Source of the DNA: Schmidtea polychroa
Lineage: Eukaryota
NCBI GenBank assembly: GCA_044892525.1
Contig: CM097886.1
Location: 122,388,001 to 122,452,000, forward strand
DNA length: 64,000 bases
Direction of reading: 5' to 3'
Shown here: positions 1 through 64,000 of the stretch, in pieces
How positions within the stretch are numbered: position 1 is the first letter of the stretch
How the letters are laid out: the number at the start of each line of letters is the position of its first letter
Program-made: the position numbers and the translations under genes
The notes under the pieces: generated by a model
Databases searched by the model: none
What the model saw: only the letters and a program-made list of their open reading frames with translations
What the model was told of the DNA's origin: nothing

Positions 1-1650
1 AAATATAGAATGCTCCAGATTTTTATCATTCATCAAGAAAACGAAAATGGACGTTAGAATTATCAGTGAGGTTCGAGAATTTCATTACCCTCAAGGATAG
101 TCGGTGTTCATATTCTGACGAAAAGAAGTCACCTAGCTCTAAATTGAATATGGCCGAACTCAAACTCGGATTAAATATCGAAAAATGTCGTCAATCTCCT
201 AGAATTTTCAGTCAGCACGTTGTCGGCATCGAAACAGTATCGCTCAGAAGTTTCCTCAATCGAAAGTTTGCGACGGCTAATTCTACAGATAGCACTCGAT
301 GAAAGGATCATTGACTCGATTCGTTTTCTCTCACAGGGTTTCCTCACCCCTCACAACCCACCCAAGGACAGTACGCATTTCTGCCCACTGCCCTTGGACC
401 GTCGTGAAGGACAACTCGACCCGACTTATCTCAAATCCTCCTCCAATAAATGTGCAATTAATAAATTCATATATGATCAAACAAATATGGGAATAATGAA
501 ATTAAAAGAAAAATCAAATAAATAAATGTTTACCTGGCGGCCACGCCAGCCGGATTCCGGGTATGATGACTCTTGCTAACGTAGGTTTTTACATTCATTT
601 AGCAATCATTGTAATACTAATATCCATGTAGATACTTGGCTGGTTCGGTCAGTGCAATTTCTGAGTATTCATATTCATAAGCTCTCTCTGAAAATGCATA
701 CGTAATTTAGCCGCATCATACCCGAGCTCCAGAGGACGTCGTCGCCAGCATCATAGAGAGAAAGCAACATCTTTTGGTTTTAAATATAAATTTTATTGAA
801 ACATAAAACGTCTTTTGATATTAAATTCATAATAAACATTAAAAATATCATACTAAAATTCAAAACATAATTTACCAAAATTCTCCGAAGGTGTTAGGAT
901 TGAAATCAAAGTCTTGTAAATTTTTCCTTAGTTAGCCTGGTTCTTCTCAACTGGATTCGATCTCGACTATTATCTGCCTCTAAGTAATATCTGTTATGTC
1001 CAAGTATGAATATTGTTCGTAAGTCTGTGCTCGTGAGTGGTTCCTAGCTTAGTCCTGTAGAGTTTCGGGTTAGAATGATAATTTTAAATAAATTTTACCT
1101 GTAGAGTTTCGGGTTAGAATGATACTCTACAGAGTTTTGTTGCTCTTTATATATATTTTTCCGTCCAATCAGGACACACCTTGCTTGTAATTTTGTTATT
1201 TATTATTATTTTATGTTTTTTCTTATCGTAGTATATTATATTTTAATGACCCTACCTATTTCTATTATTGTTTTATTTATTTTCCTATTTTTTATTATTT
1301 TTCTCCTATTTTTCTGTGGTTTTATTGCTATTTTATTGTAACTTCATTTTTTGTTTTAATTAACCTTATGGATGATTTTATTTTTATTTTGTTTTCCTTT
1401 AGTTTTCGTTTGTTTTTCTTAAATTTTGTGCCATTTTATTTCTCTTTTACTGTTGTGCTCATTGGGTGCCTTCCCTTTTGTCTTATTTCCCCTTTACAGG
1501 TTTTGTTATTTTATTTAGTTATTCTTGTTTCTTTATGGATGTTTAATTTGTTTCTTCCTATGTTTCTCGTAATTTTTATATGTTTTTATTTTATTTACTC
1601 TATCTCTTCCTGGGTTCGTTTTTCCAACACCTTCAGAGCTTGGCCCAACA
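1..1650 (-). repeat. Partial LTR copy A' (promoter-bearing end; cut by the window edge; part of the duplication)
   Basis: Matches 35152-36801 with no difference spotted; ends ...ttggcccaaca at 1650. Confidence 0.9.
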
Positions 1651-3210
1651 AAAAGTAGTTTGTAGGTGTAGTCTTTTGGGTGTTAAAATTACCAGAATTT
1701 GTAACAAAAATACTAAAAGCAGACAAACAAAGGTAAATTAAATAAGAAACATTAGAAAAATGAGTACAGAAAGGAGAAAACAATTGTGCGGTAGCGAGGG
1801 AAATGCGAATAGTGAAAATGCTGACCGGAAGACTGTAAAAGTAAAAGATTTTACCCACACGTAACCATCAGTAAATAACAAAATAAAGACTCTGTCAATT
1901 TGAAATTATTATATGTGTAGTCCTTTAGTCATATTGCTGGGTTAAAAACCAAGGACAGTTTTATATCCTGTAACCTTTCTTGTTCCCACCGAAAGGCCAC
2001 TAAGATGACCACACAACATGGAAAAAGCAATAAGAACCAATCGGAACCAATTTTTCTACCCCTAGATTTTTATTTCTATTAGATCTACCATAATTTAGTG
2101 TAAGCACATCGGAAATTTTATGTTAGAAGATGAGTGAACATTAAAAATCTTAAGGCTAAAATGCTACATGATAGTGAAAGAAAAATATAGGGTAAACATA
2201 CAAATACAGAACAGGAGTGATTCGAGAACTTGAAGATGATTTCAGAACAGTTTTTAACCTATTAACAATTTGATGTGATCCATTAACTTATTTATTTGTG
2301 ATACAAGATTGTAATTATATTTATTTATTGGTTCTTGGTGATATTATAATAAAGTAAACCCTCACACGCAAAAATGGAAAAATATCTGGATATATGTCAG
2401 AGATAAGGCTGACATAGAGAAAAGGAAAATGGAAAACTGAATCTGTCGCCAGTGCCGCAAATGAAACAGACTATATAAAACAGAACAGTTGACCGAGAAA
2501 TCAGAACAAAAAGTAAAACAAAAACAGAACGAAATCAGAGACGAAAAGAGTAAAAAAGGAGACACAAAAACAGAGTGAAACGAGAAGTGACGAGAATAGT
2601 TTGTAAAATTGAACATAAAGTGGAAGTGGAGAAAATAAATTGTGTGGTCAAAGCAAATAGAACAATCGATCAACGTATCCTGTAATTAAATAGTTGATGG
2701 ATAGTGATTATTGTTGTGATTACAGAAAGGGCTATTCTTCACGTAGTGTCGAAATAAGCTCTATGTGATAAATTGGTTTATAATTAATTGGTTGTAATTG
2801 AAATTTGTACAATCCCGTGTGGATATTAATAAAGCCTATCGTGTTCGAGAGTGTTGAATTGTGAATTAATAAACACGCTTTGGAGTCAAATATTATCACC
2901 AACCCAATAACCCAACAGTATTATTTATTTGTTATTATTATATTTTATTAATTTTAAGACAGATTGGAGTGCATGTTATTATTTTTAGACATATTTGTTC
3001 AAACAGGTTAGCAATAAGTGCATTTATTGGAAGATTGTTTATTTTATTTTTTTGAAAATTTTAATTGAACCATTAAAAATTTAATTTTGATTTTTACAAT
3101 AATTTTCATGTTGATATTGAAGATTGTAAAATGTATTTATATAAACTATTCATATTTATAGTATTTATATTTAATCATTTGAATGTTGTTGGTGAATTAT
3201 GAACTCAATG

Positions 3211-3358
3211 CGCGTCTGTGTGCGCGTTGTATTGTGTGATGGGTTTGTGTGCGCACACAGACGCGAGCAATGTCATTTTTTGGGTTGGGTTGTTGGTGTG
3301 TCGCGTCTGTGTGCGCTTTTCTTTTCTTTGTTTTAGGCTGTGTGCGCACACAGACGCG
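3211..3358. repeat. Four copies of CGCGTCTGTGTGCGC in alternating orientation (two imperfect palindromes)
   Basis: Forward at 3211 and 3302; reverse at 3251 and 3344. Confidence 0.9.
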
Positions 3359-3513
3359 AGCAAGAAGTATGGAAATATTTATTAATTAGTTTGGTTGTAA
3401 TTTTTTTCTAATTTTAGAGTTAGAATTTTATCGATTCTTGAATGTGAATGGATTTAGAGAGTTGTTAATGGTATCGATTTCGGTTTTGGTTTTCTTATGA
3501 TTTTTCGGATAAA

Positions 3514-4059
3514 ATGGAAGAAATGGAAATGGGAAATACTACCAACGAAACTGATGGTTCCTTTTTTATGACCTCAAGAGATCCTGATAATGTTAATGGT
3601 GTGTTTGGCCAACTAATATTAAATTTATTTGGTGGATTGATTTCCGTTGGTATTCGATGCAATAAATGTGATGTAGTAGTTACACAAAGGAAGGTTCCAG
3701 ATAAAATGATTGAGAAGAGTTCAGCTACAAGATTGTTTAATATTACTGAAAGTACTGGAGGTGTTATGACTGGTATGATCCCTGATTATCGATCTCAAGT
3801 ATGTCGTGCACAAATGGAAGCAGCTCGATTTAGATATAAACATGGATATGAAATGCTTTGTGACATAATATGTCGTTCTATTGCGGATATTAAGCAGCTT
3901 TCTACCCAATCAACTGAGATGCGACCATTAGGTTGTTCAATGATGGCATTATCTTATGGTATTGACATGGACAAATTGTTATTATTCAAAAATAAAATTA
4001 TTATTCGTGATCTTGAATTTAAACATGAACAGTTGTGGTATGTTGAAATTAAAGGTTGA
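3514..4059 (+). pseudogene. PSMA6: Intronless fragment of proteasome subunit alpha-6 inserted in the 5' LTR of the small Gypsy
   Basis: GGLISVGIR...VVVTQRKVPDK...LF.ITE..G.VMTGMIPD.RSQV.RA..EAA.F.YK.GYEM..D..C..IAD..Q..TQ..EMRPLGC is the PSMA6 core. Both termini of the host protein are missing. Confidence 0.88.
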
Positions 4060-4725
4060 AATTGTTCGAAATATTATTTGGATTTGAATTAATTCCCCAG
4101 AAATTAATTATGAAAATACGTTGTTTAAATAATATATAATTATTCACGACTTTGAATTTATTAATATCTAAAATTAAGACGAATCCCAACATGGCGACCA
4201 CGCTAATGCTGCAGTTTATCAGACTAAAAACATTCGAAGAAATACAAAATCGATTGGTAAAATATGATATTAAAAAAGAAATTGAAATTGAAAACATTGC
4301 TTCGATGCAACATGTAAAGTAAATTATGTTAAAGTAGCGATGTTGAATGATGGACAAACATGGAACCAAAGAAATCCATATCACTGTCAAAGGAATGAAA
4401 GAATCGAACGAAGTTGGACGATGGGACGACCGGAAACAAATACTCAAAGACCAGGAAATCGAAATGAGTGGGAAAAGATCAGAAATCAAGGACATTTTCG
4501 AGAAAGACAACAGTGGCCCGCGAGACATTTTAACGAATCGATTAAAAGAAATATTTATCCAAACCAAGATAATCGCATGCGAAGGTGTTGGGCTTGTAGA
4601 GAAGAAGGTCATCTAAGATCAGAATGCCCAAATGTAATTTTAACTGTAGGGGGTATTTCAAAACCGATAGAATTCTGTTAATCGAGGAGTTATTCCAAAT
4701 ATAATGGGGGGGAATAAATTTTTTA

Positions 4726-5826
4726 ATGGAATTTAGTATATATTTACAAAGAACCGATAATGAGAAATATGAGATAAGTTATATTGAACAGAAGAAAAAG
4801 GATTTTAAAAAAATGGAAAAAGAAGACAAAGAAATCGAGAAATTAATTGAAGAATATGAAACAGTATTTATGAAACATAAATGGGACATTGGTAAAACAG
4901 AAATAGTACAACATAAGTTAAATACGACAGGACCTCCAATTGTTATTAATCCTAGACGTCAACCAGTACACCTCTCATCGAAAATAGAAGAAAATATTAA
5001 AGAGATGGAAAAGAATGGTATTATAAAGAAATGCGAATCACCTTGGAATTCGCCACTGGTATCTATTAAAAAGAAAGACAAAAATGAGATAAGGGTTTGC
5101 TTAGACTTTCGAGCATTAAATTTAGTAACAGAGCGACCTATTTTCCAATACCAAATACAGAAGAAATGATGGACGCTCTAAATGGATCGATATTTTTCAC
5201 AACACTGGATTTAGGCAGTGCAAATTACTAAGTGGAGTTAACTGAAGATTCGAAAAAGAAAACGGCTTTCTCTACAAAGAATGATCAATATTACTACAAT
5301 CGTATGCCAGTTGGGATAGCAACGGCTCCTGCTACTTTCCAGAAATTAATAAACAAAGTGCTTCGATCACTAAATTGGAAAGAAGCTGTAGTGTACATGG
5401 ACGACATCCAAATATTTTCAAGAACTAAAGAGAAACACATAAAAAGAGTAAAAAATGTTCTAGACAGATTTAAAACAGCTGGATTAAAGTTGAGTCGAGA
5501 GAAATGTCACTTTTTGAAATGTGAAACTAAGTTTTTAGGCCATTTCATAAATAAAGATGGTATAAGAACGGAGGATCATAAAATTGACGCAAAAAACAGT
5601 TTGAAAAACCAACATGTTTAAGGAGGTTGAGGAGTTTTTTGGGACTTACGAAGGTTCATTGAAAATTATACAAAGTTTGCTAAGAACTTGGAGAAACTAT
5701 GTGGGAGTAACCAAAAAAAAATTAATATGGACAGATGAATGTGAAATAGCGTTTCAAGGTATGAAAGAACAATTAATGAGAGCTCAAATACTGGGTTTCC
5801 CGGATTTTAAAAAGAATTTATATTAG
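4726..5826 (+). pseudogene. pol: Frameshifted RT / RNase H 5' part of the small Gypsy
   Basis: SPWNSPLV..KKD...RVCLDFRALN, MPVGIATAPATFQ, YMDD, KFLGH. Split by stops and frameshifts; interrupted by solo LTR B. Confidence 0.9.
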
Positions 5827-8800
5827 TGTTGGGCCAAGCTTCGAGAGTATTGCAAATCAGGTTAAGGATGAATAAAGGGGGTAAAATAAATTTCACGAAA
5901 AGCGCGAAAAATAAAAGAACAAATAAAATTAGATGAACATAACAGGAATAAAGGGAATAAAAATAACTAATGAAAATAATAAAAAATGAAAAATAAGATG
6001 AAAAAGAAAATAACGCACCACACATAATAGCAGAAGGAAATAAAATAATAAATTTAAGGAAAATAAACCAGAAATTAGGAAATAAAATAAAAATAAATCA
6101 TTATCAACTAAATACATAAACTAATTAAAATCAAAAATTATACTACAACCAAAAAACAATAAAGTCACAGGAAAAACACGAGGGAAATATTAAAAAATAG
6201 AAAAATAAATAAAATAATAAGAAAAAAATAAGAAAAGTTATTAAAATACCCCATATTACATTAAAAAACATAAAAACAATAATAAATAATAATATTACAC
6301 ACCAGTCGTGTCCTGATTGGACGAAAAATAATATAAAAGAAATGAAAAATATCTGTAGAGTACCATTTAACCAAACTGCTCTACAAGTAAAAATTTCTTT
6401 ATTGAACTTACCATTTAACCAAACTGCTCTACAGATCTACGATTCATACAGGAACCACTTATCAAACGTCATTGAACAGATTTACAGGGACTACATTTAG
6501 GAAAATTATTCAGATAGCGATCGGAATTTAGGCAGAATAACAGTACACTTAACTTGGAGAAAAAATCTAGACCTTATTTTCAGTACTCTCGGAGAAAATT
6601 ATAGTAAGTAAGATGAATGTGTTTGATTTATGATTGATTTACGTAACCATGATTAAGTAACATATTTTATTTTTAATAAAAATTTATTGATTACAAAGAT
6701 GTTCTCTCTCTATGGCTGGCGACGACGTTGTTTGGGAATCGGACATGATGCGGAGACTCGGATGCCTTTTGCAAGGAAATGCTTGGGAGCGAACGAAAAT
6801 AAACGAAGATGTTGAATCAAGTATTTGAAGGAAATTAATCTCACTGGGAATGAAATGGTAATATGCGATGAATATCACGATGTAGCATCATGTTCGAGAT
6901 ACAGACGGCGTGGTCGCCAGGTAACTAATTTCTCTAGCAATATTAATCCATTTTGTAAACTATATGATTTATTTTTTCGTTTGATAATCGTTCATGATAT
7001 TGAGGTTTGGAGAGATAAAATCGTCCTTCCTGACGGTCCAAGAATGGTGGCAGAGATGTATGCCGTTCTTGGGTGAGTCAGGAAGGGTGAGGACATCTGG
7101 TAGACGATGACAATGGAATTGGGAGGAACCTTTTCGCCGGGTGAGATCATTTACTCTCGAGGATTCTCTTCATAAAGGCATAATAGTCATTCATCTCGGT
7201 AGAAGGAGAAATACCATAGGAAGTGCTAGGAAAAACTACTTACGACCAAGCATGTCTGCGAATTCAATCGTTTTCCAATGAGTTTCGTCACTTTTCGACG
7301 CTGATGGACGAGCTATCACTAAAACCATTTGAATGATAGAAGACTAGGTTTGGCTTGAAAATATCCATGAGGATCGTCGTTGCTTTCTTAAGAGTAAAAT
7401 CCTTTAGAGGTGCACACCGCTAAGACGTTAGCTGGTAGATCGATCACTCCAATTTTCCTTTTATCCGATTAGAGAGAAATCGGTAAACAAACGTCGAAAA
7501 ACTGTCATCATCGTCAACTCGTTCGCCTAGTGTAAATACGCGCGACAGTCTTGAGAAAAACCTGGAATCGACCGATCGTTGGAAATTTATCCTACAATCT
7601 GATTCTCCTACAATCGAACGGTAGTTATTAGATAAGCCATTTTCTAAAAATACCCAGTTTTAGATTAACGGATAACAACTTCTTCATAAAGGCGTTCATC
7701 GCCGACTATCGGAGTAAATATGGCTAATAGGAGAACAATCACGGAGTTGGGGTTGAGTCGATCAACGTGGTGAATATCCAAAAATTAGAACATTGATATC
7801 ATAATTCACATATAGAGTTTTGCTTTCATCCACATAAAATCCAACAACAATATTACGTGCGACGGCAGATAATTCTGCTAATACACACCTGTACATCTAC
7901 TAACTCCCAGACGAAGTGTAAAGTGATGACGTCATTTGGGACCACACTGAAACAATAGGTAGTAAACTGAGTAACGATGTTACGACAAGAATCGGATAGG
8001 GAAAATCTCTTACTAGCAGATTTTGTTTCCCACTACGATTGCATAGGGTCTAACTATAATAAATTCCAGCATGCACTTTCGAATCATAGCGAAGAACAGC
8101 GGTTTTCTATGACTACTCACACGGCGGTAAATTAAATTAGATTATTTCACTATTAAATATTTAATATAACTAGAATTTTCCTTACGATTTAAAAAGTGCC
8201 CATCTAATTCAATACCAGACACGTCGAGCGATAATCATAAAATTTCTTGGGATTTAAATAACATACAATTTCCCGTAAGCTACATAGTTGAATAATCACC
8301 ATATAACTAATGCAAGGATGATGTTAATGATGATAAATGATTTTTAAATTTTTCGAAAAACATGCAGTTTGCCTGAATTAGGAGATAAATAAAAGAAGTA
8401 TTTATCAAGTTTCCAATAGTCAGAATATTGCTAATACAGCGAATATACGCTTGTTATGGGTCCCGCTCCTTTTCCCTAGCTTGTATGATTTGCGTTGAGT
8501 GAACAGGTTCGTGGTGGTAAATAATATTCCGTATGTTTACAATCCGTCGAAGCTTTTCTGAGGGTCGTCGAGCTATATGTCGAGGGTGTTACCATGATTT
8601 CACGAGAGATCCGTCAACGAATGCACAAATAATTTTCTGGTAAACTTAATAGGAACCTTCTTTATCTTGAGATGACTGCACCGATCAAATCAGGAAAGGA
8701 TTTGCGCCCATGCTTCTCGTGCTCGGACAAAAACGAAGATATTAGGAAGTTGCATCTCTACATCGGGGCCTTGAAGAAGCGCATAGACCTTTATGAAGGC

Positions 8801-9977
8801 ACGTGGTTTTCCCCGCCACAAATGAAGGAGGAGCGAAACAAGATATTAAGACTGGAGCACTGCCGTGACAGTCTCCTCGAGGAAAGCAGGTGCCAGAGGC
8901 TCACGATAAAAGCCCAATCAGAGGCCTTGCATAAGATATACACGGACGTCGAAATTTCAAAGCGAGTTCGGGAATATCCGATCCAGGACGGAACAAACGT
9001 GTTTCCAATTCACCATCAAATGTCCGTAGCCCCATCGACAACCAACTGCAAAGGACATGGCTCCCAATTATCTCCTATTCTCGCTCCGTCTCTCTCAAGT
9101 GCCAGGCCCCCAACACAAGGCCCATCGGACCCCATTTTAGCTCCAGTACTGCAGCCTCATTCGACTCAACCAGCGGTCAACCTCGCGTCATCGAATCGGA
9201 AACGCAAGTGGCCGACGCGCGCCGAGAAAAATCAAAAACGCAGGGATGCCATCGCTGCGCTGGAAGCTTCGTTATCAGTGGCCCAGTCCACCATCAAAGA
9301 GATCTCGAATTCTCACGTGATTCCGGCCAAAGAAATATTCCGAGTAATTCCGGCCGATGGTATCAAATATCTCGCGGATCGCCGATTACCTGTGGATATC
9401 GACGAAGTATTCACCGACGGAGAAGTTTTCTGATCAGTCAAGCCAACGACAATACCTATTTCTTGCTCTCGATAGACCTACCGACTAACCCTCTGGTGTA
9501 AAATAACTTATCTGTAGTTTGCTTGTTATTTTAGTAAACATTGGTGTAACATGTTTTGTTTTTGGTAATAGATGTATGTAATGTAAACAATATAATTTCT
9601 TGGGATTAGATGATTTGTTTGCGAGAAGGATAAGTGAAATAAACGGATTGGATGATAAACTGAAAATGTGTCATTGAATGAAGGTCGTCCCTTTGGACCA
9701 GGGTCGGACCAGGTATAAGTGTAGAAAGGGGTAAGTCCTTCTAAGGCACCGTGGAATCCGAACTGAGAAGGGGTTAGGAGTAGTCCTAAGGCAGGGGCTC
9801 ACCTGCTAACCTCTTCCGACCTGTGCGGGCAGCACCAACGTGGAACATCACCACGGGCTCACACGCGGGAATATTAGCAAGATCATCTGGGGTATGGCGG
9901 GGAATGGCCTGAGAGGAACGAGGATGATTCGTATGTTTGGTAATGATGTTAATCTTTTTCCCCTGCATAACCCAACA
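5827..9977 (+). mobile_element. Solo LTR copy B (4,151 bp) of the giant-element family, inserted in the RNase H of the small Gypsy
   Basis: tgttggg...cccaaca termini; 4-bp TSD ttag (5823-5826 and 9978-9981). Removing it restores ...KN[F]ILDTDAS. Confidence 0.92.
8672..9433 (+). CDS. LTR-encoded hypothetical protein (253 aa), homologue of 33101-33865
   Basis: Intact ORF; RPCFSC, LEHCRDSLLEESRCQRLTIK, NRKRK, PTRAEKNQKRR. Confidence 0.85.
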   Translation: MTAPIKSGKDLRPCFSCSDKNEDIRKLHLYIGALKKRIDLYEGTWFSPPQMKEERNKILRLEHCRDSLLEESRCQRLTIKAQSEALHKIYTDVEISKRVREYPIQDGTNVFPIHHQMSVAPSTTNCKGHGSQLSPILAPSLSSARPPTQGPSDPILAPVLQPHSTQPAVNLASSNRKRKWPTRAEKNQKRRDAIAALEASLSVAQSTIKEISNSHVIPAKEIFRVIPADGIKYLADRRLPVDIDEVFTDGEVF

Positions 9978-11547
9978 TTAGATACTGATGCAAGCTTTGA
10001 TAGAAAAGGAGCGGTTTTATCACAGTTAGATTCTAATGGAAATGAAAGAGTGATTGCGTATGGATCGCGAGCAATGAGTACACAGGAATTAGGGTATTGC
10101 ATCACTAGAAAGGAATTACTTGCAATTTATTATTTTACGTGCATTTGCGATTTAGACTTCGAACGGATCACAAGGCAATAACATTTATGCTTAAAACCAA
10201 AAAACGTATTACACCACAGTTTCAGACGTGGATTAACCATTCTAGTGGTCTGGATATGGATTTAGAATACAGGAGAGGCAAATTACACGTTAATGCTGAT
10301 GTTTTATAATGGAGCGAATGTGACACATGCATACAGTACCAAACAATACACGAAGAACCAAAGAAAAGAAGGTTGAAGACAAGAATTCTAGCGTTGATGC
10401 TAGGAGGTGATGGTTCCATGTGCTAAAAGGACTCTATAGAGATTGCTGATATAAGAGAAAAAATACTGAAAGGAGAAAAAATCAAATTTGATATTAACAA
10501 CAATGTGATAACAACGATCAAAAGGAAAATATGGATACCAAAGGAAAAGATAAGACAATTCGTAGAACACACTCATCAAACTTTATGCCACACAGGGGTG
10601 ACGAAAGTACAAGATTATATTTCACAAACATTTGATTTTGAAAATAAACGTGAACAAATTGAGATTGTAATCCACAGTTGTAAAGAATCCCAATGAAGAA
10701 AAACATTGACAATACAAACGAAAGAAACTATTTTAAAGCATAATAATTCGAATTTATCTGAGACGATTTTTATTGATTTTTGTGGACCTTTAAAGAACAA
10801 TTCATGGAAAGAGATATATTGGCAATTATGGATCAATTAAGTAGATATGTCATTAAATGCAGTATCAAGACAAGAGGAGAATACAACAGCAGCTATTTTG
10901 AAAAATAATTGGATTTTAAAATACGGAGCACCAAAGTTTATACACTGCGACAGAGGGAAAACATTTGAAGCAAAATTAATACACGACTTATTGAACATTT
11001 ACCGAATCAAAATGGTATACTCAAACACTTATCATTATTAAGCTAATGGAATGATTAAAAGACAATTCAGAACCATAAGGGATGCAATTCAAATTTCATT
11101 AAAAGATAAAATGTATAAAAAGTTGGCAAATTTACTGCCAGAGGTGGAATTTATGCTTAATTCGACGATTCAGAGATCAATAGGCTTTAGTCCTGCGGAA
11201 GTAGTATACGACAAGAAAATATACAAAGAATGGCAATCATGGTATAATAAGGATTCAGATGTTAAAGAACACGTGAATATTATGAGTAAAAAAGAGAAAC
11301 AATAACTGCACAATTGGAAAAGAATGAAAGAAAAGTATCATATAACAATAAACTACGAACAAATCGAGAATTTAATGTTGGAGACGTTGTGTGGATAGAA
11401 GAGGATGTTATCTCAAAAGAGGATAATAGATATGATGGTCCTTGTGAAATAATTGATAAACGGCACAATCGTAGCTATGTGGTATAAATGCCAACTGGGA
11501 AAATAAAAATTAGAAATATAGAATCACTAAAGGAATATAAAAACTGA
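9978..11547 (+). pseudogene. pol: RNase H 3' part and integrase remnants of the small Gypsy
   Basis: LDTDAS...GAVLSQ...ERVIAYGSR resumes exactly after the TSD. H..LCH.G, IHCDRGKTF, SPAEVVY; multiple stops. Confidence 0.88.
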
Positions 11548-12417
11548 AAAAGATTATTAAAAGAAGGGGTGTAAGATGTATTTATATAAACTATTCATAT
11601 TTATAGTATTTATATTTTATTATTGGAATGTTGTTGTATGTTGAAATTGTTCGAAATATTATTTGGATTTGAATTAATTTGCCAGAAATTAATTAAGAAA
11701 ATACATTGTTTAAATAATTTATAATTATTCACGACTTTGAATTTATAAATGTCTAAAATTAAGACCAATCCTAACAAAGATGAAAAATAATGTGAAACTT
11801 GTGTAAAGGAAATGAAAATTTAGTTTCTATTCGAAGTGTTCTTTTTAAAATGAAGTGGAAAATTAAATAAATAATAACTCTAAAATTATTAATTCGCCAA
11901 TACGTTTTCAAAAGTCTAGTGAATATAATAAAACTTACAAACATAAATTATTTTTAATACTTATCGCCAGCTTACGATAAATTCGAATTAAAGAAAAACT
12001 ATTTGAAGTATTAATTATTATAACAATCACAACCTTTTCTATTAATACATTTTAATCCTAAAACACAAAATTTGTAGTTCACAAAAATTGGAAAAACTAA
12101 AATTTTTTTGTTATATTAAATTTAAAGCAAAATATACTTCCCTGAAAACAGACCCTGGAAATTGTTGTGATACTAAGAATAAAATTGTACTCTTAAAGAA
12201 AAAGAAATTACTCCACGATAACAATTATTGACAAATAGCAATTCTTAAAAGAAAAATTAACACAAAATTTAGTATATAAACTGAGGGATTACTCAGTCAA
12301 ATCACCCCTAAAATAAAAGCTTTCAAGGAGAATTGCCAATTCAGAAATTGATATTGCAATCAAACTTAAAGCATACTTATTTACATATCCGAGCTCAGGA
12401 AGCTGCAAGTAATTGTT

Positions 12418-13245
12418 TTATTTTTTAAATTTGTAATTGTGATAATTCTCCCATTTTTTGATCTCCTTTTCGAGGTTCTTGATATTTTCGTCATACATCT
12501 TTCTCTCGTTTTCCAATTTCTTGTTCTTACCGGCTAGCACTATATTCCTTTGTTCTAGTGCCCCCTTATAGCCGTTATTGTCTCTTTCAAGATCTGCCAC
12601 CTTGTTTACGAGTTCGACGATTCTACCTGACTGTTGTAGAATCATCTCTTCCATGGCGGTATTCTCCTGTTCCTTTATAGACAGTTTCATGGCCAGATGC
12701 CTTTCAAATTCCATGGCCTTGGTCTGCCAGGTTTGACTTCTAGCTGCTACTTTCCGGAGCCTTCTTAGCTCTTCTTTCTGATCCAGGTTTTCTTCCCATT
12801 TCCCTTGATTACTCTCGTGTTCCAATCTCTGCGGTAATTCTCTCATCTCTTTTTGGATTTCTCGATGTTGTTTTTTCCACTTTCTGGCTTCTGCTAGTAG
12901 TTGGCGGGTCTTTCTTTCCTCCTTTTGTTTTTCTATTTCCCGCTTCTTATTCTCATCCGTTAGTCTTTTTCTTGACTCTTGTACCAGCTGCTTCAGGTAA
13001 TGCCCGTGCGCCTCTTGCCTGGTATTTTCTAATGCCGACCATTTGGCGGCTCTTTTGCAGGCCTCGGCCTCCGCCCGTAAATTCTGTACTAACCACTGGA
13101 ACTGGTGGTTTTCCCATTCTCTCGCCTCTTCGAGGTAATTTCGTGTTTGATTTGATAATTGTGCCATCACTTTGGCCCATCTTTCTCTATGTATTCTACT
13201 GATGTTTATTTCGTTATTTGGGGCTTCCGTTTGATCTTGAGTCAT
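12418..13245 (-). CDS. Coiled-coil protein, C-terminally truncated by the duplication junction
   Basis: 275-aa E/K/R-rich ORF. Its last residues (YHNYKFKK*) come from the flank at 12418-12445. Confidence 0.65.
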   Translation of the reverse strand: MTQDQTEAPNNEINISRIHRERWAKVMAQLSNQTRNYLEEAREWENHQFQWLVQNLRAEAEACKRAAKWSALENTRQEAHGHYLKQLVQESRKRLTDENKKREIEKQKEERKTRQLLAEARKWKKQHREIQKEMRELPQRLEHESNQGKWEENLDQKEELRRLRKVAARSQTWQTKAMEFERHLAMKLSIKEQENTAMEEMILQQSGRIVELVNKVADLERDNNGYKGALEQRNIVLAGKNKKLENERKMYDENIKNLEKEIKKWENYHNYKFKK

Positions 13246-13463
13246 CTTTGTCTAAATAACGATATCATTAACTCAACGTTGTACGCTTATATCTGGTTTA
13301 TTATTTATTTATTTTTACAATTCGTTATAGGAGTTGTTTTAGAAGTTTTACGCTTAAGTTTACCTTTAGTAGATTTGGGGGATTTTTCTACACTACTATA
13401 TAATGTTTTACGGGGTATATATGCCGATATTTACAATTAGTATATACAAAATTATTCGTCTCT

Positions 13464-14852
13464 CTACTCAGTCCTACTCTTCCCGTCTCGCCTCACCGCT
13501 ATTTTTATGTATATAGTGTCGTTTCTCGTCATGTCTTCTACTTTCCGCTGTAGGATGAAATTCGGTGCTCCAGTTGCTGGTCCTTCTTCTTCCAAGGGCC
13601 TTTGGTAACATACGAGGTTTCCCGCTGTATGGAAACTCTGTTCATGTATACTTTGATAGTTCATCATTGCGAGGTCTATTTTTGCTTTGAATGGCCATTC
13701 TATTAACTCGTCGTATAGCCCTTTGCACATCAAGAAAAATACTGAGAAATGCGTTCCGTATGCACTTCCATCCCCATTGGGGTATGCTTTCATTTTCATT
13801 TTATACCCGTATTTCCATGAGTAGAATGCTGGACTTAGTAATGTTGTATCCTTTCCATTTCTCGCTCTCTGCATCTTCTCTTTTACTCCCGTTATTTTCC
13901 ATATGTATGGAGCCGTTGGTATTAATTCGTTGAGGTTTAATTCGCTTACTTTTTGATGTAGTTCTTTCACCATAATGTTGCTAGTTTCCACTAGATCTGT
14001 CTGTATCTTTGTACTTGTTCTCGCCTCTTCAAATGCTTCCTTTTCTTCCAATAGTTCTTTTACCAACGCTTTTAGCGAGACTATTTCTCTTTCTAAGTTT
14101 TCGGTTTTTCTTTCGTTTTCTTGTAATACCGTTGACCATATTTCCGCGTGTGTTGATACGTTTTCTGCTAGATGTTGGGGTAATTCCCCTCGGTGTAATT
14201 GTTTCTGACATCCCCATTTTCCTAGCACACACGTTATCTTTTTCCTTTCACATTCTCTGAGATGTTGAGCGAGTCTTATTACTCCAGATTTATCGCATTT
14301 ATTGGGACATTCTCCTCTGAACCCTGCGCACACTTTCTCCTCTTGTATGTTGTGATGTTGACTGATTAATTTTTTCCAGGTGTCGGTTTCTCCGCAATAC
14401 TCACATTTCTCCAGTCTTTCTTCGCATCGACTTTGATGTTCTGCTTCTTCATTGACTTTAATCTCTTCTTGGCAACGTTTGCATTGACTGATTTTATATT
14501 CACATTGCTCCATATGTTGCCTCACTTCCCATATCCCTCCTCGCCAATTGCATGGGGTGTTTTTACATCCTAAATTTGAATTTAACATATCTTTCACGGC
14601 TGCTTTATCTTCGTTTGTATCTCCCAAACTTGTTATCATGGTTTCTTTACATACTGGGCACCATTGTGGTCCCTTCTTTATTATCACCTCTACACATTCT
14701 CTGCACATTCTGCATCCACATCTGGTTTGGTGAGGTTCTCTTAATAAGCTCTTGCATATTCCACACGTTACATGGTTGTGTATTCGAATTGTGGTGGACT
14801 TTCTGACTTGTTCAACAATTTCTTTGAATTCTTCTCGTTGTCGCTTATCCAT
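13464..14852 (-). CDS. Intronless TRAF-family protein (RING, TRAF zinc fingers, coiled coil, MATH/TRAF-C)
   Basis: RING CGIC..LLREP.QT.CGC..CREC...CPVC; zinc fingers C.N..C.W.G....HMEQC, CEYC, CPNKC, HLREC, GC; MATH YIWKI...SPAFYS..YGYKM...YPNGDG...GTHFSVFF...KG.YD..I.WPF. Paralogue not assignable by eye. Confidence 0.93.
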   Translation of the reverse strand: MDKRQREEFKEIVEQVRKSTTIRIHNHVTCGICKSLLREPHQTRCGCRMCRECVEVIIKKGPQWCPVCKETMITSLGDTNEDKAAVKDMLNSNLGCKNTPCNWRGGIWEVRQHMEQCEYKISQCKRCQEEIKVNEEAEHQSRCEERLEKCEYCGETDTWKKLISQHHNIQEEKVCAGFRGECPNKCDKSGVIRLAQHLRECERKKITCVLGKWGCQKQLHRGELPQHLAENVSTHAEIWSTVLQENERKTENLEREIVSLKALVKELLEEKEAFEEARTSTKIQTDLVETSNIMVKELHQKVSELNLNELIPTAPYIWKITGVKEKMQRARNGKDTTLLSPAFYSWKYGYKMKMKAYPNGDGSAYGTHFSVFFLMCKGLYDELIEWPFKAKIDLAMMNYQSIHEQSFHTAGNLVCYQRPLEEEGPATGAPNFILQRKVEDMTRNDTIYIKIAVRRDGKSRTE

Positions 14853-14941
14853 TTCTATAATTATATATATACATATATTCGTTACTGGTACAGTTTCGTA
14901 TTTTTATTTACAGTTATTTACATTGCTATTTTAGGTTATAT

Positions 14942-15325
14942 TTATTGGCTGGAAGAGTCGGCCTCTTGTCCGCCCTCTTCCCTACTGGTTAACCATTCTG
15001 ACCAGTCTTCTATCTCCTCTCGCTCCATCTCTTCCGCGATTCTTATTAACTCCTCTTCTTGCACCTGGCTGTATCGTGATATTCGGTCTATCTCTCGCTG
15101 CATTTGTTCTATTTTTATTCGTTGGTCTTCGATTATTCTTACATAACTGAAGCCTTTATTTAAACTTTCGACTAAGCTTCTTTGTACAGCGAGTCCTTGT
15201 ACCTGTAAATTCGAAATCACTTGAGTTAACATTGCACATTGTTGTTTCCACATCTCCTCGGTTGTCGTACTGTGATTTACTTCCTCGCCTATTCGCTCCA
15301 TTCTTAATTTATATATACTTTTCAA
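14942..15325 (-). CDS. Hypothetical coiled-coil protein (probable ATG start at ~15301)
   Basis: Intact, co-oriented ORF between AT-rich spacers; E/Q/R heptad-like composition; no recognisable domain. Confidence 0.55.
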   Translation of the reverse strand: MKSIYKLRMERIGEEVNHSTTTEEMWKQQCAMLTQVISNLQVQGLAVQRSLVESLNKGFSYVRIIEDQRIKIEQMQREIDRISRYSQVQEEELIRIAEEMEREEIEDWSEWLTSREEGGQEADSSSQ

Positions 15326-15469
15326 CCCTTATCCAATTTTATTTTTATATTATTTATCCCCATCGTTATATAATATTGATACCGCGGTTATATAAAAATA
15401 TATCATACTGTTATATAAATAAATATTATCTACTTACTTTTTACAATCTATATACAGTCATAATCCTTT

Positions 15470-18400
15470 CTATATACGTGAGCTTGGAGGGCGCTGAGCA
15501 TTCCAGGCCTCCACCCACTGTTCCTGCTTGATATTACTTGGTCGTTTTACATGATGTTGAAAATTTCTTATTCTGGCCATTTCTAGTTCTCCGCGATGCC
15601 GTCTATCTTTGATTATTTTTATTGTCCCCCCCGTTATGATTAAAAAGGCCCCTGTTATTATTATGCCGCTGATCCACATCATCTGTTTTACGCTTATAAT
15701 TTCCGCTTTTTCCTTGTTCATTATTGTTGATATTGCCTCTGTGCTTTTTAGATTACCGTCTTTGCCATTTCCTTTTATCATTCCTCGTATTCTTGCTATT
15801 TCCTCGTTCATACCTTCCTTTGCCATTTTTTGTATTTTCTCCATCTCTTCCTCTGATACATAATTGTCCTGATATTTCTCACCGGTTTTCTTGCGTTTTC
15901 CTTGCTCATCTTTTTCGTCATTGATTTTTCTTTTCTTCCCTCTTTTCCCAGGGTATCGTCGACATTCTCTTTCTGGACCGTTTCTCAGGATACAGACCGT
16001 ATATTCCTTTGGTGGTTGTTGTTGCGTTACGTATTGTAGACAATTTTCTCCTGGTCCTAGCCTTGAAATACACACTTTGTGCTCTTTTCTTGGTTGAAGC
16101 TGTGTTATCACTATTTCACCTCCTTTACTTAGGTGTACCTCTTTCCATTTGACTTTTGTTATTTTCTTCCCGTTTCGATGTTGGTATGCTTCTTGTATTC
16201 CCACTTCCGTTATTGGTTCTGCATCTTCATTTTTTAACACTAGTCTCTGATAAGCTCTAGACATACATCTTCCTAATATACACCTTTCTTTTAAATCCCA
16301 TTCCTCTTTTAGATCCCATTGCTGCTCTTGTACTTGTTTTTTCTTTTCTTGTTTTAGTTCTTCCTCTTTGTTGTCCTTATTTTCCGTTTCTTTGGCTTCT
16401 TTTATCGTTCTCATTCCTCCCTGGGCTGTTATCATTTCCACCATTGTTAATACGAGTATCATTATCATCATATTTGTCTCCATTTCTTTGTTGGTAAAAA
16501 GTAGACATACCCTCTGTTTTCCACTATTCGTCTTTTCTTCTTGCTTTATTCGGTTTCTCGGGTTATTTTCCTCTTTTTTCCTACTCGCGTCGTTATTTTC
16601 TTGATTATTCTCCTCTGATTTCTCTTTCTCTTTATTCCCGTTTCGACCTTTTTCATTATTATCGTCGTCTTTATCGTCTTTATCTTTATCGCCTTTATCT
16701 CCCTCGCTGTCGTTTGAAATGTCGTCCTCGACATTTATATCATTCAACAATCTGCGGTATGCCGTTAGCACTCTGTTTCTTGCTAATTTTGCTTCGAATT
16801 CGAACTCCTTTCTGCCTGTTGCTACATGTCTCTTTCTATTCCATTCTTTCACTAATTCTCTTAATTGTATCCGACGATGTTTTCCGATTCGCTTTTGTTC
16901 GTTTTGATTTTGCGTGAATTTGAGATCTTCCCTGTTTAATACGATCATTATGATTTTTGGAGTTCCTCCTTTTGTTAGTGTATTTTTAACCATAGCATTT
17001 ACTCCGTTTTCGTAAAACTCATTTATATTTATTGCATATTTATTGCTTTGCGGTATTTTCCATGTTAGCAATAATTTCATGGCTTCTAAGCTCATCCGTA
17101 TCGTGTTCCATTGGAACTGCGACGTGTTTTTACAGATATTTTCTACCTCAGTTCTTGTAGCATTTTTACAAATGAATCTAATCATTTCCAAGTTTGGTTG
17201 TATTGTTGCCCAATCCATGGCAGAATTTCCTTCGTTTGATATTTCGTCAAGTCTCGAACCTGATTGATGTAGTATATGTAAGGTTTTCGGGTGTATCTTT
17301 GTTATTGCTGCATACATCATTGCTGTTTCTCCTTGTTCATTTTTTGCATTAGATTCTTCTCCCAAGTCTCTAAGAATTCTTATGATGGTTATTGCTCTGT
17401 TTTCTTTTGCTGCTAAAATGGCTTGTTGTAATGGTGTTCTTGAATCTTTTGTTGGTAAGGTGAATGCTAGTGGTATAAATGCTTTTATTTTTCCTATGTC
17501 TAGATTTGTGGTCTGGTCTCTCGCGTAGGTGTGTACTGTTTTTGTTATTTTTGCTAGTATCGCTTCATCGGATAGATCTTGCATTTCTTCAAAGAATACT
17601 TCTTTAGCCTTACGTATTACTATCTCTTGGTCGGAGTTTATTATCTTTGGTTTACTTGTTGTTGCTATATCGCTTATTATTTGATCGACTCGTTTCTCAG
17701 ACTTTCTTACTGTTATTTTCTTGATTTTAATCTTTTTCTTGTTCGAACTGTTAATGCGTTCCTCTGCCGTTAGAACTTGAATAATACTTAGGTAAGTTTC
17801 TCGAATGTTATTCATATTTTCCATCATATATAATACACTCACGGTTTCCCAAAATTTTACTTGTACTTTATCGGTAAATTGAGATATAGCTTTTTCGAAG
17901 TCGGTAATTCGTTTTCTGATTAGTTGTTCGTCTTTGTGATTTGAGAACTTTATGCCACGTTGTAGTAGTTGATTTGGAATTTCGAATAGGTGATGTCCTC
18001 TCATCGCTTCTCTCATCAAGGTGTTTTCTCCTTTGGTAAATGTTTCGTTTATATCTACCATATAATCGTTTTTGATCGGGTTCCTCCATGCAATTAGTAA
18101 TCCAGCAATTGTTATTAATTTCTCTTTGATTGCAGTTAATAGCCCGTCATACATGTTTCCTATCTCCCTATTATCCTCGTATGATAATAGATCTACTAAG
18201 ATTATGAAGGCTTTCGTACTTTTCCCTTCGATTGCATGATGTAGTGCATTTTTCTGGTTGTGATCCTGTGTGGTTATCTTTGACCCAGTTTCAAGTAATG
18301 CGATAATAATATCTTTAGCTTTATCCCGATTGGCTGCTATCATTAGTGGAGTGTAACCTTGGTTGTTTTCTTGATCCGTCGAAATGTTACAGTCGCGAAA

Positions 18401-19555
18401 TGCTTCGATCGTTTCCAGTATTTGTTCATTATTCCCGACCTTTAAAAGTTTGTGCAGCGGTGTATCTCCATAATGGTCTGTGATCGTAAATAATACAGGC
18501 CATTGACTTTTTACTACCCTGAGTAATGGGTGTGTTCTTTCTCGGTTTGCATAGTTTTCGATCATGGTTAGCAGACCTCCCAATATCTCAAAATCTAATC
18601 GGTCTTTTGCCCATCCGGGCATTTTAGCTTTCACTTCCTTTATGATTTTCTCGGCTTCTGATGGTCGTAACCCCAATCGGTTACCTGTTGGTTCGTTTAT
18701 CTGCTGTAACATATTTATTCTATATGTTTGTGATCTTGTTGTTAATGTTCGCCCTTCCGGCTGGCTGGTGGCTGTTTTCGGTATTGGCTTACATCGTGCC
18801 ACATTTACATATATTGGCCTCGTGAAGGGGTTGTTTACCAATCGTACTCTCACATTGGTTTCTCCGATGAATAGAATCTCATACGGACCTTTGCCGTTTC
18901 GTTGTAATTTTTTGGTGGTTCCTGGAATTAATTCCGGTGTTTCGATCATCACCCAATCACCGGTTTGAAATGTATGTTGTTTAACGTTTTTCTTTCTATC
19001 ATGCAGATCTTTGTAACTTTCCTGATAAAACTTTATATTTAATCCCGCAGTTTCCCAGATTTCTTGCATTCTTTCCTTGAACTTGGTTACATAATCGTCT
19101 ATTTCCATGTATTGTGATATTGGTGGCTGATATTCTAAATCCATTGGCATATTGCATTCTCTGCCGTACATCAACTTAAACGGACTCATCTTTGTGGACG
19201 CGTGAATCGACATTCTGTAAGCCATTAAACATAATTTTATATACTCGTCCCAGTCGCGTTGATGACGATCGACGTAATTTGATAACATTTGAATCAGTGT
19301 TCCATTGAATCTTTCTGTCATACCATTAGTTTGTGGATGGTACGGTGATGTTCTTAATTTTGCGATCTTGAAGTAGTTGGTGACTTCGCTCATTATTTCA
19401 CTCATGAAGTTTGTTCCTTGATCAGTTAATATCTGTTTTGGTGTTCCATATCGACAGCATATCTCCTCTACTAGTATTTTTGCGATTGTTCTTGCTTTCT
19501 GATCTGCCATAGCGAATGCTTCGGGGAATTTTGTCAAATAATCTGTGATTACCAA
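15470..19555 (-). CDS. Integrase catalytic core and GPY/F module fused to two ankyrin-repeat modules, a charged low-complexity region and a C-terminal membrane segment (1361 aa)
   Basis: TDQGTNF, YHPQTNGMTERFN, SPFKLMYGR, KGPYEI. Ankyrin motifs GDTPLH, GYTPLMIAA, KNALHHAI, RTPLQQAI, GETAMMYAA, GNSAMDWA. Hydrophobic MMIMILVLTMV and WISGIIITGAFLIITGG. Confidence 0.9.
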   Translation of the reverse strand: MVITDYLTKFPEAFAMADQKARTIAKILVEEICCRYGTPKQILTDQGTNFMSEIMSEVTNYFKIAKLRTSPYHPQTNGMTERFNGTLIQMLSNYVDRHQRDWDEYIKLCLMAYRMSIHASTKMSPFKLMYGRECNMPMDLEYQPPISQYMEIDDYVTKFKERMQEIWETAGLNIKFYQESYKDLHDRKKNVKQHTFQTGDWVMIETPELIPGTTKKLQRNGKGPYEILFIGETNVRVRLVNNPFTRPIYVNVARCKPIPKTATSQPEGRTLTTRSQTYRINMLQQINEPTGNRLGLRPSEAEKIIKEVKAKMPGWAKDRLDFEILGGLLTMIENYANRERTHPLLRVVKSQWPVLFTITDHYGDTPLHKLLKVGNNEQILETIEAFRDCNISTDQENNQGYTPLMIAANRDKAKDIIIALLETGSKITTQDHNQKNALHHAIEGKSTKAFIILVDLLSYEDNREIGNMYDGLLTAIKEKLITIAGLLIAWRNPIKNDYMVDINETFTKGENTLMREAMRGHHLFEIPNQLLQRGIKFSNHKDEQLIRKRITDFEKAISQFTDKVQVKFWETVSVLYMMENMNNIRETYLSIIQVLTAEERINSSNKKKIKIKKITVRKSEKRVDQIISDIATTSKPKIINSDQEIVIRKAKEVFFEEMQDLSDEAILAKITKTVHTYARDQTTNLDIGKIKAFIPLAFTLPTKDSRTPLQQAILAAKENRAITIIRILRDLGEESNAKNEQGETAMMYAAITKIHPKTLHILHQSGSRLDEISNEGNSAMDWATIQPNLEMIRFICKNATRTEVENICKNTSQFQWNTIRMSLEAMKLLLTWKIPQSNKYAININEFYENGVNAMVKNTLTKGGTPKIIMIVLNREDLKFTQNQNEQKRIGKHRRIQLRELVKEWNRKRHVATGRKEFEFEAKLARNRVLTAYRRLLNDINVEDDISNDSEGDKGDKDKDDKDDDNNEKGRNGNKEKEKSEENNQENNDASRKKEENNPRNRIKQEEKTNSGKQRVCLLFTNKEMETNMMIMILVLTMVEMITAQGGMRTIKEAKETENKDNKEEELKQEKKKQVQEQQWDLKEEWDLKERCILGRCMSRAYQRLVLKNEDAEPITEVGIQEAYQHRNGKKITKVKWKEVHLSKGGEIVITQLQPRKEHKVCISRLGPGENCLQYVTQQQPPKEYTVCILRNGPERECRRYPGKRGKKRKINDEKDEQGKRKKTGEKYQDNYVSEEEMEKIQKMAKEGMNEEIARIRGMIKGNGKDGNLKSTEAISTIMNKEKAEIISVKQMMWISGIIITGAFLIITGGTIKIIKDRRHRGELEMARIRNFQHHVKRPSNIKQEQWVEAWNAQRPPSSRI

Positions 19556-21956
19556 TATATATATATATATATATATTCCCTCTATCTGATTCTGGTAGTG
19601 GACCGACTACGTCCATTGATATCATAGTCATTGGTTCTGCTGGTACTGGCATTGGTTTTAATGGTGCCTTCCATTTTGTTCCCGTGTTTTTTCTGGTTGC
19701 GCAAGTTATGCAATTTTTCACCCATTCCGTTACATCCTCGGTCAATGTAGGCCAAAAATATTTTTGTTTCATTCGTGCCAACGTCTTTTTAGATGACATA
19801 TGTCCTCCGAGTCTTCCGTCATGGTATTGTGTTAGCAGATCTTTACGTCTATTCTCGGGAATGCACATCAGTCTTTTCTCGCCATCCATTATCAATAACC
19901 AATCTTTCTCTATTATATATCGATGTCGATGTTTATCCATATGCTCTTTCAATTTTTGATCTTTCTCATATACCTCTGCTTTTCCAGTTTTTACATATTC
20001 GATAATTTGTTTCAACTCGTCATCATCTTGCTGGTCTTTTCGTAGTTGGCAAAAATCTAAATCTTCCGCTACCATTAGACATATTCGTTGCATTTCGTGA
20101 TCTACTAAATCTGGAAAGATAAATCTGGACATACAATCCGCATTGGCATTCGCTCTTCCCGCTTTGAATTTTATGAACGGTGAATATTCTTGTAACTGCA
20201 TTGCCCATCGCATCAATCTACTTGAAGCTTCTTTGTGTTGGCCAAGCCATACTAGTGGTTGATGATCTGTTGTGATACATATTTCGTGTCCCCATAACAA
20301 ATATCGAAAATGTTTAATCGCTTGTATAATTGCTAACGCTTCTCTCTCGGTTACGGAATAGTTTTTCTCATGCTTTTTAAACGTTCTGCTGTAGTATCCA
20401 ATCACTCTTTCTTTTCCTTCTTCATCCAGTTGTCCTAATATTGCTCCGGCTGCATATCCACTTGCATCTGTTGCTAATAAGAACGGTTTCTTGAAATCAG
20501 GATGTACTAGTATTGGGGCTTCAATTAATTTATCTCGCAATGTCTCAAATGCTTTTTGTTGTTCTGCACCCCAAATAAATGAAATATCCTTTTTCACTAA
20601 TTCCTGTATTGGTTTCGCAATACCTGCATAGTTTTTGATGAATTTTCGATAATATCCGCATAATCCGAGAAATTCTTGAACTTGAGTGACAGTTTTTGGT
20701 GCTGGACATGTTTTTATTTTTTCTATGTTTCTTGGATCTGGTTCTTTGCCTTTTGCTGACACTATGTGTCCTAAGAACGTAACTTTTTCTTTTGCCCAGT
20801 CACATTTGGATGGTTTAAGTTTCAATTTCCATTGTCGTAATCGAACGAACACGTTTCTGATATCTTCCAAATGTTGTTCGAATGTTGCTGAATATATTAA
20901 TAAATCATCAATATATACCATGCACTGCTTGATCCCGTGCGTGACGAAATTCATACATCTCTGAAATGATGCTGGGGCATTGGTCAGTCCAAATGGCATT
21001 TTCCTGAATTGATACAGGTCTCGACCCAACGTGAAGGCCGTTTTCTCCTTGTCTTCCTCTTTAACTTTGATCTGCCAATATCCGCTTTTTAGATCTAAAG
21101 ACGTAAAATATGCGGCCCCTTGCAGCATAAGTAACATCTCATTGATGTCTGGTAACGGGTATGTGTCTCTTTTTGTTACGGCATTTAGTTTCCGATAATC
21201 GATACAGAATCTCTGGGTACCGTCTTTTTTCTTCACCATGACTACTGGAAATTGCCATGGCGAACAACTTGGTTCGATCACTTGTGCATCTAGCATTTTT
21301 TGTACTTCTGCTTCGGCTATCTCTTTTTGCTTCTCTGCTAGTTTGTATGGACGTAGTGCGATTGGAGTTTCGTCTATTAATGGTATTGCGTGTAATGTAA
21401 CATCGCATGCTCCCAAATCTAAGTCCGAAATAGCGAATATATCTTTATATTCTATCAATAATTGTTGAAGTCTTTCCTTTTCCTTTTCCGTTAGCAATGT
21501 GCTATCGATTGTCCATAATTCGTCAGCTTTCGTTGTTTCATTGGTGATTTTTGGTAATTCGATGTCTATCATGGGTGTCAATCTACCCAATCTTTCATTT
21601 TCATATATGATCTTCTCTTCTTCCTCGAAATTTGTGATGTTAATTGGTATTTCCCCTTCGTCATTAATTGTTATTATTTCTCTTGCTAATGGTAATTCTC
21701 GTCGTTTTTCGAATGATTTGCTTGGCTCAAAAATGGCTTCTCCTTCCATTCCTGCATCCACTTTTATTTGACATATCATCTGGGATTTTGCTGGTACAAT
21801 TATTTTCTCCGGACATCTGATTATTGCGTTCATTTTGCATATTCTACCCATTTTATCTTTTAGGCACATTGTTGTTAGATCTATTACTACTTCTTTGAAC
21901 AATTCCGGCATTAAATCCGTTCCGATTATACATGGTTCACTCAGTTTGGGTATCAC
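19422..21956 (-). CDS. pol: Pol: protease C-terminus, reverse transcriptase, RNase H, integrase N-terminus; goes out of frame at the (AT)11 tract near 19555-19576
   Basis: RFCIDYRKLN, LDLKSGYWQI, MPFGLTNAPASFQ, YIDD, TFLGH; RNase H ATDASG..GAIL.Q, EREALAI, TDHQPL; H..H...CITC; MDVVGPLP. Confidence 0.95.
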   Translation of the reverse strand: MIPKLSEPCIIGTDLMPELFKEVVIDLTTMCLKDKMGRICKMNAIIRCPEKIIVPAKSQMICQIKVDAGMEGEAIFEPSKSFEKRRELPLAREIITINDEGEIPINITNFEEEEKIIYENERLGRLTPMIDIELPKITNETTKADELWTIDSTLLTEKEKERLQQLLIEYKDIFAISDLDLGACDVTLHAIPLIDETPIALRPYKLAEKQKEIAEAEVQKMLDAQVIEPSCSPWQFPVVMVKKKDGTQRFCIDYRKLNAVTKRDTYPLPDINEMLLMLQGAAYFTSLDLKSGYWQIKVKEEDKEKTAFTLGRDLYQFRKMPFGLTNAPASFQRCMNFVTHGIKQCMVYIDDLLIYSATFEQHLEDIRNVFVRLRQWKLKLKPSKCDWAKEKVTFLGHIVSAKGKEPDPRNIEKIKTCPAPKTVTQVQEFLGLCGYYRKFIKNYAGIAKPIQELVKKDISFIWGAEQQKAFETLRDKLIEAPILVHPDFKKPFLLATDASGYAAGAILGQLDEEGKERVIGYYSRTFKKHEKNYSVTEREALAIIQAIKHFRYLLWGHEICITTDHQPLVWLGQHKEASSRLMRWAMQLQEYSPFIKFKAGRANANADCMSRFIFPDLVDHEMQRICLMVAEDLDFCQLRKDQQDDDELKQIIEYVKTGKAEVYEKDQKLKEHMDKHRHRYIIEKDWLLIMDGEKRLMCIPENRRKDLLTQYHDGRLGGHMSSKKTLARMKQKYFWPTLTEDVTEWVKNCITCATRKNTGTKWKAPLKPMPVPAEPMTMISMDVVGPLPESDRGNIYIYIYIGNHRLFDKIPRSIRYGRSESKNNRKNTSRGDMLSIWNTKTDIN

Positions 21957-22498
21957 CGCTAGATACGTTTCAATTTCATTATCTTGATATCGTAACGTAG
22001 TCCACCATCTTCCTACTACGTCTACGGTTTCTTTACTGCATGCAATAATATGGATAGTTGTTTGTTCGATGTCTTTCCAACATTTACTGGGTATTTGGTT
22101 TATTGCTATTGCTGATACATTTGCTCCGGAATTATCATTGCGCTTGTCTCTTTCCCGTTGATTTGGATCATGACTGTTACTGCCGCGCCTCCTGGTGAAC
22201 TCATTACTGCTATTGTTCTGACGTCATCAGCTTGGTCTACGCTTTTCGTTCTTCGGGTCGGCATATAGTTCATACCTGGTTGACTTGGTAACTGTGGATA
22301 CATATTTTGTGTCATGGTCAAAGCTGTTTGTTGTCCAACGATATCTGGTGGTATATAACTTCCGTTGGCTATCCAGGTATTCGTTTTTTCTTTCTCCCAA
22401 AATGGTGCTGTTTCTATTGGCTTTTCATTCGGGTTTCTACTTGGATATGGATATTTGTCATTCCCATTGTCGTCATCATCACTATCGCTGCTGTTTGA
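21957..22498 (-). pseudogene. Linker plus aspartic protease, frameshifted by a 1-nt deletion in the catalytic Asp codon
   Basis: In frame after the env TGA: ...VMIQINGKETSAMI, then atg ata [g]at tcc gga gca aat gta. Restoring one G gives AMIDSGANVSAI and runs into the pol frame (...LAVIPKLSEPCIIGTDLM). Confidence 0.8.
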
Positions 22499-25400
22499 TC
22501 AATTTCTAAATCTGTCTAAAAATTTTGGTTTGTTCTTTTTCAGTTGTGTCCTTGTTGCTTCATCATACATTGTTTTCCGAAATCGTCTACCGACTTCCTC
22601 GTCAGTCCCTTTTATTTTTGTCAGTATTTTTATTAATCGTTTTATTCTGTGTATATCTTTAGAATGACCGTGCAACACCATTGTTTTTGCCAAAAATGGT
22701 AGAAAACCTACTATCAACTTCCAATTTACTTTCTTTTCTTTCTTATAGATATCAAAACACGCTAACATTTGAGTCAATATTACTCTGACAATCTGAATAA
22801 TTAAGATGATTCCCAATATTCCTGCCATCATTTGACCGAACACTAGAAATCTTCCCCACATTGCTTTCATCATGTTTGACGTGGCTTGTTGAAAATGATC
22901 GGGTGACAATAATAGTTCGTAATTGGGACCTGATTGGAAATTCGTTCCCCCAGTTATGGTAACCATATTTGATAGAATGGATTCTCGCCTTGCTGGGAAT
23001 AGTACGTTTAGTCGTGCCGTTTCTAAATCCTCTGCTGAGTACATACCTGCTTTTGACACATCAATTGGTTTGAAATCTTGCTCCGTTGCGAGTTCTATTA
23101 ATCCAAACTTTTTAGGCTCTTGTACTTCGGTTTTTACCGGTAACATTATCCATTTCCCATCGGGTTTTTCATATAACGGTCCGTATGCATTTGAACAGTT
23201 GAAGGTGTTCGGATAAAATCCAATTGGGTTCATAATTCTAGTGACGGGTTGAACGAATCTGTTTTGCCCTTTGTAACTAATTTCCAACTCGTTTGCGCAT
23301 TTCCCTGGTGGTATTGTGGGTTTTCTTGGCAGTCGCGCAAACGTCTTGGTACATGCATATGTATACATTACCTCTCCCACCATTCTACCAAAATGTCCAT
23401 CCGGTAACGGGAGTGATGGCATTGTGTTATCTGGGTGTGTTATTGCGATGGCTAATTTTGTTTTTAGTATCTCTTTATTCAATGAACAGTCATTTTGTAT
23501 AAGATCGTAGTATACTTTTTGCATTGTCGTTTGTCCTCGATGAAATAAAAAGTCCATTTTGTTGTTGGCATAAAGGTACAACTTCACGTCCTCCGTTGAT
23601 ACTTTTCCTACTGCTCGGTCTATTACTTGCCTTGACATGTAGATACCTGCGTAGTTCGTCCGATATACTATGCTGTCACATTTGGTGGTCTCTTTTTCTC
23701 TGATGAATCTCATACCGATATCTGGATCATCTGTAATTAATGCCGTTGGTGTTTTTTGTGTTGTGAGTCTCTTTTCTTTGGGGGATGGTGGAACTGGTTT
23801 CCCATTTCGCATCCTTACGTTTCCATTCTCTTCATCGTCATCTTCGTTTTCGTAAATTTCTCCTTTTACTTCATTGAATAGAGCACTTTTTAACAATTGG
23901 AGTCGGCATTTTTGGGTGTTAGCTTCATATATTATAGTCGAAATTCCCGTTCTACACACGTTTTCCGTAGCTCTGCATGCTGGGTTGGTTTTCATTTGAT
24001 AGTTGTTTGCGTCGAATTGTGCTTCGTATTCCTTCAACTCCAATGTGTAGGACTCAATTACTACTACTCCCGAGATCACTTCTCCTCTGATCGTATATGT
24101 GCCTCCGTTACATGATCCATCAGTTGATTTTACTCGTCCGGCTACATAGATACTTTCCGTCTTGATCATTCCGCTTTGTCCGTGTATTGTTACTCCATCC
24201 CTGATTCTCATCGCTCCGGTTCTAAAAAGCTCTTTACAGTCTTCCCGTTGTATAGGTACTATTTCTTTATCTAATCCAGGTAATATGAGGGTTGAATATG
24301 AGTATTGTCCACAGTAGTATGCCAACACTTTCTTCGATACTACGCATTCTCTAGCTTGCGTCCTAATGAAATCTGATTCTTGGTATACGTGATAGGAGAC
24401 TTTCTTTTTTACTATATCTAATTTATTCGGAGATGCCTGTCTACATTCCTCTATATCTCTCAGGGAGTATCTTTCTCCTATTATTGAATTGTCACAGTCG
24501 TAAATTGTAAATCCAGCTGCTCCACTGGTGCAGAGCATCCATATCATCATGGTCATCATTAGTGAATTAATCGACGCTTTTCTGCTGGCTGGGTCTTTCA
24601 ATGGCAATTCCCATTCCAGTTCGTTTAGCAATTTCTTCAACCGAATTTGCATCGATCTCTCTTGCTCGTTTTTTCGTGGCGCTTGTATGAGTCTTTTCCA
24701 CCCACCGGCACGGATAATATGTGGTTCGATTGTATTTTCAATGATTGTAACGGTCATTTCTACATGATTTGCGAATTGTTTGTTAGGTATTTTCCTTGCT
24801 GCTAATCCCATCAAATTGTACATTAGATACGTTAATACTACTAAATGATGTTCGTCGTCGTTTGCGTTTAAAGTTAATTGTTCAATTACCCTTCTTGTCT
24901 CTTCCCAATCGGTTTTAGTGGTTTTTGTCTTCTCTTTGATTAATTTCGGAATTATTCCGGATATTGTGTTCCATAGCTGTCTGGCATCTACGCTTGCTAC
25001 TTTTCGTTGCCATAACCGTCTCAATTGCGGGTTTGTTATTATTAACATATCCTTTACTAGCTCTCGTATCCATTTTTCACCTCTCTCGATTGTTGGTTGA
25101 GCCTCTTTTAGATCCCATACTATTTTATCCAATTTCTCTAATCTGACTTGTCCTTGTTCCTGTTTCAACTGTTCTCTGGTTTTAAATTCTGGTTTTTCTC
25201 CTTGCTTCTTGGGTCTTCCTTTTGCCCGTTTCTCCATCATTGTTCCAGCTTCTCTTGTCGTTTCATAATTCGGGTTTCTCTCGTTATCTGTTCTTGGCAA
25301 TGAGCTATCGTTGTTTCTCAGCCACTCATTCCATTCGTCTATTATTTTGTCCGTTTGACCTTCTGGTGTTGGTTTCGTCGGTCCTTTTGGTCGTTGGAAT

Positions 25401-27397
25401 TGTTCGTCGGTTTCGGTTTCTGTTGTATTATCGATAATTTCCTCTATGTTCAGCTTATTTGGTTGTTGATAGCTAGTTGACGGTTGGCTTGTTGTCCATA
25501 TTTCGGCTCCTGTCGGCCATCTTACCAGAATTGGTGATCTTTCTCCAGCTCCTTCATCGCTGTCTTCTAATATGATTTCCTCGATTTCCTCGGTTTCATT
25601 CGATTTACTCGCCACTTTGTTAGGGCTTGGTGTACTCAAGCTACCTTTCGTAGTTTTGCTGGATTTGCTCTTCCTTTTAATCGGTTTTCCCAATGTTTCT
25701 GCCATTGTCAATACATTGATCTCCCCCAATCTCATGGGTGTTATTCCGACATCTGCATTATCATCTAACGATTTTCCGAATAGTTGTAGGTGAAATGGAG
25801 TTTCGTATGCTAACTTCTTTTTTAACTCTCTGATCTTTGTTGTTGGATGTACTTTTATATCCTCAATGCTTTTGTCGGGATACTTGACTCGGATACGATA
25901 CCTTTCCTGGGTATCTTGTGCCCATTCTTGGTTTCTCCATTTCCTAATAATTTGTTCTAGCTGTTCTGGGTACCATTCGTTATATTGTCGGTATTCCTCA
26001 ATCGCTTTCGCCATTTCTCTTAGATTGTGGATATTCTCTGATGTCTTTAGGATGATGTTAGCCAATGCTACTACTTGTCGTTTTTGATTTTTTGCTCCCG
26101 TTGCTAAGATATCACCTAATTGTTTATATCTTTCCTTCTCTTCTCGTTCTCGAGCTTCCATCGCTTCTTCGCTGTCCATATCGGCATATTCGCGTTCTTT
26201 CTTTCTCATCGCATGAATATGTCTGGTTTCCGTTTCACTTTCTGACGTAACATCCGTTTCGCTTTCGTCGTCCGATATCGATTCTATTTCGTCCTCTTCG
26301 TATTTTGGAGGTTCATCTTCCTCTTCCTCTGATTCACTTTCTGTCTCACCAATCTCTGTTTCTACGAAAATTCCTTTCCTGACTTCCCACTCTTTATTTT
26401 CCGCATTCCACATCCTTTCCCAGGGAGTTCGTCTGCAAGATCTAGTACTTAGTTTCTTTATTTTTCCTTGTAGTTCCTTTTCCTTTAACCACTGTTGATG
26501 AATTTCAATTATCTCTACTGATTTTTTGTATAGCGTTTTCATCCTGTCTCGTATTTCTTTCTGGTATGTTACATCTCTTGTTCGGAATTCGTCCATGGGC
26601 AATATTCTGATGATTTGATGATTATCCCACATTCCCATTTCACTTAACGAGGTATCGTCTTCGGCCCGTAATATTATTTTGTCGTACATCATGACTACGT
26701 CATCTATCATACCATCACTACTCTCGCTTCGTACCTTTTCCGTTATCTCTTGGTTTATCTTTGTTACTAAGTCATCCACCGTACTCTGATTACTCATCTT
26801 TATTCGTCGTTTCTCCTCGTTTGGTAACCATATGGTTATTTCTAACTTCTGCGGTTGCGTTTCTTTTAATCTTCCATATTTGTGGATCAAATTTATGGTT
26901 CTCCAATCGCTCATCCTGAGCAATTCTGTATCTCGTAATCGGCTCATTAGTTCATGCATATCTGGAGTTCGTCTTGCTATGAGTAAATCCCAGTTATCTT
27001 CGACTTGTTCTTGAATTTGTTTGATTAGTTTATCTAGATTCCGCCTTAAAGTGCATTGTTTTATTTGTTCCAATTTCAGCTTGATATTGAAATCGTATTC
27101 AGCCTTGGCGTCTTTAGCCCATTCATGAACATTAGTTGGTTGCTTCTCTTTATGCAACTTCAATATTTGAGTTTCTCCTGGCCAGATCAATGCATCTATT
27201 AGGTGCATGTCTGGCTTAATTTGTTCTCCTTGGTATTGATATAAATACTCTTTCTTTCTCGAGCTGCCCAAATGTTCTCTTATCCAATCGAAAAGATCGT
27301 CTGTAACTGTATTTTTTATCCATATTCTCTCGAGTCCTTTACTCGTTCCGATTTTTATTACGTAGCGTGTTGTCTCCGCTTGTTTCATTTTTTCCAT
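22499..27397 (-). CDS. env: 1632-aa ORF: N-terminal accessory region (3 ubiquitin-like domains, Bcl-2-like domain), then signal peptide and chuvirus-like envelope glycoprotein with C-terminal TM
   Basis: Hydrophobic leader ending ...SGAAG|FTIYDC (mature start 24511). Cys pattern YDC...YSL.D..EC, YYCG..S, C..L..TG, AG....DG.C.GG.Y, VVV..Y.L resembles chuviral G. TM WGRFLVFGQMMAGILGIILIIQIV. BH2-like IEPHIIRAGGWKRLI at aa 890-904. Confidence 0.82.
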   Translation of the reverse strand: MEKMKQAETTRYVIKIGTSKGLERIWIKNTVTDDLFDWIREHLGSSRKKEYLYQYQGEQIKPDMHLIDALIWPGETQILKLHKEKQPTNVHEWAKDAKAEYDFNIKLKLEQIKQCTLRRNLDKLIKQIQEQVEDNWDLLIARRTPDMHELMSRLRDTELLRMSDWRTINLIHKYGRLKETQPQKLEITIWLPNEEKRRIKMSNQSTVDDLVTKINQEITEKVRSESSDGMIDDVVMMYDKIILRAEDDTSLSEMGMWDNHQIIRILPMDEFRTRDVTYQKEIRDRMKTLYKKSVEIIEIHQQWLKEKELQGKIKKLSTRSCRRTPWERMWNAENKEWEVRKGIFVETEIGETESESEEEEDEPPKYEEDEIESISDDESETDVTSESETETRHIHAMRKKEREYADMDSEEAMEAREREEKERYKQLGDILATGAKNQKRQVVALANIILKTSENIHNLREMAKAIEEYRQYNEWYPEQLEQIIRKWRNQEWAQDTQERYRIRVKYPDKSIEDIKVHPTTKIRELKKKLAYETPFHLQLFGKSLDDNADVGITPMRLGEINVLTMAETLGKPIKRKSKSSKTTKGSLSTPSPNKVASKSNETEEIEEIILEDSDEGAGERSPILVRWPTGAEIWTTSQPSTSYQQPNKLNIEEIIDNTTETETDEQFQRPKGPTKPTPEGQTDKIIDEWNEWLRNNDSSLPRTDNERNPNYETTREAGTMMEKRAKGRPKKQGEKPEFKTREQLKQEQGQVRLEKLDKIVWDLKEAQPTIERGEKWIRELVKDMLIITNPQLRRLWQRKVASVDARQLWNTISGIIPKLIKEKTKTTKTDWEETRRVIEQLTLNANDDEHHLVVLTYLMYNLMGLAARKIPNKQFANHVEMTVTIIENTIEPHIIRAGGWKRLIQAPRKNEQERSMQIRLKKLLNELEWELPLKDPASRKASINSLMMTMMIWMLCTSGAAGFTIYDCDNSIIGERYSLRDIEECRQASPNKLDIVKKKVSYHVYQESDFIRTQARECVVSKKVLAYYCGQYSYSTLILPGLDKEIVPIQREDCKELFRTGAMRIRDGVTIHGQSGMIKTESIYVAGRVKSTDGSCNGGTYTIRGEVISGVVVIESYTLELKEYEAQFDANNYQMKTNPACRATENVCRTGISTIIYEANTQKCRLQLLKSALFNEVKGEIYENEDDDEENGNVRMRNGKPVPPSPKEKRLTTQKTPTALITDDPDIGMRFIREKETTKCDSIVYRTNYAGIYMSRQVIDRAVGKVSTEDVKLYLYANNKMDFLFHRGQTTMQKVYYDLIQNDCSLNKEILKTKLAIAITHPDNTMPSLPLPDGHFGRMVGEVMYTYACTKTFARLPRKPTIPPGKCANELEISYKGQNRFVQPVTRIMNPIGFYPNTFNCSNAYGPLYEKPDGKWIMLPVKTEVQEPKKFGLIELATEQDFKPIDVSKAGMYSAEDLETARLNVLFPARRESILSNMVTITGGTNFQSGPNYELLLSPDHFQQATSNMMKAMWGRFLVFGQMMAGILGIILIIQIVRVILTQMLACFDIYKKEKKVNWKLIVGFLPFLAKTMVLHGHSKDIHRIKRLIKILTKIKGTDEEVGRRFRKTMYDEATRTQLKKNKPKFLDRFRN

Positions 27398-27442
27398 ATA
27401 CTTCTTTATTATCGCTTTCTCCTCGCTTGGTATTAAATCTTT

Positions 27443-29368
27443 TTAGTTTCTTTCCAGTTTCATTATCTTTTGTATGAAGCGTCTGTATGGTATGATGTCA
27501 ATGAAATCCTGGTTTCTTACCACCACTGGAAGTATTTCTTTTACTTGTTTTATCGCCTCTTCTTTTTCCTTTCTCAGTTTCATCTCGATATTCTCATCTT
27601 CACTTTCGCTTGCCACATCGCTTTCACTTTTCTCCTCATCTTCTCCGATCTTTTTCTTTAGTTGTTCGATATTTTCATTTAACTGTAATATTTCTCCACC
27701 AAGGCTACTCACATAATCCTCCTCGTCATCTGTTGACAATACCTTCTTTGTCGTCCTCATCATGTTAATTCGTAAGTTTCTCATTCTTGATACTTTCTTG
27801 AGCTTTTTATTCTCAAATATCGTTAATTCTTCCGATTCTAATTCTTGTACCATTTCATGGGTTAAATGACTAGTTTGTTTCTCGTTTCCGTCATTTATCG
27901 CTTCTGCTTCTGTTTTTGTTTTCTCATGTTCTCTTTCGATCTTATCTTTTATCTTTTTCCAAAATATTTTCTGGATTCTCTGATTTCCCTTTAGTGGTGT
28001 TGTTGGATTTTTCTTTTTATCTTCTGTAACCGTTTCTTTCGGCTTCTCTGGTTCGATCATAGGTACAACTCTTGGATTTTTACCATAATTGTAACAATAT
28101 TGCTCCTTTATCTCTTTTACCATTCTCATCATATTTATTCGTAATGGTTGTTCTTGTCGCTGCTGAATTCGCTCTCGTTTTATTCTCTCTTCCTCAGCTT
28201 GTAGTCTCTGCCATTCTTGTGCATGTTGTTGTACTTCATAATTGTTAAGATTTTCGGTGCTCCTCATCATGCGTATATTCTGAGTTTGTTGTGGTACTTG
28301 TTCTTGTCTCGGTCTCATCATTTGTTGCATCATCTGTTTCATTTGTGAAATTTCTTGCATCACGTTCATTTGCTTTCCTTCACTGGGGTTACTTTGTCGT
28401 TGCGGATTAGGTGCATAATTATTGTTTCGTTGTGGTGGTCGTTGTTGTTGGCCCCTTTCTCGGCAATCTCTTGAGATGTGACCCGGTTGACCACAGTTAA
28501 AACATCCTCTCAATTGACATATATTTTCCGTGTGTCCTCGTCGTCCACACCTATTGCAATTTGCGCTTCGGTAACAATCTCTATCCCAATGTCCTGGTTT
28601 ACCGCATGTTCGGCATTGTTTGTTATCGTTCGTATTTCGTCGATTATTAAAATTATTTCCATTGTTCGAGTTGTTGCGTTCACTGTTATTCCCGTTTGAT
28701 CGTCCTTGCGGTGGTTTGAAAATTTGATGCGCACCTGGTATAAACTGATTCATCTTCGGTTCATGATTGTTGTTATCTCCATTTTCTGTTTTCGCCGTAG
28801 CTGCTGCGATTCTTCCCTCCTCTTGCATGACATTCATTTGTGCCGGGAGGTGTTGATCGCATCTTGTGGCCCAATCTATGGCCTCTTCTAGTGTTTTACA
28901 CATCTGACATCCCACCGAGGCTCTTACCTCTTCCCGGCGTAGTCCTTCTATGAAATAACCAATTAAATTTTCCTCTGGCAGGTTTCCGTTCATGGCCTTC
29001 TTTGCCAATCTTCGCAATTCGCTTGCGTATAACGTTATTGATTCATTTGCTCTTTGTTTTCTACTCGCTAATTCTCCTAGGGCTTGATTTATTGGTTTGC
29101 TGGCCCCGAATGTTTTTCTCAAAAATGTTTTGATGTTTTCCCAATTGTCTAATTTCGTATTTCTTTCTTTTGCTTCTAGATACACTTCGAGTGCGCTATC
29201 GCACAAAAACAGAGGCATTCGTTTACTAATTGCTTCCGCTGTCCATCCGCACACATCGATATAGACTTCAAAATTTGTTATGAACGTTGCCAACTTGTTC
29301 GCATTCCCGTTAAACGGTTCGCCTCTAAATTTTTCTTTATACTCGTCGGTTTTTACCACATTCATCAT
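27443..29368 (-). CDS. gag: Gag: retrotransposon capsid domain, three CCHC zinc knuckles, long Q/K/E-rich extension (641 aa)
   Basis: Capsid-like FITNFE...WENIKTFLRKTF...Q..NESITLY..ELRRLA...FIEGL; knuckles CRTCGKPGHWDRDC, CNRCGRRGHTENIC, CFNCGQPGHISRDC. Confidence 0.92.
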   Translation of the reverse strand: MMNVVKTDEYKEKFRGEPFNGNANKLATFITNFEVYIDVCGWTAEAISKRMPLFLCDSALEVYLEAKERNTKLDNWENIKTFLRKTFGASKPINQALGELASRKQRANESITLYASELRRLAKKAMNGNLPEENLIGYFIEGLRREEVRASVGCQMCKTLEEAIDWATRCDQHLPAQMNVMQEEGRIAAATAKTENGDNNNHEPKMNQFIPGAHQIFKPPQGRSNGNNSERNNSNNGNNFNNRRNTNDNKQCRTCGKPGHWDRDCYRSANCNRCGRRGHTENICQLRGCFNCGQPGHISRDCRERGQQQRPPQRNNNYAPNPQRQSNPSEGKQMNVMQEISQMKQMMQQMMRPRQEQVPQQTQNIRMMRSTENLNNYEVQQHAQEWQRLQAEEERIKRERIQQRQEQPLRINMMRMVKEIKEQYCYNYGKNPRVVPMIEPEKPKETVTEDKKKNPTTPLKGNQRIQKIFWKKIKDKIEREHEKTKTEAEAINDGNEKQTSHLTHEMVQELESEELTIFENKKLKKVSRMRNLRINMMRTTKKVLSTDDEEDYVSSLGGEILQLNENIEQLKKKIGEDEEKSESDVASESEDENIEMKLRKEKEEAIKQVKEILPVVVRNQDFIDIIPYRRFIQKIMKLERN

Positions 29369-30640
29369 GACTGGTTCTTGTAACTCTATTGTTTCTTTTA
29401 AATTTTCCAGCGGTGTCGCTAAATTATGGACGGATAATTCTTCTGTTGACCCGGTTACGTTGTTTGTTATATCGGATAGGCTTTCTCTGCTTCTAGATCG
29501 ACTAGGGGTGTATCCGAGGTTTTCTTGGTCAAATGTTGGTACTTGATTTGTTCTTTTTGCTCCTTGTGATCTTCCTCTTTGCTGTTTTATGGATCGTCCT
29601 CTTCTGAGCTGTTCTAGTTCGTCTCCTGAAATTAATACGTCTCTTGACTTACTTGAGGATCTGAGATTTAGTTTCTCCGTGATTTCTTCTTACGCCTCCT
29701 TATCGTCTCTTATGGATTTCTCGGCAATTATCGGCTGCTGACTTGAGCGAATTCGGTTTTGTCGGTGTTCCGAGTCCTTGGCAATTGGTTGTTAGCGTTA
29801 TGAGACGTCTTCCGTTCTTGGAATCTTCGGGTTGTGTTACTCCTACTGAGCGGGTTCTGGATTGGTTATTTCTAGTTGGTCGTTAATTTCTTCGAATTCC
29901 TTTGTGCAAGTTCTGGATTGGCTTGATTGACTGGATTGGTTTGGTATCTAAAATGAAAAAATGATCTCGTGTTGCATCTGCTCACACGACTTCATCATTC
30001 TTTCTTCAACATTCAAACACAGACACCGTTTAGGGCCTCTGTTATACTTCCCCTTATTTCCCCATACAATTTCTCGTGGATTATAGTTACCCATCAACCC
30101 ATAGTTTTCGTCGATTTTAAATTATCTATTTAGGGTAGTAATAATTATCTATATGGTCGTATGAATCATCTATAATTATCATTTATAATATCGATAGGTC
30201 GTTGTCAGTTACTGCTTATCACCCCCCCATATTCTCTTAATCCTTTTACGCGATTCCGCTATTTTACTTAATCTTTCGTCTCTGTTCCCCTTTACTCGGT
30301 TCTACTCTGAACCAAAAAAAAATCGGATTCGTTTATCCGGTTTAAACCAAAATTCTGTAGACTTTTGTCTACTTACTTGGGATCCCCTTTAATTAATTAA
30401 TTACCTTCCTTTTTACTCGTCATTTATTCCCACTTATTCTCTACTTTTACTATCTCCTCAATTCATTTTCCTTTTCTGATTCTCCTTTTCTACTAAAAGG
30501 GTTTTACTTTCATCTTCTACGAGCTCGTTTAATCCTTTCTAAATTCGACTTCTCGTATCCCAATTCAATTCGTTTCTAGCTAGCTTAATATTCTATCTCA
30601 TTATCAACTTAAATATTATCCAATCATTTTCTAGGCCTTT

Positions 30641-31070
30641 ACGACTGGCTGGCACTTTTCAACAGCTCAATCTTCTTCCTTCTGACCGGTTGGACTATTC
30701 GACAACTCGATCTTACGACTGGCTGGCACTATTCAACAGCTCAATCTTCTTCCTTCTGACCGGTTGGACTATTCGACAACTCGATCTTACGACTGGCTGG
30801 CACTATTCAACAGCTCAATCTTCTTCCTTCTGACCGGTTGGACTATTCGACAACTCGATCTTACGACTGGCTGGCACTATTCAACAGCTCAATCTTCTTC
30901 CTCTCCAAACTGGCTGGACTTTTCACAGCTCAGTTTTTAATTTTTTTTCCTGACCGGCTGGACTTCTCGACAGCTCGGCCTTAATATCTCCCGACTGGCT
31001 GGACTTTTCACAGCTCAGTTTCAATTTCCCTGGCCGGCGGGACTATTCAACAGCTCAGCCTTAATATCTT
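30641..31070. repeat. Tandem array in the 5' leader: 3.5 copies of a 74-bp unit (a dimer of ~37-bp subunits) plus 4 degenerate subunits
   Basis: acgactggct starts at 30641, 30715, 30789 and 30863. The core GACYGGYTGG(C)ACTWTTC(R)ACARCTC occurs 11 times. Confidence 0.95.
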
Positions 31071-31642
31071 CGACTCTGCATGCTTCTATCTTTTCTTTAC
31101 CTTTATTCTAGACTGTCATCTCTCCTTTTATTTTTACTTTTTATTTGTCGATCTAATCTGTGCCGCTTGAGAATGTTTCCCCTTTCCCCCCTTGCTCAAA
31201 ACGCAAAACGATCGCATTGATCCATTTCTACATTGGTATGGTGATCAGTCATACCGCAGAAACTTTTCAATATTCGCGATGGTACCTCGCCTTACATCTC
31301 TTACTCGGGGTGATCGGTTATCCCTTCCCAACCGGTTTTCGTGTATCGTACCTCCCGAAGGTGGCTCGGTTTATTCCCCCTTTACTCCTATGTTGGGACT
31401 AGCTCCACTTTATTTTATTTGTTCAAATTAAATTTATAGATGCTCTCTCTCTATGGTGAAAATTATCATAAAGTTACTGAATTCACAATAAAATGAACAC
31501 GCAAAACATTCTATTCATTAGTTGGCTTAAATCACATGCAATATACAAATTTACTAGAAAATTGTTGATACATCAATTAAACATAAAGGATTTAGTCAAA
31601 TCGTCAATCAGATCAATTCTTTCACCGAGTGCTGCTCGCGTG

Positions 31643-32122
31643 TTAACTGAAGTAAATCGTGTGCTTCTCCTTTATTGCACATACACATAAAGAACAATGC
31701 GTTAAACTGACGGCGCATTCGTCGCAATGGCTAAGGTGTCCACAAGGTAGCATTAGAATTCTGGCAGGTCGCGTCTTACAAATGTTACAAGTTCTCAAGG
31801 CCGCTGCTTTTTCTATTATCGAGGTTCGTATTCTCTGAGATAGAGTTTTTACTTGTTCGCGTATTCTCACATATTCGAGGTTCAGAGCGGGGTCGTCGAG
31901 TCGTTGCTGCATCCATTGGTAATGGACAGACAAGTCGGTGTCGGTATTTGTTGACCCCAATCTGTCGGTTAGAAAGTTTTGTTTGGATATCAGCGGTGCG
32001 TTGTGGCGTTGTTGCTCTAGGGTTTCTATTTGTTGCAGTTTTTCTCTTAACGTCTTTATGGAATCGTTTTCTATGTCGACGAACCGGCTTAGTCGTTGTA
32101 GATGTTTCCTAGCTTCTGACAT
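31643..32122 (-). CDS. LTR-encoded coiled-coil plus C-terminal IAP-type C3HC4 RING protein (no BIR domain)
   Basis: CNIC......ILMLPCGH..HCDEC...L..CSLC...I....IYFS* follows the IAP/zf-C3HC4_3 RING spacing and terminal aromatic tail. The acceptor-like ttttgtag lies 2 nt before the ATG. Confidence 0.85.
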   Translation of the reverse strand: MSEARKHLQRLSRFVDIENDSIKTLREKLQQIETLEQQRHNAPLISKQNFLTDRLGSTNTDTDLSVHYQWMQQRLDDPALNLEYVRIREQVKTLSQRIRTSIIEKAAALRTCNICKTRPARILMLPCGHLSHCDECAVSLTHCSLCVCAIKEKHTIYFS

Positions 32123-32708
32123 ATCTACAAAAGTATGTTGTCATTACTCGGTCTCACTTATAAAAATAAAAATAATATTATCGTGTTATAATCAATGTTC
32201 GTTTGGCTTTGTTCGCTATTGTTTCTAGTTTATGTATTTTATTCAATCTCTAATAATTCTTTTTTAATTTAATTCATTTAAAATTAAACAAAATTAGTCA
32301 ATTCCCATTTTCTCTTCTCTTCATATTCAATCACATTCATTCAAACTTATTTAGGTTCGTTTTTGTTCATAGCATGTTCTATTTTACGCAAAGACAGTTC
32401 GCATCATCATCTTAATACACTATAATATCAATTCATTTCAGTCCCGATTCCCTTTTTTTATTATAATTAATTAAATTGTTAGTCTAACACATCGTAATAC
32501 AGTAATAGGCAATCAAACAATTCGAAATCACAATCCCGGCTGAGCCCCCAAAAATCATGTTGGCGTATGTGGGGAAAGAGAAAATATGCCCACCTGATCA
32601 TCATACATCCCAAGTACTCTCTTCCGCTCCGATACTTCCCATACATACTCCAAAATGATCAAATACATATTCCCACGTATGAGCCCGTGGGGGTGTTCCA
32701 CGTTGGTG

Positions 32709-32810
32709 CTGCTCACACGGGTTGGAAAAGGTTAGCAGGTGAGCCCCTGCCTTAGGACTACTCCTAACCCTTTCTCGGTTCGGGTTCCATGGTGCCATAG
32801 AAGGTCTTAC
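32709..32810 (-). ncRNA. Conserved ~102-nt structured, intron-like element (GTAAG...CTCAC/CTAAC...CAG) in the LTR
   Basis: Homologues at 9731-9832, 44883-44984, 49984-50086, 56811-56915, 57193-57301 and 62429-62531. The hairpin around the GCTCAC loop shows compensatory changes. Confidence 0.5.
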
Positions 32811-33100
32811 CCGTTTCTTCGCTCCTAATTCAGTCCAACCCTGGTCCAAAGGGACGACATTTGCGCTCGTACTATGTCTCCAAGAGCACCTTTTACTCAA
32901 ATCAACCACAGCAAATCACACATACCATGAAAAAAAAAATCAAAGACTTCAAACAGTTGTATTAAATCGAAACATAAAAATACATTCACCATTAATTAAA
33001 TAAGAACAAAACATCAAAGGTCATGTACAGGATAACGTCAACTTCTCCGAGTTCCTTCATACCGCACAAAGATTGAGACAAATGAGAAAAAAGGAATTCA

Positions 33101-33865
33101 TTACGAAAACACTTCTCCTTCTGCGATCATTTCGTCAATGTCGACGGGCAACCGGCGATCTTCGAGGAATTTGATGCCGTCGGCCGGAACTAACCGAAAT
33201 ACTTCTTTCGTAGGGATAGAATGGGTGATTGTAATTTCCTTGATCGTCGATTTGGCTGCAGATAACGATGCCTCGAGCGCGGCCATGGCGTTTCTGCGCT
33301 TCTGATTTTTCTCTGAGCGCGTCGGTCTCTTACGCTTTCGAGGTGGAAGAGTGGCTCCTGCTGGAGGCCGGGTGAGTGGCGACGCGAGGACTGGAGCCAA
33401 GATAGGGTCCGATGGACCGCCAGCCATAGGCCGATAGCCAGAAAGAACTGGGGCGGGAATTGGTGGCAATTGTAGGCCGTGCCCCTTGCAACTGATGGTT
33501 GATGAGGTTTCAGTGGATTGATGGTGTTCCGGGAACACGTTAGTCCCATCTTGTATTGGGTATTCGCGAACTCGCTTCGCTATCTCGGATTCCGAATATA
33601 CTTTGTGCAGTGCCTCTGATTGGGCTTTTATGGTTAGCCTCTGGCATCTGCTCTCCTCGAGGAGACTGTCACGGCAGTGCTCCAAACGTAGAATTTTTCT
33701 CTTCTCTTCCTTCATTTGTGGCGGGGAGAACCACGTGCCTTCGTAAAGGTCGATTCTTTTCTTTAAAGCCCCGATGTATAGATGAAGCTGCGCGATATCT
33801 GCGTTTTTATCTGCGCAGGAGAAACATGGGCGAAGAGTTTTCTCAGCAGTTGTTGGAGTAGTCAT
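33101..33865 (-). CDS. LTR-encoded hypothetical protein (254 aa; CxxC, coiled coil, Pro-rich linker, basic NLS-like motif)
   Basis: Intact ORF homologous to 8672-9433. Nine of the 22 codons of LHLYIGALKKRIDLYEGTWFSP differ synonymously between copies, with no amino-acid change. Confidence 0.85.
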   Translation of the reverse strand: MTTPTTAEKTLRPCFSCADKNADIAQLHLYIGALKKRIDLYEGTWFSPPQMKEEKRKILRLEHCRDSLLEESRCQRLTIKAQSEALHKVYSESEIAKRVREYPIQDGTNVFPEHHQSTETSSTISCKGHGLQLPPIPAPVLSGYRPMAGGPSDPILAPVLASPLTRPPAGATLPPRKRKRPTRSEKNQKRRNAMAALEASLSAAKSTIKEITITHSIPTKEVFRLVPADGIKFLEDRRLPVDIDEMIAEGEVFS

Positions 33866-36284
33866 CTAAAGAATGAGAAGCCCTTTATTTACATCATTAA
33901 AATCCTTTCTACTATTTGTTTTCTTTTTATCGTGAGCTTTATCCTGCCACATGTGCATACAATCAGGATTGTCCCCCACATCCATACCTTTGACCTCACT
34001 TAACTCATCCAAACCGTAAACCTTCAAATCAACTCATCATATCGTTCGTAAGGAAGAAAAAAATGAGAACCATCACACGTTATTTCTCTACCCATATTGA
34101 TATTGTACCTAGGTTCCTGGGTCGACAGTTATCATCTAATCGCAATCAGTTACTCCTTACCACTAATATATTTTTCCACTTTTATTTATTATGACCCATT
34201 GAAAGTGTGTCTACTCCCTTGCTATTATGGCTTATTGAGTTATGCCTGCTTTAATTTAAAAGAAGTAGTTCCATGCTGTTGATGCATTTTTGCGCTGTGT
34301 TAGGTTAAAACGAATGTGTTAAAAATTATTGTAAGTATTAATTTCCCCCATAAATTATAATTTAATTATTTAAATTTTCGCATTTTATGTTGTCATAACG
34401 ACGCATATTAGTATGTAGTTGTGTACTGGTTTCAGACTCTACCTGATGTGCGCTAATGTGTATTATTTAGTTTTACTCAATTATCGCTGTCCTCTCTTAG
34501 CAAATTCTAGACATTGTGTCGGTTAGTGTACTTGATCTCGTCGCTTATTTATGCATGCCTACGGACACATGCTACTATGACGCAATGATGACGTCGACTC
34601 ACTCACGTCCCATGTATTAGTGGATTTATCTGTGTGTGGGTTTGGGTCTGCTTATCTCAGTTATAACATTATTAGCAGATGGGCTAGACGAACGGAAGAT
34701 AAGGAGTCAGACTTATAGAAATAACGATGGTTATGATTTCAAGATGGCCTAAATCTGTTATCGGGTAGCAAATGGATTTAATTTCTATCTCTCTCGTGAA
34801 TGTTGACTATTCTCAAAAACCTAATCGTTTCATCGACTTGGCGCAAATCGTTCCACAATCGAACCGCTGGAATATTTTATCTACGCTACTTGCCTCTCTG
34901 CAATAGTCGTTTCTCGATCAGATGGAAAATTTATTGATAATTTGTTCGGAATGGTCGATGAAAATTTCCTTTAGGACTGTAGTAAGTGCTTATGATTAAT
35001 TAGAACTTTGCTGTTTACTTTCCTGTCAGGACGAATCCTTATCGATGACAGTAGCTAATCGAAGGTTGATAACTAAGTCTCCTACTCGTCAAATAACATA
35101 TCACCGCGATGGGTTGAATCGCTAACGTTCTCTTAATTTATCAATTCTTGGAAATATAGAATGCTCCAGATTTTTATCATTCATCAAGAAAACGAAAATG
35201 GACGTTAGAATTATCAGTGAGGTTCGAGAATTTCATTACCCTCAAGGATAGTCGGTGTTCATATTCTGACGAAAAGAAGTCACCTAGCTCTAAATTGAAT
35301 ATGGCCGAACTCAAACTCGGATTAAATATCGAAAAATGTCGTCAATCTCCTAGAATTTTCAGTCAGCACGTTGTCGGCATCGAAACAGTATCGCTCAGAA
35401 GTTTCCTCAATCGAAAGTTTGCGACGGCTAATTCTACAGATAGCACTCGATGAAAGGATCATTGACTCGATTCGTTTTCTCTCACAGGGTTTCCTCACCC
35501 CTCACAACCCACCCAAGGACAGTACGCATTTCTGCCCACTGCCCTTGGACCGTCGTGAAGGACAACTCGACCCGACTTATCTCAAATCCTCCTCCAATAA
35601 ATGTGCAATTAATAAATTCATATATGATCAAACAAATATGGGAATAATGAAATTAAAAGAAAAATCAAATAAATAAATGTTTACCTGGCGGCCACGCCAG
35701 CCGGATTCCGGGTATGATGACTCTTGCTAACGTAGGTTTTTACATTCATTTAGCAATCATTGTAATACTAATATCCATGTAGATACTTGGCTGGTTCGGT
35801 CAGTGCAATTTCTGAGTATTCATATTCATAAGCTCTCTCTGAAAATGCATACGTAATTTAGCCGCATCATACCCGAGCTCCAGAGGACGTCGTCGCCAGC
35901 ATCATAGAGAGAAAGCAACATCTTTTGGTTTTAAATATAAATTTTATTGAAACATAAAACGTCTTTTGATATTAAATTCATAATAAACATTAAAAATATC
36001 ATACTAAAATTCAAAACATAATTTACCAAAATTCTCCGAAGGTGTTAGGATTGAAATCAAAGTCTTGTAAATTTTTCCTTAGTTAGCCTGGTTCTTCTCA
36101 ACTGGATTCGATCTCGACTATTATCTGCCTCTAAGTAATATCTGTTATGTCCAAGTATGAATATTGTTCGTAAGTCTGTGCTCGTGAGTGGTTCCTAGCT
36201 TAGTCCTGTAGAGTTTCGGGTTAGAATGATAATTTTAAATAAATTTTACCTGTAGAGTTTCGGGTTAGAATGATACTCTACAGA

Positions 36285-36330
36285 GTTTTGTTGCTCTTTA
36301 TATATATTTTTCCGTCCAATCAGGACACAC
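36285..36330 (-). promoter_or_regulatory. Putative LTR promoter (ATTGG/CCAAT box, then TATA), ~480 bp inside the 5' end of LTR A
   Basis: gtgtcctgattggacgg...tatatataaagag. The same layout occurs in copy B (6310-6340), C (54661-54696), D (58315-58352) and E (59264-59288). Confidence 0.6.
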
Positions 36331-38664
36331 CTTGCTTGTAATTTTGTTATTTATTATTATTTTATGTTTTTTCTTATCGTAGTATATTATATTTTAATGA
36401 CCCTACCTATTTCTATTATTGTTTTATTTATTTTCCTATTTTTTATTATTTTTCTCCTATTTTTCTGTGGTTTTATTGCTATTTTATTGTAACTTCATTT
36501 TTTGTTTTAATTAACCTTATGGATGATTTTATTTTTATTTTGTTTTCCTTTAGTTTTCGTTTGTTTTTCTTAAATTTTGTGCCATTTTATTTCTCTTTTA
36601 CTGTTGTGCTCATTGGGTGCCTTCCCTTTTGTCTTATTTCCCCTTTACAGGTTTTGTTATTTTATTTAGTTATTCTTGTTTCTTTATGGATGTTTAATTT
36701 GTTTCTTCCTATGTTTCTCGTAATTTTTATATGTTTTTATTTTATTTACTCTATCTCTTCCTGGGTTCGTTTTTCCAACACCTTCAGAGCTTGGCCCAAC
36801 AAAAAGTAGTTTGTAGGTGTAGTCTTTTGGGTGTTAAAATTACCAGAATTTGTAACAAAAATACTAAAAGCAGACAAACAAAGGTAAATTAAATAAGAAA
36901 CATTAGAAAAATGAGTACAGAAAGGAGAAAACAATTGTGCGGTAGCGAGGGAAATGCGAATAGTGAAAATGCTGACCGGAAGACTGTAAAAGTAAAAGAT
37001 TTTACCCACACGTAACCATCAGTAAATAACAAAATAAAGACTCTGTCAATTTGAAATTATTATATGTGTAGTCCTTTAGTCATATTGCTGGGTTAAAAAC
37101 CAAGGACAGTTTTATATCCTGTAACCTTTCTTGTTCCCACCGAAAGGCCACTAAGATGACCACACAACATGGAAAAAGCAATAAGAACCAATCGGAACCA
37201 ATTTTTCTACCCCTAGATTTTTATTTCTATTAGATCTACCATAATTTAGTGTAAGCACATCGGAAATTTTATGTTAGAAGATGAGTGAACATTAAAAATC
37301 TTAAGGCTAAAATGCTACATGATAGTGAAAGAAAAATATAGGGTAAACATACAAATACAGAACAGGAGTGATTCGAGAACTTGAAGATGATTTCAGAACA
37401 GTTTTTAACCTATTAACAATTTGATGTGATCCATTAACTTATTTATTTGTGATACAAGATTGTAATTATATTTATTTATTGGTTCTTGGTGATATTATAA
37501 TAAAGTAAACCCTCACACGCAAAAATGGAAAAATATCTGGATATATGTCAGAGATAAGGCTGACATAGAGAAAAGGAAAATGGAAAACTGAATCTGTCGC
37601 CAGTGCCGCAAATGAAACAGACTATATAAAACAGAACAGTTGACCGAGAAATCAGAACAAAAAGTAAAACAAAAACAGAACGAAATCAGAGACGAAAAGA
37701 GTAAAAAAGGAGACACAAAAACAGAGTGAAACGAGAAGTGACGAGAATAGTTTGTAAAATTGAACATAAAGTGGAAGTGGAGAAAATAAATTGTGTGGTC
37801 AAAGCAAATAGAACAATCGATCAACGTATCCTGTAATTAAATAGTTGATGGATAGTGATTATTGTTGTGATTACAGAAAGGGCTATTCTTCACGTAGTGT
37901 CGAAATAAGCTCTATGTGATAAATTGGTTTATAATTAATTGGTTGTAATTGAAATTTGTACAATCCCGTGTGGATATTAATAAAGCCTATCGTGTTCGAG
38001 AGTGTTGAATTGTGAATTAATAAACACGCTTTGGAGTCAAATATTATCACCAACCCAATAACCCAACAGTATTATTTATTTGTTATTATTATATTTTATT
38101 AATTTTAAGACAGATTGGAGTGCATGTTATTATTTTTAGACATATTTGTTCAAACAGGTTAGCAATAAGTGCATTTATTGGAAGATTGTTTATTTTATTT
38201 TTTTGAAAATTTTAATTGAACCATTAAAAATTTAATTTTGATTTTTACAATAATTTTCATGTTGATATTGAAGATTGTAAAATGTATTTATATAAACTAT
38301 TCATATTTATAGTATTTATATTTAATCATTTGAATGTTGTTGGTGAATTATGAACTCAATGCGCGTCTGTGTGCGCGTTGTATTGTGTGATGGGTTTGTG
38401 TGCGCACACAGACGCGAGCAATGTCATTTTTTGGGTTGGGTTGTTGGTGTGTCGCGTCTGTGTGCGCTTTTCTTTTCTTTGTTTTAGGCTGTGTGCGCAC
38501 ACAGACGCGAGCAAGAAGTATGGAAATATTTATTAATTAGTTTGGTTGTAATTTTTTTCTAATTTTAGAGTTAGAATTTTATCGATTCTTGAATGTGAAT
38601 GGATTTAGAGAGTTGTTAATGGTATCGATTTCGGTTTTGGTTTTCTTATGATTTTTCGGATAAA

Positions 38665-39210
38665 ATGGAAGAAATGGAAATGGGAAATACTACCAACGAA
38701 ACTGATGGTTCCTTTTTTATGACCTCAAGAGATCCTGATAATGTTAATGGTGTGTTTGGCCAAGTAATATTAAATTTATTTGGTGGATTGATTTCCGTTG
38801 GTATTCGATGCAATAAATGTGATGTAGTAGTTACACAAAGGAAGGTTCCAGATAAAATGATTGAGAAGAGTTCAGCTACAAGATTGTTTAATATTACTGA
38901 AAGTACTGGAGGTGTTATGACTGGTATGATCCCTGATTATCGATCTCAAGTATGTCGTGCACAAATGGAAGCAGCTCGATTTAGATATAAACATGGATAT
39001 GAAATGCTTTGTGACATAATATGTCGTTCTATTGCGGATATTAAGCAGCTTTCTACCCAATCAACTGAGATGCGACCATTAGGTTGTTCAATGATGGCAT
39101 TATCTTATGGTATTGACATGGACAAATTGTTATTATTCAAAAATAAAATTATTATTCGTGATCTTGAATTTAAACATGAACAGTTGTGGTATGTTGAAAT
39201 TAAAGGTTGA
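38665..39210 (+). pseudogene. PSMA6: Duplicate proteasome alpha-6 fragment
   Basis: Same as 3514-4059 apart from one L/V change. Confidence 0.88.
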
Positions 39211-40978
39211 AATTGTTCGAAATATTATTTGGATTTGAATTAATTCCCCAGAAATTAATTATGAAAATACGTTGTTTAAATAATATATAATTATTCACGA
39301 CTTTGAATTTATTAATATCTAAAATTAAGACGAATCCCAACATGGCGACCACGCTAATGCTGCAGTTTATCAGACTAAAAACATTCGAAGAAATACAAAA
39401 TCGATTGGTAAAATATGATATTAAAAAAGAAATTGAAATTGAAAACATTGCTTCGATGCAACATGTAAAGTAAATTATGTTAAAGTAGCGATGTTGAATG
39501 ATGGACAAACATGGAACCAAAGAAATCCATATCACTGTCAAAGGAATGAAAGAATCGAACGAAGTTGGACGATGGGACGACCGGAAACAAATACTCAAAG
39601 ACCAGGAAATCGAAATGAGTGGGAAAAGATCAGAAATCAAGGACATTTTCGAGAAAGACAACAGTGGCCCGCGAGACATTTTAACGAATCGATTAAAAGA
39701 AATATTTATCCAAACCAAGATAATCGCATGCGAAGGTGTTGGGCTTGTAGAGAAGAAGGTCATCTAAGATCAGAATGCCCAAATGTAATTTTAACTGTAG
39801 GGGGTATTTCAAAACCGATAGAATTCTGTTAATCGAGGAGTTATTCCAAATATAATGGGGGGGAATAAATTTTTTAATGGAATTTAGTATATATTTACAA
39901 AGAACCGATAATGAGAAATATGAGATAAGTTATATTGAACAGAAGAAAAAGGATTTTAAAAAAATGGAAAAAGAAGACAAAGAAATCGAGAAATTAATTG
40001 AAGAATATGAAACAGTATTTATGAAACATAAATGGGACATTGGTAAAACAGAAATAGTACAACATAAGTTAAATACGACAGGACCTCCAATTGTTATTAA
40101 TCCTAGACGTCAACCAGTACACCTCTCATCGAAAATAGAAGAAAATATTAAAGAGATGGAAAAGAATGGTATTATAAAGAAATGCGAATCACCTTGGAAT
40201 TCGCCACTGGTATCTATTAAAAAGAAAGACAAAAATGAGATAAGGGTTTGCTTAGACTTTCGAGCATTAAATTTAGTAACAGAGCGACCTATTTTCCAAT
40301 ACCAAATACAGAAGAAATGATGGACGCTCTAAATGGATCGATATTTTTCACAACACTGGATTTAGGCAGTGCAAATTACTAAGTGGAGTTAACTGAAGAT
40401 TCGAAAAAGAAAACGGCTTTCTCTACAAAGAATGATCAATATTACTACAATCGTATGCCAGTTGGGATAGCAACGGCTCCTGCTACTTTCCAGAAATTAA
40501 TAAACAAAGTGCTTCGATCACTAAATTGGAAAGAAGCTGTAGTGTACATGGACGACATCCAAATATTTTCAAGAACTAAAGAGAAACACATAAAAAGAGT
40601 AAAAAATGTTCTAGACAGATTTAAAACAGCTGGATTAAAGTTGAGTCGAGAGAAATGTCACTTTTTGAAATGTGAAACTAAGTTTTTAGGCCATTTCATA
40701 AATAAAGATGGTATAAGAACGGAGGATCATAAAATTGACGCAAAAAAACAGTTTGAAAAACCAACATGTTTAAGGAGGTTGAGGAGTTTTTTGGGACTTA
40801 CGAAGGTTCATTGAAAATTATACAAAGTTTGCTAAGAACTTGGAGAAACTATGTGGGAGTAACCAAAAAAAAATTAATATGGACAGATGAATGTGAAATA
40901 GCGTTTCAAGGTATGAAAGAACAATTAATGAGAGCTCAAATACTGGGTTTCCCGGATTTTAAAAAGAATTTATATTAG

Positions 40979-43900
40979 TGTTGGGCCAAGCTTCGAGAGT
41001 ATTGCAAATCAGGTTAAGGATGAATAAAGGGGGTAAAATAAATTTCACGAAAAGCGCGAAAAATAAAAGAACAAATAAAATTAGATGAACATAACAGGAA
41101 TAAAGGGAATAAAAATAACTAATGAAAATAATAAAAAATGAAAAATAAGATGAAAAAGAAAATAACGCACCACACATAATAGCAGAAGGAAATAAAATAA
41201 TAAATTTAAGGAAAATAAACCAGAAATTAGGAAATAAAATAAAAATAAATCATTATCAACTAAATACATAAACTAATTAAAATCAAAAATTATACTACAA
41301 CCAAAAAACAATAAAGTCACAGGAAAAACACGAGGGAAATATTAAAAAATAGAAAAATAAATAAAATAATAAGAAAAAAATAAGAAAAGTTATTAAAATA
41401 CCCCATATTACATTAAAAAACATAAAAACAATAATAAATAATAATATTACACACCAGTCGTGTCCTGATTGGACGAAAAATAATATAAAAGAAATGAAAA
41501 ATATCTGTAGAGTACCATTTAACCAAACTGCTCTACAAGTAAAAATTTCTTTATTGAACTTACCATTTAACCAAACTGCTCTACAGATCTACGATTCATA
41601 CAGGAACCACTTATCAAACGTCATTGAACAGATTTACAGGGACTACATTTAGGAAAATTATTCAGATAGCGATCGGAATTTAGGCAGAATAACAGTACAC
41701 TTAACTTGGAGAAAAAATCTAGACCTTATTTTCAGTACTCTCGGAGAAAATTATAGTAAGTAAGATGAATGTGTTTGATTTATGATTGATTTACGTAACC
41801 ATGATTAAGTAACATATTTTATTTTTAATAAAAATTTATTGATTACAAAGATGTTCTCTCTCTATGGCTGGCGACGACGTTGTTTGGGAATCGGACATGA
41901 TGCGGAGACTCGGATGCCTTTTGCAAGGAAATGCTTGGGAGCGAACGAAAATAAACGAAGATGTTGAATCAAGTATTTGAAGGAAATTAATCTCACTGGG
42001 AATGAAATGGTAATATGCGATGAATATCACGATGTAGCATCATGTTCGAGATACAGACGGCGTGGTCGCCAGGTAACTAATTTCTCTAGCAATATTAATC
42101 CATTTTGTAAACTATATGATTTATTTTTTCGTTTGATAATCGTTCATGATATTGAGGTTTGGAGAGATAAAATCGTCCTTCCTGACGGTCCAAGAATGGT
42201 GGCAGAGATGTATGCCGTTCTTGGGTGAGTCAGGAAGGGTGAGGACATCTGGTAGACGATGACAATGGAATTGGGAGGAACCTTTTCGCCGGGTGAGATC
42301 ATTTACTCTCGAGGATTCTCTTCATAAAGGCATAATAGTCATTCATCTCGGTAGAAGGAGAAATACCATAGGAAGTGCTAGGAAAAACTACTTACGACCA
42401 AGCATGTCTGCGAATTCAATCGTTTTCCAATGAGTTTCGTCACTTTTCGACGCTGATGGACGAGCTATCACTAAAACCATTTGAATGATAGAAGACTAGG
42501 TTTGGCTTGAAAATATCCATGAGGATCGTCGTTGCTTTCTTAAGAGTAAAATCCTTTAGAGGTGCACACCGCTAAGACGTTAGCTGGTAGATCGATCACT
42601 CCAATTTTCCTTTTATCCGATTAGAGAGAAATCGGTAAACAAACGTCGAAAAACTGTCATCATCGTCAACTCGTTCGCCTAGTGTAAATACGCGCGACAG
42701 TCTTGAGAAAAACCTGGAATCGACCGATCGTTGGAAATTTATCCTACAATCTGATTCTCCTACAATCGAACGGTAGTTATTAGATAAGCCATTTTCTAAA
42801 AATACCCAGTTTTAGATTAACGGATAACAACTTCTTCATAAAGGCGTTCATCGCCGACTATCGGAGTAAATATGGCTAATAGGAGAACAATCACGGAGTT
42901 GGGGTTGAGTCGATCAACGTGGTGAATATCCAAAAATTAGAACATTGATATCATAATTCACATATAGAGTTTTGCTTTCATCCACATAAAATCCAACAAC
43001 AATATTACGTGCGACGGCAGATAATTTTGCTAATACACACCTGTACATCTACTAACTCCCAGACGAAGTGTAAAGTGATGACGTCATTTAGGACCACACT
43101 GAAACAATAGGTAGTAAACTGAGTAACGATGTTACGACAAGAATCGGATAGGGAAAATCTCTTACTAGCAGATTTTGTTTCCCACTACGATTGCATAGGG
43201 TCTAACTATAATAAATTCCAGCATGCACTTTCGAATCATAGCGAAGAACAGCGGTTTTCTATGACTACTCACACGGCGGTAAATTAAATTAGATTATTTC
43301 ACTATTAAATATTTAATATAACTAGAATTTTCCTTACGATTTAAAAAGTGCCCATCTAATTCAACACCAGACACGTCGAGCGATAATCATAAAATTTCTT
43401 GGGATTTAAATAACATACAATTTCCCGTAAGCTACATAGTTGAATAATCACCATATAACTAATGCAAGGATGATGTTAATGATGATAAATGATTTTTAAA
43501 TTTTTCGAAAAACATGCAGTTTGCCTGAATTAGGAGATAAATAAAAGAAGTATTTATCAAGTTTCCAATAGTCAGAATATTGCTAATACAGCGAATATAC
43601 GCTTGTTATGGGTCCCGCTCCTTTTCCCTAGCTTGTATGATTTGCGTTGAGTGAACAGGTTCGTGGTGGTAAATAATATTCCGTATGTTTACAATCCGTC
43701 GAAGCTTTTCTGAGGGTCGTCGAGCTATATGTCGAGGGTGTTACCATGATTTCACGAGAGATCCGTCAACGAATGCACAAATAATTTTCTGGTAAACTTA
43801 ATAGGAACCTTCTTTATCTTTAGATGACTGCACCGATCAAATCAGGAAAGGATTTGCGCCCATGCTTCTCGTGCTCGGACAAAAACGAAGATATTAGGAA

Positions 43901-45129
43901 GTTGCATCTCTACATCGGGGCCTTGAAGAAGCGCATAGACCTTTATGAAGGCACGTGGTTTTCCCCGCCACAAATGAAGGAGGAGCGAAACAAGATATTA
44001 AGACTGGAGCACTGCCGTGACAGTCTCCTCGAGGAAAGCAGGTGCCAGAGGCTCACGATAAAAGCCCAATCAGAGGCCTTGCATAAGATATACACGGACG
44101 TCGAAATTTCAAAGCGAGTTCGGGAATATCCGATCCAGGACGGAACAAACGTGTTTCCAATTCACCATCAAATGTCCGTAGCCCCATCGACAACCAACTG
44201 CAAAGGACATGGCTCCCAATTATCTCCTATTCTCGCTCCGTCTCTCTCAAGTGCCAGGCCCCCAACACAAGGCCCATCGGACCCCATTTTAGCTCCAGTA
44301 CTGCAGCCTCATTCGACTCAACCAGCGGTCAACCTCGCGTCATCGAATCGGAAACGCAAGTGGCCGACGCGCGCCGAGAAAAATCAAAAACGCAGGGATG
44401 CCATCGCTGCGCTGGAAGCTTCGTTATCAGTGGCCCAGTCCACCATCAAAGAGATCTCGAATTCTCACGTGATTCCGGCCAAAGAAATATTCCGAGTAAT
44501 TCCGGCCGATGGTATCAAATATCTCGCGGATCGCCGATTACCTGTGGATATCGACGAAGTATTCACCGACGGAGAAGTTTTCTGATCAGTCAAGCCAACG
44601 ACAATACCTATTTCTTGCTCTCGATAGACCTACCGACTAACCCTCTGGTGTAAAATAACTTATCTGTAGTTTGCTTGTTATTTTAGTAAACATTGGTGTA
44701 ACATGTTTTGTTTTTGGTAATAGATGTATGTAATGTAAACAATATAATTTCTTGGGATTAGATGATTTGTTTGCGAGAAGGATAAGTGAAATAAACGGAT
44801 TGGATGATAAACTGAAAATGTGTCATTGAATGAAGGTCGTCCCTTTGGACCAGGGTCGGACCAGGTATAAGTGTAGAAAGGGGTAAGTCCTTCTAAGGCA
44901 CCGTGGAATCCGAACTGAGAAGGGGTTAGGAGTAGTCCTAAGGCAGGGGCTCACCTGCTAACCTCTTCCGACCTGTGCGGGCAGCACCAACGTGGAACAT
45001 CACCACGGGCTCACACGCGGGAATATTAGCAAGATCATCTGGGGTATGGCGGGGAATGGCCTGAGAGGAACGAGGATGATTCGTATGTTTGGTAATGATG
45101 TTAATCTTTTTCCCCTGCATAACCCAACA
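40979..45129 (+). mobile_element. Solo LTR copy B' (duplicate of B)
   Basis: Same termini and ttag TSD (40975-40978 and 45130-45133). Confidence 0.92.
43824..44585 (+). CDS. LTR-encoded hypothetical protein (253 aa), duplicate
   Basis: Same translation as 8672-9433; preceded by the acceptor-like tctttag|ATG. Confidence 0.85.
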   Translation: MTAPIKSGKDLRPCFSCSDKNEDIRKLHLYIGALKKRIDLYEGTWFSPPQMKEERNKILRLEHCRDSLLEESRCQRLTIKAQSEALHKIYTDVEISKRVREYPIQDGTNVFPIHHQMSVAPSTTNCKGHGSQLSPILAPSLSSARPPTQGPSDPILAPVLQPHSTQPAVNLASSNRKRKWPTRAEKNQKRRDAIAALEASLSVAQSTIKEISNSHVIPAKEIFRVIPADGIKYLADRRLPVDIDEVFTDGEVF

Positions 45130-47623
45130 TTAGATACTGATGCAAGCTTTGATAGAAAAGGAGCGGTTTTATCACAGTTAGATTCTAATGGAAATGAAAG
45201 AGTGATTGCGTATGGATCGCGAGCAATGAGTACACAGGAATTAGGGTATTGCATCACTAGAAAGGAATTACTTGCAATTTATTATTTTACGTGCATTTGC
45301 GATTTAGACTTCGAACGGATCACAAGGCAATAACATTTATGCTTAAAACCAAAAAACGTATTACACCACAGTTTCAGACGTGGATTAACCATTCTAGTGG
45401 TCTGGATATGGATTTAGAATACAGGAGAGGCAAATTACACGTTAATGCTGATGTTTTATAATGGAGCGAATGTGACACATGCATACAGTACCAAACAATA
45501 CACGAAGAACCAAAGAAAAGAAGGTTGAAGACAAGAATTCTAGCGTTGATGCTAGGAGGTGATGGTTCCATGTGCTAAAAGGACTCTATAGAGATTGCTG
45601 ATATAAGAGAAAAAATACTGAAAGGAGAAAAAATCAAATTTGATATTAACAACAATGTGATAACAACGATCAAAAGGAAAATATGGATACCAAAGGAAAA
45701 GATAAGACAATTCGTAGAACACACTCATCAAACTTTATGCCACACAGGGGTGACGAAAGTACAAGATTATATTTCACAAACATTTGATTTTGAAAATAAA
45801 CGTGAACAAATTGAGATTGTAATCCACAGTTGTAAAGAATCCCAATGAAGAAAAACATTGACAATACAAACGAAAGAAACTATTTTAAAGCATAATAATT
45901 CGAATTTATCTGAGACGATTTTTATTGATTTTTGTGGACCTTTAAAGAACAATTCATGGAAAGAGATATATTGGCAATTATGGATCAATTAAGTAGATAT
46001 GTCATTAAATGCAGTATCAAGACAAGAGGAGAATACAACAGCAGCTATTTTGAAAAATAATTGGATTTTAAAATACGGAGCACCAAAGTTTATACACTGC
46101 GACAGAGGGAAAACATTTGAAGCAAAATTAATACACGACTTATTGAACATTTACCGAATCAAAATGGTATACTCAAACACTTATCATTATTAAGCTAATG
46201 GAATGATTAAAAGACAATTCAGAACCATAAGGGATGCAATTCAAATTTCATTAAAAGATAAAATGTATAAAAAGTTGGCAAATTTACTGCCAGAGGTGGA
46301 ATTTATGCTTAATTCGACGATTCAGAGATCAATAGGCTTTAGTCCTGCGGAAGTAGTATACGACAAGAAAATATACAAAGAATGGCAATCATGGTATAAT
46401 AAGGATTCAGATGTTAAAGAACACGTGAATATTATGAGTAAAAAAGAGAAACAATAACTGCACAATTGGAAAAGAATGAAAGAAAAGTATCATATAACAA
46501 TAAACTACGAACAAATCGAGAATTTAATGTTGGAGACGTTGTGTGGATAGAAGAGGATGTTATCTCAAAAGAGGATAATAGATATGATGGTCCTTGTGAA
46601 ATAATTGATAAACGGCACAATCGTAGCTATGTGGTATAAATGCCAACTGGGAAAATAAAAATTAGAAATATAGAATCACTAAAGGAATATAAAAACTGAA
46701 AAAGATTATTAAAAGAAGGGGTGTAAGATGTATTTATATAAACTATTCATATTTATAGTATTTATATTTTATTATTGGAATGTTGTTGTATGTTGAAATT
46801 GTTCGAAATATTATTTGGATTTGAATTAATTTGCCAGAAATTAATTAAGAAAATACATTGTTTAAATAATTTATAATTATTCACGACTTTGAATTTATAA
46901 ATGTCTAAAATTAAGACCAATCCTAACAAAGATGAAAAATAATGTGAAACTTGTGTAAAGGAAATGAAAATTTAGTTTCTATTCGAAGTGTTCTTTTTAA
47001 AATGAAGTGGAAAATTAAATAAATAATAACTCTAAAATTATTAATTCGCCAATACGTTTTCAAAAGTCTAGTGAATATAATAAAACTTACAAACATAAAT
47101 TATTTTTAATACTTATCGCCAGCTTACGATAAATTCGAATTAAAGAAAAACTATTTGAAGTATTAATTATTATAACAATCACAACCTTTTCTATTAATAC
47201 ATTTTAATCCTAAAACACAAAATTTGTAGTTCACAAAAATTGGAAAAACTAAAATTTTTTTGTTATATTAAATTTAAAGCAAAATATACTTCCCTGAAAA
47301 CAGACCCTGGAAATTGTTGTGATACTAAGAATAAAATTGTACTCTTAAAGAAAAAGAAATTACTCCACGATAACAATTCTTGACAAATAGCAATTCTTAA
47401 AAGAAAAATTAACACAAAATTTAGTATATAAACTGAGGGATTACTCAGTCAAATCACCCCTAAAATAAAAGCTTTCAAGGAGAATTGCCAATTCAGAAAT
47501 TGATATTGCAATCAAACTTAAAGCATACTTATTTACATATCCGAGCTCAGGAAGCTGCAAGTAATTGTTTTATTTTTTAAATTTGTAATTGTGATAAATA
47601 AATAAATTGGTTGAACCAGTGTT

Positions 47624-48938
47624 CATTGGCGTAACTAGGGCCCGACAAGCAATTATTTCCCCCAGGCGCAGAATTTCTGGGTGCCAAAATGACTTCATAA
47701 ATTTTATTTTACAAAAGTTTTAGTTAAAAAAAAATTTTTGTATATAAGTATTTAAATAACAAGGTTTAATTTTTTATAATGGAAATCTTATTTTGAATGT
47801 TGTTTAAAAAATTAATTATTTTAAAATTTTATAAAAACAATGCCAACGTAAATTAAGTAGAGCACAGTATCGCAAAAAAGCAAAAATCCTACAAAATGAA
47901 GCTAAAACGTCAAGCTGAGGATATTAATCAATCATGATACAAGAAGTGAAGGTCATAATTTATCACAAAATGTTTTGAATTTCAAATTTCTTGTTTTAAT
48001 TAATTTATGGTATCAAATTCTTGGGAAAATTGATCGTGTACAAAAACGCTTGCAAGATCCAAAAATGAATTTCAAAGATGCATAAGATGATTTACATGGA
48101 ATAAGTGCAAGAAATTCCCAGCTTCGATTGATTGTGAACATAAAATTTCCCTAAAAAAAGTGTTCTGATACAAAAAAAATGTCGTGTGACAAAGCAATTG
48201 AAAGAAAAAACCAACGATTCTGCATTAATCTCCGAGCAAGATATAAATCATGTCTAAAAATGTTCAATTGATTCAAGAACTTAAAACTCGTTTTACACGC
48301 CTCAATTCATTAAAGGACAAATTTGGTTATTTTTTGACATAGAAACTTTATAAAATTGCGCAGATTCAATTAAATTAAAAGAAAAATGTTTAAATTTGAG
48401 TAGATATTACTATTAGGATATTGATGGAAATGAGTTGTGTAATGAAATCTGTGACTGTAAATTGCTTTTAAATGCGCGTAAAGAATTAGTGCGGAATCAC
48501 CAATCGAACTTTTAAAATATTTAATTTCTTATGGTGAAGATGTTTTTCCAAATTTGAGAATTTGAGAACATGTGAAAGATCATTCATCAAATTAAAACTT
48601 ATTTTATCATATATTCGAGCATTTAAAGTACGTTTAAATGATTTGGCATTATTAAGCATTAAGAAAAATGTTGTTGATAGAATTAATTTTGATGATATCA
48701 TTGACAAATTTGCATCGGCCAAGGCAAGAAAAATTTGTTTATAAATTTATAAAATAAATATAGTTTAAAACGGACTTATTTGTAAAATTTTTTTCAATTT
48801 AATATAAATTGTAAAACAGAGTCATAAAATTTAGTTTGATTTTTTGATTATTTGCATGTAAAAAATATAAAAAATTGTAATTTATGAGTGAAAAATTTTA
48901 CTTTGCCCAGGGCGTTGAAGACACTAGTTACGTCACTG
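47624..48938 (+). mobile_element. Non-autonomous hAT DNA transposon (1,315 bp) with a transposase C-terminal remnant
   Basis: 15-bp TIRs cattggcgtaactag / ctagttacgtcactg; perfect 8-bp TSD ccagtgtt. CERSF.KLKLI...RL..LALLSI...INFDDIIDKFA..KARK (48562-48744) resembles the hAT dimerisation domain. Confidence 0.92.
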
Positions 48939-49229
48939 CCAGTGTTTGTGTTCTTATTTATAAAGGAACCATCAAGTTGAGATTTGAGAAACTCAACATT
49001 ACGAAAAAGTTGAATATAGTTAGGTAATTTATTAATTTTATGTATTTTGGCGCGAAAGAGCGTTAGTTGTAGCGGTGGCCGCCAGATACTGCTGACATAA
49101 TTTTGTGTATATTCAATTTTACTTAAGCCGCCATAAGAAATAATAGTTAAACCTGGAACCCGGAAATGACTCACTGAAACCTGGAGAAGTGGCAACCCCA
49201 CGCAGGGGTACCATTGTGATTACTAATAT

Positions 49230-50185
49230 TGTTAGGTAAATCTTCCTGTTGTCATGGATAATAGCATCATTGCGGCATTAATATTGGGAATAGTAATATT
49301 GAGTTATTTTTGTCATCATCAGTGGACACGGGTGGGCGCTCAAGCTACGGAAAATTAAGACCCTTTTCGCGTGTCCAATGCCATCATAGGCTTCGGTGGA
49401 GATTCACCCTGATGCTAAGATCATATCGACTTAATATTTTCTTATTTTTATTTAGTTCATAGATATTTTGATTTCGAAATCTAATACGCTTAAACTATGC
49501 TATTCGTGTGCGGACAAAAACGTGCATAACACCCCCGTTACCGTCGTCACTAAACCAAAACGACGAAATTTATCTAAAGCAGAGAAAAATGCCAAGAAAA
49601 GAGCCACTCAACCCCAAATACAACCAGCCTGTGAACCACCTCAACTTACAGTCGAGATGCCCGAAGAGACGCAACCTTTACTTCTGAATAATGAGCTCGA
49701 CGACCTCTAGGCGGATATCAAAAAGAATTGGTGGTGAAATCCGGCCACGTTCAGGTTTTTTGGCAAACTCGACATTGAATCAAATTTTTTTTGAGTCATT
49801 GTATTATGAAATTTATCAATCCATAATTTGATGCAGTTTTTGTGTACTCCTTTCTTTTTGATGACGTGATGTTATCGTTTCAGAGTATGCCGAAAGGACT
49901 AGGGTGGGAACAAAAAGCGCCCCAACCAACCGATACAGGGAAAGTAGCATATTTTTTTGGACAAGCAATAGTAATCTGCGAACGTAAGCCCTTCTAACGG
50001 CAGTCCAGAACCTGTACGAAACATAAAAGAGAATAGTCATAAGACAGTGGCTCACATGTCCATTATTGTTCATCGGCAGTGTGCAGGATCAACAACTAAT
50101 CGGAGTTTTCAAATCAGGCGCGTTCGAATACTAACCCTAACCCTAACCCCATGTCCCTTTCGTGACCTCGACCTAAACCCCAACA
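49230..50185 (+). mobile_element. Internally deleted solo LTR copy F (956 bp)
   Basis: tgttagg...cccaaca termini; TSD atat. ORF remnant CYSCADKN...KRRNLSKAEKN (49468-49710); structured motif at 49984-50086. Confidence 0.82.
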
Positions 50186-50479
50186 ATATGATACTTTTTT
50201 GTATGTTGCGAAAAATAATTATTTTTAATTTATGTTGAATTTTATACTTTAATTGCTTTACAGACAGTAATTTGTCGATTTTACTCTAATTTACAAAACT
50301 AAAAAACAAAGTGAAGGCACTTGAATTTAACAGGTAAAGTTTATTAAAATTATTGATCAAAACTAAAGCCGCAAATAAATTTCCAGAAAAATTCAGAAGG
50401 TCAATTAATAACTGATGCCACTAAAATATTACAAAATTCTGTTTTTATAACAAGAAAAATTTATTTTCGTTAAATTTGA

Positions 50480-51607
50480 TTAAATTGGCCTAGAAATCGG
50501 TTGGACGAGTACTTCATTGATAGCAACATGTTCTGGAGATGACACGACAAAAACAATCGTTTTCGCAACATCTTTCGATTCGAGAATGATAGAATCCAAT
50601 GTTAACGTGAAATATTCCTTAGCGGCCTAGTTGAATTAGGTAACAGGTAGTCAAAGTATTGGAAATTATTACTAATTCATTAGCTATTGATTTGTTTTGA
50701 AGTTCCGTTCTAACATCGCCCGGCTGTATCGATGTTATCCGGACATTAAATTCACTAAGCTCCTTTCGTAAAGCCTGTGAATACCCTTCAACAAAAAATT
50801 TCGTTCCAGAATAAACCGCTAATCCCGGGAAACCCAGTTTACCGGCATCAGAGGATATGTTAACCACATGCCCTGATTGACGTTGTTTCATTTTCCCAAC
50901 AATGTGACTAGTGCAATAAAGTAACCCCTAAAATGACAAAAAAATATTTAACATTTTATTCAAAAAGAATTTAAATTTGTCTTTCGAAAGCAGTACTTGG
51001 AATAGGTTTTTAAAGTTATGCTTATATCAAGGTACATAAATAAAGCATAAGTATTAAAAAATAAAAGACAAAAAATTAATTTCTTATTTTGGTGTTTACA
51101 AAGTCAAGTTTACACGATTTCTTAATGTAAACAATGTTACATTTCTAAAATTCTATCACTGACAGCATTGGTAGCAATAAAAGTTTGAAGAATGATGAAA
51201 GACAAGTTTACATTGAGCCGTTAAGGATTTATTAGCAAATTTCAAAAACTAATAGCTGTCAAATCAAATATTTAAATAGTATTTTGAAAAAATTAATTGT
51301 TTTCTTTAACAATTCTGACTTGAAAAAAAAGCATAAAATCAATTATTATATTAAAAATATATTAAAAAATATTAAAAATATATTAAAAATAAATTAATTC
51401 AGTGACAATTAATTTGAAATTTTATTAATTTATTGTTAACCTTTTGTCCAATACGACAAAGATTACCTTTATATTGACATCTATCATAGCATTACAATCT
51501 GATATGTTCAAATAGTATGCGTGCTGGTAGAACATCACTCCTGCACAATTGATTAATATATCGATTGGACCAAGAGTAGATTCAACATAATTAATAGCAC
51601 TGATTAC
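50480..51607 (-). CDS. Host short-chain dehydrogenase/reductase (YdfG/DHRS11-like), last three exons: 51467-51607, 50673-50927, 50480-50626; 5' exon(s) not found
   Basis: GT-AG introns, all phase 0 (one is 46 nt). GPIDILINCAGV, NISSDAG, YSGTK (YxxxK), IQPGDV.TE, DVA....HVAINEVLVQP*. Confidence 0.88.
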
Positions 51608-51710
51608 CTGTAAAAACAAGTATAAAGAAAAATAAAAAGGCATTTAATAGTCAGATTTATTAAAATCTATTCAATCAAGATTCCCTCGCAGGATATTGTA
51701 TGACCTAGAT

Positions 51711-52295
51711 CAGGGATTCCCAACCTTGGGTAGGCGTATCAATATCGGCAGGCGGACAAGCAACTACCGGTACGCGATTTACTTTACTATATATAAAACA
51801 AAAATCTATTAAAAATCTGTTTTTCGAAAAAAAACATGACTACAATAACCCACACATTAAATCGGATCTTCGCCTTAAACTGACAAACATTGAGCCCGAT
51901 ATTTCTTCTTTAATTAATAATAAACAGGCCCAACCTTCTCACTAACTATTTTTGAAGTCATAATTATATTTTANNNNNNNNNNNNNNNNNNNNNNNNNNN
52001 NNNNNNNNNNNNNNNNNNNNNNNNNNNNNNNNNNNNNNNNNNNNNNNNNNNNNNNNNNNNNNNNNNNNNNNNNNNNNNNNNNNNNNNNNNNNNNNNNNNN
52101 NNNNNNNNNNNNNNNNNNNNNNNNNNNNNNNNNNNNNNNNNNNNNNNNNNNNNNNNNNNNNNNNNNNNNNNNNNNNNNNNNNNNNNNNNNNNNNNNNNNN
52201 NNNTATACCCCATTAAAAAAATTATGTTTACCGGTACGCCATCAAATTGTTTACAAGATACAGGAACGGTACTATGAATAGGTTGGGAACCCTTG
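51711..52295 (+). mobile_element. hAT (Charlie-like) MITE/deletion derivative spanning an assembly gap
   Basis: TIRs cagggattcccaacct / aggttgggaacccttg; 8-bp TSD acctagat/aactagat (7 of 8 match). Transposase tail DLRLKLTNIEPDI..L...KQAQPSH*. Confidence 0.8.
51974..52203. other. Assembly gap (230 N)
   Basis: Run of N. Confidence 1.
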
Positions 52296-52439
52296 AACTA
52301 GATCGTAAATTGAACGAAAATTTAATATAATATAAACTATTGCCATTCTATATGAGAGTAAGGCCACATAGCAATAATTTACAAAAATTGGGAAATAAAG
52401 CTACAAAATAAAAATTAAACAAATACACTGAATTAAAAA

Positions 52440-52700
52440 TTATACTACTGTCATCGTCCTTATCATTATTATCCCTCCTTTTATGGTTACTCCAATGATT
52501 ACTATCGTCATTAATATTATTATTATGATTATTAGTATTATGGTGGCGATTATCCTTATTATTGGGATGGTTATATTATTATCGGGAATACTATTATTAT
52601 AGCCATTATTTTTATAATTGTTATAATTATGACAGTTAAAATTACTATTATCACAAATATTATTGTTAGGGTTATTGTCATTATGATTATTATTATTATT
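52440..52700. repeat. Degenerate (ATT/TAT)n low-complexity tract
   Basis: Imperfect trinucleotide periodicity. Confidence 0.7.
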
Positions 52701-55700
52701 GGGTTAGAAAGGTATAAAATCACTAAATTTTCCAAATAGGTTTTATTCTGTTTTATTTATTGTTTTAAAGGATAGGAAAACCAAGGTGAAGTGTCGATTG
52801 AGGCATCAACACAATGCATAAAAAGCATAAAGTTTATTTAAAATAAATTAAAAACATCAAATAAACAAAAATAAAAACATAACAAGAGAAATTAAAATAA
52901 AACAAAAGTAATAAAATCACAAAATGCCATATAAATTGCGCATATAACATAGAATAAGAGCAATAAAACAACGAAAATTCATCGCGAAAAATACACAAAA
53001 TACAAGAAAACACCCGCGGGTCTAGGCGAAAATGGCGTATAAAAAGAGATAGATAGACCAAGCAGGATCAAAAGAAAAAGGAATTAAAAAATAAAACAAA
53101 AAATTAAAACAGCCAATTAGAACGATAGGAATTTATAAATAAAATAAAAAAATTTTAAAATCAAAAATAGAAACTGCAATCACCAATTTAGAAGAAATGT
53201 CGCGTTGGAAAAATGAAGAAAAATTTTAATAATTCATTGAGTATAGTATAATGTTTTTCTTTACTACTCGATTAAATCAGAATGTCATCCAAATAAAAAA
53301 ATTTCATCTACCAATAAGAAAATAAAATAAAAATAAATAAAATAATCGGTAATAAATTATTTAATATGAAAATGTTTTAAATAAATAAATTTAAAATTTA
53401 AACTAAAATATCCAGAAAACTGATAAATAAAAAATTAAAATAAGTAGTAAAATTATGTAAATTATAGAATTTATAAAACTAAATTGTTTAAATCAATGAA
53501 AACTAAAATAAGACTAACTAAAATTATTTGGATTATAAAATTTATAAAACTAAATCGTAAAAATTAAAAAAATAAAATTTTTTTTGATTAATTAAATTAA
53601 AAATAAATAATTACACACACTCATACATGCATGCAAAAGTAATTCAAAATTTCTCGCATTCTGAGTGCATCTAGTAACAGAGAATGCATGAATGCACAGT
53701 AAAAATCAATATAAATACTGATTGAAAATTTAGTTAAACAACTAGTTTAAATTTGAAATCAACTTTGTTTTGTCAGACATTGCTAGGCGCTCTCAGTTTT
53801 CGGTCCATGCCATGGCAGTAAGTTAAATTGGATTTTAGTAATTGTATTGTCATAATTTAATAAAATTTAAATGTTAATTTAGTTTAGTTATTTTTTATGT
53901 TTTGTGGTTTTATTATGGTTTATTTTGTTTTTTCTGAATAATACTTCACACTTTTATGCCTCCAGAGTGAACAAATGTTCGTGAACCGATGGCAGTCGTG
54001 CTGCTGGACAGAGGATGTTTCACCAGTTTGGCACATCGTTTTATAGAGTATAATTAGCAATAGGCTCGATATGAAATATAGTCATTTTGGATAGTTGTAG
54101 CCTTGTTTTAAATATTTATAGCATAGGACGGGTCCGTCACCGTTATTTTTATGAATACGACTCAGTAGTAATACAGTAACTAAGATCGGTTGTCGGTAGA
54201 TAAGGTTCAGTTTGGTTAATCTTATAGAATCAACGAATGGTTAGGATGTCAAATAGGGCAGAATTAGAAATACAGGAGGATCCCTGCTCAAATTCTTTGG
54301 AAAATAAGTATTGGGCCAGACTGAACCAATTTTTACTTTCAATAAGAAACCAATCTTTTCTTGTATAAATACCAATTTTAACTCTTTTAAGAAATTGTAC
54401 TGTAATATTGAAAAATGCAATTAATAAAAAATAAGAGGCCATTATAACAATAAATAAACGATTAAATATAAAAAGAATATAATTAAAATGAAAAAATAGT
54501 CAAATAGTAAATAAAATAGAATAACTTCATAATTAAGCCTAAATAAATAAAATAAAAATAAATTATTAAAAACATTGAGACAACTAACTCAAAAATCAAG
54601 TAAAAAACATAAAACTTAATTAAAACAAAATTTTTATTAAATTACACACCCGCTTAATCACTATTGGATGAAGAGTGGATGAAAATAAGTATAAATACGG
54701 CCCTCTTAATTGCATTTTTAAATGCTAACTCTTATAACGAAAGGTACTACTTTTACGAATCTAAATTTTGCAAAAATCTATCTATTGTTCAACATATTCA
54801 AATATCACTCCGGAGAACTCTTTGAGAATTAGAACTTTGTATCCAGCTACGATATTGAAAAGTTGGTAATAATTTTGTTGTAAAGTTTTATGTCTGATGT
54901 AATGTTTTATGAACTATCTGTATTATATTAAAAAAAGTAAATGATTTTAAATTTAAAGATGTTCCTTTTTTCTCACATTCATTATAATAAAGAACCTTTT
55001 TTATATTGTAAAACACATCGAATATAATAACCATTTCATAATTTTATATTATCAATTATTATTATTATTAGTAATTTGAACATTTTATCGTGTTGAAGGA
55101 TTCTAGAAGGTTCCCGGTGGGTATATACCTTGAGTATTCATCCCGATGGGGTCTTCGGGAGTTCCCAGCATTAGTCGGGGGATGCATCTGGCATGGGTTC
55201 AGCACTAGTTGGGTATGCAAACTGATTTTCTTAGGTTTAGAATATGATAACGAAGCAGACGTATATCGACCACAAATCAACAATTTTGGTATAATTGAAT
55301 TTTTTCTGAAAGCGACACGAGTAAATTTAATTGACTATCGCGAGTGTAGGAGATGATCAGCAGAAATTTTGATAAATCAGAACAGCGTATTCTTTCACAC
55401 GAGTCTTGCACAGTAAATTTTTGAATAATCGTCCAGCAGATGCATATGAATATGATTCTACTAGTATTAGCTACTTAAAATTGAAGGTATATAATAGATT
55501 GACATATAGGAAAAATTCTCTTTATTCGATTTCAATGAATTACAGCAAGTTCAAAACATCAGCGTAGGAAAATTCAATTAGTAATTTTTCACATGTAAAT
55601 CCACTTCCAAATCACGAGATTACTACTTTGACATCAACTTCTCTGTTAAATTAGAAATTCGCCATGCGCAAAAATCTCCATAGACACAATAGTATAGAAA

Positions 55701-57034
55701 CACCCGTTCAATACGTTGCCAGTTAGGCAGAAACAACAAGGCGATGACCAAATTTTCTGTGATGCCAAGCACTGTAAACATCCGCTAGCTCGAAAACATC
55801 AGCATGGAAATCTATCACATAAACACAATGTAGTAGCCGTAGATCTATAAGGCCACGAACACTATTCGCACTAACCTCATTACTGTTTATAGTGAAAAAT
55901 TAACACCAGTTAAAGTGCGTTAATGTACCCTCAGTAATCGAACCCGGAAATATTTCCTAGTCATCATCTGAAAGATGTTCATTCTCCTAAACGCGTTTCA
56001 TGCCGGGAACATGGAGAAAATGTAAGTGCACCGCCATCTCCGGAAGTACTGTATACCGGCAACAGTGTAGCTCCAATCATTGCTCAGAAAATCATCGTGT
56101 GTTTAGTTTCGTTATTCACCTACGTGAAAACGAAACGAAAATCTAGTACGCGAGCAGAGAGAACTCAGCGAAGACGAGAAAAGCAAACGGAGGCCGAAAA
56201 CGCCCTGATCTCATCTCATGCCAAAGCAACGGCCGGCATGGTGGCTGCGATGGAAACTGCCAAAGGTTCACCATACCAAATCGTATCAGTCGCCAACTCG
56301 CAAACAGTCGAAAACCCCCAGATCGATTTCGAACAACTTATGCGAGAAGTCGAAGAGGAAGGGTTCTGGGACTCTTTCAACCCCCTTCCACCTCAATAGA
56401 TCACAATTGACGAGTTGAGTAACTCCATACGGGAACTAACAGAACTCTCAAAATATGATGTATTTAATTGTGTTAACGTGCTGTATAACTGTTTATGTTT
56501 ATGACCTGTTCTTAATGAATGTACTTGAAAATGTTTGAGGTATGAATGAGATGTTCTATCGGCGCATGATTGTATGTAGAAGCTAAATCAGTAAGCGAGC
56601 AGAGTTTATATGTAAGAATCAGTTTTATCCAATCAAAAACCATGATGAAAGTGAATAGAAACTGGAGAGTTGAAGGATTGCGCTAATATTTATATTTGTG
56701 TGGCAGTGATGATGACAGCTAAGGGAAATGTTGAAATCGCGTAGTTAAAGTACTAATTTGATGTCTTCAACCAGGATCAGTTGGGTAGAGAGAGAAATGC
56801 TAAATACAAGGTAAGACCTTCTACTGGCACTCTAGAACCCGTAGAGAATTGCTATAAGGGAGTAGTTGTAACGCAGCAGTCCACCAGCCTTATAGCGTTC
56901 GCCGACTTGGGGCAGTACCAACATGGATAAACTCTCATGGGCACCTTGTCGTATGATGGTAAGTCGTGTAGGTATCTCCAACGAGTTGAAATTTAGAACC
57001 CAACGTAATGATTGCAGGATATGATCCATGAATG

Positions 57035-58999
57035 TGTTGGGTAGTCGACTAGGTCAACACAAGTTTGCGCGTTACCAGGGGATGATAGTCCAGAAAAAGA
57101 AATAACCCTATATCATATTATGCTGACCGCTAATCCACAACCCACACGATTACTTTCTCATCATGACACGCATGATTTACATCATGTTGGTACTGTCCCA
57201 TGATGGCGAGATGAGATGAAGCAGGTGAGCCCCTGCCTTAGGACTACTCCTTCACCCCACTTCGGCTTCTCCATCTTCTGACGGCCAATAGAAGGGCTTA
57301 TGCCTTTTCAAGATTGGGTACCTTCACTATCGATTTTTCATTCATCATCACAGTTTCACCCATTTTAACAATACAACAAAAGAAAACAAAAAAAACAACA
57401 GAACTACCATTACTACGTGATCCGACATTTATTTAAAGAAATACCATTATTCTCCTGTTTCTCACATCAACTCTGCTAGAAGAACTATTCTTCCCCCTTA
57501 ATATTGTGTGATCAAATTTCAACATTTAATGCTATATGCTAATTTTCTCTACTGTCTGATAAAATCTGAAATCTCGATTATTATCGATGACCTATCAAAA
57601 TGAAGTTCGTTTCAGGGTGATGAATGAGTAGCAGATTACGGACTCCCTCAGTCATTGCGAGTGCCTTTATCTTCTTGGTAAGAAAATTGTAGTTTCACTT
57701 TTATTTTTTGTAATTTTTCTAAAATTTTACTCCCAGATGAAGTTGTACCTCACTTTCCTGTGGCGACAGATCAGTGGATAAACCCCCACAAGATGACCCG
57801 ATCTATACCACTACGACGCTGAAGTGTCATCTGACCCTCAAAGTGTCAACTGCCCCTCGAGCTGTGGCCTTCCTAACCCCAGTGCCGTGGAATATCAGAA
57901 AATATAATACCATTGAGCATTCAATAAAATGTTTCATTATTTGATTTATCTTTTGTAAATAAATCCTGATTATGTTTAATAAATATGACTCTACTTATGA
58001 AATAACAGTAAAGAAAACGAACCATTAATGTTTAATATTTTTACGAATCTTTAAATTATTTTACATTTCTAAATGTGTTAAAAATTCATGTAACGTACAA
58101 ATAAAAGGTTTACTGTCTGCCTGAAATTTTGAATGATAATAGAATAGATCTCTTTTTCGAAAAATTTGCTCGCAAATGGTGAACCCTCGAGTGATCTGTT
58201 AGCTGTGTGAATTTGTAGTGTTCCTAAAGATCTGGATAGTAAGTTGCTGAATGCGGATTGTCCTAAAGCTAAAGTTGGATGGTTTTTTAATACTGAAATT
58301 TTCATTTCAGTGCTGTGTTTAAATAGTTAATTGTGAAATGAGTGGGCCAATCAAAATCGAGGCGCCGTTAATTTATTTAATTTAAATCAATATATTTTAT
58401 TGGTTTTTTTAAATTTTTCTTTACTTTTTCTTATAATTTTATTAATTTTCTAAATTTTTTTCTATTAACTGTATATTTTTGGTGTTGTTTTTCCACTTTG
58501 GTCGGCTTTTATATTTTGATTTTTGTTTTAATTCTATGAATAGCCGACTTCGGACTCCCTCAGTCATTGCGAGTGCCTTTATCTTCTTGGTAAGAATATT
58601 GTAGTTTCACTTTTATTTTTTGTAATTTTTCTAAAATTTTACTCCCAGATGAAGTTGTACCTCACTTTCCTGTGGCGACAGATCAGTGGATAAACCCCCA
58701 CAAGATGACCCGATCTATACCACTACGACGCTGAAGTATAATTTTATTAATTTTCTAATTTTTTTCTATTAACTGTATATTTTTGGTATTGTTTTTCCAC
58801 TTTGGTCGGCTTTTATATTTTGTTTTTTGTTTTAATTCTATGTTCTATTTTTATATTTAGTTACTGTGTTTATTTATTTTTATTTTCTAATTTTTTTTTA
58901 ATTTTTGTGGTATTTTTTGTTGTTTCTTATTGTTCCTATCTCTTTTTTCTTATTTGCGCTATTTCATGATTTATTTTTGAATCACTTATCAGCCCAACA
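57035..58999 (-). mobile_element. Solo LTR copy D (1,965 bp), nested in C
   Basis: tgttggg...cccaaca termini; TSD aatg. The empty-site sequence ccatgaatgtatgacgtcacc is seen uninterrupted at 63141. Confidence 0.9.
57641..58842. repeat. Internal duplications in D: ~185-bp X (57641-57826, 58553-58736) and ~105-bp Y (58436-58540, 58737-58842)
   Basis: Near-identical direct repeats read directly from the sequence. Confidence 0.9.
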
Positions 59000-60059
59000 A
59001 ATGTATGACGTCACCTAGACCATCAAAAGCCATGTGAGTGTTGAGCTGATGGTCAAATAAATATAAAAATACCCAAAAATAGTGATGATAATTAAGAAAA
59101 TACAAATAAGTTAGAAAAATACGATAAAATAACTCAAAAATCAACCAAAGAAAAGAAAATAGGAATAGAAAAATTAATTAATAATAAAATCAATAGAAAT
59201 AATAAAGAAATCATAAGAAACGAATAAAAGAGAAAAAATAAAATAATACAACCGCACTGGATTCTGATTGGACAGAATCCAGTATATAAGAAAACTAAGC
59301 GGCTAATTCATTCAGTTATTCAAAATTAATTTCAGAACGACTCGTAACCATCAGCCTAACTCCGATAACTAATTCAATTCATCAATTCGTAAATTCAAGA
59401 CAGTGTAAGCCTCACTTATTTATTTATATGCTAACGTAATGTTTTATAATCACTTAATCATTTAAAAGTTAAACTTAGTAAATGTAACGATGAATAAATA
59501 AATTTTGTTCTCTATTCTTTCCATCAATGTAATTTAGTTTTTGAACGTTTAAATTGAACTCAGAATTTAATTTCGACTATTTTGGTTTCTTAATATGGAA
59601 ATTGAGTTTTCAATCATAGGTGAGGAATTCATAGTATGTATTATGATTTTATGCCTATGGAGTAAGTTAGTTGTAATGATGCTATCAGGAAGACTGTATT
59701 GGAATGAGCAATCCGGTTTTAACTCAATTGGTATGGAAAATTTAGTAGAATAAATGTTTTGGTATGCAGATTCGAACGATAGAGTATGTATCTGATAGTA
59801 ATGAGCGAATGATGATGCAAGTAGATGTTGAGGGAATATGTCGTCAGTCGAGGGGTGACTAAAGAGGATCGAGTGATGGGAGACACAATTAGTCGGGGTA
59901 CATTTTCGGTGGACTAATTGGACGTCCCCTGGATAGCAGTAGTGCAGGAGGAGCAATGGAATGGACTAGACTTTTATGAATATTTCAAGATAGATTTTAC
60001 TATCATTATTGCGTCTCGAGTATAATTTATTTCTCAGGGCATTTTAGTTTATTTTCGAT

Positions 60060-60240
60060 CTGAATATAGATTGACCCGAAGGATATTTTGGTTTCGGATA
60101 TAAATTAATCCGAAGGGATTCAGAATATAGATTGATCCGAAGGATATTTTGTTTTCAGATATAGGTTAATTCGAACGGTATTTTGGTTTTCTTTAGTTTC
60201 GGATATAGGCAAATTCGAAGTATATTTTGTTTACGGATAT
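60060..60240. repeat. Degenerate minisatellite with TCCGAA/TTCGGA motifs inside copy E
   Basis: Repeats of gatatag..tt.atccgaaggatatttt.gtttcg. Confidence 0.7.
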
Positions 60241-61408
60241 CTTTTGCTTTCTCTTATTTCTGCTATTTATTAGGATCTTCGTCTTTTATTCGTTTTTAGT
60301 CTGGTAGATTTTATTTTAAAGCTGTTTCTATCGTTATTTTTTGGTTTCTATCAGTTGTATATTTTCATGGAGTTATTGATTTTTTTTCGTATTGTCAATT
60401 TTTATACAGCGATTTTTTTATTCTTTTGCCATTACGGCTTTCCCTCAATAAAATAACAAGGTGTCGCGAAACCTTGTTTAAAAATAAATAAAATGTATGA
60501 CTGTACATTACTGTACATAACCTCTGATAATCCCCAGTGCAAATACAGGCAATCAAGAATCACGACAGATGACGCAACACCCACGTGCAATGATTGAGTA
60601 AACTGACAGATATGCAGTGGGAAAACCGATTATTGATTTTAATGATAAATTTTCATGGAAAAGCTACAGACGCACTAACTCCTACCAGCCCACACACACC
60701 CTAGGGTGAATTAATCCCTGACAATTCCAGTTAAAACACCTCCCGGTACACACATCCACAGCCAATGGTGTTGAATTGTGATGCGCAAGAGATAAATAAA
60801 TCATCAACTCGTGCGACATATACAACAAAGTCTTCGTTTATTCAAATCTAATTCGGTCAGGTCAACGGGGCAGGCGGGAACGACATATTATATTACATCA
60901 CCATAATAGTGTATTAATTAGAAACAAATACGCAATGAGTAGCGTCGATATAAACTGTCTGATAACTGCCTAACTATTTTCCGATTAAATGAAAGCCAAA
61001 TTCTCAATATCGCCCAACTTGATATTTGCTTTTTATTAAGAAAGTGCAGAAATTTTTTTTTACAAAGAAAAATGGGAACGAAACCAACACTAAATTTTGT
61101 GGAGTTTACATTCATTCACTGCTGATAGAGTAAATCTAGATAATTAAGTTCCAAATTAATGATTAAGTTTCGGTGATATTACGAAAGGTAGGTACAGTGG
61201 TTCGGTGTTTCGTGATCGAAGCTCTGTCCCTACCCTTTTAAAGTCCAGATAAATTAACAAATGCTGAATAGCACGAGATGCACGGAATAAAACAGTCGAG
61301 CATGTAGAATTTTTTCTCCTTTTACCGGTGTTCTGGTTTGGGGAACCTAATTTTCGTAATTGGATAATTTAACTATTTCGTATCATTTCAGGAATTTTTC
61401 GAGAACCA

Positions 61409-62140
61409 ATGTCAGAAGTAAATCTTCCTCCAACCGGCCCGAGACCGTGTTTCTCGTGCGCCGACAAAAATGCCTTACTAAAACAATCGGCCGAGTATAT
61501 AGGGTCACTCAAGCAAAAAATCGATACATTAGAGGGCACCTAGTTACTCCAGGCCCAGATGAAAATTCTCACGCTCGAACACTGTCGAGATAGTTTGCTC
61601 CAGGAGAGTCTGAGTCAGAGGTTCACGATCAAAGTGCAATCTGCGGCTCTTCATCGCATTTATTCGGAAGCCGAACTGAAGGCACGTATAGCGGAATATC
61701 CCATCTCGGATAAGGGGAATCTTTTTCCTAAACACCACGATCTAATTCATCGAGAACCGGCTTAACCTTCTTGATGTGGCTCTCATGGCCCAACTGCCGC
61801 GTCTCCAGTCATTACACACATTTTAAAGACAACAATGCCAGAACCCGTACATCCAATCACAAATCCGGTAGCTCCCACGACTTCTCAGCCAGTAATTCAA
61901 CCGGTATCTACCAAGCAGAAGAGAAAGAAACGGCTAACACGCGCTGAAAAAACAAAGAAACGTCGAGAGGAAATTTCGGCCCTTGAAGCGACCTTATTCG
62001 CTGTCACCCAGGCGAAGATAGTACCTCCCACAGCTACCGTTGCACCGGTCGAAATCGTGTCAGCCACAGTCTCTCCACCATCTCTCGACCCTGTTCTAGA
62101 ATGCGATATAGATGCGATGTTGGCAGAGGGGGAGATGTGA
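61409..62140 (+). pseudogene. Disrupted copy of the LTR-encoded ~254-aa ORF
   Basis: MSEVN...RPCFSCADKN...LEGT*(TAG for W)...LEHCRDSLL...RLTRAEK.KKRR...DIDAMLAEGEM. Confidence 0.85.
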
Positions 62141-62713
62141 TCGCCAAAAACCTGACCAAAGCATTTCACTATAAAAACCCTTCCAGCAAGGCAAATGACT
62201 ATTATAAAATCTTTGAGGAACTAATCATGATTTTATATTTTGGTGTAAATTTGTTGTGTTCTAACTTTGTTGTTTTGTTTGATGCATGTATAAATATAAC
62301 GTAATTAAAACGTCAAACTTTGTCTCGTTGTTTGTTGAATTATTGATTTATTGCTCTAAAGACTTCAGTGCAACCTCGTAGACAAATTGAAAGACCTCAC
62401 TTGGACCAGAGGCAAATTGCTGAATGATGTAAGTCCTTCTATGGCATTCCAGGACCCGAACCGCGAACGCTGTGAGGAGTAGTTTTAGTAATAGAGCTCA
62501 CCTGTTCACGGGTTGCAACCTCGGAGTACAGCACCAACATGACTCGTTGTCATGGGTACACAAGAGGGAATATATCAACAAATCGTTTTGGGCGTCTGGG
62601 GTAACTGAATCAATTGCAAGGGCAATCCCTAGTTGCACCAGTCATGGAAGACATGCCCAGGTGCCCAACATGAGTCAACTCAGAGGGAATACCCAACATA
62701 AGTTAAATCTTCA

Positions 62714-62960
62714 TAAATAAATTTAATTGTAATTTTTAATGGTAAATTCTATTTAATGAAATGATTAATTTTTTTTCATGTAAAATATTTTTTAGATTTT
62801 ATTGTCAACTAGGTTAGATTTTAATGTATTGTTTTAATGAATAAATTTAATTGTAATTTTTAATGGTGAATTCTATTTAATGAAATGATTAATTTTCTTT
62901 TTAAATATTTTTTAGATTTTATGATCAACTAGGTTAGATATTATTGTATTTTTTTATTGA
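62714..62960. repeat. Two tandem copies of a ~125-bp AT-rich unit
   Basis: aataaatttaattgtaatttttaatgg...caactaggttagat occurs twice. Confidence 0.85.
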
Positions 62961-63019
62961 TAAATAAAAAGTTATTATTTATTCTTAAATGCCTTGTTTC
63001 ATCATACATTTAGGACATT

Positions 63020-63182
63020 ATCTTGGGGCAGTACTAACATGAATAAACTTCCATGGCACCTTGTCGTATGATGGTAAGTCGTGTGGGTGCCTCCAACGAG
63101 TTGAAAGTTAGAACCCAACGTAAAGATTGCAAGATATGAACCATGAATGTATGACGTCACCTAGAACATCAAAAGCCATGTG
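63020..63182 (+). repeat. 3' fragment of a C-like LTR
   Basis: Closely matches 56905-57034 joined to 59004-59034. Confidence 0.8.
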
Positions 63183-64000
63183 ACATATCTAGAACGAAAG
63201 AAGATTCCCTATCACAATTAGTACGAACATTTCTGTATTTTAATAGGGTCATACGGTTCCTACAACTCAATAGTGGTTATCCCCTCTAACCAACTGAAAA
63301 TGGTAAACACTTCAAATAACCGCCAACTAGAACCCCCATGCAAACCACACTCATTCTAATTAGTTCCACACGCCATCTTCCACCACTCAACGGTCGGTTG
63401 AAATTTAATCGGAACAGGCGAGGGTAAATTATGAATACCCGTTTAATAACATTTATTAAAAATTAATTTACTCGTTCCTCTACGCCTCAATCATACTCAT
63501 AACTGAATCGCTTCAGGGTAAATGCGACACAGTAATATAACTAAAACATTTTCCCCATTTTCCCTTGACGGCTGAACAATGAGGTACTGGGAGAGACCTG
63601 ATCGAGACAAAAGTAAATTAAACACACAAACGATGTTTCCTAATTCCTATAATGATTCGCAATTGTACTGCTCTATGTTTAGAGAATGTTTTCCCTTGAC
63701 GTGTCATAGAGATGTAGAAATTTGCTCATATTATTGTTTAGATTTGCAGTAAAGTTGTTGTTGCTAGATGAAGTTAATGATATCATGCAGTTGGAGAATT
63801 TTTTATGAGATACACAAGTCATTGTGGGAAATCGCATTGTGTGGCAGTGTGTTAACAGTAACGATGTGGTTTATTACGGGCCGATATTGGAGGTACAATA
63901 TAAAATTCTGGCGTTTAAAACCGACCTTCTTGGCCATTGCATAAACTTAAAATCAACCAACACCGGTCACAACATCGAGAAACATACTTTCCTAAATTTA

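Follow-up and report, generated by a model that had tools for sequence, protein, structure and literature searches.

The gene set of the planarian Burro elements was reportedly described over the years 2007-2019, and one of their cargo proteins is said to have been functionally tested in 2026. Burro1/GYPSM1, from Schmidtea mediterranea, is a gypsy-like LTR retrotransposon of giant size (Jurka 2007 and Grohme 2018, via PMC6431247), and section 7 of that review (PMC6431247) catalogues for it MATH/TRAF, BCL2-like, Ubi2/SUMO-like, ankyrin and Smc-like coiled-coil modules, positions Env, in frame, after gag and before pol, and already proposes that the cargo is a 'tinkerer' with apoptosis and ubiquitination; a dUTPase-like domain in the published Burro was called by HHpred. 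Burro-2, -3 and -4 (Grohme 2018) are named in PMC6431247 and PMC8532177, and a Burro-like element of Dugesia tigrina has, in the description of PMC6431247, an ORF1 that encodes two CCHC knuckles and is 5,140 aa long. As related at second hand in PMC13465017, the BIR-RING protein of Burro1 (B-IAP) is anti-apoptotic and protects stem cells from caspase-mediated death.

We analysed a stretch of 64,000 nt of Schmidtea polychroa DNA (the window) and found in it one copy of a Ty3/Gypsy LTR element that is 30 kb long and present in high copy number. This copy was inserted recently and is now broken; its Gag, PR, RT, RNase H, integrase, Env and cargo are all encoded on the minus strand (Table 1). The PR-RT-RH-IN order, the RT-RH region closest to Ty3 (E 3e-87), the two TG...CA LTRs, the primer site and the target-site duplication are those of a Ty3/Gypsy LTR retrotransposon. 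The first-pass annotation, made from the sequence alone, had proposed one co-oriented unit with Gag, RT, RH, IN, Env, TRAF, an IAP-type RING and ankyrin repeats, and domain matches bear this out for RT (RVT_1, Pfam E 2e-37), RNase H (Pfam E 7e-40), both the zinc finger and the core of the integrase, Env (Monjiviricetes_fusion, Pfam E 4e-72), TRAF (Pfam E 4e-25; TRAF3/TRAF2, E 5e-29), the ankyrin repeats (E 1e-17) and the RING, for which 10 of 10 PDB matches were IAP RINGs (E 1e-8), as well as for Gag. The protease that it had also listed was detected, with a weak match in this copy (RVP, E 0.03). No outside homologs of Env were found among longer proteins or in the PDB, blanks that weigh little as evidence.

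Table 1. Features of the element and its surroundings in the window.
Feature	Position	Strand	Remarks
Second LTR, in-window part	1..1650	-	
Duplicate, 10.8 kb, of the 5' flank of the element itself (36802-47597)	1651..12445	.	99.9% identical
Coiled-coil-like accessory ORF	12446..13251	-	truncated by the cut at 12446
TRAF, full-length	13464..14903	-	intronless; RING, zinc-finger region, coiled coil, MATH
128-aa accessory ORF	14942..15328	-	conserved; no family assigned
Integrase core, ankyrin repeats (16907-18496), tail	15470..19606	-	tail holds two hydrophobic segments, 16415-16471 and 15611-15667
PR (weak match), RT with YIDD, RNase H, integrase Zn finger	19422..22498	-	frame change near 22130
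Env-like fusion glycoprotein	22733..24502	-	lies between gag and pol; hydrophobic segment 22775-22831
Predicted Bcl-2-fold domain within the polyprotein	24653..25132	-	purifying selection
Three putative ubiquitin-like domains	25688..27397	-	27113-27397, 26588-26857, 25688-25912; weak support
Gag (CCHC knuckles)	27443..29689	-	opens the broken polyprotein; Retrotrans_gag E 1e-10
Tandem repeats in leader, 74-bp and 40-bp	30639..31069	.	
Accessory ORF: helical N-terminus, C-terminal IAP-type C3HC4 RING	31643..32140	-	separate intronless gene; no BIR
Primer-binding site	32533..32550	-	complementary to a tRNA-Pro gene (3' end) from the same genome
5' LTR, 4,244 bp	32558..36801	-	TG...CA ends; identical ends in other copies
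ORF within LTR, about 240-254 aa	33101..33865	-	no Pfam match; conserved between subfamilies

The boundaries of the element had to be redrawn. An LTR of 5.4 kb had been proposed; the LTR measures 4,244 bp (36801-32558), and the RING gene lies in the internal region, beyond the primer-binding site. A 3' LTR, which had been left hypothetical, does exist, although not with the 5.4 kb assumed: from position 1650 a second LTR reaches across the left end of the window to 2,594 bases outside it, with a TTTT target duplication after it. This 4-bp duplication was confirmed by an empty-site allele (run X5), and the studied insertion is polymorphic. LTRs of 15 kb were considered and rejected, since the 15,041-bp direct repeat combines 10.8 kb of flanking sequence with one LTR, there is no TG...CA at the outer end of this repeat, and the LTRs of other copies measure 4.1-4.2 kb; the 12445/12446 junction of the 10.8-kb duplicate was not found in public runs. 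The element is cut at 12446, its internal 3' end, about 2 kb in other copies, is missing, and its reading frame is broken, the polyprotein-length span in the window being 4,740 codons.

Ten copies were selected by RT for a survey of cargo order. The RING, the Bcl-2-like domain, Env and the ankyrin repeats were present in all ten, in unchanged order, and the TRAF MATH domain in eight; among the TRAF matches listed, one lay 6.0-7.6 kb from RT for 68 of the 80 best RT matches. In seven of the ten copies, LTRs at both ends and a 4-bp target duplication were found; these seven measured 30.0-30.6 kb, and their LTR pairs were 98.8-100% identical. The 150 scored RT matches were without exception at 98% or more, and frames of 4,724-4,817 codons recurred among them. 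In four same-family comparisons, pairwise dN/dS stayed below 0.35 for every cargo module with estimable dS and was 0.00-0.02 for the Bcl-2-like domain; Env gave 0.02-0.04. Judged from these ratios, the cargo is under purifying selection, which within the polyprotein may reflect a need for folding. The studied copy is rearranged and broken, as one would expect if its cargo genes were local insertions or passengers of this copy alone, an explanation that we regard as extremely improbable in view of the unchanged order of most modules in all ten copies, the purifying selection and the homologous modules in a sister (Burro1-like) family. The picture of a giant, Env-bearing Ty3/Gypsy element with cargo conserved across its family has therefore held.

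We place the element in the planarian Burro group with high confidence, by its gene set. As in Burro1/GYPSM1, the family combines a size of about 30 kb, multi-kb LTRs and high copy number with a single polyprotein of ~4,800 aa (broken in the studied copy), in which Gag, a BCL2-like segment and an in-frame Env between gag and pol precede PR-RT-RH-IN, and it shares the ankyrin repeats, TRAF/MATH and the Smc-like coiled coil; counterparts of the Ubi2/SUMO-like segments are putative here. The same genome contains a Burro1-like, BIR-bearing family that fits the Burro1/GYPSM1 description and has an identical tRNA-Pro primer site, and the comparison of sequences indicates that the studied family is its sister, with identities of 91-92% in RT, 59% in Env, 46% in Gag and only 26-44% in the cargo, the TRAF and RING genes standing at 26-41%. 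The Burro1-like family differs in its longer LTRs (5.1 kb or more versus 4.1-4.2 kb), in a MATH domain inside the polyprotein and in a BIR-RING gene after TRAF, both of which the studied family lacks. Indeed, MATH inside ORF1, which marks Burro1/GYPSM1 proper, was present in 4 of 4 copies of the BIR-bearing family and absent from the 64,000-nt window, and neither a BIR motif nor a tblastn match to the BIR (B-IAP) gene was found in the window or the ten copies, the BIR gene being present in another family of the same genome. Between PR and RT, no Pfam match to a dUTPase-like domain was obtained at E 0.5.

Two subfamilies occur in the genome, 98% identical in RT, 70% in TRAF and 41% in the RING, and both are probably among Burro-2, -3 and -4, going by description. 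For these elements the same motif set plus BCL2-like is reported, as in the studied family, whereas the review PMC6431247 implies a BIR that the studied family does not have, again as far as descriptions can be compared. The studied family is thus probably one of Burro-2 to -4, and the subfamily may already be named and described in Grohme 2018 and Lee 2026. The Dugesia tigrina element, as presented in PMC6431247, is similar in having an ORF1 without MATH and TRAF as a separate accessory ORF, which lies upstream there but downstream of the polyprotein here. The suggested novelty of the architecture has largely fallen away: the gene set is already known and is catalogued for planarian Burro/GYPSM1 in section 7 of PMC6431247. 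Added here are evidence from the fold and an estimate of selection in favour of the Bcl-2-like domain, an abundant Burro sister family that lacks BIR, and the polymorphism of the studied insertion.

The Bcl-2-like domain of the first-pass annotation gives a weak sequence match (Pfam E 0.02), yet its predicted fold matches the Bcl-2 family. For this model, in which confidence is intermediate (pLDDT 66; Foldseek E about 0.01), all Foldseek rows listed as far as rank 50 and the first 36 rows of VIA-align were Bcl-2-family or viral Bcl-2-like folds, with 7-17% identity to the structural matches; the best Z was 12.6 against 5.6 or less for unrelated rows, 13 being advised for helical bundles. The modelled fold matches A179L, BHRF1, KsBcl-2 and M11L of large DNA viruses, among others, with cellular Bcl-2 proteins scoring equally well. 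The Bcl-2, IAP and ankyrin proteins of such viruses offer an analogy of working only, as the carrier here is an LTR retroelement, and since the matches also include poxviral Bcl-2 folds with roles in immune signalling, the fold alone shows no function. No segment reached the hydropathy cut-off for a membrane anchor right after the domain in any of three families, and the outside-homolog search with the Bcl-2 profile gave two short repetitive matches, which count as weak evidence. The ubiquitin-like domains also claimed earlier fared less well. A three-repeat profile matched ubiquitin-like chains weakly (best single-stretch E 2.5e-6), plain ubiquitin matched that profile weakly (E 0.02-0.07), a single-domain profile was negative, and the fold model (pLDDT 51) had no meaningful structural match; segments homologous to these putative domains are present in the Burro1-like family.

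Taken together, we consider it quite probable that the locus holds a broken, recent Burro-group copy whose conserved Bcl-2-fold, TRAF and RING cargo likely keeps expressing host cells alive. As to the pro-survival role of this cargo in itself, we lean towards it. The LTR would drive a full-length RNA, the element's protease would cut the polyprotein into domains, and Env, going by its sequence, would permit budding or spread from cell to cell; BH3-type death proteins would be the ligands of the Bcl-2 fold, TRAF and RING would take part in stress signalling, either as ubiquitin ligases or as adaptors, and the cargo would keep the expressing cells alive until new copies are made. The ubiquitin-like, Bcl-2-fold and ankyrin domains lie within the Gag-Env-Pol polyprotein, the Bcl-2 similarity is just 7-17% identity, the RING has no BIR for caspase binding and the ankyrins are generic, which would also suit a cargo that serves the assembly, trafficking and turnover of the element (ubiquitin-dependent budding, scaffolding, polyprotein processing) and not host cell death. 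We hold this to be rather unlikely, because the TRAF retains its full host-like architecture and the BIR-RING of the sister family is described in PMC13465017 as guarding stem cells against caspase-mediated death.

The NF-kB label of the first-pass annotation found no support here, as neither IkB nor p105 was among the best 60 of 165 PDB matches to the ankyrin domain, and planarians reportedly have seven highly divergent RHD genes with no clear NF-kB homolog (PMC13563047); the absence of a Rel domain in our genome search is taken as a false negative in light of these seven genes. A counter-immunity kit against NF-kB/TNF, with ankyrins that mimic IkB and a TRAF that blocks receptor signalling, would be consistent with TRAF2/3 being closest to the element's TRAF among solved structures, with the induction of planarian TRAFs in immunity via TBK1 (PMC13563047) and with the ankyrins of a planarian nidovirus, which are close to host RHD-ANK proteins. 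It appears improbable given these ankyrin matches and the divergence of the planarian RHD genes, the best NF-kB candidate of which had no effect on the response tested (PMC13563047).

Against the pro-survival role stands the fact that the BIR-RING, the sole protein reported to be anti-apoptotic, is missing from the studied family, which has no BIR. This lineage is young and abundant without a BIR-RING, yet its Bcl-2-fold domain is under near-absolute constraint, and we tentatively propose that the lineages of Burro diverged in their survival kits, the BIR-less one having a second anti-death route or free-riding on Burro1. Such a second route would be, if the modelled fold is a guide, a functional, retroelement-encoded Bcl-2; in either case the BIR-less lineage would be a natural control for the model of host-transposon mutualism. 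With the BIR-less family, the polymorphic insertion and the Bcl-2 data in hand, which cargo protects becomes a testable question.

TRAF genes are expanded in planarians (PMC6109357), and the notion that this expansion consists of mere Burro copies was unsupported: among 20 further MATH loci, none had Burro modules in the 3.5 kb of sequence taken. In a MATH tree with 34 rows no donor of the element's TRAF emerged, and the three Burro MATH groups formed no single supported clade in it. Outside homologs of the TRAF amounted to four distant matches and a search in Atlas gave nothing above 0.78, both weak as evidence. As a separate observation, many of the 150 scored MATH matches were of Burro type.

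Between 36801 and 12446 the minus strand holds a single co-oriented element, and Pfam and PDB matches bear out the first-pass annotation of a unit encoding Gag, RT, RNase H, integrase, Env, a TRAF, an IAP-type RING and ankyrin repeats. Ty3 is the closest solved structure to the RT-RNase H, the MATH domain of the TRAF matches TRAF2/3 and its RING and zinc-finger part TRAF5/6, and the lone RING has ten PDB matches, every one an IAP RING. The element is real and well supported, and it is already known as a kind: PMC6431247 describes Burro/GYPSM1 of Schmidtea mediterranea as over 30 kb long, with a 4,873-aa polyprotein, Env lying in frame after gag and before pol, and MATH_TRAF_C, BIR, ankyrin, Smc, BCL2-like and Ubi2/SUMO-like domains, and suggests interference with apoptosis and ubiquitination. 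With the same gene set, Env position and functional idea in print, the element type cannot be called novel. After the ankyrins, the polyprotein end (15470-16500) carries two hydrophobic segments, the first signal-like, on either side of a hydrophilic stretch; this tail, 83-92% identical over 10 copies, resembles a small type-I membrane protein in sequence and belongs to no assigned family.

Features of the element and its surroundings (window positions)
Feature	Position	Strand	Basis or remark
5' LTR	36801 to 32558	-	primer site next to it
Lone RING	31643-32140	-	Pfam
Gag with CCHC knuckles	27443-29689	-	Pfam
Monjiviricetes-type fusion glycoprotein (Env)	in 22499-27442 frame	-	Pfam, E 4e-72
RT, RNase H, integrase zinc finger	19422-22223	-	Pfam
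Integrase core, ankyrin repeats	15470-19606	-	Pfam
RING-MATH protein (TRAF)	13464-14903	-	Pfam
Second LTR	begins 1650, finishes 2,594 bases beyond left edge of window
Decayed Gypsy-like unit, 8.5 kb, short terminal repeats	38276-46928; duplicate 3125-11776	+

Two further domain calls fared differently. The Bcl-2-like domain is weak by sequence (Pfam E 0.02), and a structure model was built from five natural copies (pLDDT 66). Among the Foldseek matches listed, only Bcl-2-family chains were found (E about 0.01, TM 0.54-0.65), and the best 36 rows of a wide structure search were Bcl-2-family or viral Bcl-2-like folds, the first with Z 12.6 and an rmsd of 3.0 over 139 residues, against Z of at most 5.6 for unrelated rows. 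On this modelling the Bcl-2 call is accepted as a predicted fold, an acceptance that covers fold and not function. The ubiquitin-like call depends on a profile built from the three repeats within the polyprotein, and neither a single-domain profile nor a fold test supported it.

In the 781-Mb genome, which has four large contigs, at least 150 RT matches were found, the 150 scored being 98-100% identical, with recurrent open frames of 4,724-4,817 codons. Ten RT matches absent from the TRAF match list were picked by hand and 40 kb around each was fetched. The RING, three ubiquitin-like segments, Bcl-2-like domain, Env and both ankyrin blocks were present in all ten, Gag and the TRAF RING each in nine and the TRAF MATH in eight (one partial), in identical order, so that the cargo belongs to the family. 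A listed TRAF match lies 6.0-7.6 kb away for 68 of the best 80 RT matches, and a TRAF was also found in four of five fetched copies from RT matches with none listed. Both LTRs (4.1-4.2 kb, pair identity 98.8-100%) and a 4-bp duplication delimit seven of the ten copies, at 30.0-30.6 kb; one of the others has a partial LTR pair and two have none. Two subfamilies are 98% identical in RT, 70% in TRAF and 41% in RING. Pairwise Nei-Gojobori dN/dS against four same-family copies, simple values and not a codon-model test, came to 0.00-0.02 (Bcl-2-like domain), 0.02-0.04 (Env), 0.03-0.24 (ankyrins), 0.10-0.34 (TRAF) and 0.18-0.19 (RING); where dS was saturated, as in several comparisons, there is no ratio. 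The cargo has been maintained as protein across the element's replication cycles. Pairs of near-identical matches about 26.4 kb apart also occur in the assembly, a spacing that suggests tandem elements with a common LTR.

The 5.4-kb LTR first proposed is overlong. As the LTR ends at 32558, the RING gene is internal and the ORF at 33101-33865 lies within the LTR, hence in two copies per element; this ORF gave no Pfam match and has pN far below pS, its identity being 72% inside the subfamily but 36% with the other one. The adjoining primer site matches a tRNA-Pro gene of the same genome, where tRNA-Pro(CGG) and tRNA-Arg(CCT) genes alternate in a tandem array that repeats about every 440 bp (L081 and L082, contig C515). 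TTTT stands at both outer ends of the LTR pair. Public run X5 holds the empty allele, the 5' flank passing directly into the 3' flank with a single TTTT, and in runs X1, X2 and X4, from one study, the flank reaches 27 letters into the LTR; the window copy is therefore a single recent insertion, polymorphic.

This copy is broken. In-frame stops interrupt its 4,740-codon polyprotein span where the Gag and Env frames end, and the frame also changes near 22130 and near 19570. Internal 3' sequence of about 2 kb, including two more ORFs present in other copies, is missing, and a duplicate of the flank on the element's 5' side, 10.8 kb long, lies there instead; the two copies of the full 15,041-bp repeat differ by 9 substitutions and 2 indels. 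Among the 32 of 475 pieces listed, no contig crossed junction 12445/12446 in any of four runs, and in three a contig ending there ran on into the other copy's flank, in contigs from which rare forms are dropped. The duplicate reflects a rearrangement private to this genome or else an error of assembly, and because of it the near-identical LTR pair gives no date for the window copy. In other copies and in a second giant family carrying a BIR-RING gene, the two ORFs (about 180-250 aa; loci L016, L029, L040 and L078) precede the 3' LTR and have no convincing Pfam match. The duplicated decayed unit contains RT pieces, a proteasome-subunit-like ORF (38620-39210; PF00227, E 7e-22) and, in opposite orientation, a diverged Burro-family LTR (about 41100-45050, 67-87% identity).

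From this anatomy and established Ty3/Gypsy biology, reverse transcription would be primed by tRNA-Pro and followed by integration with a 4-bp duplication, and the element's own protease would presumably cut the polyprotein. In cells that express the element, the cargo would most likely damp down signals for death and stress, by analogy with Burro1, whose RING-BIR protein is reported to shield stem cells from caspase-mediated death (Lee et al. 2026, as related in PMC13465017), and with the Bcl-2 fold. Action on NF-kB, also in the first-pass annotation, is the weaker reading: the ankyrins of a planarian nidovirus are close to host RHD-ANK proteins (PMC6211748), but those here are generic, with no IkB or p105 among the best 60 of 165 PDB matches, and planarian RHD genes are described in PMC13563047 as divergent with no clear NF-kB homolog.

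A BIR search of the genome gave at least 150 scored matches, and the four fetched belong to the second giant family, which shares the primer site, has a MATH domain within the polyprotein and carries the BIR-RING gene after TRAF, and fits Burro1 as described. It is 91-92% identical to the window element in RT, 59% in Env, 46% in Gag and 26-44% in cargo. Motif scan and tblastn found no BIR in the window or its 10 relatives, where the BIR protein matches through its RING part alone, so that the protective protein reported for Burro1 has no counterpart in this family. The BIR and MATH differences, together with the shared identity, place the window family, as judged by sequence, as a sister of Burro1. 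By description it is probably Burro-2, -3 or -4, although the wording in PMC6431247 implies a BIR for these, making a BIR-less family a poor fit. Other papers show BURRO1 RNA and piRNA control and name BURRO4 (PMC8532177), and mention Burro as giant elements along with an enrichment of Gypsy at the breakpoints of rearrangements (PMC11410931). The remaining value of the finding is that a BIR-less sister lineage offers a natural comparison for the mutualism model. Many TRAF-like loci of the genome are not of Burro type (L083-L102), several being intronless with frames of 454-476 codons, and contig C2 holds a large cluster of such loci.

Follow-up and report, generated by a model that had tools for sequence, protein, structure and literature searches.

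The window analyzed here, the whole 64,000-nucleotide stretch of Schmidtea polychroa DNA, carries on its minus strand a retrotransposon with a full-length TRAF gene near its 3' end (Table 1). The 462-residue frame has no internal stops, and it encodes a whole TRAF with RING, zinc fingers, coiled coil and MATH domain, as had been proposed from the letters alone. The C-terminal MATH/TRAF-C domain was recognized by the Pfam profile PF21355 at residues 336–450 (E 3.8e-25; 89 bits, against a cut-off of 27.4) and by a second MATH profile, PF22486, at residues 316–453; in a PDB search, residues 244–453 aligned to TRAF3 (E 5e-29), and TRAF2 was also matched. The RING profile PF00097 matched residues 30–68 with 20.6 bits, slightly below its cut-off of 21, and the Pfam scan gave no zf-TRAF match at E<=0.001. 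The N-terminal RING and zinc fingers were recognized through the PDB search, in which residues 27–157 aligned to those of TRAF6 (E 2.5e-14 to 3.9e-15). Each of the eight ligand positions of the RING aligns with its counterpart in TRAF6, and a Cys stands where a His is usual. In an AlphaFold2 model made from a 7-sequence alignment (mean pLDDT 71, pTM 0.34, residues 399–431 poorly predicted), a single helix at residues 232–303 forms the coiled coil before the MATH domain, and the top Foldseek matches of the model were TRAF domains.

Table 1. Features of the element and its surroundings, in the order in which the element is read (positions are those of the window)
Feature	Position	Strand	Evidence
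5' LTR, 4.24 kb, TG...CA ends	32558–36801	minus	comparison of copies
ORF inside LTR, 254 aa, no Pfam match	33101–33865	minus	ORF scan and Pfam
Primer-binding-site-like 18-mer, which we take to resemble a tRNA-Pro primer site	32533–32550	minus	sequence
Upstream ORF, 159 aa, C-terminal RING (PF13920), no BIR match	31643–32122	minus	Pfam
Tandem repeats, 74-bp and 40-bp, in 5' leader	30639–31069		repeat scan
Gag: Retrotrans_gag and CCHC knuckles	27443–29689	minus	Pfam
Polyprotein part with Monjiviricetes-type fusion glycoprotein (PF24664, E 4e-72)	22499–27442	minus	Pfam
Reverse transcriptase, RNase H and integrase zinc finger; frame interrupted near 19422–19606	19422–22223	minus	Pfam
Integrase core and ankyrin repeats, polyprotein end	15470–19606	minus	Pfam
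Accessory ORF, 119 aa, no Pfam match	14942–15301	minus	ORF scan and Pfam
Spacer, 89 nt, AT-rich; acceptor-like TAG 2 nt before TRAF ATG; TGTAAATA motifs	14853–14941	minus	sequence
TRAF accessory ORF, full-length, 462 aa, ATG to stop	13464–14852	minus	ORF scan
Coiled-coil-like accessory ORF, cut at 12446	12446–13245	minus	copy comparison
Second LTR (1–1650, starting about 2.6 kb before the window) and 10.8 kb of flank	1–12445		self-comparison

Compared with the vertebrate TRAF2, 3, 5 and 6, the MATH domain is nearest TRAF3 and TRAF2 and the N-terminus nearest TRAF6 and TRAF5, at about 30% identity, and the protein differs from them by the Cys in the RING and by the replacement of a serine stretch in the peptide groove. 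Groove positions were numbered by what we take to be their counterparts in TRAF2, Arg393, Tyr395 and Ser454/455. In the alignment to 1CA9, the Tyr is kept, the Arg is replaced by Lys and SSS by LVC, and a TRAF2-type groove is thus not present; these residues are the ones described as forming the groove of TRAF2 (PMC12457700; groove also in PMC6204373). They differ again between element families. This divergence bears on partner specificity and not on TRAF membership, and the element protein probably has other partners than host TRAFs do.

The gene also has the purine-rich style of the element that the sequence-only reading had described: the coding strand is 0.65 purine, within the range of four element ORFs (0.61–0.66), versus 0.54–0.55 in four host TRAFs. 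Its position between two other element ORFs was likewise borne out, with ORF calls at 14942–15301 and 12418–13245 on either side. The last codons of the latter call are flank DNA, owing to a rearrangement cut at 12446; in four other copies the coiled-coil-like ORF has 345 aa. A contig of sequencing run X2 skips the 119-aa ORF (window 14879–15447) and perhaps represents an element variant without it.

Five other copies of the element were fetched over 40 kb for comparison. In copies A–C, both LTRs are complete, the pairs are 99.5–99.8% alike, 4-bp target duplications are present and the elements span 28.6–30.6 kb, copy B having a 2.4-kb internal deletion. In the window, the target duplication AAAA lies beside the 5' LTR at 36802–36805. 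These long LTRs, the size of about 30 kb and the target duplication, together with a single polyprotein in which env lies between gag and pol, the order reverse transcriptase, RNase H and integrase, and an ankyrin tail, identify the element as a Burro-type giant Ty3/gypsy retrotransposon with an envelope-like gene. The 13.9-kb polyprotein span is tiled by two to six frames in the six copies, with break sites that differ between copies, and in the window copy at least four breaks interrupt it. Between LTR types, purifying selection acts on the 254-aa protein encoded in the LTR (dN 0.18 and dS about 2.7 in comparison with a related LTR ORF). Further relatives of this ORF were seen in the window at 8672–9433 and 43824–44585, and weaker LTR-like pieces are scattered near 49456–49710, 55938–56399 and 61360–62140.

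The 3' end of the window copy is incomplete. Positions 1–12445 are repeated at 35152–47597 (99.94% identity, 35.15-kb period), and a blunt junction at 12445/12446 replaces the last 2 kb of the element, so that this copy lacks the adjoining 3' end and two more 3' ORFs that relatives have. This duplication of LTR and flank may reflect either a true rearrangement or an artificial join in the assembly. The 12.4-kb direct repeat was also considered as a giant LTR and ruled out, the true LTR being the shorter unit in Table 1. Two other features were noted in the surroundings. A proteasome-subunit fragment ORF (PF00227) lies beside a degenerate gypsy element at 3514–4059 and 38665–39210. The host SDR gene with introns that had been reported nearby is represented by minus-strand exon pieces at 50619–50927 and 51425–51643, 36 kb from the TRAF, which we take to be SDR-like from their motifs.

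Burro1/GYPSM1 and Burro-2 to -4 of Schmidtea mediterranea are LTR elements of about 30 kb whose polyprotein joins gag, an env-like fusion protein and pol, and which carry ankyrin, RING and MATH cargo (PMC6431247); the window element shares this size, layout and cargo. In that review, MATH is described as a domain of the polyprotein, whereas the window element carries a whole four-part TRAF as a separate 3' ORF. Burro1 is characterized by a MATH inside ORF1 and by a BIR ORF, and neither was found in the window element: its polyprotein gave no Pfam match to MATH, and the BIR and BCL2 profiles, for two further cargo types of Burro elements, matched no scanned ORF of its family. A Burro1-like family with both features is, however, present in the same genome, with 77% pol identity to the window's element. 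It has a MATH within a 4.7k-aa polyprotein, a BIR-RING ORF and a 474-aa TRAF at its 3' end. The order polyprotein, small ORF, TRAF and then coiled-coil ORF is common to both families, with a homologue of the 119-aa ORF in the same slot, and in the Burro1-like family the BIR-RING ORF directly follows the TRAF. The polyprotein MATH of this family (L085–L088) is about 40% identical to a host gene and has a host-like groove. Its two TRAF-derived modules, one in the polyprotein and one the diverged 3' TRAF, suggest by their sequences two captures.

Other published elements provide partial parallels. In a Burro-like element of Dugesia tigrina, the polyprotein likewise has no MATH and a MATH is found on an accessory ORF, but that ORF is described as upstream (PMC6431247), whereas the window's TRAF is downstream. 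Burro1 B-IAP, too, is a regulator of cell death that was captured and has an accessory ORF to itself, and in the Burro1-like family it adjoins the TRAF. It is reported to be anti-apoptotic and to have a host function (PMC13465017, citing Lee et al. 2026), while the window's family is without a BIR match; a TRAF-IAP module is thus not general among these elements.

The sequence-only reading had proposed that a single-copy TRAF, absent from other copies of the element and syntenic with a host locus, would speak against cargo. What was found is a multi-copy gene linked to the element: element flanks surround every one of the 26 fetched copies, of which 21 are intact. A sister subfamily encodes, in the same slot, a TRAF with 68% amino acid identity to that of the window (20/20 fetched copies intact), and the 474-aa TRAF of the Burro1-like family, in the same slot, is 33% identical (15/15 intact). 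The fetched copies were the top-scoring ones, which biases these intact fractions upward. In the DNA search with the TRAF, all 40 scored of the 363 first-look candidates matched over the full length at 97–100%, and the 26 fetched copies were taken from these 40. Exact 24-mers spanning the gene start occurred 90 times for the window subfamily, 144 for the sister and 160 for the Burro1-like family (controls 0), giving at least 394 element-borne TRAF starts. Another 297 candidates came from a search with the polyprotein MATH, and a genome-wide MATH search gave 1551, of which 150 were scored; about 56 of these were host-like and 94 element-like by a hand count from profile spans and frame lengths, with only part fetched. 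First-look candidate numbers (363, 338, 297, 49 and 1551) come from different types of search and are not copy numbers. In two cases, TRAF copies lie 26.4 kb apart (L003/L004 and L008/L009), a spacing that fits head-to-tail elements sharing an LTR.

The nucleotide differences among these copies indicate what has been maintained. Pairwise dN/dS (Nei-Gojobori) was 0.15 among 25 copies of the window's subfamily (300 pairs, which are not independent, with one gapped copy dropped) and 0.21 among 20 copies of the sister subfamily. Between the two subfamilies it was about 0.09, with dN 0.18–0.19 and a dS of about 2 that is near saturation. The ratio is low in all four domains, the MATH having 0.13 between subfamilies. 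Among 15 Burro1-like TRAFs, 54 pairwise differences were synonymous and none non-synonymous. The TRAF is therefore maintained by purifying selection at the level of the transposing lineage. For individual insertions the situation is different. In six polyproteins we counted at least 0.21 breaks per kb, from which 25% broken TRAFs would be expected, and 5/26 were seen (P 0.32). Because inserted TRAFs break at about the polyprotein rate, selection acts on transposing lineages and not visibly on each insertion. The earlier description of a captured and maintained TRAF hence holds for the lineage but not visibly for the single inserted copy, and the intact frame of the window copy was rejected as a sign of selection, its chance of staying intact being about 75%.

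Single open frames, of 454–487 aa, also occur in seven host TRAFs that lie outside Burro elements. Since these are single-exon genes, lacking introns is not diagnostic of element capture, and the contrast with an intron-containing host gene on which that argument had been built carries little weight. Of 12 ten-kb regions checked, two were Burro copies, and in the other 10 nothing but the TRAF itself matched a Burro ORF. In the careful full-length tree (20 rows), the element TRAFs form one clade with support 91/88, and in a quick full-length tree of 48 rows the clade has an SH-aLRT of 96. It sits inside an 18-row group (84) with host genes and with Dendrocoelum TRAF-2, -4 and -5, and fish and snail TRAFs fall apart from this planarian group in the quick tree. 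The support values are moderate and the branches long, and the unusual amino acid make-up of the element rows could draw them together; a tree of the MATH domain, whose careful search was unfinished, left the element TRAFs unresolved. A sister grouping with the best host BLAST hits (L051/L053), named after the data had been seen, was rejected by the AU test (p 0.0009), and for this reason no specific donor is identified.

The Cys-for-His RING is common to the element TRAFs and to host planarian genes. Among the best 150 protein-library matches, 14 had this pattern and 71 the His, while 65 did not match the pattern. Among the best 150 hits of a search of 1.84 billion proteins there was no close relative (maximum 40% identity), two word-index protein searches returned only 15–17 unnamed MATH proteins at 24–29% identity, and no viral contigs were matched. 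Taken together, the trees and the RING pattern point to one old capture, which likely preceded the divergence of the families and drew on the planarian TRAF radiation with the Cys-for-His RING.

The best host BLAST match to the element TRAF is a single-copy gene (L089; 31% identity) which also matches the Smed-TRAF-2A/B primers given in the supplement of PMC7586133, with 1 and 4 mismatches. Among 135 loci, by contrast, not one fitted the primers for Smed-TRAF-1/2 with 4 or fewer mismatches. Domain order, length and the Cys-for-His RING are shared between the element protein and the planarian host TRAFs described in PMC7586133 and PMC8807557. The Smed-TRAF-2A/B-like gene differs from the element gene in being single-copy and less purine-rich and in keeping the groove Arg, and as a direct sister of the element TRAF it is not supported by the AU test. 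Near this gene (L089:493–1341), matches to a similar proteasome-subunit fragment and to SelR were also seen.

Because the TRAF stands behind a 14-kb polyprotein, it would need an RNA of its own. In all three families a TAG precedes the TRAF ATG by 1–2 nt, 2 nt in the window's family and 1 nt in the other two. Within a 9-nt limit that was chosen after seeing the data, a TAG precedes the ATG in 4/7 and 5/7 accessory ORFs (shuffle p 0.007 and 0.0007). From this anatomy, we propose that a spliced subgenomic RNA, with the TAG directly upstream of the ATG as its acceptor, may serve to express the TRAF; it would be formed either by alternative splicing from the LTR leader or by spliced-leader trans-splicing. 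The latter process exists in Schmidtea (PMC10899757). When retrocopies in which the acceptor tract had been replaced were sought, 0 matches were obtained. In contigs from runs presumed to be RNA, no splice or leader joint at the TRAF start was seen among the rows listed, which weighs neither for nor against the proposal. In the spacers between accessory ORFs of both families, TGTAAATA(AA) motifs recur, for example at 14853–14941 of the window. They may represent poly(A) signals or else sites of the Pumilio type.

As the RING ligand positions and the coiled coil are kept, trimer formation and ligase activity are expected of the protein. Judging from TRAF biology and from the neighboring cargo (ankyrin repeats, an IAP-type RING and, in the Burro1-like family, a BIR-RING), the element TRAF would form trimers and transfer ubiquitin, and as an adaptor and ubiquitin ligase it may help the host cell to survive while the element replicates. 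The pro-survival part of this proposal follows from the essential survival role of the host TRAF-2A/B, whose knockdown in planarians raises apoptosis (PMC7586133), and from the anti-apoptotic activity reported for B-IAP (PMC13465017). Our preferred reading, to which we give a probability of roughly 0.6, is that the gene is a fixed 3' accessory TRAF of Burro elements, under selection, likely captured once and likely acting as a pro-survival adaptor or ubiquitin ligase.

A possible alternative, which we hold tentatively, is that the protein is a decoy or redirected ligase that joins or competes with host TRAFs, or marks defense proteins for degradation, and so blunts the response against the element instead of promoting survival signaling. 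An altered groove next to an intact RING, and 30% identity to host TRAFs, would fit such a retooled protein, as would selection seen at the level of the element. Against it, the MATH domain has no excess of amino acid change (the between-subfamily ratio given above), and no target has been identified. Selection could, in addition, come from a benefit to the host, which would depend on the element TRAF as has been reported for Burro1 B-IAP (PMC13465017, citing Lee et al. 2026). Both this precedent and the many intact copies (21/26, 20/20 and 15/15) agree with dependence, but the frequency of broken frames reveals no extra protection of inserted copies, even if redundancy among hundreds of them could hide it, and we consider this explanation unlikely.

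We regard as very unlikely that the element has been the source of the host TRAF expansion, with dropped-off copies becoming the single-exon and arrayed host genes. The existence of single-exon host TRAFs, the shared Cys-for-His RING and the position of the window inside one of the host array regions are compatible with such an origin. The arrays lie on contig C2 at 105–124 Mb and 1–5 Mb (L057–L080 and L094–L096), and in the array search 40 of 49 candidates were scored, at 72–100% DNA identity. Their genes, however, have separate RING and MATH frames (L095 and L096) and very variable groove loops, and they form a group of their own in the MATH-only tree; none of the sampled host genes nests inside the element clade, host TRAFs are without the purine bias of the element, and the radiation has members in Dendrocoelum. 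An ORF for a type B DNA polymerase, which we take to be Maverick/Polinton-like, was observed 3 kb from an array TRAF (L095:265–3630). Finally, a functionless passenger of read-through, although consistent with the decay of inserted copies at the background rate, is refuted by a dN of 0.18–0.19 at a dS of about 2 and by an open frame kept in the same slot at 33% identity.

The accessory TRAF thus retained as the preferred reading is a fuller form of a cargo already in the literature, a point that the sequence-only reading had passed over: MATH in Burro elements has been noted since 2007 (PMC6431247), which limits the surprise. Within the collection of papers searched, only that review combined Burro, TRAF and planarian, and the main Burro papers (Grohme 2018, Lee 2026) may show the ORF. 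The planarian TRAF expansion has been called unresolved (PMC8807557; also PMC6109357 and PMC7586133), and the accessible portions of these three papers draw no link to Burro elements. The suggestion that amplification inflates the apparent TRAF family is upheld by the genomic counts, with the qualification that the host has separate and more diverse tandem arrays. The RNA of BURRO1 is under PIWI control (PMC8532177), and TRAF and ankyrin mRNAs are described as main targets of SMEDWI-3 (PMC6824462). In a bolder form, which we find rather doubtful as a whole, the Burro-borne TRAF lineage would predate the family split and form the center of a spliced cassette of several survival genes on which planarian stem cells depend, as has been reported for B-IAP. 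Many sequences annotated as "TRAF genes" in planarians would then in fact be Burro ORFs, among them the TRAF and ankyrin mRNAs that SMEDWI-3 piRNAs destroy (PMC6824462).

For planarian biology, our results divide the TRAF expansion into two sources, several hundred near-identical element copies in a few families and the more diverse tandem arrays of the host. Gene counts, single-cell markers and knockdown targets that carry the name TRAF therefore need to be checked for Burro origin. For the Burro elements, a whole signaling adaptor, selected across deeply diverged families, joins the known cell-death cargo, and the element TRAF becomes a companion case to the B-IAP result.

Follow-up and report, generated by a model that had tools for sequence, protein, structure and literature searches.

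What do two blocks of ankyrin repeats do at the end of a retrotransposon integrase? In the window analyzed here, a 64,000-nt stretch of planarian DNA, a minus-strand frame runs from the integrase of a Gypsy element directly into ankyrin sequence. An earlier note on this DNA offered two readings, an IkB-like inhibitor released by the protease or a tether that directs integration.

Element architecture and class

The element retains 24,356 bp with one 4,244-bp LTR, and its 3′ end and 3′ LTR are absent from this copy. Outside the ankyrin region, its features are as follows:

32558..36801, minus strand: 5′ LTR, 4,244 bp, TG...CA ends, aligned with a related solo LTR
33101..33865, minus strand: 254-aa ORF inside the LTR, no Pfam match and no known family, under purifying selection
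32533..32550, minus strand: primer-binding-site-like 18-mer, assigned by its position just inside the LTR, presumably tRNA-Pro-like
31643..32122, minus strand: leader ORF, coiled coil and C-terminal RING of zf-C3HC4_3 type (PF13920, E 1.8e-8, above cut-off), which we take to be IAP/Mdm2-like
27443..29368, minus strand: Gag with CCHC zinc knuckles (PF03732, E 1.4e-10; PF00098, E 1.6e-10), polyprotein start at the first ATG
22499..27442, minus strand: polyprotein middle, with candidate ubiquitin/SUMO-like and Bcl-2-like (~24850-24698) domains and a mononegavirus-type fusion glycoprotein with transmembrane helix (PF24664, E 4.3e-72)
19422..22223, minus strand: Pol, with protease (broken; RVP, E 0.0053), RT (RVT_1, 2.3e-37), RNase H (RT_RNaseH, 7.2e-40) and integrase zinc finger (Integrase_H2C2, 5.3e-21)
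18722..19606, minus strand: integrase core (rve, E 5.9e-10), GPY/F and SH3-like C-terminal domain (SH3_Tf2-1, E 0.016; MLVIN_C, E 0.066)
14942..15301, minus strand: small helical accessory ORF
13464..14852, minus strand: intronless full-length TRAF-like ORF with RING, zinc fingers, coiled coil and MATH (PF21355, E 3.6e-25)
12418..13245, minus strand: coiled-coil ORF, interrupted at 12445/12446 by the junction of a 12.4-kb duplication

The ends of the 5′ LTR are fixed by alignment with the related solo LTR, which lies at 5827-9977 with a 4-bp target duplication. The LTR ORF and its solo-LTR copy share 73.5% amino acid identity, with a dN/dS of 0.067. A giant LTR was one reading of the 12.4-kb direct repeat, which we dismissed because the repeat interrupts an element ORF and the true LTR, with TG...CA ends, measures 4.2 kb. 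The polyprotein spans 4,633 codons with two stops and two frame changes, and its middle part shares the Gag frame with one stop between. The Bcl-2 (E 0.02) and Rad60-SLD (E 0.0022) matches are both under Pfam cut-offs, their order (before Env) being that of Burro, and the Bcl-2-like domain returned no Bcl-2 match among PDB sequences. The TRAF-like ORF has TRAF3/TRAF2 as its best PDB matches (E 5e-29) and shows the A-rich third-position bias of Pol.

The element is almost certainly a Burro-type, envelope-bearing giant Ty3/Gypsy. According to PMC6431247, Schmidtea mediterranea and Dugesia (Girardia) tigrina carry Burro/GYPSM1 elements, giant members of Gypsy with a single ~5,000-aa ORF1, a total of >30 kb and two long LTRs. 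As expected of this type, our element has the Pol order PR-RT-RH-IN, an N-terminal Gag with CCHC knuckles, a mononegavirus-like Env that lies between gag and pol and shares the frame of Gag, and ankyrin repeats together with MATH/TRAF. Neither BIR nor a dUTPase-like domain, expected between PR and RT, was matched by Pfam; HHpred underlay the published dUTPase assignment, and this copy lacks the 3′ end. The likeness covers the Gag-first giant polyprotein, with its mononegavirus-type Env, PR-RT-RH-IN, ankyrin repeats and candidate SUMO-like and BCL2-like parts, as well as the MATH/TRAF, multi-kb LTR and leader tandem repeats. There are also differences. TRAF has a full-length ORF of its own here, placed downstream of the polyprotein, whereas it lies within ORF1 in Burro1 and upstream in D. 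tigrina; in place of a BIR, only the leader RING was detected in this 3′-truncated sequence; the polyprotein has 4,633 codons, compared with 4,873 and 5,140 aa in Burro; and this copy is broken.

Smed_errantivirus_5 and its relatives (PMC13524379) share the GAG-ENV-POL order. The Env segment is identical to Smed_errantivirus_5 at 106 of 187 gap-free positions (~57%, counted by eye; PMC13524379 supplement), which exceeds the 42.7% between Smed_5 and Smed_6. Smed_errantivirus_5 belongs to a distinct family, the text of PMC13524379 mentions neither ankyrin nor Burro, and the one Smed element checked there had no chromodomain.

The earlier note was right about a gypsy integrase with an extension but missed the Burro-type class, for which ankyrin repeats have already been described (Burro-1 to -4; PMC6431247). 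Ankyrins in this class of element are therefore already known, which lowers the novelty of the locus. We did not find in print the module duplication, the site-like motif that brackets it or the top viral match, described below, to PSCNV (planarian secretory cell nidovirus); Burro was set against our two modules by its text description, and its published maps may already show two ankyrin blocks.

Two ankyrin modules in one open frame

The minus-strand frame 19606-15470 is stop-free over 1,378 aa. In this copy, a (TA)n run near 19555-19576 carries a frame change that splits the integrase and puts its N-terminal part in another frame. Downstream of GPY at 18889 there are 1,139 stop-free codons, with a composition-based expectation of ~1e-36, while the other five frames hold 19-73 stops over 16771-18721. 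Beyond the integrase, the frame contains:

17873..18664, minus strand: ankyrin module 1, with helical N-flank, 3 canonical repeats (~18478-18167), degenerate repeats and tail, defined by Ank_2, alignment and AlphaFold2 model
17639..17872, minus strand: lysine-rich linker between the modules (sequence, charge counts)
16856..17638, minus strand: ankyrin module 2, the second copy of the module, with its canonical repeats at ~17452-17141
16514..16855, minus strand: basic helix, then acidic low-complexity stretch (charge counts)
15470..16498, minus strand: C-terminal polyprotein piece, with hydrophobic N-segment, two short Cys-pair repeats and C-terminal transmembrane helix (hydropathy)

Scored alone against Pfam Ank_2 (cut-off 27.3 bits), the block of module 1 reaches 59.9 bits (E 3.6e-16) and that of module 2 reaches 36.5 bits (E 7.6e-9). 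Each module has three canonical ankyrin repeats, starting at 18469, 18358 and 18256 in module 1 and at 17440, 17332 and 17230 in module 2, with degenerate flanks. Similar tails start at 18100 and 17074, and the tail is itself probably made of degenerate ankyrin repeats. The codon bias of the modules is that of Pol. The C-terminal piece had no Pfam match above cut-off, and its ESM Atlas leads were all <0.9. Two ankyrin blocks, in frame after the integrase GPY/F and each followed by a similar tail, had been called before from the sequence; the Pfam scores, the open codons and the repeat and tail starts confirm their identity, frame and placement.

An old internal duplication

The module is a unit of ~260 aa present in two copies, 18664-17873 and 17638-16856. 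Alignment of aa 319-567 with aa 661-907 scored 155, where none of 1,000 shuffles went beyond 77, and the two modules are 24% identical over 266 almost gap-free columns. The N-flanks score 52 against each other (shuffle maximum 42) and the C-tails 82 (shuffle maximum 56), scores reached by none of 5,000 shuffles in either case. Neither tail matches any of 13 source-labelled ankyrin proteins as well as it matches the other tail (best scores 71 and 41); among the same 13, a single protein does better against flank 2 than the other N-flank does (56 vs 52). The ankyrin cores score 66 against each other, within the range that they reach with generic ankyrins (64-115). The internal duplication proposed in the earlier note is thus upheld and is larger than claimed, with flanks and tails homologous independently. 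No similarity between the modules was detected at the DNA level, indicating that the duplication is old, and their dN/dS of 0.51 is saturated. A second copy of the ankyrin region was not found by tblastn in the window.

Could the region simply be a host ankyrin fragment that one dead copy picked up by chance, an artefact or a passenger without function? The copy is indeed broken, and neither the homologue searches nor the representative library yielded a homologous fusion. The searches found generic ankyrin proteins or plain integrases only (33, 22 and 66 matches; best 150 of 14,837). None of the 22 matches carried integrase and ankyrin Pfam labels in one protein, the best stretches among the best 150 of 14,837 fell almost entirely on canonical repeats, and the protein sets searched returned no Burro sequence or homologous integrase-ankyrin fusion. 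Against a chance capture stand the long open frame with element-like codon bias and no introns, the old duplication kept in frame, and the repeats reported for Burro (PMC6431247). The passenger reading is highly improbable and already largely refuted.

Predicted protease sites flank the ankyrin region

A recurring motif, [RQK][IVM][NC][AVLM][MLI], occurs 8 times in 4,729 aa (mean 0.47 and maximum 4 in 1,000 shuffles), by a definition drawn up post hoc, once the sites had been seen. It is absent from all five accessory ORFs and, in its strict form, from the Env frame. Boundaries that carry the motif include capsid/nucleocapsid, protease/next-domain and RNase H/integrase, and we take it to resemble foamy/Ty3 cleavage sites. 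Two occurrences bracket the ankyrin region, one at 18721, where the integrase C-terminal domain gives way to module 1, and one at 16513, past module 2:

18707..18721, minus strand: predicted protease site at the integrase/ankyrin junction (recurring motif, site model)
16499..16513, minus strand: second predicted protease site, which would close a ~736-aa (85 kDa) ankyrin product

A site model built from six Gag/Pol sites, without the integrase-ankyrin frame, ranks 18721 first of 1,374 positions; among 500 shuffles, 56 attain its score at some position of the frame. When the three clear boundary sites serve as the model, 18721 is at rank 4 and is matched by 472 of 500 shuffles, rank 1 going to a site within the integrase core. 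Since the site-like motif lies on both sides of the ankyrin region, protease release is favored over an integrase tether, with moderate support. On this sequence pattern, the ankyrin protein would likely be freed from the integrase.

Alternatively, the modules could stay part of the integrase and lead the intasome to a chromatin factor, like chromovirus chromodomains. They follow GPY/F and the SH3-like domain directly and in frame, which is the chromodomain position (PMC13524379), the ankyrin product is basic (pI 9.1), and the ankyrin repeats of EHMT1 and Notch are among the structural ties. However, the ankyrin extension has another fold than a chromodomain, is ~10x larger and has a predicted cleavage site ahead of it, at the junction; no chromodomain was matched by Pfam after GPY/F. 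In addition, the frame continues into the transmembrane piece, and therefore some cut must free the integrase. A mature integrase of >1,000 aa would also be out of the ordinary. We saw two insertion sites, one of a solo LTR within another Gypsy pol and one lying ~1.8 kb away from an exon for a proteasome subunit, which is not enough to show targeting. The tether reading of the earlier note gained no positive evidence, and we consider it quite improbable.

An ankyrin solenoid without preference for IkB

AlphaFold2 modeled module 1 as an ankyrin solenoid (pLDDT 86.4) from an alignment of 23 generic ankyrin proteins that biases the flanks toward this fold; single-sequence AlphaFold gave pLDDT 35.3 for both modules. 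The module 1 model matched ankyrin folds at Z 14-16, including Bcl-3 (Z 15.6, rmsd 3.5, 205 residues aligned), IkB-beta (Z 15.6, rmsd 3.2, 197 aligned) and IkB-alpha (Z 14.8, rmsd 3.8, 193 aligned). FEM1B (Z 16.1), gankyrin (15.3), KANK, RNase L and DARPins tie with the IkB structures, and ASB11 reached 14.1. By sequence, Bcl-3 ranked 53 of 219 for module 1, where it gave the longest single stretch among the 60 matches listed (query 74-189 vs chain 3-117). No IkB was among the best 60 for module 2 or for the two-module profile, narrow PDB sequence queries showed no IkB preference, and the ESM Atlas returned only generic ankyrin clusters for module 1. Among more than 500 viral structure matches, the PSCNV polyprotein came top (E 1.5e-6; runner-up 1.2e-5) with 287 columns, rmsd 9.8, TM 0.59 and 18% identity, <10-fold ahead of generic viral ankyrins. 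The matched fragment is, judging by its size and coordinates (11360-11570), the PSCNV ankyrin region.

These data bear on a strict IkB mimic. Under this reading, a planarian Rel-ankyrin protein would have supplied the ankyrin domain behind each module, the origin proposed for PSCNV too, and the tandem, once released and not degradable, would sequester Rel dimers. Several observations are consistent with it. In size, the module corresponds to an IkB ankyrin domain, which has about six repeats, by the 193-205 residues aligned to the alignment-biased model of module 1. The ankyrin domain of PSCNV, the top viral match, is closest to host RHD-ANK proteins (PMC6211748); it likewise comes from the planarian host group, is embedded in a polyprotein and has three recognizable repeats in a ~210-aa domain, but PSCNV is an RNA virus with a single such domain and a proposed release, with a transmembrane segment, by host proteases. 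The DSGxxS degron has no match in the 1,378 aa, as in the polydnavirus IkB mimics without degradation signals (PMC3757122). The long Bcl-3 stretch, the acidic stretch after module 2 and the TRAF gene alongside also fit. IkB/Bcl-3 and the polydnavirus Ank/vankyrin mimics have the same domain size and fold, whereas here there is a two-module tandem with degenerate outer repeats and no sequence preference for the IkB family. The ranks argue against a strict mimic, as do the small PSCNV margin, on a region assigned by size and coordinates, and the planarian Rel factors, which are divergent in S. mediterranea, with no clear NF-kB and no shown immune role (PMC13563047). IkB mimicry is plausible, but IkB structures do no more than tie with many other ankyrin proteins, and the strict form is doubtful. 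Of the IkB-like inhibitor released by the protease, as first suggested, the release is favored by the predicted sites at 18721 and 16513; for the IkB identity, size, fold and the PSCNV match fit, but sequence and structure searches show no preference for IkB.

The modules might also recruit a non-Rel partner, as a substrate adaptor for the TRAF/RING ligases of the element or as an assembly or trafficking scaffold. Substrate adaptors and proteasome chaperones are among the top structural ties (FEM1B, gankyrin, ASB11), and two RING proteins and candidate ubiquitin-like domains are among the element's own products. On the other hand, the C-terminal F-box/PRANC of poxvirus-type ankyrin proteins and the SOCS box of ASB adaptors gave no Pfam match at E <=1 in either module or in the downstream piece, and a likeness to gankyrin is expected given the alignment behind the model. 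This, too, we regard as possible but unlikely.

A proposed released modulator of host signaling

We slightly favor a model in which the region is an accessory C-terminal part of a single giant Burro-type polyprotein, freed by the protease and modulating host signaling. In an intact element, the aspartic protease would cut the recurring motif on both sides of the ankyrin region, yielding an integrase of normal size and, apart from it, a ~85-kDa protein that carries both ankyrin solenoids. More tentatively, the freed protein may bind a host signaling factor and, together with the TRAF, RING and Bcl-2-like products, could damp immune and cell-death responses in cells that express the element. The modules probably act on host immune or cell-death signaling rather than on insertion steering and, if released, the ankyrin protein is likely a modulator of host signaling. 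A Rel-homology factor would be the single most likely partner, an assignment that nonetheless falls well short of even. The fullest version, a protease-released non-degradable tandem IkB mimic from the Rel-ankyrin family also captured by PSCNV, joined by the TRAF, RING and Bcl-2-like products in an immune-evasion kit of poxvirus style, is unlikely.

If that version were true, two unrelated planarian viruses would have converged on a Rel-ankyrin domain, pointing to the divergent planarian Rel factors as a real antiviral pathway; Rel-domain binding would likewise bear on the question of a functioning NF-kB-like immune arm in planarians (PMC13563047). Burro is abundant in planarian genomes, and its accessory domains have been flagged as possible host manipulators, with no boundaries or partners assigned in the literature reviewed. 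BURRO1 is expressed in PIWI-depleted worms (PMC8532177), where the ~85-kDa ankyrin product defined by the predicted cleavage map could be searched for, and the same product could serve as bait.

Integrase–ankyrin reading frame and its element

An open minus-strand frame of 1,378 stop-free codons (19606-15470) starts in the integrase core (rve, Pfam, E 5.9e-10), runs through GPY (18889) and an SH3-like C-terminal domain, and continues for 1,139 stop-free codons beyond GPY (chance ~1e-36). The remaining five frames carry 19–73 stops across the ankyrin region. The ankyrin blocks that the earlier note placed in frame after GPY/F are real and were correctly seen, each exceeding the Pfam Ank_2 cut-off on its own (59.9 and 36.5 bits).

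Features of the element, in element order
36801-32558 (-), 5' LTR, 4,244 bp
After the LTR (-), PBS-like 18-mer
After the 18-mer (-), RING ORF
30639-31069, tandem repeats of the 5' leader: 74-bp array with 3.6 near-identical units, and further degenerate ones
After the leader repeats (-), Gag
After Gag (-), frame with ubiquitin-like, Bcl-2-like and mononegavirus-type fusion domains (fusion E 4.3e-72; the other two weak)
After the fusion-domain frame (-), Pol, then the ankyrin region
15470-16498 (-), transmembrane piece, final polyprotein segment
Between the transmembrane piece and the TRAF-like ORF (-), small ORF
13464-14852 (-), TRAF-like ORF, full-length, intronless
After the TRAF-like ORF (-), coiled-coil ORF, last in this copy

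Gag, the Env frame and the integrase–ankyrin frame share one phase and span 4,633 codons, compared with a 4,873-aa ORF1 in the planarian Burro/GYPSM1 elements. According to PMC6431247, that ORF1 contains Gag, SUMO-like, BCL2-like, Env between gag and pol, PR-RT-RH-IN, MATH_TRAF_C, BIR and ankyrin repeats. Ankyrins in Burro were therefore already known, and the feature belongs to a known element class. PMC13524379 lists six S. mediterranea errantiviruses, with the flatworm order GAG-ENV-POL, and the Env segment here matches number 5 in its supplement at 106 of 187 positions (gap-free, counted by eye). On the domain set and this Env match, we file the element as very probably a new Burro-type family member, with a planarian host also very probable; no Burro proteins were among the homologue-search matches. 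BURRO1 is expressed upon PIWI loss (PMC8532177); further related literature includes PMC11410931 and PMC3185560.

PMC6431247 was the sole paper with both topics found in our literature search. The search found no description of the module duplication, the cleavage map or a link to planarian secretory cell nidovirus (PSCNV), on which the original Burro paper and the Repbase entry, outside its reach, may bear. The interest of the finding lies in the release model, which can be tested, and in the PSCNV lead.

Duplication and fold of the ankyrin module

Modules 1 (18664-17873) and 2 (17638-16856) align nearly gap-free over 266 columns at 24% identity, with a score of 155 against a shuffle maximum of 77 (1,000 shuffles), and the N-flanks, cores and tails also reach significance individually (0/5,000 shuffles). 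Against 13 control ankyrin proteins, each tail is closer to the other tail than to any control. The N-flank pair is outscored by one of these controls (56 vs 52), and the cores are no more alike than either is to the controls. The internal duplication proposed earlier is confirmed, with a unit of ~260 aa that is larger than repeats and tail alone. No DNA-level similarity is left between the modules, so the duplication is old.

Folding both modules without an alignment was unsuccessful. Given an alignment of both modules and 23 generic ankyrin proteins, module 1 does model as an ankyrin protein (pLDDT 86.4, pTM 0.79), matching many ankyrin solenoids at Z 14–16 over ~190–220 residues. Each module probably consists of three canonical repeats flanked on both sides by degenerate ones. 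The similar tails noted earlier are present; they probably form part of the solenoid.

Predicted release from integrase

The polyprotein frames contain eight copies of the motif [RQK][IVM][NC][AVLM][MLI] (mean 0.47 and maximum 4 over 1,000 shuffles), the five accessory ORFs none. Three copies coincide with places where processing is expected (capsid/nucleocapsid, after protease, RNase H/integrase), and three lie in the Gag extension (28141-27446, minus strand), which suggests small processed peptides. The remaining two are at 18721, the integrase/module 1 boundary, and at 16513, past module 2. Since the motif was defined post hoc, from sites already seen, the site model was retrained without the ankyrin frame. 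Trained on six sites, it ranks 18721 first of 1,374 positions, a score reached somewhere in 56 of 500 shuffles; trained on three, it ranks 18721 fourth, with an integrase-core position first. Because of this shuffle rate and ranking, support for release is moderate.

Protease cuts at 18721 and 16513 would free integrase from a predicted ankyrin product of 736 aa (85 kDa, pI 9.1). As the last part of the frame is a transmembrane piece, at least one cut past integrase is likely needed in any case. The alternative, that the ankyrin region serves as an integrase tether, appears improbable. A released product would probably act in immune and death signalling, a target area that we infer from the co-encoded TRAF, RING, Bcl-2-like and ubiquitin-like domains, as PMC6431247 likewise does for such domains; an adaptor role outside Rel is a tentative reading, less likely than not.

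Relation to IκB proteins

Strict IκB mimicry by the ankyrin product, raised in the earlier note, is likewise a tentative reading, less likely than not. The domain size fits, and a degron search of the ankyrin frame found none, as in polydnavirus mimics (PMC3757122), a type for which Rel binding has been demonstrated (PMC3359993). Bcl-3 gives the longest aligned stretch among the 60 matches listed, but ranks only 53 of 219, and IκB is absent from the best 60 for module 2, the two-module profile and narrow queries. Structure scores of the module 1 model are ties (FEM1B 16.1, KANK3 15.8, Bcl-3 15.6, IκB-beta 15.6, gankyrin 15.3, IκB-alpha 14.8). Gankyrin, the best Foldseek PDB match, is expected from the input alignment.

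The PSCNV polyprotein heads the matches in the viral structure library (287 columns at 18% identity, rmsd 9.8, E 1.5e-6). Host Rel-homology-domain ankyrin (RHD-ANK) proteins are the nearest to its ankyrin domain, which has been proposed as an IκB mimic (PMC6211748). The lead of this match over the runner-up (E 1.2e-5) is, however, less than tenfold, and the seven Rel-domain factors of S. mediterranea are divergent, with no clear NF-κB among them (PMC13563047). The comparison with IκB, Bcl-3 and viral ankyrin proteins yields a viral lead and no preference for IκB.

State of this copy and its surroundings

The copy is no longer intact: its polyprotein is interrupted by stops at 27443-27445 and 22499-22501 and by two frame changes, one near 22150 (protease motif), the other in a (TA)n run near 19555-19576. 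It also lacks its 3' end, cut off at 12445/12446, where a 12.4-kb direct duplication (1-12445 = 35152-47597, 99.94% identity) has its junction; this may be a recent tandem duplication or an assembly artefact. An assembly gap of 230 N lies at 51974-52203.

The last polyprotein piece (15470-16498) resembles a membrane protein of the single-pass type and carries two short Cys-pair repeats (aa 1178-1189 and 1204-1215); Atlas leads for it, to fn3-type membrane proteins, are all below 0.9. Speculatively, Burro elements could be the source of part of the expanded set of TRAF/MATH annotations in planarians.

A proteasome-subunit exon (38620-39207, plus strand; duplicate 3469-4059; PF00227, E 6.8e-22) lies ~1.8 kb from the start of the 5' LTR, in a host gene neighbourhood. 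Within the LTR is a 254-aa ORF (33101-33865, minus strand) of no Pfam family, with plus-strand copies at 8672-9433 and 43824-44585 and a remnant at 61442-62137. It is conserved between LTR families (aa identities of 73.5% and 41.6%), and its dN/dS against the solo-LTR copy is 0.067. Solo LTRs would retain this protein, possibly the most interesting part of the element. The solo LTR (5827-9977, plus strand, 4,151 bp, 4-bp target duplication; duplicate ~40978-45129) comes from a related Burro-type family and sits in another, decayed Gypsy element, where RNase H begins.

Follow-up and report, generated by a model that had tools for sequence, protein, structure and literature searches.

A predicted gB-type envelope domain inside the gag-env-pol polyprotein of a giant Ty3/Gypsy element, probably of the Burro group, in Schmidtea polychroa

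Planarian Burro elements, according to the part of their 2019 description that is available (PMC6431247), are longer than 30 kb and carry a 4,873-amino-acid ORF1 with ubiquitin-like, BCL2-like, MATH/TRAF and ankyrin domains. The same part places an env region with matches to mononegavirus fusion glycoproteins between BCL2 and the protease, and calls planarian Burro the first case of an in-frame env between gag and pol. De-repression in smedwi-2 RNAi has been shown for BURRO1 and for one BURRO4 copy (PMC8532177, available part). More recently, GAG-ENV-POL errantiviruses with an HSV/gB-type ENV were described from Platyhelminthes, Nematoda and Bryozoa, with ectodomains flanked either by a signal peptide and a transmembrane segment or by two transmembrane segments (Chary and Hayashi, eLife 2026, PMC13524379). 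A sequence-only reading of the locus analysed here had taken an env between gag and pol to be atypical. The layout is real but already published for this group of elements, being in print for Burro (PMC6431247, available part) and for flatworm, nematode and bryozoan elements (PMC13524379). With high confidence, we read the locus as a giant Ty3/Gypsy element, likely one of the Burro group, whose envelope domain lies in one frame between Gag and Pol, is likely a class III membrane-fusion protein and was likely inherited within an old gag-env-pol lineage.

The window, by which we mean the whole 64,000-nucleotide stretch of S. polychroa DNA that was analysed (contig CM097886.1, positions 122,388,001 to 122,452,000), belongs to an AT-rich genome and holds the element on its minus strand. 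The 5' LTR (32558..36801; 4,244 bp with TG...CA ends) is followed, seven bases inside, by a primer-binding site (32532..32550) with a 19-nt match to the 3' end of tRNA-Pro(TGG) plus CCA, a tRNA gene of the same genome. Upstream of gag lies a RING-finger accessory ORF (31643..32140; zf-C3HC4_3, E 2e-8). Gag itself (27443..29689) has a capsid domain (Retrotrans_gag, E 1e-10) and CCHC zinc knuckles, and its terminal stop is private to the window copy. An in-frame spacer (24572..27442), conserved at the protein level, separates it from env and contains weak ubiquitin-like (about 25790-25897) and Bcl-2-like (about 24698-24850; E 0.02) matches, all below the Pfam cut-off. The envelope domain (22499..24571) is followed at 22223-15470 by protease, RT, RNase H and integrase, of which a weakly matched protease (E 0.011), RT (YIDD at 20915), RNase H and the integrase zinc finger fall in 19422..22498, and the integrase core with its GPY motif, ankyrin repeats, a second signal-like stretch and a C-terminal transmembrane segment in 15470..19606 (Pfam, hydropathy). 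Beyond pol lie an intronless TRAF-like accessory ORF (13464..14903) with a RING-like finger (E 4e-4, just under the cut-off), a Cys/His-rich part and a MATH domain (E 4e-25), and a coiled-coil-like accessory ORF (12446..13251) that is cut at 12446. The window copy is broken at four places and about 2 kb of the 3' internal region is missing; the protease is frameshifted near 22100-22150, and the reading frame changes between zinc finger and integrase core at an AT run near 19550-19590.

The order of pol domains, the TG...CA LTRs, the tRNA primer site and a short target-site duplication make this a Ty3/Gypsy (Metaviridae) element. Among solved structures, yeast Ty3 is the closest match to its RT-RNase H (E 5e-93), a result that together with the pol order bears out the Gypsy backbone proposed from the letters alone, and no BEL/Pao domain was reported in the Pfam scan of the element ORFs. 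A second copy measures about 30 kb from LTR to LTR and has a 4-bp target duplication; the window locus has one of the same length, and a motif search in three further copies did not locate both element ends. Several smaller features were observed along the way. A 254-codon ORF within the LTR (33101-33865, minus strand) has no Pfam match, the leader before gag contains 74-bp tandem repeats (30639-31075) whose number varies among element copies, and the 3' region missing from the window copy holds, in another copy (L021:7835-9150, minus strand), two accessory ORFs of 253 (charged) and 169 (hydrophobic ends) amino acids, neither with a Pfam match above cut-off. The tRNA-Pro(TGG) pattern, from the same tRNA that matches the primer site, has 1,555 genome matches, and these tRNA genes form a long tandem array of 475-bp period on G000:C1 near 130.90-130.95 Mb (L087-L090).

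The published description, the size, the single polyprotein (near 4,800-5,100 amino acids in Burro) with env between a BCL2-like region and protease, and the ankyrin and MATH/TRAF cargo make it likely that the element belongs to the planarian Burro group. As far as the available part of PMC6431247 goes, Burro/GYPSM1 of Schmidtea mediterranea and Dugesia tigrina resembles it in length (about 30 kb), in having one polyprotein near 4,800 amino acids, and in the succession of Gag CCHC knuckles, ubiquitin-like and BCL2-like domains, in-frame env and protease-RT-RNase H-integrase, with ankyrin and MATH/TRAF domains. However, MATH/TRAF is here a separate ORF downstream of pol, whereas in the same available part it lies inside ORF1 in Burro1 and upstream in the D. 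tigrina element. The ORFs scanned here gave no match to BIR or dUTPase, and the element thus differs from Burro1/GYPSM1, which is recognized by MATH_TRAF_C with BIR and by MATH inside ORF1. The nearest of the elements in PMC13524379 is Smed_errantivirus_5, with the same order, env type and Ty3/Gypsy pol and, judged by eye, about 55-60% identity over the first 187 ectodomain residues. Two exact motifs of the env protein had 0 matches in supplement 2 of PMC13524379, so this family is not among its six Schmidtea representatives. The paper reports neither LTR nor primer site for the six, whereas a 4.2-kb LTR and a tRNA-Pro site are defined here. The literature searched yielded no description of this exact family and no fusion test, although the extended data of Grohme et al. 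2018 may name it.

In the window copy the envelope domain corresponds to amino acids 958-1647 of a 1,647-amino-acid frame (22499-27442, minus strand). It matches PF24664 (Monjiviricetes_fusion) with an E value of 2.4e-73 and 247.6 bits against a cut-off of 27, and its residues include 16 cysteines and one N-glycosylation sequon. These results confirm that the domain is real and sits between gag and pol of a Ty3/Gypsy element, and they agree with the cysteine-rich ectodomain upstream of the protease that had been proposed. A signal-like hydrophobic stretch lies at amino acids 961-980 (nt 24562-24503; 11-residue hydropathy a modest 2.05), a strong transmembrane segment at 1538-1556 (nt 22831-22775; hydropathy 2.53) and a weaker third hydrophobic stretch at 1572-1590 (hydropathy 1.41). 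Past the transmembrane segment a tail runs towards the protease and ends, in this copy, at a private stop. The predicted signal peptide and transmembrane segment are therefore both found, the former in modest form, but the latter is not C-terminal in the family, given that the stop at 22499-22501 is present in 0 of 39 other copies.

The other copies decide how the locus is to be read. In a DNA search 40 of 322 candidates were scored, all 97-100% identical, and the 39 besides the window were compared. Thirty-eight of them have all seven markers and keep the order gag, CCHC, Bcl-2-like, env, protease and RT, the remaining one having only three markers. Among these near copies env is open in 31 of 39; 29 keep it in frame with the protease, and 18 join it to both gag and RT in a single frame. 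Of the 38 copies in which the stretch behind gag is present, 0 carry the stop found there in the window copy, and at the protease the reading frame of 38 of 39 departs from that of the window copy. In a protein search, 119 of 2,270 candidates were scored (91-100% identity). Forty of these matches lie in frames of at least 4,700 codons, 39 of them without a stop in the match, and 112 lie in frames of more than 1,000 codons, while a frame of 600-800 codons holds a single one. Because the stops flanking env are private to the window copy and long frames are found elsewhere, env is not a separate gene but an internal domain of one gag-env-pol frame of 4,700-4,800 codons, a point that the sequence-only reading had missed; its end at 22499 is damage in the window copy, since that stop recurs nowhere among the 39.

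The comparison also bears on whether the order arose by accident in the window copy, through rearrangement, nested viral insertion or misassembly. The window copy is damaged and located in a 15-kb duplication, as such an accident would have it, but the order recurs in 38 of 39 near copies and in 16 of 17 more diverged ones (the exception, like the 39th near copy, is without most markers), and unrelated library proteins show the same env-pol fusion. We regard an accident as practically negligible: the location of env between gag and pol, proposed from the one copy, holds in the others, and the window copy is not rearranged.

The duplication is a separate feature of the locus. Positions 1-12445 of the window are repeated at 35152-47597 with 99.94% identity. 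The repeated segment begins 2.6 kb ahead of the window, so that the duplication as a whole spans 1-12445 and 32557-47597 plus L013:7405-10000. It consists of an LTR and 10.8 kb of flanking sequence, in which a proteasome-subunit exon lies at 3469-4059 and 38620-39210. Giant LTRs of 15 kb were considered and rejected, given that LTRs in other copies measure about 4 kb and the additional 10.8 kb belongs to the flank. The end of the second LTR copy (1..1650, minus strand; its start about 2.6 kb before the window) is solo-LTR-like with AAAA on both flanks. Tandem duplication with subsequent recombination between LTRs would account for the arrangement. Alternatively, the 15-kb duplication could be an assembly error. 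An older LTR relative in opposite orientation (plus strand) was also observed at about 5800-9900 and 41000-45050, with 72-87% identity in pieces and an RNase H fragment behind it at 9810-10181.

Profile, predicted fold and cysteine pattern identify the putative fusogen as class III or gB-type. An AlphaFold2 model built with 112 sequences (pLDDT 89, pTM 0.70) has long beta strands and a 48-residue central helix at 314-361. Searched with Foldseek against predicted viral structures, its first four ranks are Tacheng tick virus 4, thrips chu-like virus, dermapteran chu-related virus and Wenling crustacean virus 14 (E 2e-37 to 4e-34, TM 0.53-0.69, 18-20% identity), after which come glycoproteins of xinmo-, rhabdo-, nyami- and herpesviruses. 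Against the PDB, phmmer with the single env protein matched no glycoprotein, while the env family profile retrieved 34 sequences at E<=1, all of them herpes gB and aligned over the central helix, with a best E value of 0.002. The proposal of a chuviral-like class III fusogen is thus upheld by PF24664, Foldseek and family-profile matches, and the HMM and structure search suggested with it was positive for both chuviral G and herpes gB. The G of Chuviridae/Jingchuvirales and the gB of herpesviruses share Pfam family, predicted fold and cysteine pattern with env, but they are stand-alone viral genes with about 20% identity or less, whereas env is here a domain of a retroelement polyprotein. Whereas the available part of PMC6431247 likens the Burro env to gypsy Env and baculovirus-type fusogens, the tests here point to class III.

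Relatives of the domain were sought with HMMER over 1.84 billion proteins, which gave 1,022 matches. The best are long proteins with 29-41% identity over the whole domain, compared with 20-27% for typical stand-alone glycoproteins of 620-700 amino acids. In a FastTree phylogeny of the window and 126 of 150 matches (24 fragments dropped), the window env falls in a 16-row branch (SH-like support 99) that contains all 11 long proteins and 4 shorter ones, apart from the 111 other rows. Nine of the 11 long relatives have protease and/or RT-integrase behind env, one of them also with a CCHC knuckle in front, and all 10 polyprotein relatives compared have a signal-like stretch before and a transmembrane segment after the ectodomain, with the third hydrophobic stretch in 5 of the 10. 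Fifteen cysteines are nearly invariant in the family alignment. A word-index protein search recovered 0 relatives among 5,348 candidates with the single env protein and 2 with an alignment, and 47 pattern matches in viral contigs included none that was confirmed. Among the library proteins, P0151 (4,844 amino acids), P0002 and P0004 have several protease domains behind env, P0113 is a stand-alone glycoprotein fused behind Ig domains, and P0006 is a retroelement polyprotein filed under a bacterial MAG.

A glycoprotein of the same family is found on another kind of LTR element, the mosquito BEL/Pao elements with a Chuviridae-like G (Dezordi et al. 2020, PMC7642597, available part). A comparable arrangement appears in library protein P0098, in which DUF5641 is followed by PF24664. 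The mosquito elements have a BEL/Pao backbone, in which env reportedly follows pol, whereas the present element is Ty3/Gypsy with env before pol.

Because env groups with env-pol polyproteins in the tree, inheritance within an old gag-env-pol lineage is likely, rather than capture by this element. The sequence-only reading had instead proposed an independent capture from a chuvirus, and a recent capture by the lineage of this element could account for chuviral G being the best named structural match and for the top Atlas clusters being PF24664, many of them viral (score 0.97, with a recognition value below threshold). GAG-ENV-POL elements, moreover, do not form one clade on the Pol tree of PMC13524379, which leaves room for multiple origins across phyla. 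However, viral G is 15-20% identical to env against 29-41% for the retroelement polyproteins, all 11 of these share one branch with env, and six other Schmidtea elements have the same env type and order. Recent capture from a chuvirus thus appears largely refuted and is, in our judgement, very improbable. The G phylogeny that had been called for places env with the retroelement polyproteins and apart from the other 111 rows, although the stand-alone G rows are mostly unlabelled (one cluster is a beetle genome protein) and the midpoint root is arbitrary, so that the tree gives neither donor nor direction of transfer. Overall, the sequence-only reading was right about the feature and partly right in its interpretation.

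Pairwise comparison of the window with 17 copies from among the more diverged ones, at 91-93% protein identity, gave dN/dS values for the env ectodomain of 0.031-0.060 (median 0.041) in the 16 pairs that aligned, with dS about 1.1, near saturation, and with most history shared by the pairs, which therefore amount to one contrast and not sixteen. The corresponding values are 0.042 for the gag-env spacer (15 of 17 pairs) and a median of 0.006 for RT-RNase H (13 values; 3 pairs saturated and 1 unaligned). At the codon level, these ratios indicate that env is kept under strong purifying selection.

In the sequence-only reading, env may allow spread from cell to cell or through the germ line. Selection of this kind shows need, not infectivity, and the glycoprotein may be kept for a role other than infection, such as intracellular membrane fusion, blocking of related viruses or routing of particles in the cell. 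The single frame would fit such a role, given that it implies about one env per Gag and Pol. In retroviruses, env comes from a separately spliced message. What the env of GAG-ENV-POL elements contributes to infectivity is called unclear in PMC13524379. Against this stand a complete ectodomain, the nearly invariant cysteines and a transmembrane segment kept across distant relatives, as expected for a working fusogen, and we consider a purely non-infectious role unlikely. Contigs of four sequencing runs contained no joint readable as an env splice, which is neutral as to splicing.

From the observed domain order, the single frame in many copies, the family and fold match and the purifying selection, we infer that the polyprotein would be made as one chain, starting in the cytosol with Gag. 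The signal-like stretch would then lead the ectodomain into the ER, with host signal peptidase cleaving after that stretch. The env transmembrane segment would return the chain across the membrane, which would allow protease, RT and integrase to be released in the cytosol. Flaviviruses and alphaviruses use the same topology, with a signal leading in and a transmembrane segment leading back to the cytosol. The element's own protease may also take part in cleavage, and the glycoprotein would trimerise and enter budding particles. The model needs the third hydrophobic stretch not to span the membrane, because Pol would otherwise land on the wrong side, and the moderate hydrophobicity of the signal-like stretch counts against it. 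At the end of the polyprotein, after the ankyrin repeats, 15470-16510 (minus strand) comprises the second signal-like stretch, a short Cys-containing region and the transmembrane segment; Pfam gave no meaningful match for this region, which is possibly a second membrane protein.

A more far-reaching proposal, which we put forward as doubtful though conceivable, is that the family is a still-infectious planarian retrovirus-like element. Its polyprotein would be cut in flavivirus style into Gag, a class III fusogen, Pol and a second membrane protein for attachment, the TRAF, RING, ankyrin and Bcl-2-like modules would keep infected stem cells alive, and the element would spread between cells of the regenerating animal without passing through the germ line.

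The layout itself matters little now that it is in print. The family is instead a test case: it is young, with at least 119 matches of which a third are in full-length frames, its LTR and primer site are defined, and strong constraint acts on its env. It is suited to the question of how an env inside a Gag-Pol chain is processed, and to the question of whether the gB-type env of invertebrate retroelements mediates infection.

Follow-up and report, generated by a model that had tools for sequence, protein, structure and literature searches.

A BIR-less IAP-type RING gene between the primer-binding site and gag of Burro-like Gypsy elements in Schmidtea polychroa

A gene for a 159-aa protein that ends in an IAP-type RING occupies the leader of a giant Gypsy-like LTR element in Schmidtea polychroa and is almost certainly an internal accessory gene, located between the primer-binding site (PBS) and gag and outside the LTR. 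We studied this gene (leader RING) in a 64,000-nucleotide stretch of contig CM097886.1 (assembly GCA_044892525.1, positions 122,388,001 to 122,452,000; hereafter the window) and across the S. polychroa genome, where Burro-like Gypsy elements have long carried it as an accessory gene under purifying selection. As judged from its residues, its RING has a conserved fold and dimer tail but a non-conserved activating surface.

Results

Carrier element and its surroundings

The carrier is a Burro-like giant Gypsy-like LTR element on the minus strand. It comprises gag, an env-like gene between gag and pol, pol, ankyrin repeats, a TRAF/MATH gene and multi-kb LTRs (Table 1); the Bcl-2 match in the polyprotein piece is weak (E = 0.02, below the cut-off). 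The 254-aa ORF inside the LTR is truly LTR-encoded, as it occurs in every LTR seen and is retained in solo LTRs. It has a basic motif, and relatives of it lie at 8672-9433, 43824-44585 and 61442-62140.

Table 1 Features of the element and its leader in the window
Feature	Position	Strand	Remarks
5' LTR, 4244 bp	32558..36801	-	TGTTGG...CCAACA; RING ORF outside
LTR-internal ORF, 254 aa	33101..33865	-	No Pfam family; in 5', 3' and solo LTRs
PBS	32533..32550	-	7 nt past LTR end
Acceptor-like T-rich tract and AG (putative)	32125..32134	-	AG at 32126-32125, 2 nt before ATG
Leader RING ORF	31643..32122	-	159 aa; predicted helical N-terminal region (~residues 1-109), RING, tail
C3HC4 RING, C112-C146	31685..31789	-	8/8 zinc ligands; Ser after seventh ligand; linchpin Val
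C-terminal tail, 13 residues	31646..31684	-	Y157 aligns with cIAP1 F616
Tandem repeats, 74-80 bp	30639..31069		Between RING ORF and gag
gag	27443..29368	-	Retrotrans_gag, zinc knuckles (Pfam)
Polyprotein piece	22499..27397	-	Weak Bcl-2 match; Monjiviricetes-type fusion glycoprotein
pol (RT, RNase H, integrase) and ankyrin repeats	15470..21911	-	pol in two frames in window copy
TRAF-like accessory ORF	13464..14852	-	RING, zinc fingers, MATH
Solo LTR of same subfamily, right part	1..1650 (window-equivalent -2594..1650)	-	AAAA on both sides

The window also contains a 15-kb duplication of 99.9% identity (1-12445 and 35152-47597, reaching window-equivalent -2594), with the order solo LTR, 10.8-kb segment X, 3'-truncated element, 5' LTR and second X copy. 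The truncated element breaks at ~12446, inside a coiled-coil ORF, and the duplication could stem from a recent rearrangement or from an artefact of the assembly. Gypsy fragments inside the duplicated segment adjoin a 181-aa ORF (3514-4059 and 38665-39210, plus strand) that Pfam matches to a proteasome subunit (E = 5.5e-22).

Position of the gene relative to the LTR

The limits of the LTR are fixed by a second copy upstream, by 4-bp target-site duplications and by the PBS, which we take to resemble a tRNA-Pro PBS. The 10 kb upstream of the window match window 32557-35151 at 99.8% and no further, and the duplications read AAAA at the solo LTR at window-equivalent -2594..1650 and ATAA, TATC and TAAA at three other loci. 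From this LTR end the PBS follows, and the ATG of the leader RING lies 435 bases into the internal region, upstream of gag. The original prediction had placed the ORF within the LTR and had expected any solo LTR of the subfamily to retain it; neither statement holds. No PBS and no RING follow the LTR end of the 99.8%-identical solo LTR. When we surveyed the 30 best genome loci for the last 303 bases of the window LTR, 26 stopped at CCAACA with unrelated flanks and no RING, and the other four ran into the PBS and then the RING. From the window alone the boundary could be misjudged, because the second LTR copy leaves the window before reaching its 3' end, but LTRs of the same subfamily terminate at CCAACA without the RING, and a gene inside the LTR that solo LTRs keep can practically be dismissed. 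The survey of LTR subfamilies proposed with the prediction thus went against it, and spread of the gene by solo LTRs does not hold.

The prediction was right that the other LTRs in the window lack the ORF: the leader RING is the sole RING-ORF match in the window, and solo LTRs lack it because the gene is not LTR-borne. In all six further loci with two or three LTRs, as at the window locus, each internal region contains one RING, after the upstream LTR only, so that the gene is not duplicated at both ends of full-length elements. RING pairs spaced 26.4 kb apart, which could be mistaken for 5' and 3' LTR copies, are instead head-to-tail tandem elements sharing an LTR. Such tandems, with units 99.99% identical, lie at G000:C2:107320001-107390000 and C1:72630001-72700000.

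Among loci selected through the RING, the PBS was found upstream of the ORF in 59/60, at a distance of 424-512 bases in 29/30 close copies and of 685-786 bases in 30/30 copies of a sister family. A RING followed every PBS site in a larger sample (89/89), a count that is biased because most of these loci were retrieved through the RING. For an unbiased count, we took the first 30 of 571 exact LTR-end/PBS junctions, chosen without regard to the RING: a full-length, stop-free RING ORF lay downstream in 14 and upstream in none. The other 16 share no sequence with the window LTR or leader and belong to other families. Despite the identical junction, their leaders are unrelated and mostly non-coding, and these elements are possibly non-autonomous families that use the same priming site. 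A secondary insertion with its own target-site duplication, also considered, is ruled out by the same post-PBS position in copies ranging from 100% to 26% identity.

Copies, constraint and module exchange

At least 150 genome matches to the leader RING were scored (44-100% identity), 131/150 of them without an in-frame stop. The sister family encodes a leader RING of 160 aa, 26% identical to the window copy and ~700 bases past its PBS, and all 150 copies scored were free of in-frame stops. Of 13 pairs with the window copy, 7 were unsaturated and gave a whole-ORF dN/dS of 0.07-0.18, and by the same measure the N-terminal region is constrained as strongly as the RING. Full-length relatives are otherwise scarce. 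A single-sequence search recognized no homolog among 70 candidates; a profile search gave 21 matches with only two full-length relatives, and the only full-length matches outside the S. polychroa genome were two 160-aa records of the sister-family type.

The sister family additionally encodes, in many copies, a 393-aa BIR-RING ORF after the TRAF gene, near the 3' end; its RING tail has 16 residues and is longer than the cIAP/XIAP tail. The leader RING and the BIR-RING protein are separate genes: they co-occur in one element and align over the RING alone, and in a 62-column RING tree the BIR-RING protein falls outside a group (95/98) that unites the 17 leader RINGs. This tree of 32 RING rows leaves 17/28 branches open and has long branches, and it does not place the origin of the leader RING. 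A candidate host IAP with a single-exon-like IAP-type RING, Pro and Arg intact, lies at G000:C2:155085116-155085265 and groups with the BIR-RING protein with modest support (91/97).

The LTR, the leader and the gag-pol core recombine with one another like interchangeable modules. One element is 97% identical to the window in gag and 98% in RT, with only 44% in the RING and 37% in the LTR ORF, and other elements have a RING that is 99% identical and an LTR ORF that is 73% identical. Near-identical gag-pol cores bear LTR ORFs and RING ORFs that are 35-46% identical, for example at G000:C2:122290001-122320000.

Domain architecture and predicted fold

The ORF is intact from ATG to TAA, and its product ends in IYFS. 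A Pfam search, the HMM check suggested with the original prediction, matched residues 110-151 to zf-C3HC4_3 (PF13920; E = 1.7e-8, 34.6 bits, curated cut-off 27). The ligand spacing is that of IAP RINGs, and the top 10 PDB sequence matches are the RINGs of cIAP1, cIAP2, XIAP and BIRC7 (E 1.2e-8 to 1.5e-6), followed by CGRRF1 (E = 3e-3).

An AlphaFold2 model, built on 14 aligned natural copies, reached a mean pLDDT of 68.9, with residues 41-61 below 50. Five helices precede the RING in the model, and its best fold matches are the RINGs of cIAP2, XIAP, cIAP1 and IDOL (rmsd 1.6-1.9 Å over ~60 columns). The predicted helices, together with heptad-like periodicity in the N-terminus, make an N-terminal coiled coil plausible. 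Of the predicted architecture of a coiled coil and a terminal RING in an intact ORF, the intact ORF and the C-terminal RING are therefore confirmed, and the coiled coil stays at the level of a plausible model feature.

A BIR occurs in 34/36 longer homologs, most of which align at the RING end alone. The BIRC (IAP) family is defined by at least one BIR, and Pfam finds none in the leader RING ORF. A search that detected its positive control likewise found no BIR in any of eight stretches with the window family, the window among them (0/8). The description of a BIR-less IAP-type RING is therefore well founded.

Residues of the RING surface

In cIAP1, according to the accessible text of PMC6349121, the E2 is touched by V573 and M575, and donor ubiquitin by H588, I604, C605 and R606, the linchpin. 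From the tail of the partner protomer, R614 and F616 act in trans, and the mutants F616H and R606A are defective. At the positions of V573, M575, H588 and P603 the window protein has I114, K116, H129 and S144, and at those of I604, R606, R614 and F616 it has L145, V147, T155 and Y157. The expected aromatic tail residue is thus present as Tyr at the F616 position, and the window subfamily retains Ile at the main E2-contact position (V573). Judged by sequence, the window copy departs from the pattern of a canonical active RING E3, with its hydrophobic E2-contact residues, loop-2 Pro and basic linchpin: Ile is kept, and Lys, Ser and Val occupy the other three positions.

We scored these positions at 70 loci (30 close, 10 divergent and 30 of the sister family), which are close relatives and not independent events. 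Tyr occupies the F616 position in all 70, and the tail has 13 residues in 65 and 14 in 5. None has Pro after the seventh ligand or Arg at the linchpin; Lys is found there in 5/70, and Asp in 30/30 sister-family copies. The BIR-RING protein of the same genome has both Pro and Arg in 25/25 parsed loci (5/30 loci were unparsed). Of the outside RINGs (177, parsed from 137/149 hits), Pro is present in 117 and Arg/Lys in 126; the two occur together in 86, and 20 lack both.

Other samplings recovered leader copies with a basic linchpin. Ten copies found by a cIAP query have Arg (9/10) or Pro and Lys (1/10), all with Ala at the V573 position. In 13 parsed copies selected by the PBS, the tail Tyr is invariant (13/13), with Lys at the linchpin in 6/13 and Ala at the V573 position in 6/13. 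None of the leader copies examined combines Ile or Val at the V573 position with both Pro and Arg/Lys.

A conserved fold and tail combined with a non-conserved activating surface suggest that the leader RING has low ligase activity. The RING had originally been called an E3. The zinc ligands and the tail Tyr agree with that label, but the positions that activate E2 and ubiquitin differ from those of active IAP RINGs and make it doubtful. In the available text of PMC12326332, only Arg, Lys and Met exceeded minimal activity among the linchpin variants assayed in RNF38, and XIAP is active with a Tyr linchpin and no Arg, so that the identity of the linchpin alone does not decide activity.

A putative splice acceptor before the ORF

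In nearly all copies shown, an AG lies 0-2 nt before the ATG of the leader RING, usually after a T-rich tract. Equivalent AGs are found 0-6 nt before the LTR ORF, the TRAF ORF, the coiled-coil ORF and the BIR-RING ORF, and none before gag or pol. From this pattern, we infer that the leader RING is probably translated from a spliced subgenomic RNA with a non-coding leader. An in-frame upstream coding exon with a BIR is unlikely, given that the family is BIR-less and that the AG-to-ATG offset is 2 nt in the window family and 0 in the sister family.

Discussion

How the leader RING may act

MDMX, itself a ligase of low activity, lends MDM2 a trans-acting tail but has a poor E2 site. We tentatively favor, at somewhat less than even confidence, a comparable role for the leader RING as a BIR-less IAP-type dimer partner of an active IAP ligase with little activity of its own. 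Its mRNA would be a spliced subgenomic RNA made via the AG just before the ATG, and the protein would dimerize as IAP RINGs do, tail to RING. Paired with a host IAP, or with the BIR-RING protein that the sister family encodes, it would contribute its tail in trans and a poor E2 site. Such pairing could damp the self-ubiquitination of the IAP and keep the element-expressing cell alive, although the direction of the effect, toward survival or toward death, is a guess. As the window family has no BIR protein in any of the eight stretches searched, only the host or a different family could supply the partner. RING heterodimerization of cIAP1 with cIAP2 has been proposed (available text of PMC3172091).

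Against the partner model stand the 20/177 outside RINGs that likewise lack Pro and Arg/Lys, the activity of XIAP without an Arg linchpin, the Ile that the window subfamily retains at the main E2-contact position, and the leader subfamilies that keep a basic linchpin. The model also does not account for the N-terminal 110 residues. An extended form of it appears rather unlikely: Burro elements would divide the work between two IAP-derived RING genes, an armed BIR-RING ligase confined to one family and a disarmed leader RING, older and present more widely, that serves IAP ligases as an MDMX-like partner or decoy. If true, this would amount to a transposon-encoded pseudo-ligase that tunes host cell-death control.

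About as unlikely is a self-sufficient, homodimeric E3 of low activity whose helical N-terminus picks a host substrate such as a silencing or cell-death factor, much as BIR-less RING proteins do in large DNA viruses. The purifying selection on the N-terminus would fit this proposal, as would the intact zinc ligands, tail Tyr and Ile at the V573 position in the window subfamily, the functional Tyr linchpin of XIAP (available text of PMC12326332) and the small RING proteins of iridovirus, pithovirus and baculovirus among the top viral fold matches. However, the M575, P603, R606 and R614 positions have all changed together in the window subfamily, the sister-family linchpin is Asp, and wherever a subfamily has a basic linchpin, its V573 position is Ala or Ser.

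It is improbable that the RING is purely a zinc-stabilized dimerization module and that the helical protein serves the element cycle, in RNA handling or particle assembly, with no role in ubiquitin transfer. E2-facing positions do differ among subfamilies while the fold is retained, and the gene, placed in the leader, recombines en bloc with LTR and leader. Yet the tail Tyr is invariant, its cIAP1 equivalent touches donor ubiquitin (accessible text of PMC6349121), and 16/30 elements that share the PBS junction, all from other families, manage without a RING.

Less probable still is the partnership, originally proposed, with the TRAF protein of the element after the example of cIAP and TRAF2. 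Both genes are present in the window family and the BIR-carrying family, and the N-terminal helices could conceivably pack on the TRAF coiled coil. The analogy fails, however, because the cIAP1-TRAF2 contact runs through BIR1 (available text of PMC3172091), and the leader RING has no BIR. Moreover, the RING swaps freely against the TRAF-bearing core (RING 44% where gag is 97% and RT 98%), unlike what is expected of a tight pair. A complex prediction with a trimer of TRAF residues 228-456, run without alignments and with the partner fold uncertain, scored 0.00, a value that weighs on neither side of the binding question.

Returning to the favored partner model, what the sequence of the leader RING suggests is a regulatory rather than a catalytic role. 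The gene is common to a BIR-carrying and a BIR-less family and is intact in hundreds of copies. If the model is true, studies of how Burro acts on cell death overlook one component, and IAP signaling may be influenced by BIR-less families as well.

Comparison with known systems

With the RINGs of cIAP1, cIAP2, XIAP and BIRC7 (PDB 6HPR, 3EB5, 4IC2 and 4AUQ), the leader RING shares the ligand spacing, the preceding helix and the 13-residue tail with an aromatic residue third from the end. Unlike these proteins, it has no BIR, UBA or CARD, has Lys, Ser, Val and Thr at the M575, P603, R606 and R614 positions, and bears a predicted 110-residue helical N-terminus. The likeness to MDMX in MDM2-MDMX is a proposed principle, by which the tail is kept and the RING's own E2 site would be weak; the trans-acting tail of this heterodimer is mentioned in the accessible text of PMC6349121. 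Homology to MDMX exists at the level of the RING class only (MDM2 matches at E ≥ 0.26).

Planarian Burro/GYPSM1 elements are giant Gypsy-like LTR retroelements with BIR, MATH, BCL2, ankyrin and AIR1 'RING Zn-finger' motifs (available text of PMC6431247). The window family resembles them in gag, the Bcl-2-like region, pol, ankyrin repeats, MATH/TRAF, long LTRs and accessory ORFs, and in the env-like fusion protein between gag and pol. It differs from their description in that text by the absence of a BIR and by the BIR-less RING ORF between PBS and gag. Our literature searches, outside whose scope were the Dev Cell 2026 Burro1 paper and the 2018 genome paper, returned no account of the leader RING ORF.

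The closest precedent is B-IAP of Burro1 (Dev Cell 2026), described in the available text of PMC13465017 as an anti-apoptotic cargo with RING and BIR, through which Burro1 is reported to protect planarian stem cells. The leader RING is likewise an IAP-type RING carried by a Burro element, but it lacks the BIR that B-IAP combines with its RING. The counterpart of B-IAP is likely the 393-aa BIR-RING ORF of the sister family, in which Pro and Arg are intact. IAP cargo in Burro1 is already published; with the leader RING, a further and separate gene of the IAP-type RING class is added.

Follow-up and report, generated by a model that had tools for sequence, protein, structure and literature searches.

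The question raised by this locus is what kind of RNA is formed by a short element that recurs in the long terminal repeats (LTRs) of a 64,000-nt stretch of the Schmidtea polychroa genome, referred to here as the window. The first-pass annotation had described an element of about 102 nt, running from GTAAG to CAG, as a covarying RNA of conserved length, and had offered a regulated intron as its lead idea, beside a packaging or dimerisation signal and a catalytic RNA. On the position, ends and lengths of the individual copies this account was accurate. Copy A occupies 32810-32709 of the minus strand, is 102 nt long and has the GTAAG start and CAG end. The lengths given for copies A (102), B (102), C (105), D (109, with ATAAG), E (103) and F (103) all hold, and YACCAAC directly follows the CAG position in every copy except F. 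The statement that the element exists in every LTR copy is nearly true, the exception being a fragment at about 63022-63075 that has the 3' module alone. The LTR-end fragment to which it belongs (63022-63150, plus strand) is 91% identical to copy C, with module 3, as defined below, present and modules 1 and 2 missing.

Copy B occurs twice in the window, with starts at 9731 and 44883 and a length of 102 nt in each case. A covariance model of the larger fold places copy B at 9719-9888 of the plus strand (138.6 bits; LTR end at 9977) and its identical duplicate at 44871-45040, copy C at 56799-56974 (plus strand, 121.4 bits), copy D, the ATAAG variant, at 57139-57313 (minus strand, 126.8 bits), and copy E at 62417-62586 (plus strand, 133.4 bits), B to E being training sequences of the model. 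Copy F, in which module 3 is decayed, is found at 49972-50145 (plus strand, 80.8 bits) within a 956-bp solo LTR (49230-50185) flanked by a 4-bp target-site duplication. No copy was found by the model in the internal element region of the window (12418-32140) or in loci L063, L126 and L130. Across the 781-Mb genome, exact matches numbered 3,821 for the 5' motif and 4,225 for the core, against 0 and 7 for the respective reversed-pattern controls. An abundance of about 4,000 genome copies is far beyond chance. Among 30 core-anchored loci, 25 have GTAAG and 2 have GTAGG. Outside the host genome, 0 viral contigs matched, and a single metagenome match of 13.8 bits, within an apparent bacterial coding sequence, was taken as chance.

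The LTR carrying copy A is the 5' LTR of a giant element, delimited by comparison with a sister copy to 32558-36801 on the minus strand (4,244 nt, TGTTGG to CCAACA, target-site duplication TTTT). Its internal region (12418-32140, minus strand) contains a RING ORF, gag with CCHC knuckles, a chuvirus-like fusion glycoprotein, reverse transcriptase, RNase H and integrase, ankyrin repeats, a TRAF/MATH ORF and a coiled-coil ORF. Pfam matches were obtained for gag (PF03732, retrotrans_gag, and PF00098, CCHC knuckles), for the glycoprotein between gag and pol (PF24664, E 4e-72, 22499-27442), and for the reverse transcriptase, RNase H, integrase, ankyrin and MATH/TRAF domains. Among the 13 ORFs scanned, Pfam gave no hit to BCL2-like or BIR motifs at E 0.01. 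In the window copy the polyprotein frame is broken; in a sister copy a single frame of 3,138 aa runs from gag to integrase, and sister copies span about 26 kb from LTR to LTR. This organization matches the description of the planarian Burro/GYPSM1 elements, including the place of the fusion protein (PMC6431247), membership being judged by architecture.

The LTR itself encodes a 254-aa ORF (33101-33865, minus strand) with an Arg/Lys-rich patch, no Pfam family and a U-rich TAG directly before its ATG, for which tblastn homologues were found in 25 of 38 sources. All four accessory ORFs that were checked, at 33865, 32122, 14852 and 13245 on the minus strand, are preceded by a U-rich YAG no more than 6 nt from the ATG, compared with a base rate of 117 among 573 ATGs, and the same arrangement recurs before the RING ORF of a diverged sister family at 41% identity. 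The pattern suggests subgenomic splicing in the style of complex retroviruses; with acceptors before all four ORFs, some donor is likely to be needed.

Several other features of this element and its relatives were observed. The 10.8-kb upstream flank (1650-12445) is duplicated at 99.94% identity in front of the 3' LTR (36802-47597), so that the element appears to have 15-kb LTRs. The duplicate replaces about 2.1 kb present at that place in a sister copy, holds solo LTR B within another gypsy RNase H relic, and is likely the result of recent conversion or duplication. The duplicated LTR-flank DNA also includes, at 3469-4059 and 38620-39210 (plus strand), part of an ORF that encodes a proteasome-subunit domain (PF00227, E 7e-22). 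An abundant 13.9-kb family (L143/L144, G000:C1:5728807-5744374), with 1.6-kb LTRs and a leader of about 9 kb, keeps both the fold and the primer-binding site. In the stretches examined it has a gag-like ORF only, with no pol and no LTR ORF, and a 3' pattern drawn from it has 1,608 genome sites; this family is likely a non-autonomous satellite.

For the analysis of structure, 80 distinct copies were collected, 7 were set aside because module 3 was missing or rearranged, and the remainder were clustered at 88% identity to give an alignment (A1) of 39. In the composition of A1, copy F was restored, L112 stands in place of L110, and five other set-aside copies were moved to A2. The clustered copies are related, with a mean identity of 62% and an effective number of 22. 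In an unbiased mutual-information scan of the 39 copies, Watson-Crick pairs make up most of the top hits. The seven helices recovered are paired in 89.6% of cells, with compensation in 28 of 39 base pairs, and their covariation score of 0.515 compares with 0.218 after shuffling (0 of 500 shuffles as high), all slid-partner controls scoring 0.145 or less. A second set of 33 further distinct copies, fitted to the model and including close kin, is 90.9% paired and scores 0.424 against 0.182. Since G-U pairs exceed A-C oppositions by 183 to 53, the folding strand is the sense RNA of the element. Single-sequence folding of this strand gave weak z-scores of -1.9 to +0.2, and the case for the fold therefore rests on covariation. 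The covarying helices extend from 32813 to 32673, past both the GT and the AG ends. The element is a real, strongly selected RNA structure of about 140 nt, kept by compensatory change and larger than first reported.

The fold is composed of three modules, given here for copy A on the minus strand. Module 1 (32790-32813) is a hairpin of helices P1 and P2; it has GUAA as its internal loop, a variable, bulged base at +6 and a UUCUA(N)N terminal loop. P1 joins nucleotides -3 to -1 with +19 to +21, the donor-like GUAAG at 32810 lies within the module, and the top covarying pair of the whole scan links the -1 base to the base 19 nt inside (z 11.5; CG in 25 and GC in 9 of the 39 copies). P1 is paired in 88% of cells and P2 in 97%. 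Module 2 (32724-32776), defined by covariation and RNAalifold, consists of a long variable stem, P3 (89-91% paired, 10 of 11 pairs compensated), a near-invariant internal loop GAGU/CACCUG, the 6-bp stem P4, AGUNNU/RNNGCU (95% paired, 3 of 6 compensated), and a variable hexaloop. Module 3 (32673-32721) is formed by stem P5 (84% paired, 8 of 10 compensated), an A(G/U)YACCAA bulge that contains the CAG at 32709, and hairpin P6 (89% paired, 5 of 6 compensated), which is capped by GNRA in one clade. For the remaining LTR end (32558-32672), single-sequence folds of 20 copies predict a long stem of variable sequence closing on the terminal CCAACA. A possible 3-bp contact between loops 1 and 2 is 96.6% paired and nearly invariant (37 of 500 shuffles).

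The proposal of a structured, covarying RNA was thus borne out, though by stems other than those named. The stem around GCTCAC, to which compensatory changes had been ascribed, does not covary in the 39 copies: it is 71.6% paired against 72.0% in shuffles and scores 0.184 against 0.187, with 287 of 500 shuffles as high, and its bases are part of the P4 stem and the internal loop of module 2. The suggested comparison with Rfam (release 15) gave 0 matches in the window at gathering score and 0 matches over 32500-32950 at E up to 10; in 8 other loci only unrelated hits were obtained, and the motif core had none. At L046:2720-2780 the mir-753 precursor family was matched below threshold (52 bits, gathering score 62), which agrees with a planarian-type host.

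The idea of a regulated, structured spliceosomal intron running from GTAAG to CAG has some observations in its favour. GT and AG ends are seen in all six window copies but D, the length stays within 102-109 nt in 28 of 30 core-anchored loci, and words such as CTAAC and CTCAC look like branch points. However, the fixed length arises because the stems set it, and the claim that each copy ends in CAG does not survive a wider sample, the acceptor CAG being present in just 23 of 39 copies (AG absent in 16) and replaced by CA(A/C/T) at 1,179 genome sites. AG is lost even in both LTRs of the element L120/L121, which bears a primer-binding site and whose LTRs are 97.7% identical. An intron spliced from genomic RNA would be expected to leave intron-less retrotransposed copies, but in the two family types probed, 0 joined-exon copies stand against 1,608 and 247 copies in the intact form. 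Nor is the unit bounded by GT and AG, since the covarying helices run from 32813 to 32673 across both proposed splice sites, and module 3 contains the CAG. In contigs of five sequencing runs, whose RNA status was guessed, none of the joints listed was a GT..AG joint at the motif, and a positive-control junction was likewise absent; run X1 covers the presumed promoter region as DNA would, so that these data weigh neither for nor against splicing. The intron reading is already largely refuted and is given almost no chance of being correct.

The antisense strand also resembles an intron. The stretch 32739-32800 (plus strand) has the look of a textbook intron of 62 nt, CAG|GTGAG..CTAAC..TAG, since CUCACCUG is complementary to a donor. 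This likeness is probably a by-product, although the antisense strand may give rise to a spliced RNA, or CUCACCUG may act as a U1-like anti-donor.

Immediately after the LTR, on the minus strand, come a 7-nt spacer (32557-32551) and an 18-nt primer-binding site (PBS, 32550-32533) with perfect complementarity to the 3' end of the host tRNA-Pro(TGG), the two together occupying 32533-32557. The GTAAG of copy A is 253 nt from the LTR end; in PBS-bearing copies of three families this distance is 234-265 nt, and three LTR families have an identical spacer and PBS. The spacer (32551-32557, minus strand) is invariant and separates the terminal CA of the LTR from the PBS. Spacers between LTR and PBS are usually 0-3 nt, and a 7-nt spacer may involve unusually long processing of the cDNA end. 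The LTR end plus spacer, CCAACATG, echoes the module 3 motif. Within the linker between modules 1 and 2, the heptamer GAACCCG (32781-32787, minus strand) is perfectly complementary to the host tRNA-Pro in its TpsiC arm and is a candidate primer-activation-like site; the perfect heptamer exists in 14 of 39 copies and is replaced throughout one clade. The genome has 2,196 matches to the tRNA-Pro 3'-end pattern, and the tRNA-Pro(TGG) genes themselves form a long 475-bp tandem array (L132, G000:C1:130.90-130.95 Mb).

Upstream of the fold, AATAAA is found 125-175 nt before GTAAG in 15 of 39 copies, with 0-3 in other 50-nt bins; shuffles gave a mean of 2.4 and a maximum of 8 in 2,000, the interval having been picked after inspection of the histogram and the copies being related. 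Copy A has only the variant AATACA (32958-32963, minus strand), a putative poly(A) signal 153 nt upstream of GTAAG and followed by U- and GU-rich tracts, while AATAAA stands at that distance in many sister families. In the gag-only type, 0 of 6 copies have a signal at -175 to -125. The AATAAA cluster implies that the fold likely lies in U5, the poly(A) site being deduced from the hexamer; if R extends further, the fold would be in R. With the signal upstream, transcripts would have to run on through the 5' LTR in order to contain the fold.

Taken together, the reading preferred here is that the three-module fold, in roughly the final 250 bases of the LTR before the tRNA-Pro PBS and likely in U5, serves as a cis mark that singles out full-length RNA for packaging and for initiation of reverse transcription. 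From the sequence comparisons above, its probability is put at roughly 0.58. The poly(A) signal about 150 nt upstream would end both the message of the LTR ORF and the transcript at the 3' LTR, so that only RNA reading through the 5' LTR would have the fold. The variable stems would act as scaffolds presenting the fixed loops GUAA, UUCUA, GAGU/CACCUG and ACCAA to a partner common to all families, of which Gag/nucleocapsid is the likeliest; in some families the primer tRNA would be a second. GUAAG, half-buried in the P1/P2 hairpin, may double as a U1 site or donor, which is compatible with packaging. A fold that is confined to full-length RNA, stands at a constant spacing from the PBS and persists in an abundant family showing no pol and no LTR ORF behaves as a cis signal read by a shared partner. 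The sense strand, the position, the helices, the near-invariant loops and the retention in gag-only elements all favour this reading. Counting against it are the presence of the heptamer in only 14 of 39 copies, the 0 of 6 gag-only copies with a poly(A) signal, and the failure to see, by eye, a conserved palindromic dimerisation loop. Retroviral packaging cores, moreover, are mostly located downstream of the PBS, which also counts against it. The near-invariant loops would fit a catalytic or a host-protein-binding RNA as well. For contacts between U5 and tRNA beyond the PBS, there is precedent in PMC11251516 and PMC5371799.

Among the rivals, the main job of module 1 might instead be that of a U1 snRNP site or a major splice donor inside the LTR, a reading judged unlikely as the main role, though U1-type poly(A) control is plausible as an additional one. 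In the 5' LTR, binding of U1 to GUAAG would silence the poly(A) site some 130 nt further upstream; alternatively, the donor would be joined to the acceptors of the accessory ORFs, thereby removing modules 2 and 3 and the PBS from subgenomic RNAs. The covarying hairpin would tune access of U1. Like a donor, the site has positions +1 to +5 fixed and +6 free to vary; copy A matches the donor consensus at 7 of 9 positions; and GTAAG is kept not only in 25 of the 30 core-anchored loci but also in 16 of 20 loci that have lost the AG (14 by script, 2 by eye). The AATAAA cluster of 15 of 39 copies at 125-175 nt is comparable with HIV-1, whose donor is 195 nt downstream of the signal; in foamy viruses, a donor carried by both LTRs is gated by RNA structure (PMC3694450 for both). 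The YAG words before all four checked accessory ORFs would supply acceptors. Against this, the -1 base is C in 25 of 39 copies and is base-paired, and predicted folds with and without the PBS showed no uniform change across 8 copies. GUAAG is present in both LTRs, so that a switch between the 5' and 3' copies would be needed, and the gag-only family keeps GUAAG with no upstream signal (0 of 6). Furthermore, from the LTR start to gag there are 17 donor-like sites that score as well or better, and the acceptors could be served by these upstream donors.

A response element of the Rex/Rev type, bound by the Arg/Lys-rich LTR protein and acting in export of unspliced RNA or as a 3'-end switch, is improbable. 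The basic-patch ORF does end about 290 nt upstream of the motif and has homologues in 25 of 38 sources, and according to PMC3694450 the Rex element of HTLV-1 is a large LTR structure linked to polyadenylation. Yet the LTR ORF has diverged to 32-40% identity while the loops are unchanged, and it is missing in cis from 13 of 38 sources, where supply in trans would be possible. Even less probable is an undescribed self-cleaving ribozyme cutting LTR-to-LTR unit RNAs, as occurs by self-cleavage in retrozyme-like elements. Near-invariant loops on variable covarying stems, the possible 3-bp loop-loop contact (96.6% paired) and the GNRA-capped P6 of one clade would suit such an RNA. The 3-bp contact, however, does not covary beyond shuffles (37 of 500), Rfam gave no match at thresholds as loose as E 10, and the element has the usual LTR ends along with target-site duplications and a poly(A)-like signal. 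Cleavage between R and an intact PBS would break off synthesis of the minus-strand strong-stop DNA and prevent normal strand transfer; this, with the missing Rfam match, makes a ribozyme unlikely. The consensus motifs of hammerhead, HDV-like, twister, twister-sister, pistol and hairpin ribozymes were compared by eye and rejected, only short word likenesses being seen and the topologies misfitting. A broader scheme, considered rather unlikely, would combine several of these roles: Burro-like elements may have moved a whole retrovirus-style leader, with a structure-gated U1/donor hairpin, tRNA contacts and a packaging signal, into U5 of both LTRs, where one fold would decide between premature polyadenylation, subgenomic splicing and packaging. 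This would be a new layout of LTR poly(A) control and the first in the Ty3/gypsy lineage.

Cis-acting RNA signals of animal gypsy elements have been little mapped. No description of this RNA was found in the literature searched, a scope that did not take in the main Burro1 paper (Lee et al. 2026), Grohme et al. 2018 or supplements. Burro elements, which are large and have an env-like gene, are reported to affect planarian stem cells (PMC13465017, citing Lee et al. 2026). At stake is how these elements pass their own 5' poly(A) site and select genomic RNA. The thousands of natural variants define the fold, and its helices and fixed loops are directly testable.

Compared with known systems, the element of the window shares with Burro/GYPSM1, as presented in the accessible text of PMC6431247, the CCHC gag, the fusion glycoprotein between gag and pol, reverse transcriptase, RNase H and integrase, the ankyrin repeats and the MATH/TRAF domain, and, in sister copies, a span of about 26 kb between the outer LTR ends. 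That text covers proteins and sizes and has no LTR RNA structure; the window copy additionally differs in its interrupted polyprotein frame and its 10.8-kb duplicated flank. Among retroelement ribozymes, the hammerheads of Penelope/Terminon elements and retrozymes (PMC6431247) and the HDV-like ribozymes of R2 (PMC3774820) are likewise repeat-borne RNAs with fixed loops on variable stems, but the fold described here matches no Rfam ribozyme model and adjoins an intact PBS.

Likenesses are also found in retroviral U5 and leader signals. The HIV-1 primer activation signal (PAS), A-rich loop and packaging leader and the predicted PAS of HTLV-1 are structured RNAs just upstream of the PBS (PMC11251516). 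The tRNA-Pro primer is as in HTLV-1, and the heptamer complementary to the TpsiC arm, which exists in some of the planarian families only, resembles the HIV-1 PAS (PMC11251516). Extended primer-tRNA contacts are also described for Ty1 and Ty3 (PMC5371799). Unlike retroviral U5 signals, the present fold has no sequence or Rfam match, forms part of a structured region of about 250 nt with fixed motifs 110-255 nt from the LTR end, has a heptamer that is not universal, and is followed by a 7-nt spacer between the LTR end and the PBS. With control of poly(A) sites by the major splice donor and U1 in HIV-1 and foamy viruses (PMC3694450 and PMC12789967), the element shares a donor consensus set in a hairpin near AATAAA, at 125-175 nt as against 195 nt in HIV-1, and as in foamy viruses the donor-like site is present in both LTRs (PMC3694450). 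The HIV donor, on the other hand, is outside the LTR and the foamy virus donor is upstream of the signal, in R, whereas here the site would be downstream of the signal and inside the LTR, a layout absent from the lists in the portion of PMC3694450 consulted. If the donor-like hairpin controls poly(A) read-through, it would represent one more layout beside the retroviral ones; if it is only a U5 replication signal, the structure would be of a kind to be expected, though the element that carries it is unusual.

What the first reader, a model, noticed from the sequence alone, without database searches (positions are those of the whole stretch)
33101..33865. Unknown ~254-aa LTR-encoded protein under purifying selection
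Seen in sequence: intact in LTR A and B/B', disrupted in E, remnant in C and F. Nine synonymous and no non-synonymous differences over one 22-codon block between A and B, while their A-rich LTR ends barely align. Features are CFSC, a coiled coil, a second Cys pair, a Pro/Ser linker and RKRK...RxEKNQKRR. Inference: a nuclear regulatory protein (possible transactivator or RNA-binding factor) of an unrecognised family.
Basis: partly seen in the sequence, partly recalled or inferred. Interest (0 to 1): 0.72.

Follow-up and report, generated by a model that had tools for sequence, protein, structure and literature searches.

The report
Regulatory gene hidden inside retrotransposon LTRs
A giant planarian-type retrotransposon carries, inside both of its terminal repeats, a strongly conserved 254-amino-acid gene with no detectable relative, which is likely read from a spliced message and likely encodes a nuclear switch that boosts the element's own RNA output.

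Summary
Confirmed and extended. The ORF (33101-33865, minus) is a real gene inside the 4.24-kb LTR (36801 to 32558) of a Burro-type giant gypsy element. It occurs in at least five LTR subfamilies as distant as 31-46% identity and in both LTRs of young full-length copies. dN/dS is 0.15 overall, 0.07 in the core and 0.06 in the basic helix. No homologue was found by sequence, profile or fold search. New here is its position: about 2.4 kb downstream of the LTR's CCAAT/TATA promoter, so in R-U5 rather than U3. It has an ATG-poor leader, a conserved donor, and a splice acceptor at the start codon (49 of 50 copies). Each LTR, solo ones included, therefore looks like a complete spliced gene. The protein has a Cys/His helical hairpin, a basic helix and an acidic LxxLL-like tail. 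Best reading: a Tas-like activator of the element's own promoter (0.45). Main rival: a Rev/CERV-like genomic-RNA export factor (0.28). Expression was not shown, and two primary Burro papers could not be read.

The parts
33101..33865 (-). LTR ORF, 254 aa: C-x-x-C (14-17), predicted helical hairpin (15-42, 49-101) with H63-C64, F-P-x-H-H and C126-x-x-H, Pro/Ser linker, basic helix (175-204), acidic tail (236-254)
32558..36801 (-). 5' LTR (LTR A), 4244 bp, TG...CA; the element is bounded by a TTTT target-site duplication
36297..36323 (-). CCAAT box (36316-36323) and TATA box; same pair 310-500 nt from the LTR start in all 15 LTRs compared
36206..36275 (-). 26-nt direct repeat starting at TATA+31 around a 44-nt GT...AG micro-intron; inferred mark of the RNA 5' end
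36021..36030 (-). Conserved splice donor D2 (GT at 36026) ending an ATG-free leader
35943..35948 (-). AATAAA followed by a pyrimidine-rich tract; likely R/U5 poly(A) signal
   Evidence: inferred
35679..35688 (-). Further donor-like site shared by LTR A and B
33866..33885 (-). Pyrimidine tract and AG directly before the start codon (splice acceptor, inferred)
32662..32822 (-). RNA structure conserved across subfamilies, with compensatory changes; donor-like GTAAG at 32810
32533..32550 (-). Primer-binding site complementary to the host tRNA-Pro 3' end
31643..32122 (-). RING ORF (159 aa) of the element
27443..29368 (-). gag (Retrotrans_gag, CCHC)
22499..27397 (-). Polyprotein part with weak Bcl-2 match and Monjiviricetes-type fusion glycoprotein (env-like)
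19422..21911 (-). RT, RNase H, integrase zinc domain
15470..19510 (-). Integrase core end plus ankyrin repeats
13464..14852 (-). TRAF-like ORF (RING + MATH)
5827..9977 (+). Solo LTR B (TSD TTAG) inside a small gypsy element; intact ORF 8672-9433; its acceptor reads TTGAG
40979..45129 (+). LTR B', duplicate of B; intact ORF 43824-44585
61409..62140 (+). Broken ORF copy (E subfamily) in an LTR at about 59039-62670
55938..56399 (+). C-terminal remnant (C subfamily) in an LTR starting about 54310
49479..49735 (+). Internally deleted remnant of a fifth, old subfamily (H)
1..1650 (-). Start of the element's 3' LTR; it continues left of the window and holds a 99.6% identical ORF copy (L003)

Best explanation
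The ORF is a conserved gene of a Burro-type giant gypsy retroelement, lying downstream of the LTR promoter, and it likely encodes a Tas-like nuclear activator of the element's own transcription. Shown: location inside both LTRs, purifying selection, conserved promoter, donor and acceptor motifs, and three constrained protein modules. Inferred steps: RNA starts about 30 nt after TATA; a short ATG-free leader is spliced from donor D2 across the poly(A) signal to the acceptor at the start codon, making this the first (early) product of the 5' LTR or of any solo LTR. The Cys/His helical core likely binds zinc and oligomerises, the basic helix likely imports the protein and binds LTR DNA or nascent RNA, and the acidic LxxLL-like tail likely recruits co-activators, giving positive feedback on full-length RNA.
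For: dN/dS 0.150 over 28 natural intact copies of three subfamilies; core 0.069, basic helix 0.060, tail 0.110, linker 0.418; 2dL=1927 against dN/dS=1. 133 of the 149 best genomic matches have no internal stop, and 23 pairs lie 26.1-26.7 kb apart (counted from the table). CCAAT+TATA 1.7-2.65 kb upstream of the ATG in 14 of 14 LTRs with a locatable ATG. YYYAG directly before ATG in 49 of 50 A/B copies versus 1 of 140 background ATGs, and an acceptor-like AG 5-18 nt upstream in 20 of 21 E/G copies. 11 ATGs before D2 in 19 LTRs versus 55 expected (LTRs are related, not independent). A hydrophobic-x-x-hydrophobic-hydrophobic acidic motif ends the protein in all five subfamilies. 6 of 9 G copies pass the published acidic activation-domain rule, only at the tail (rule from PMC10550315, passages). 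Size and layout recall bovine foamy Tas: 249 aa, N-terminal binding and dimer region, C-terminal activation domain (PMC4929722, passages).
Against: The window protein and its subfamily fail the activation-domain rule: 0 of 11 A/B, 0 of 8 E, 0 of 4 C, and 0 of 32 under the stricter rule. U3 is short, 51-60% A, and shares no G/C-containing 7-mer across all four subfamilies compared, so no obvious DNA target. The clearest conserved cis element is an RNA structure, which favours the rival. No transcript or splice joint was observed, and no intron-less copy joining leader to ORF was found among 150 loci. No homology to any known activator.
Confidence: 0.45

Rival explanations
1. Rev/CERV-like export or splicing regulator. 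Genomic RNA must keep the LTR intron and its conserved splice sites, because R-U5 has to be reverse transcribed. Default splicing would make this protein, which would bind the structured RNA at the LTR end through its basic helix, oligomerise, and license export of unspliced RNA.
For: Conserved donors and acceptor. RNA structure with 18 of 29 pairs changed on both sides, 94.6% of cells paired versus 35-46% when slid. Basic helix as constrained as the core. Precedent in a nematode LTR retrotransposon: CERV comes from a spliced mRNA, has a helix-hairpin zipper, Cys loop and basic NLS, and is needed for genomic-RNA export (PMC10309623, abstract and sections 9, 15).
Against: No leucine-rich export pattern (classes recalled) is conserved across subfamilies. 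The acidic tail fits an activation motif better. The RNA structure may simply be the packaging or priming signal. The structure was derived from the same alignment it was scored on.
Confidence: 0.28
2. Anti-silencing factor. The protein would bind LTR chromatin and counter PIWI/H3K9me3 silencing rather than activate directly.
For: Burro elements are up-regulated on loss of SMEDWI-2 (PMC8532177, passages). The G subfamily has a conserved (I/V)-D-L-T motif resembling a SUMO-interaction motif (resemblance recalled).
Against: That motif is absent from the other subfamilies; no similarity to chromatin factors.
Confidence: 0.12
3. Host-manipulating adaptor (apoptosis, ubiquitin or cell cycle), like the element's RING, TRAF, Bcl-2-like and ankyrin parts, with no direct role in the element's RNA.
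For: The element carries several such modules (PMC6431247 section 7). The tail of the oldest subfamily resembles a paxillin-type LD motif (resemblance recalled).
Against: The other modules are recognisable host captures in the internal region; this one has no host relative found, sits behind the promoter, and has a nucleic-acid-type basic helix.
Confidence: 0.1
4. Not a functional protein: an open frame kept by copy recency or by a DNA/RNA constraint.
For: No expression was shown.
Against: Differences concentrate at third positions. The pairwise dN/dS ratio falls from 0.48 for near-identical copies to 0.08-0.11 for distant ones. Neighbouring LTR sequence is unalignable while the frame persists.
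Confidence: 0.02

Closest known systems
Burro / GYPSM1 giant gypsy elements of Schmidtea mediterranea (PMC6431247 section 7)
   Same: About 30.5 kb; gag, Bcl-2-like, env between gag and pol, RT-RH-IN, ankyrin, TRAF/MATH, RING; accessory ORFs
   Different: The section read mentions no ORF inside the LTR (its figure could not be seen). Here MATH/TRAF is a separate 3' ORF and no BIR was found, so this is not Burro1 as described.
Foamy virus Tas (BTas; PMC4929722, PMC3185757 passages)
   Same: About 250 aa, N-terminal structured/dimer region, C-terminal acidic region; donor upstream of the poly(A) signal as in foamy LTRs (PMC3694450 abstract)
   Different: No homology found; Tas is expressed from an internal promoter in env, not from within R-U5; activation is untested here
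CERV of C. elegans Cer1 (PMC10309623) and HIV Rev
   Same: Extra protein from a spliced RNA of an LTR element; helical hairpin with heptads, Cys residues, basic NLS-like stretch
   Different: CERV is 517 aa with M and G domains and shares exons with gag; this protein is 254 aa, wholly LTR-encoded, with no conserved export motif
MMTV superantigen and other U3-located ORFs (recalled; PMC4667437 seen as listing only)
   Same: Protein-coding frame duplicated in both LTRs
   Different: Those lie upstream of the promoter (U3) and are read from the 3' LTR; this one lies downstream of TATA and could be read from a single LTR
Additional ORFs of plant gypsy elements (Grande, RIRE2, Retand; PMC7264820, part 1 of 3)
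   Same: Conserved accessory ORFs of unknown function
   Different: Internal, mostly antisense between pol and the 3' LTR

Membership tests
Burro-type giant gypsy (host element) | Retrotrans_gag + CCHC, RT-RH-IN | tested here: met
Burro-type giant gypsy (host element) | env-like fusion protein between Bcl-2-like region and pol | tested here: met
   PF24664 E 4e-72; Bcl-2 only E 0.02
Burro-type giant gypsy (host element) | MATH/TRAF, RING and ankyrin modules | tested here: met
Burro-type giant gypsy (host element) | total length above 30 kb with LTRs | tested here: met
   LTR pairs 26.1-26.7 kb apart plus 4.2-kb LTR
Burro1 / GYPSM1 in the strict sense | BIR domain, and MATH inside the polyprotein | tested here: not met
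   no BIR hit in the ORFs scanned; MATH is a separate ORF
Named Burro-2/-3/-4 | sequence identity to the published references | not testable with these tools
   references and the primary paper were not held
Foamy Tas-type transactivators | sequence or fold homology | tested here: inconclusive
   no significant hit in Pfam, PDB or viral structures
Foamy Tas-type transactivators | C-terminal acidic activation domain | tested here: inconclusive
   rule passed by 6 of 9 G copies, 0 of 23 others
Foamy Tas-type transactivators | sequence-specific binding to LTR DNA and activation | not testable with these tools
   needs ChIP/EMSA/reporter
Foamy Tas-type transactivators | gene 3' of env under an internal promoter | tested here: not met
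   the gene lies inside the LTR
Rev/Rex/CERV-type export factors | made from a spliced RNA | tested here: inconclusive
   signals conserved; no joint observed
Rev/Rex/CERV-type export factors | leucine-rich export signal | tested here: not met
   no pattern shared by all subfamilies (patterns recalled)
Rev/Rex/CERV-type export factors | structured response element in unspliced RNA | tested here: inconclusive
   covarying structure present, partner unknown; no Rfam match
Rev/Rex/CERV-type export factors | direct sequence comparison with CERV | not tested
   no CERV sequence was fetched
U3-encoded LTR ORFs (MMTV sag type) | ORF upstream of the promoter | tested here: not met
   ORF is 1.7-2.65 kb downstream of CCAAT/TATA; start site inferred, not mapped

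The most novel reading that the evidence does not exclude
Burro elements are invertebrate complex-retrovirus-like elements whose LTR is itself a complete intron-containing gene for a trans-acting nuclear regulator of a new protein family. Every intact solo LTR in the genome would be a stand-alone cassette able to make it, and it would act in trans on many LTR promoters and nearby host genes in planarian cells.
Probability: 0.25. Interest if true: 0.85.

Novelty: new variant of a known kind. Interest (0 to 1): 0.63.

Why it matters
LTR-borne genes known to me (recalled) sit in U3 or run antisense. A spliced gene downstream of the LTR promoter means a roughly 3.7-kb R-U5 must be reverse transcribed as strong-stop DNA, and solo LTRs are not inert. 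It would give an invertebrate gypsy element a dedicated regulator like those of complex retroviruses. Burro1 is reported to support planarian stem cells and regeneration (seen only as cited in PMC13465017), so what switches these elements on is an open question; this gene is a single, RNAi-accessible candidate.

Tried and rejected
Homologue searches were all blank: 5.8-billion protein set with the single protein, the 32-sequence alignment and longer proteins (shorter forms not searched); 1.84 billion representatives, 0 at E 0.001; Pfam; PDB sequences; protein atlas, best 0.84 and 0.87, leads only; metagenome and viral contigs. These libraries may simply lack planarian repeats.

Fold searches gave only generic helical hairpins; models were of modest confidence (pLDDT 60.6 and 65.4, pTM 0.36 and 0.34). 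The complex predictor was not available, so dimerisation and zinc binding are untested.

RNA: no RNA holder was listed. Contigs of six runs were laid; the one run covering the ORF also covers U3 and intron and parallels a run of unknown kind, and no joint fits the predicted splice, so no verdict.

A search for intron-less LTR copies found two pattern matches that are unrelated sequence, and shortened LTRs whose breaks are not at donors. Loss of the micro-intron in some LTRs (L168, L126) is not proof of splicing, since recombination between the repeats gives the same product. The short frame near 49480 is a deletion of an old full-length subfamily, not a mini-gene family. Rfam has no match to the 3' structure. 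Earlier scan findings: none.

Literature searches listed no paper that, by title or the passages read, describes this ORF. Grohme 2018 and Lee 2026, with their supplements, and Repbase were not readable and may mention it.

Full report
**1. Observation.** The ORF at 33101-33865 (minus) gives 254 aa. Intact relatives lie at 8672-9433 and 43824-44585 (73.5% identical), a broken one at 61409-62140, and remnants at 55938-56399 and about 49480. B and B' are one copy duplicated within a 15-kb repeat.

**2. The element.** Downstream on the same strand lie RING, gag, Bcl-2-like/env, RT-RNase H-integrase, ankyrin and TRAF ORFs. This matches the Burro giant gypsy elements of planarians (PMC6431247, section 7 read). 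The genome has 781 Mb in four large contigs; a Schmidtea planarian is inferred. LTR A runs 36801 to 32558, TG...CA, with TTTT target duplication at the element's outer ends and a primer-binding site matching host tRNA-Pro. A genome search scored 149 of 7007 first-look candidates: 79-100% identity, 133 without internal stops, 23 pairs 26.1-26.7 kb apart (counted from the table, biased to the best matches). Paired LTRs of two such elements are 100% and 99.98% identical, so the gene is in both LTRs of recently active copies. Searches with the window's divergent copies uncovered five subfamilies (A/B, E, G, C, H), 31-46% identical to the window protein for full-length E, G and C members. G elements have the same internal layout, 75-81% identical in DNA.

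**3. Selection.** Nei-Gojobori A versus B': dN 0.18, dS about 2.7 (near saturation), ratio 0.067. Over 51 distinct intact ORFs the pairwise ratio falls from 0.48 (dS under 0.03) to 0.08-0.11 (dS over 0.3), as expected if selection acts during replication and copies decay after insertion. A codon model on 28 intact copies gives 0.150 (2dL 1927 against 1); core 0.069, linker 0.418, basic helix 0.060, tail 0.110. Broken copies were left out, which lowers the estimate somewhat.

**4. Where in the LTR.** All 15 LTRs compared begin with 250-520 nt of A-rich sequence ending in CCAAT and TATA. The ATG is 1.7-2.65 kb further on. A short direct repeat around a GT...AG micro-intron starts at TATA+28 to +33 in 20 of 30 rows, where a start site is expected. 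A second donor follows, with an ATG-poor leader before it (11 observed, 55 expected, 19 related LTRs), then an A(A/T)TAAA with a pyrimidine tract in most LTRs. A donor upstream of the poly(A) signal is the foamy-virus arrangement (PMC3694450, abstract). YYYAG abuts the ATG in 49 of 50 A/B copies against 1 of 140 background ATGs; 20 of 21 E/G copies have an acceptor-like AG 5-18 nt upstream. Poly(A)-like signals follow the stop in several subfamilies, but A has no canonical one. The ORF is therefore downstream of the promoter, in U5 or a long R, and is probably the second or third exon of an LTR-contained mRNA. This is inferred from motifs; the RNA data gave no verdict and no processed copy was found.

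**5. The protein.** Near-invariant: C14-F-x-C17, T44-W-F-x-P, H63-C-R-D, H87, F111-P-x-H-H, C126, R183-x-E185, R191. The model gives confident helices 15-42, 49-101 and 183-214, a disordered linker and a short tail helix 243-249. Helix 1 has an I/L heptad (24, 27, 31, 34, 38, 41; read from the sequence). Fold matches are generic hairpins. The tail motif persists from D-I-D-E-M-I (A) to E-L-D-A-L-L (H). The published activation-domain rule (PMC10550315, passages) passes 6 of 9 G tails and none of 23 others; that paper says the rule has a high false-negative rate. No export-signal pattern is shared across subfamilies. No homologue was found anywhere.

**6. Mechanism.** A regulator of the element's own RNA is most likely (about 0.75-0.85 for the first three readings together). 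I favour a Tas-like activator (0.45): basic helix, oligomer-type core and terminal acidic motif, at the size and order of bovine foamy Tas (PMC4929722, passages). Against it, U3 shows no conserved target and the A tail is weakly acidic. A Rev/CERV-like export factor (0.28) fits the need to keep the LTR intron in genomic RNA, the covarying RNA structure at 32662-32822 and the CERV precedent (PMC10309623, abstract and sections 9, 15), but lacks an export motif. Anti-silencing (0.12) and host-adaptor (0.10) roles remain. Zinc binding, dimerisation, localisation and activity are all untested.

**7. Novelty.** The element is known; the gene belongs to no family found, and its place behind the LTR promoter differs from U3-located and internal accessory ORFs (PMC7264820, part 1; MMTV recalled). 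Seven literature searches listed nothing that describes it in what I read, but Grohme 2018, Lee 2026, their supplements, Repbase and the review's figure were not visible, so prior mention is possible. Verdict: new variant of a known kind, interest 0.63.

Noticed in passing
window 36206-36275 (-); L165, L170, L171, L183, L041 and others: A 17-30-nt direct repeat starts at TATA+28 to +33 and flanks a 44-56-nt GT...AG micro-intron; the copies match within an LTR but differ between subfamilies (20 of the 30 rows; the rest are single-copy LTRs or spurious promoter calls). Likely cause: 5' R spliced, 3' R unspliced, so minus-strand transfer copies one repeat onto the other each cycle.
   Followed up: partly
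window 1651-12445 and 36802-47597: 10.8 kb of the element's upstream flank is duplicated (99.94%) into its interior just before the 3' LTR, replacing about 2 kb of the internal 3' end. A repair event or an assembly artefact; not resolved.
   Followed up: partly
window 32662-32822 (-): Covarying two-domain RNA structure with invariant unpaired motifs at the LTR 3' end in all subfamilies; no Rfam match; packaging signal, response element or ribozyme untested.
   Followed up: partly
window 3125-11776 (+) and 38276-46928: Small decayed gypsy element with about 200-bp LTRs; its left LTR is interrupted by a proteasome-subunit fragment (3514-4059, PF00227), and solo LTR B is inserted in its pol.
   Followed up: no
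L188:4320-6951: Intact G-type elements carry three more ORFs (351, 250, 222 aa) between TRAF and the 3' LTR, without a convincing Pfam family; the last looks like a small membrane protein.
   Followed up: no
G000:C1:130901009-130952345 (L190): Large tandem array of tRNA-Pro(TGG) genes with a 475-bp period, the primer tRNA of this element; 1555 pattern matches genome-wide.
   Followed up: no
window 30639-31069: 74-bp tandem repeats between the RING ORF and gag.
   Followed up: no
window 8667-8671 versus 43819-43823: LTR B has TTGAG where B' and 48 other copies have a YYYAG acceptor, one of the few differences between the duplicated stretches.
   Followed up: yes
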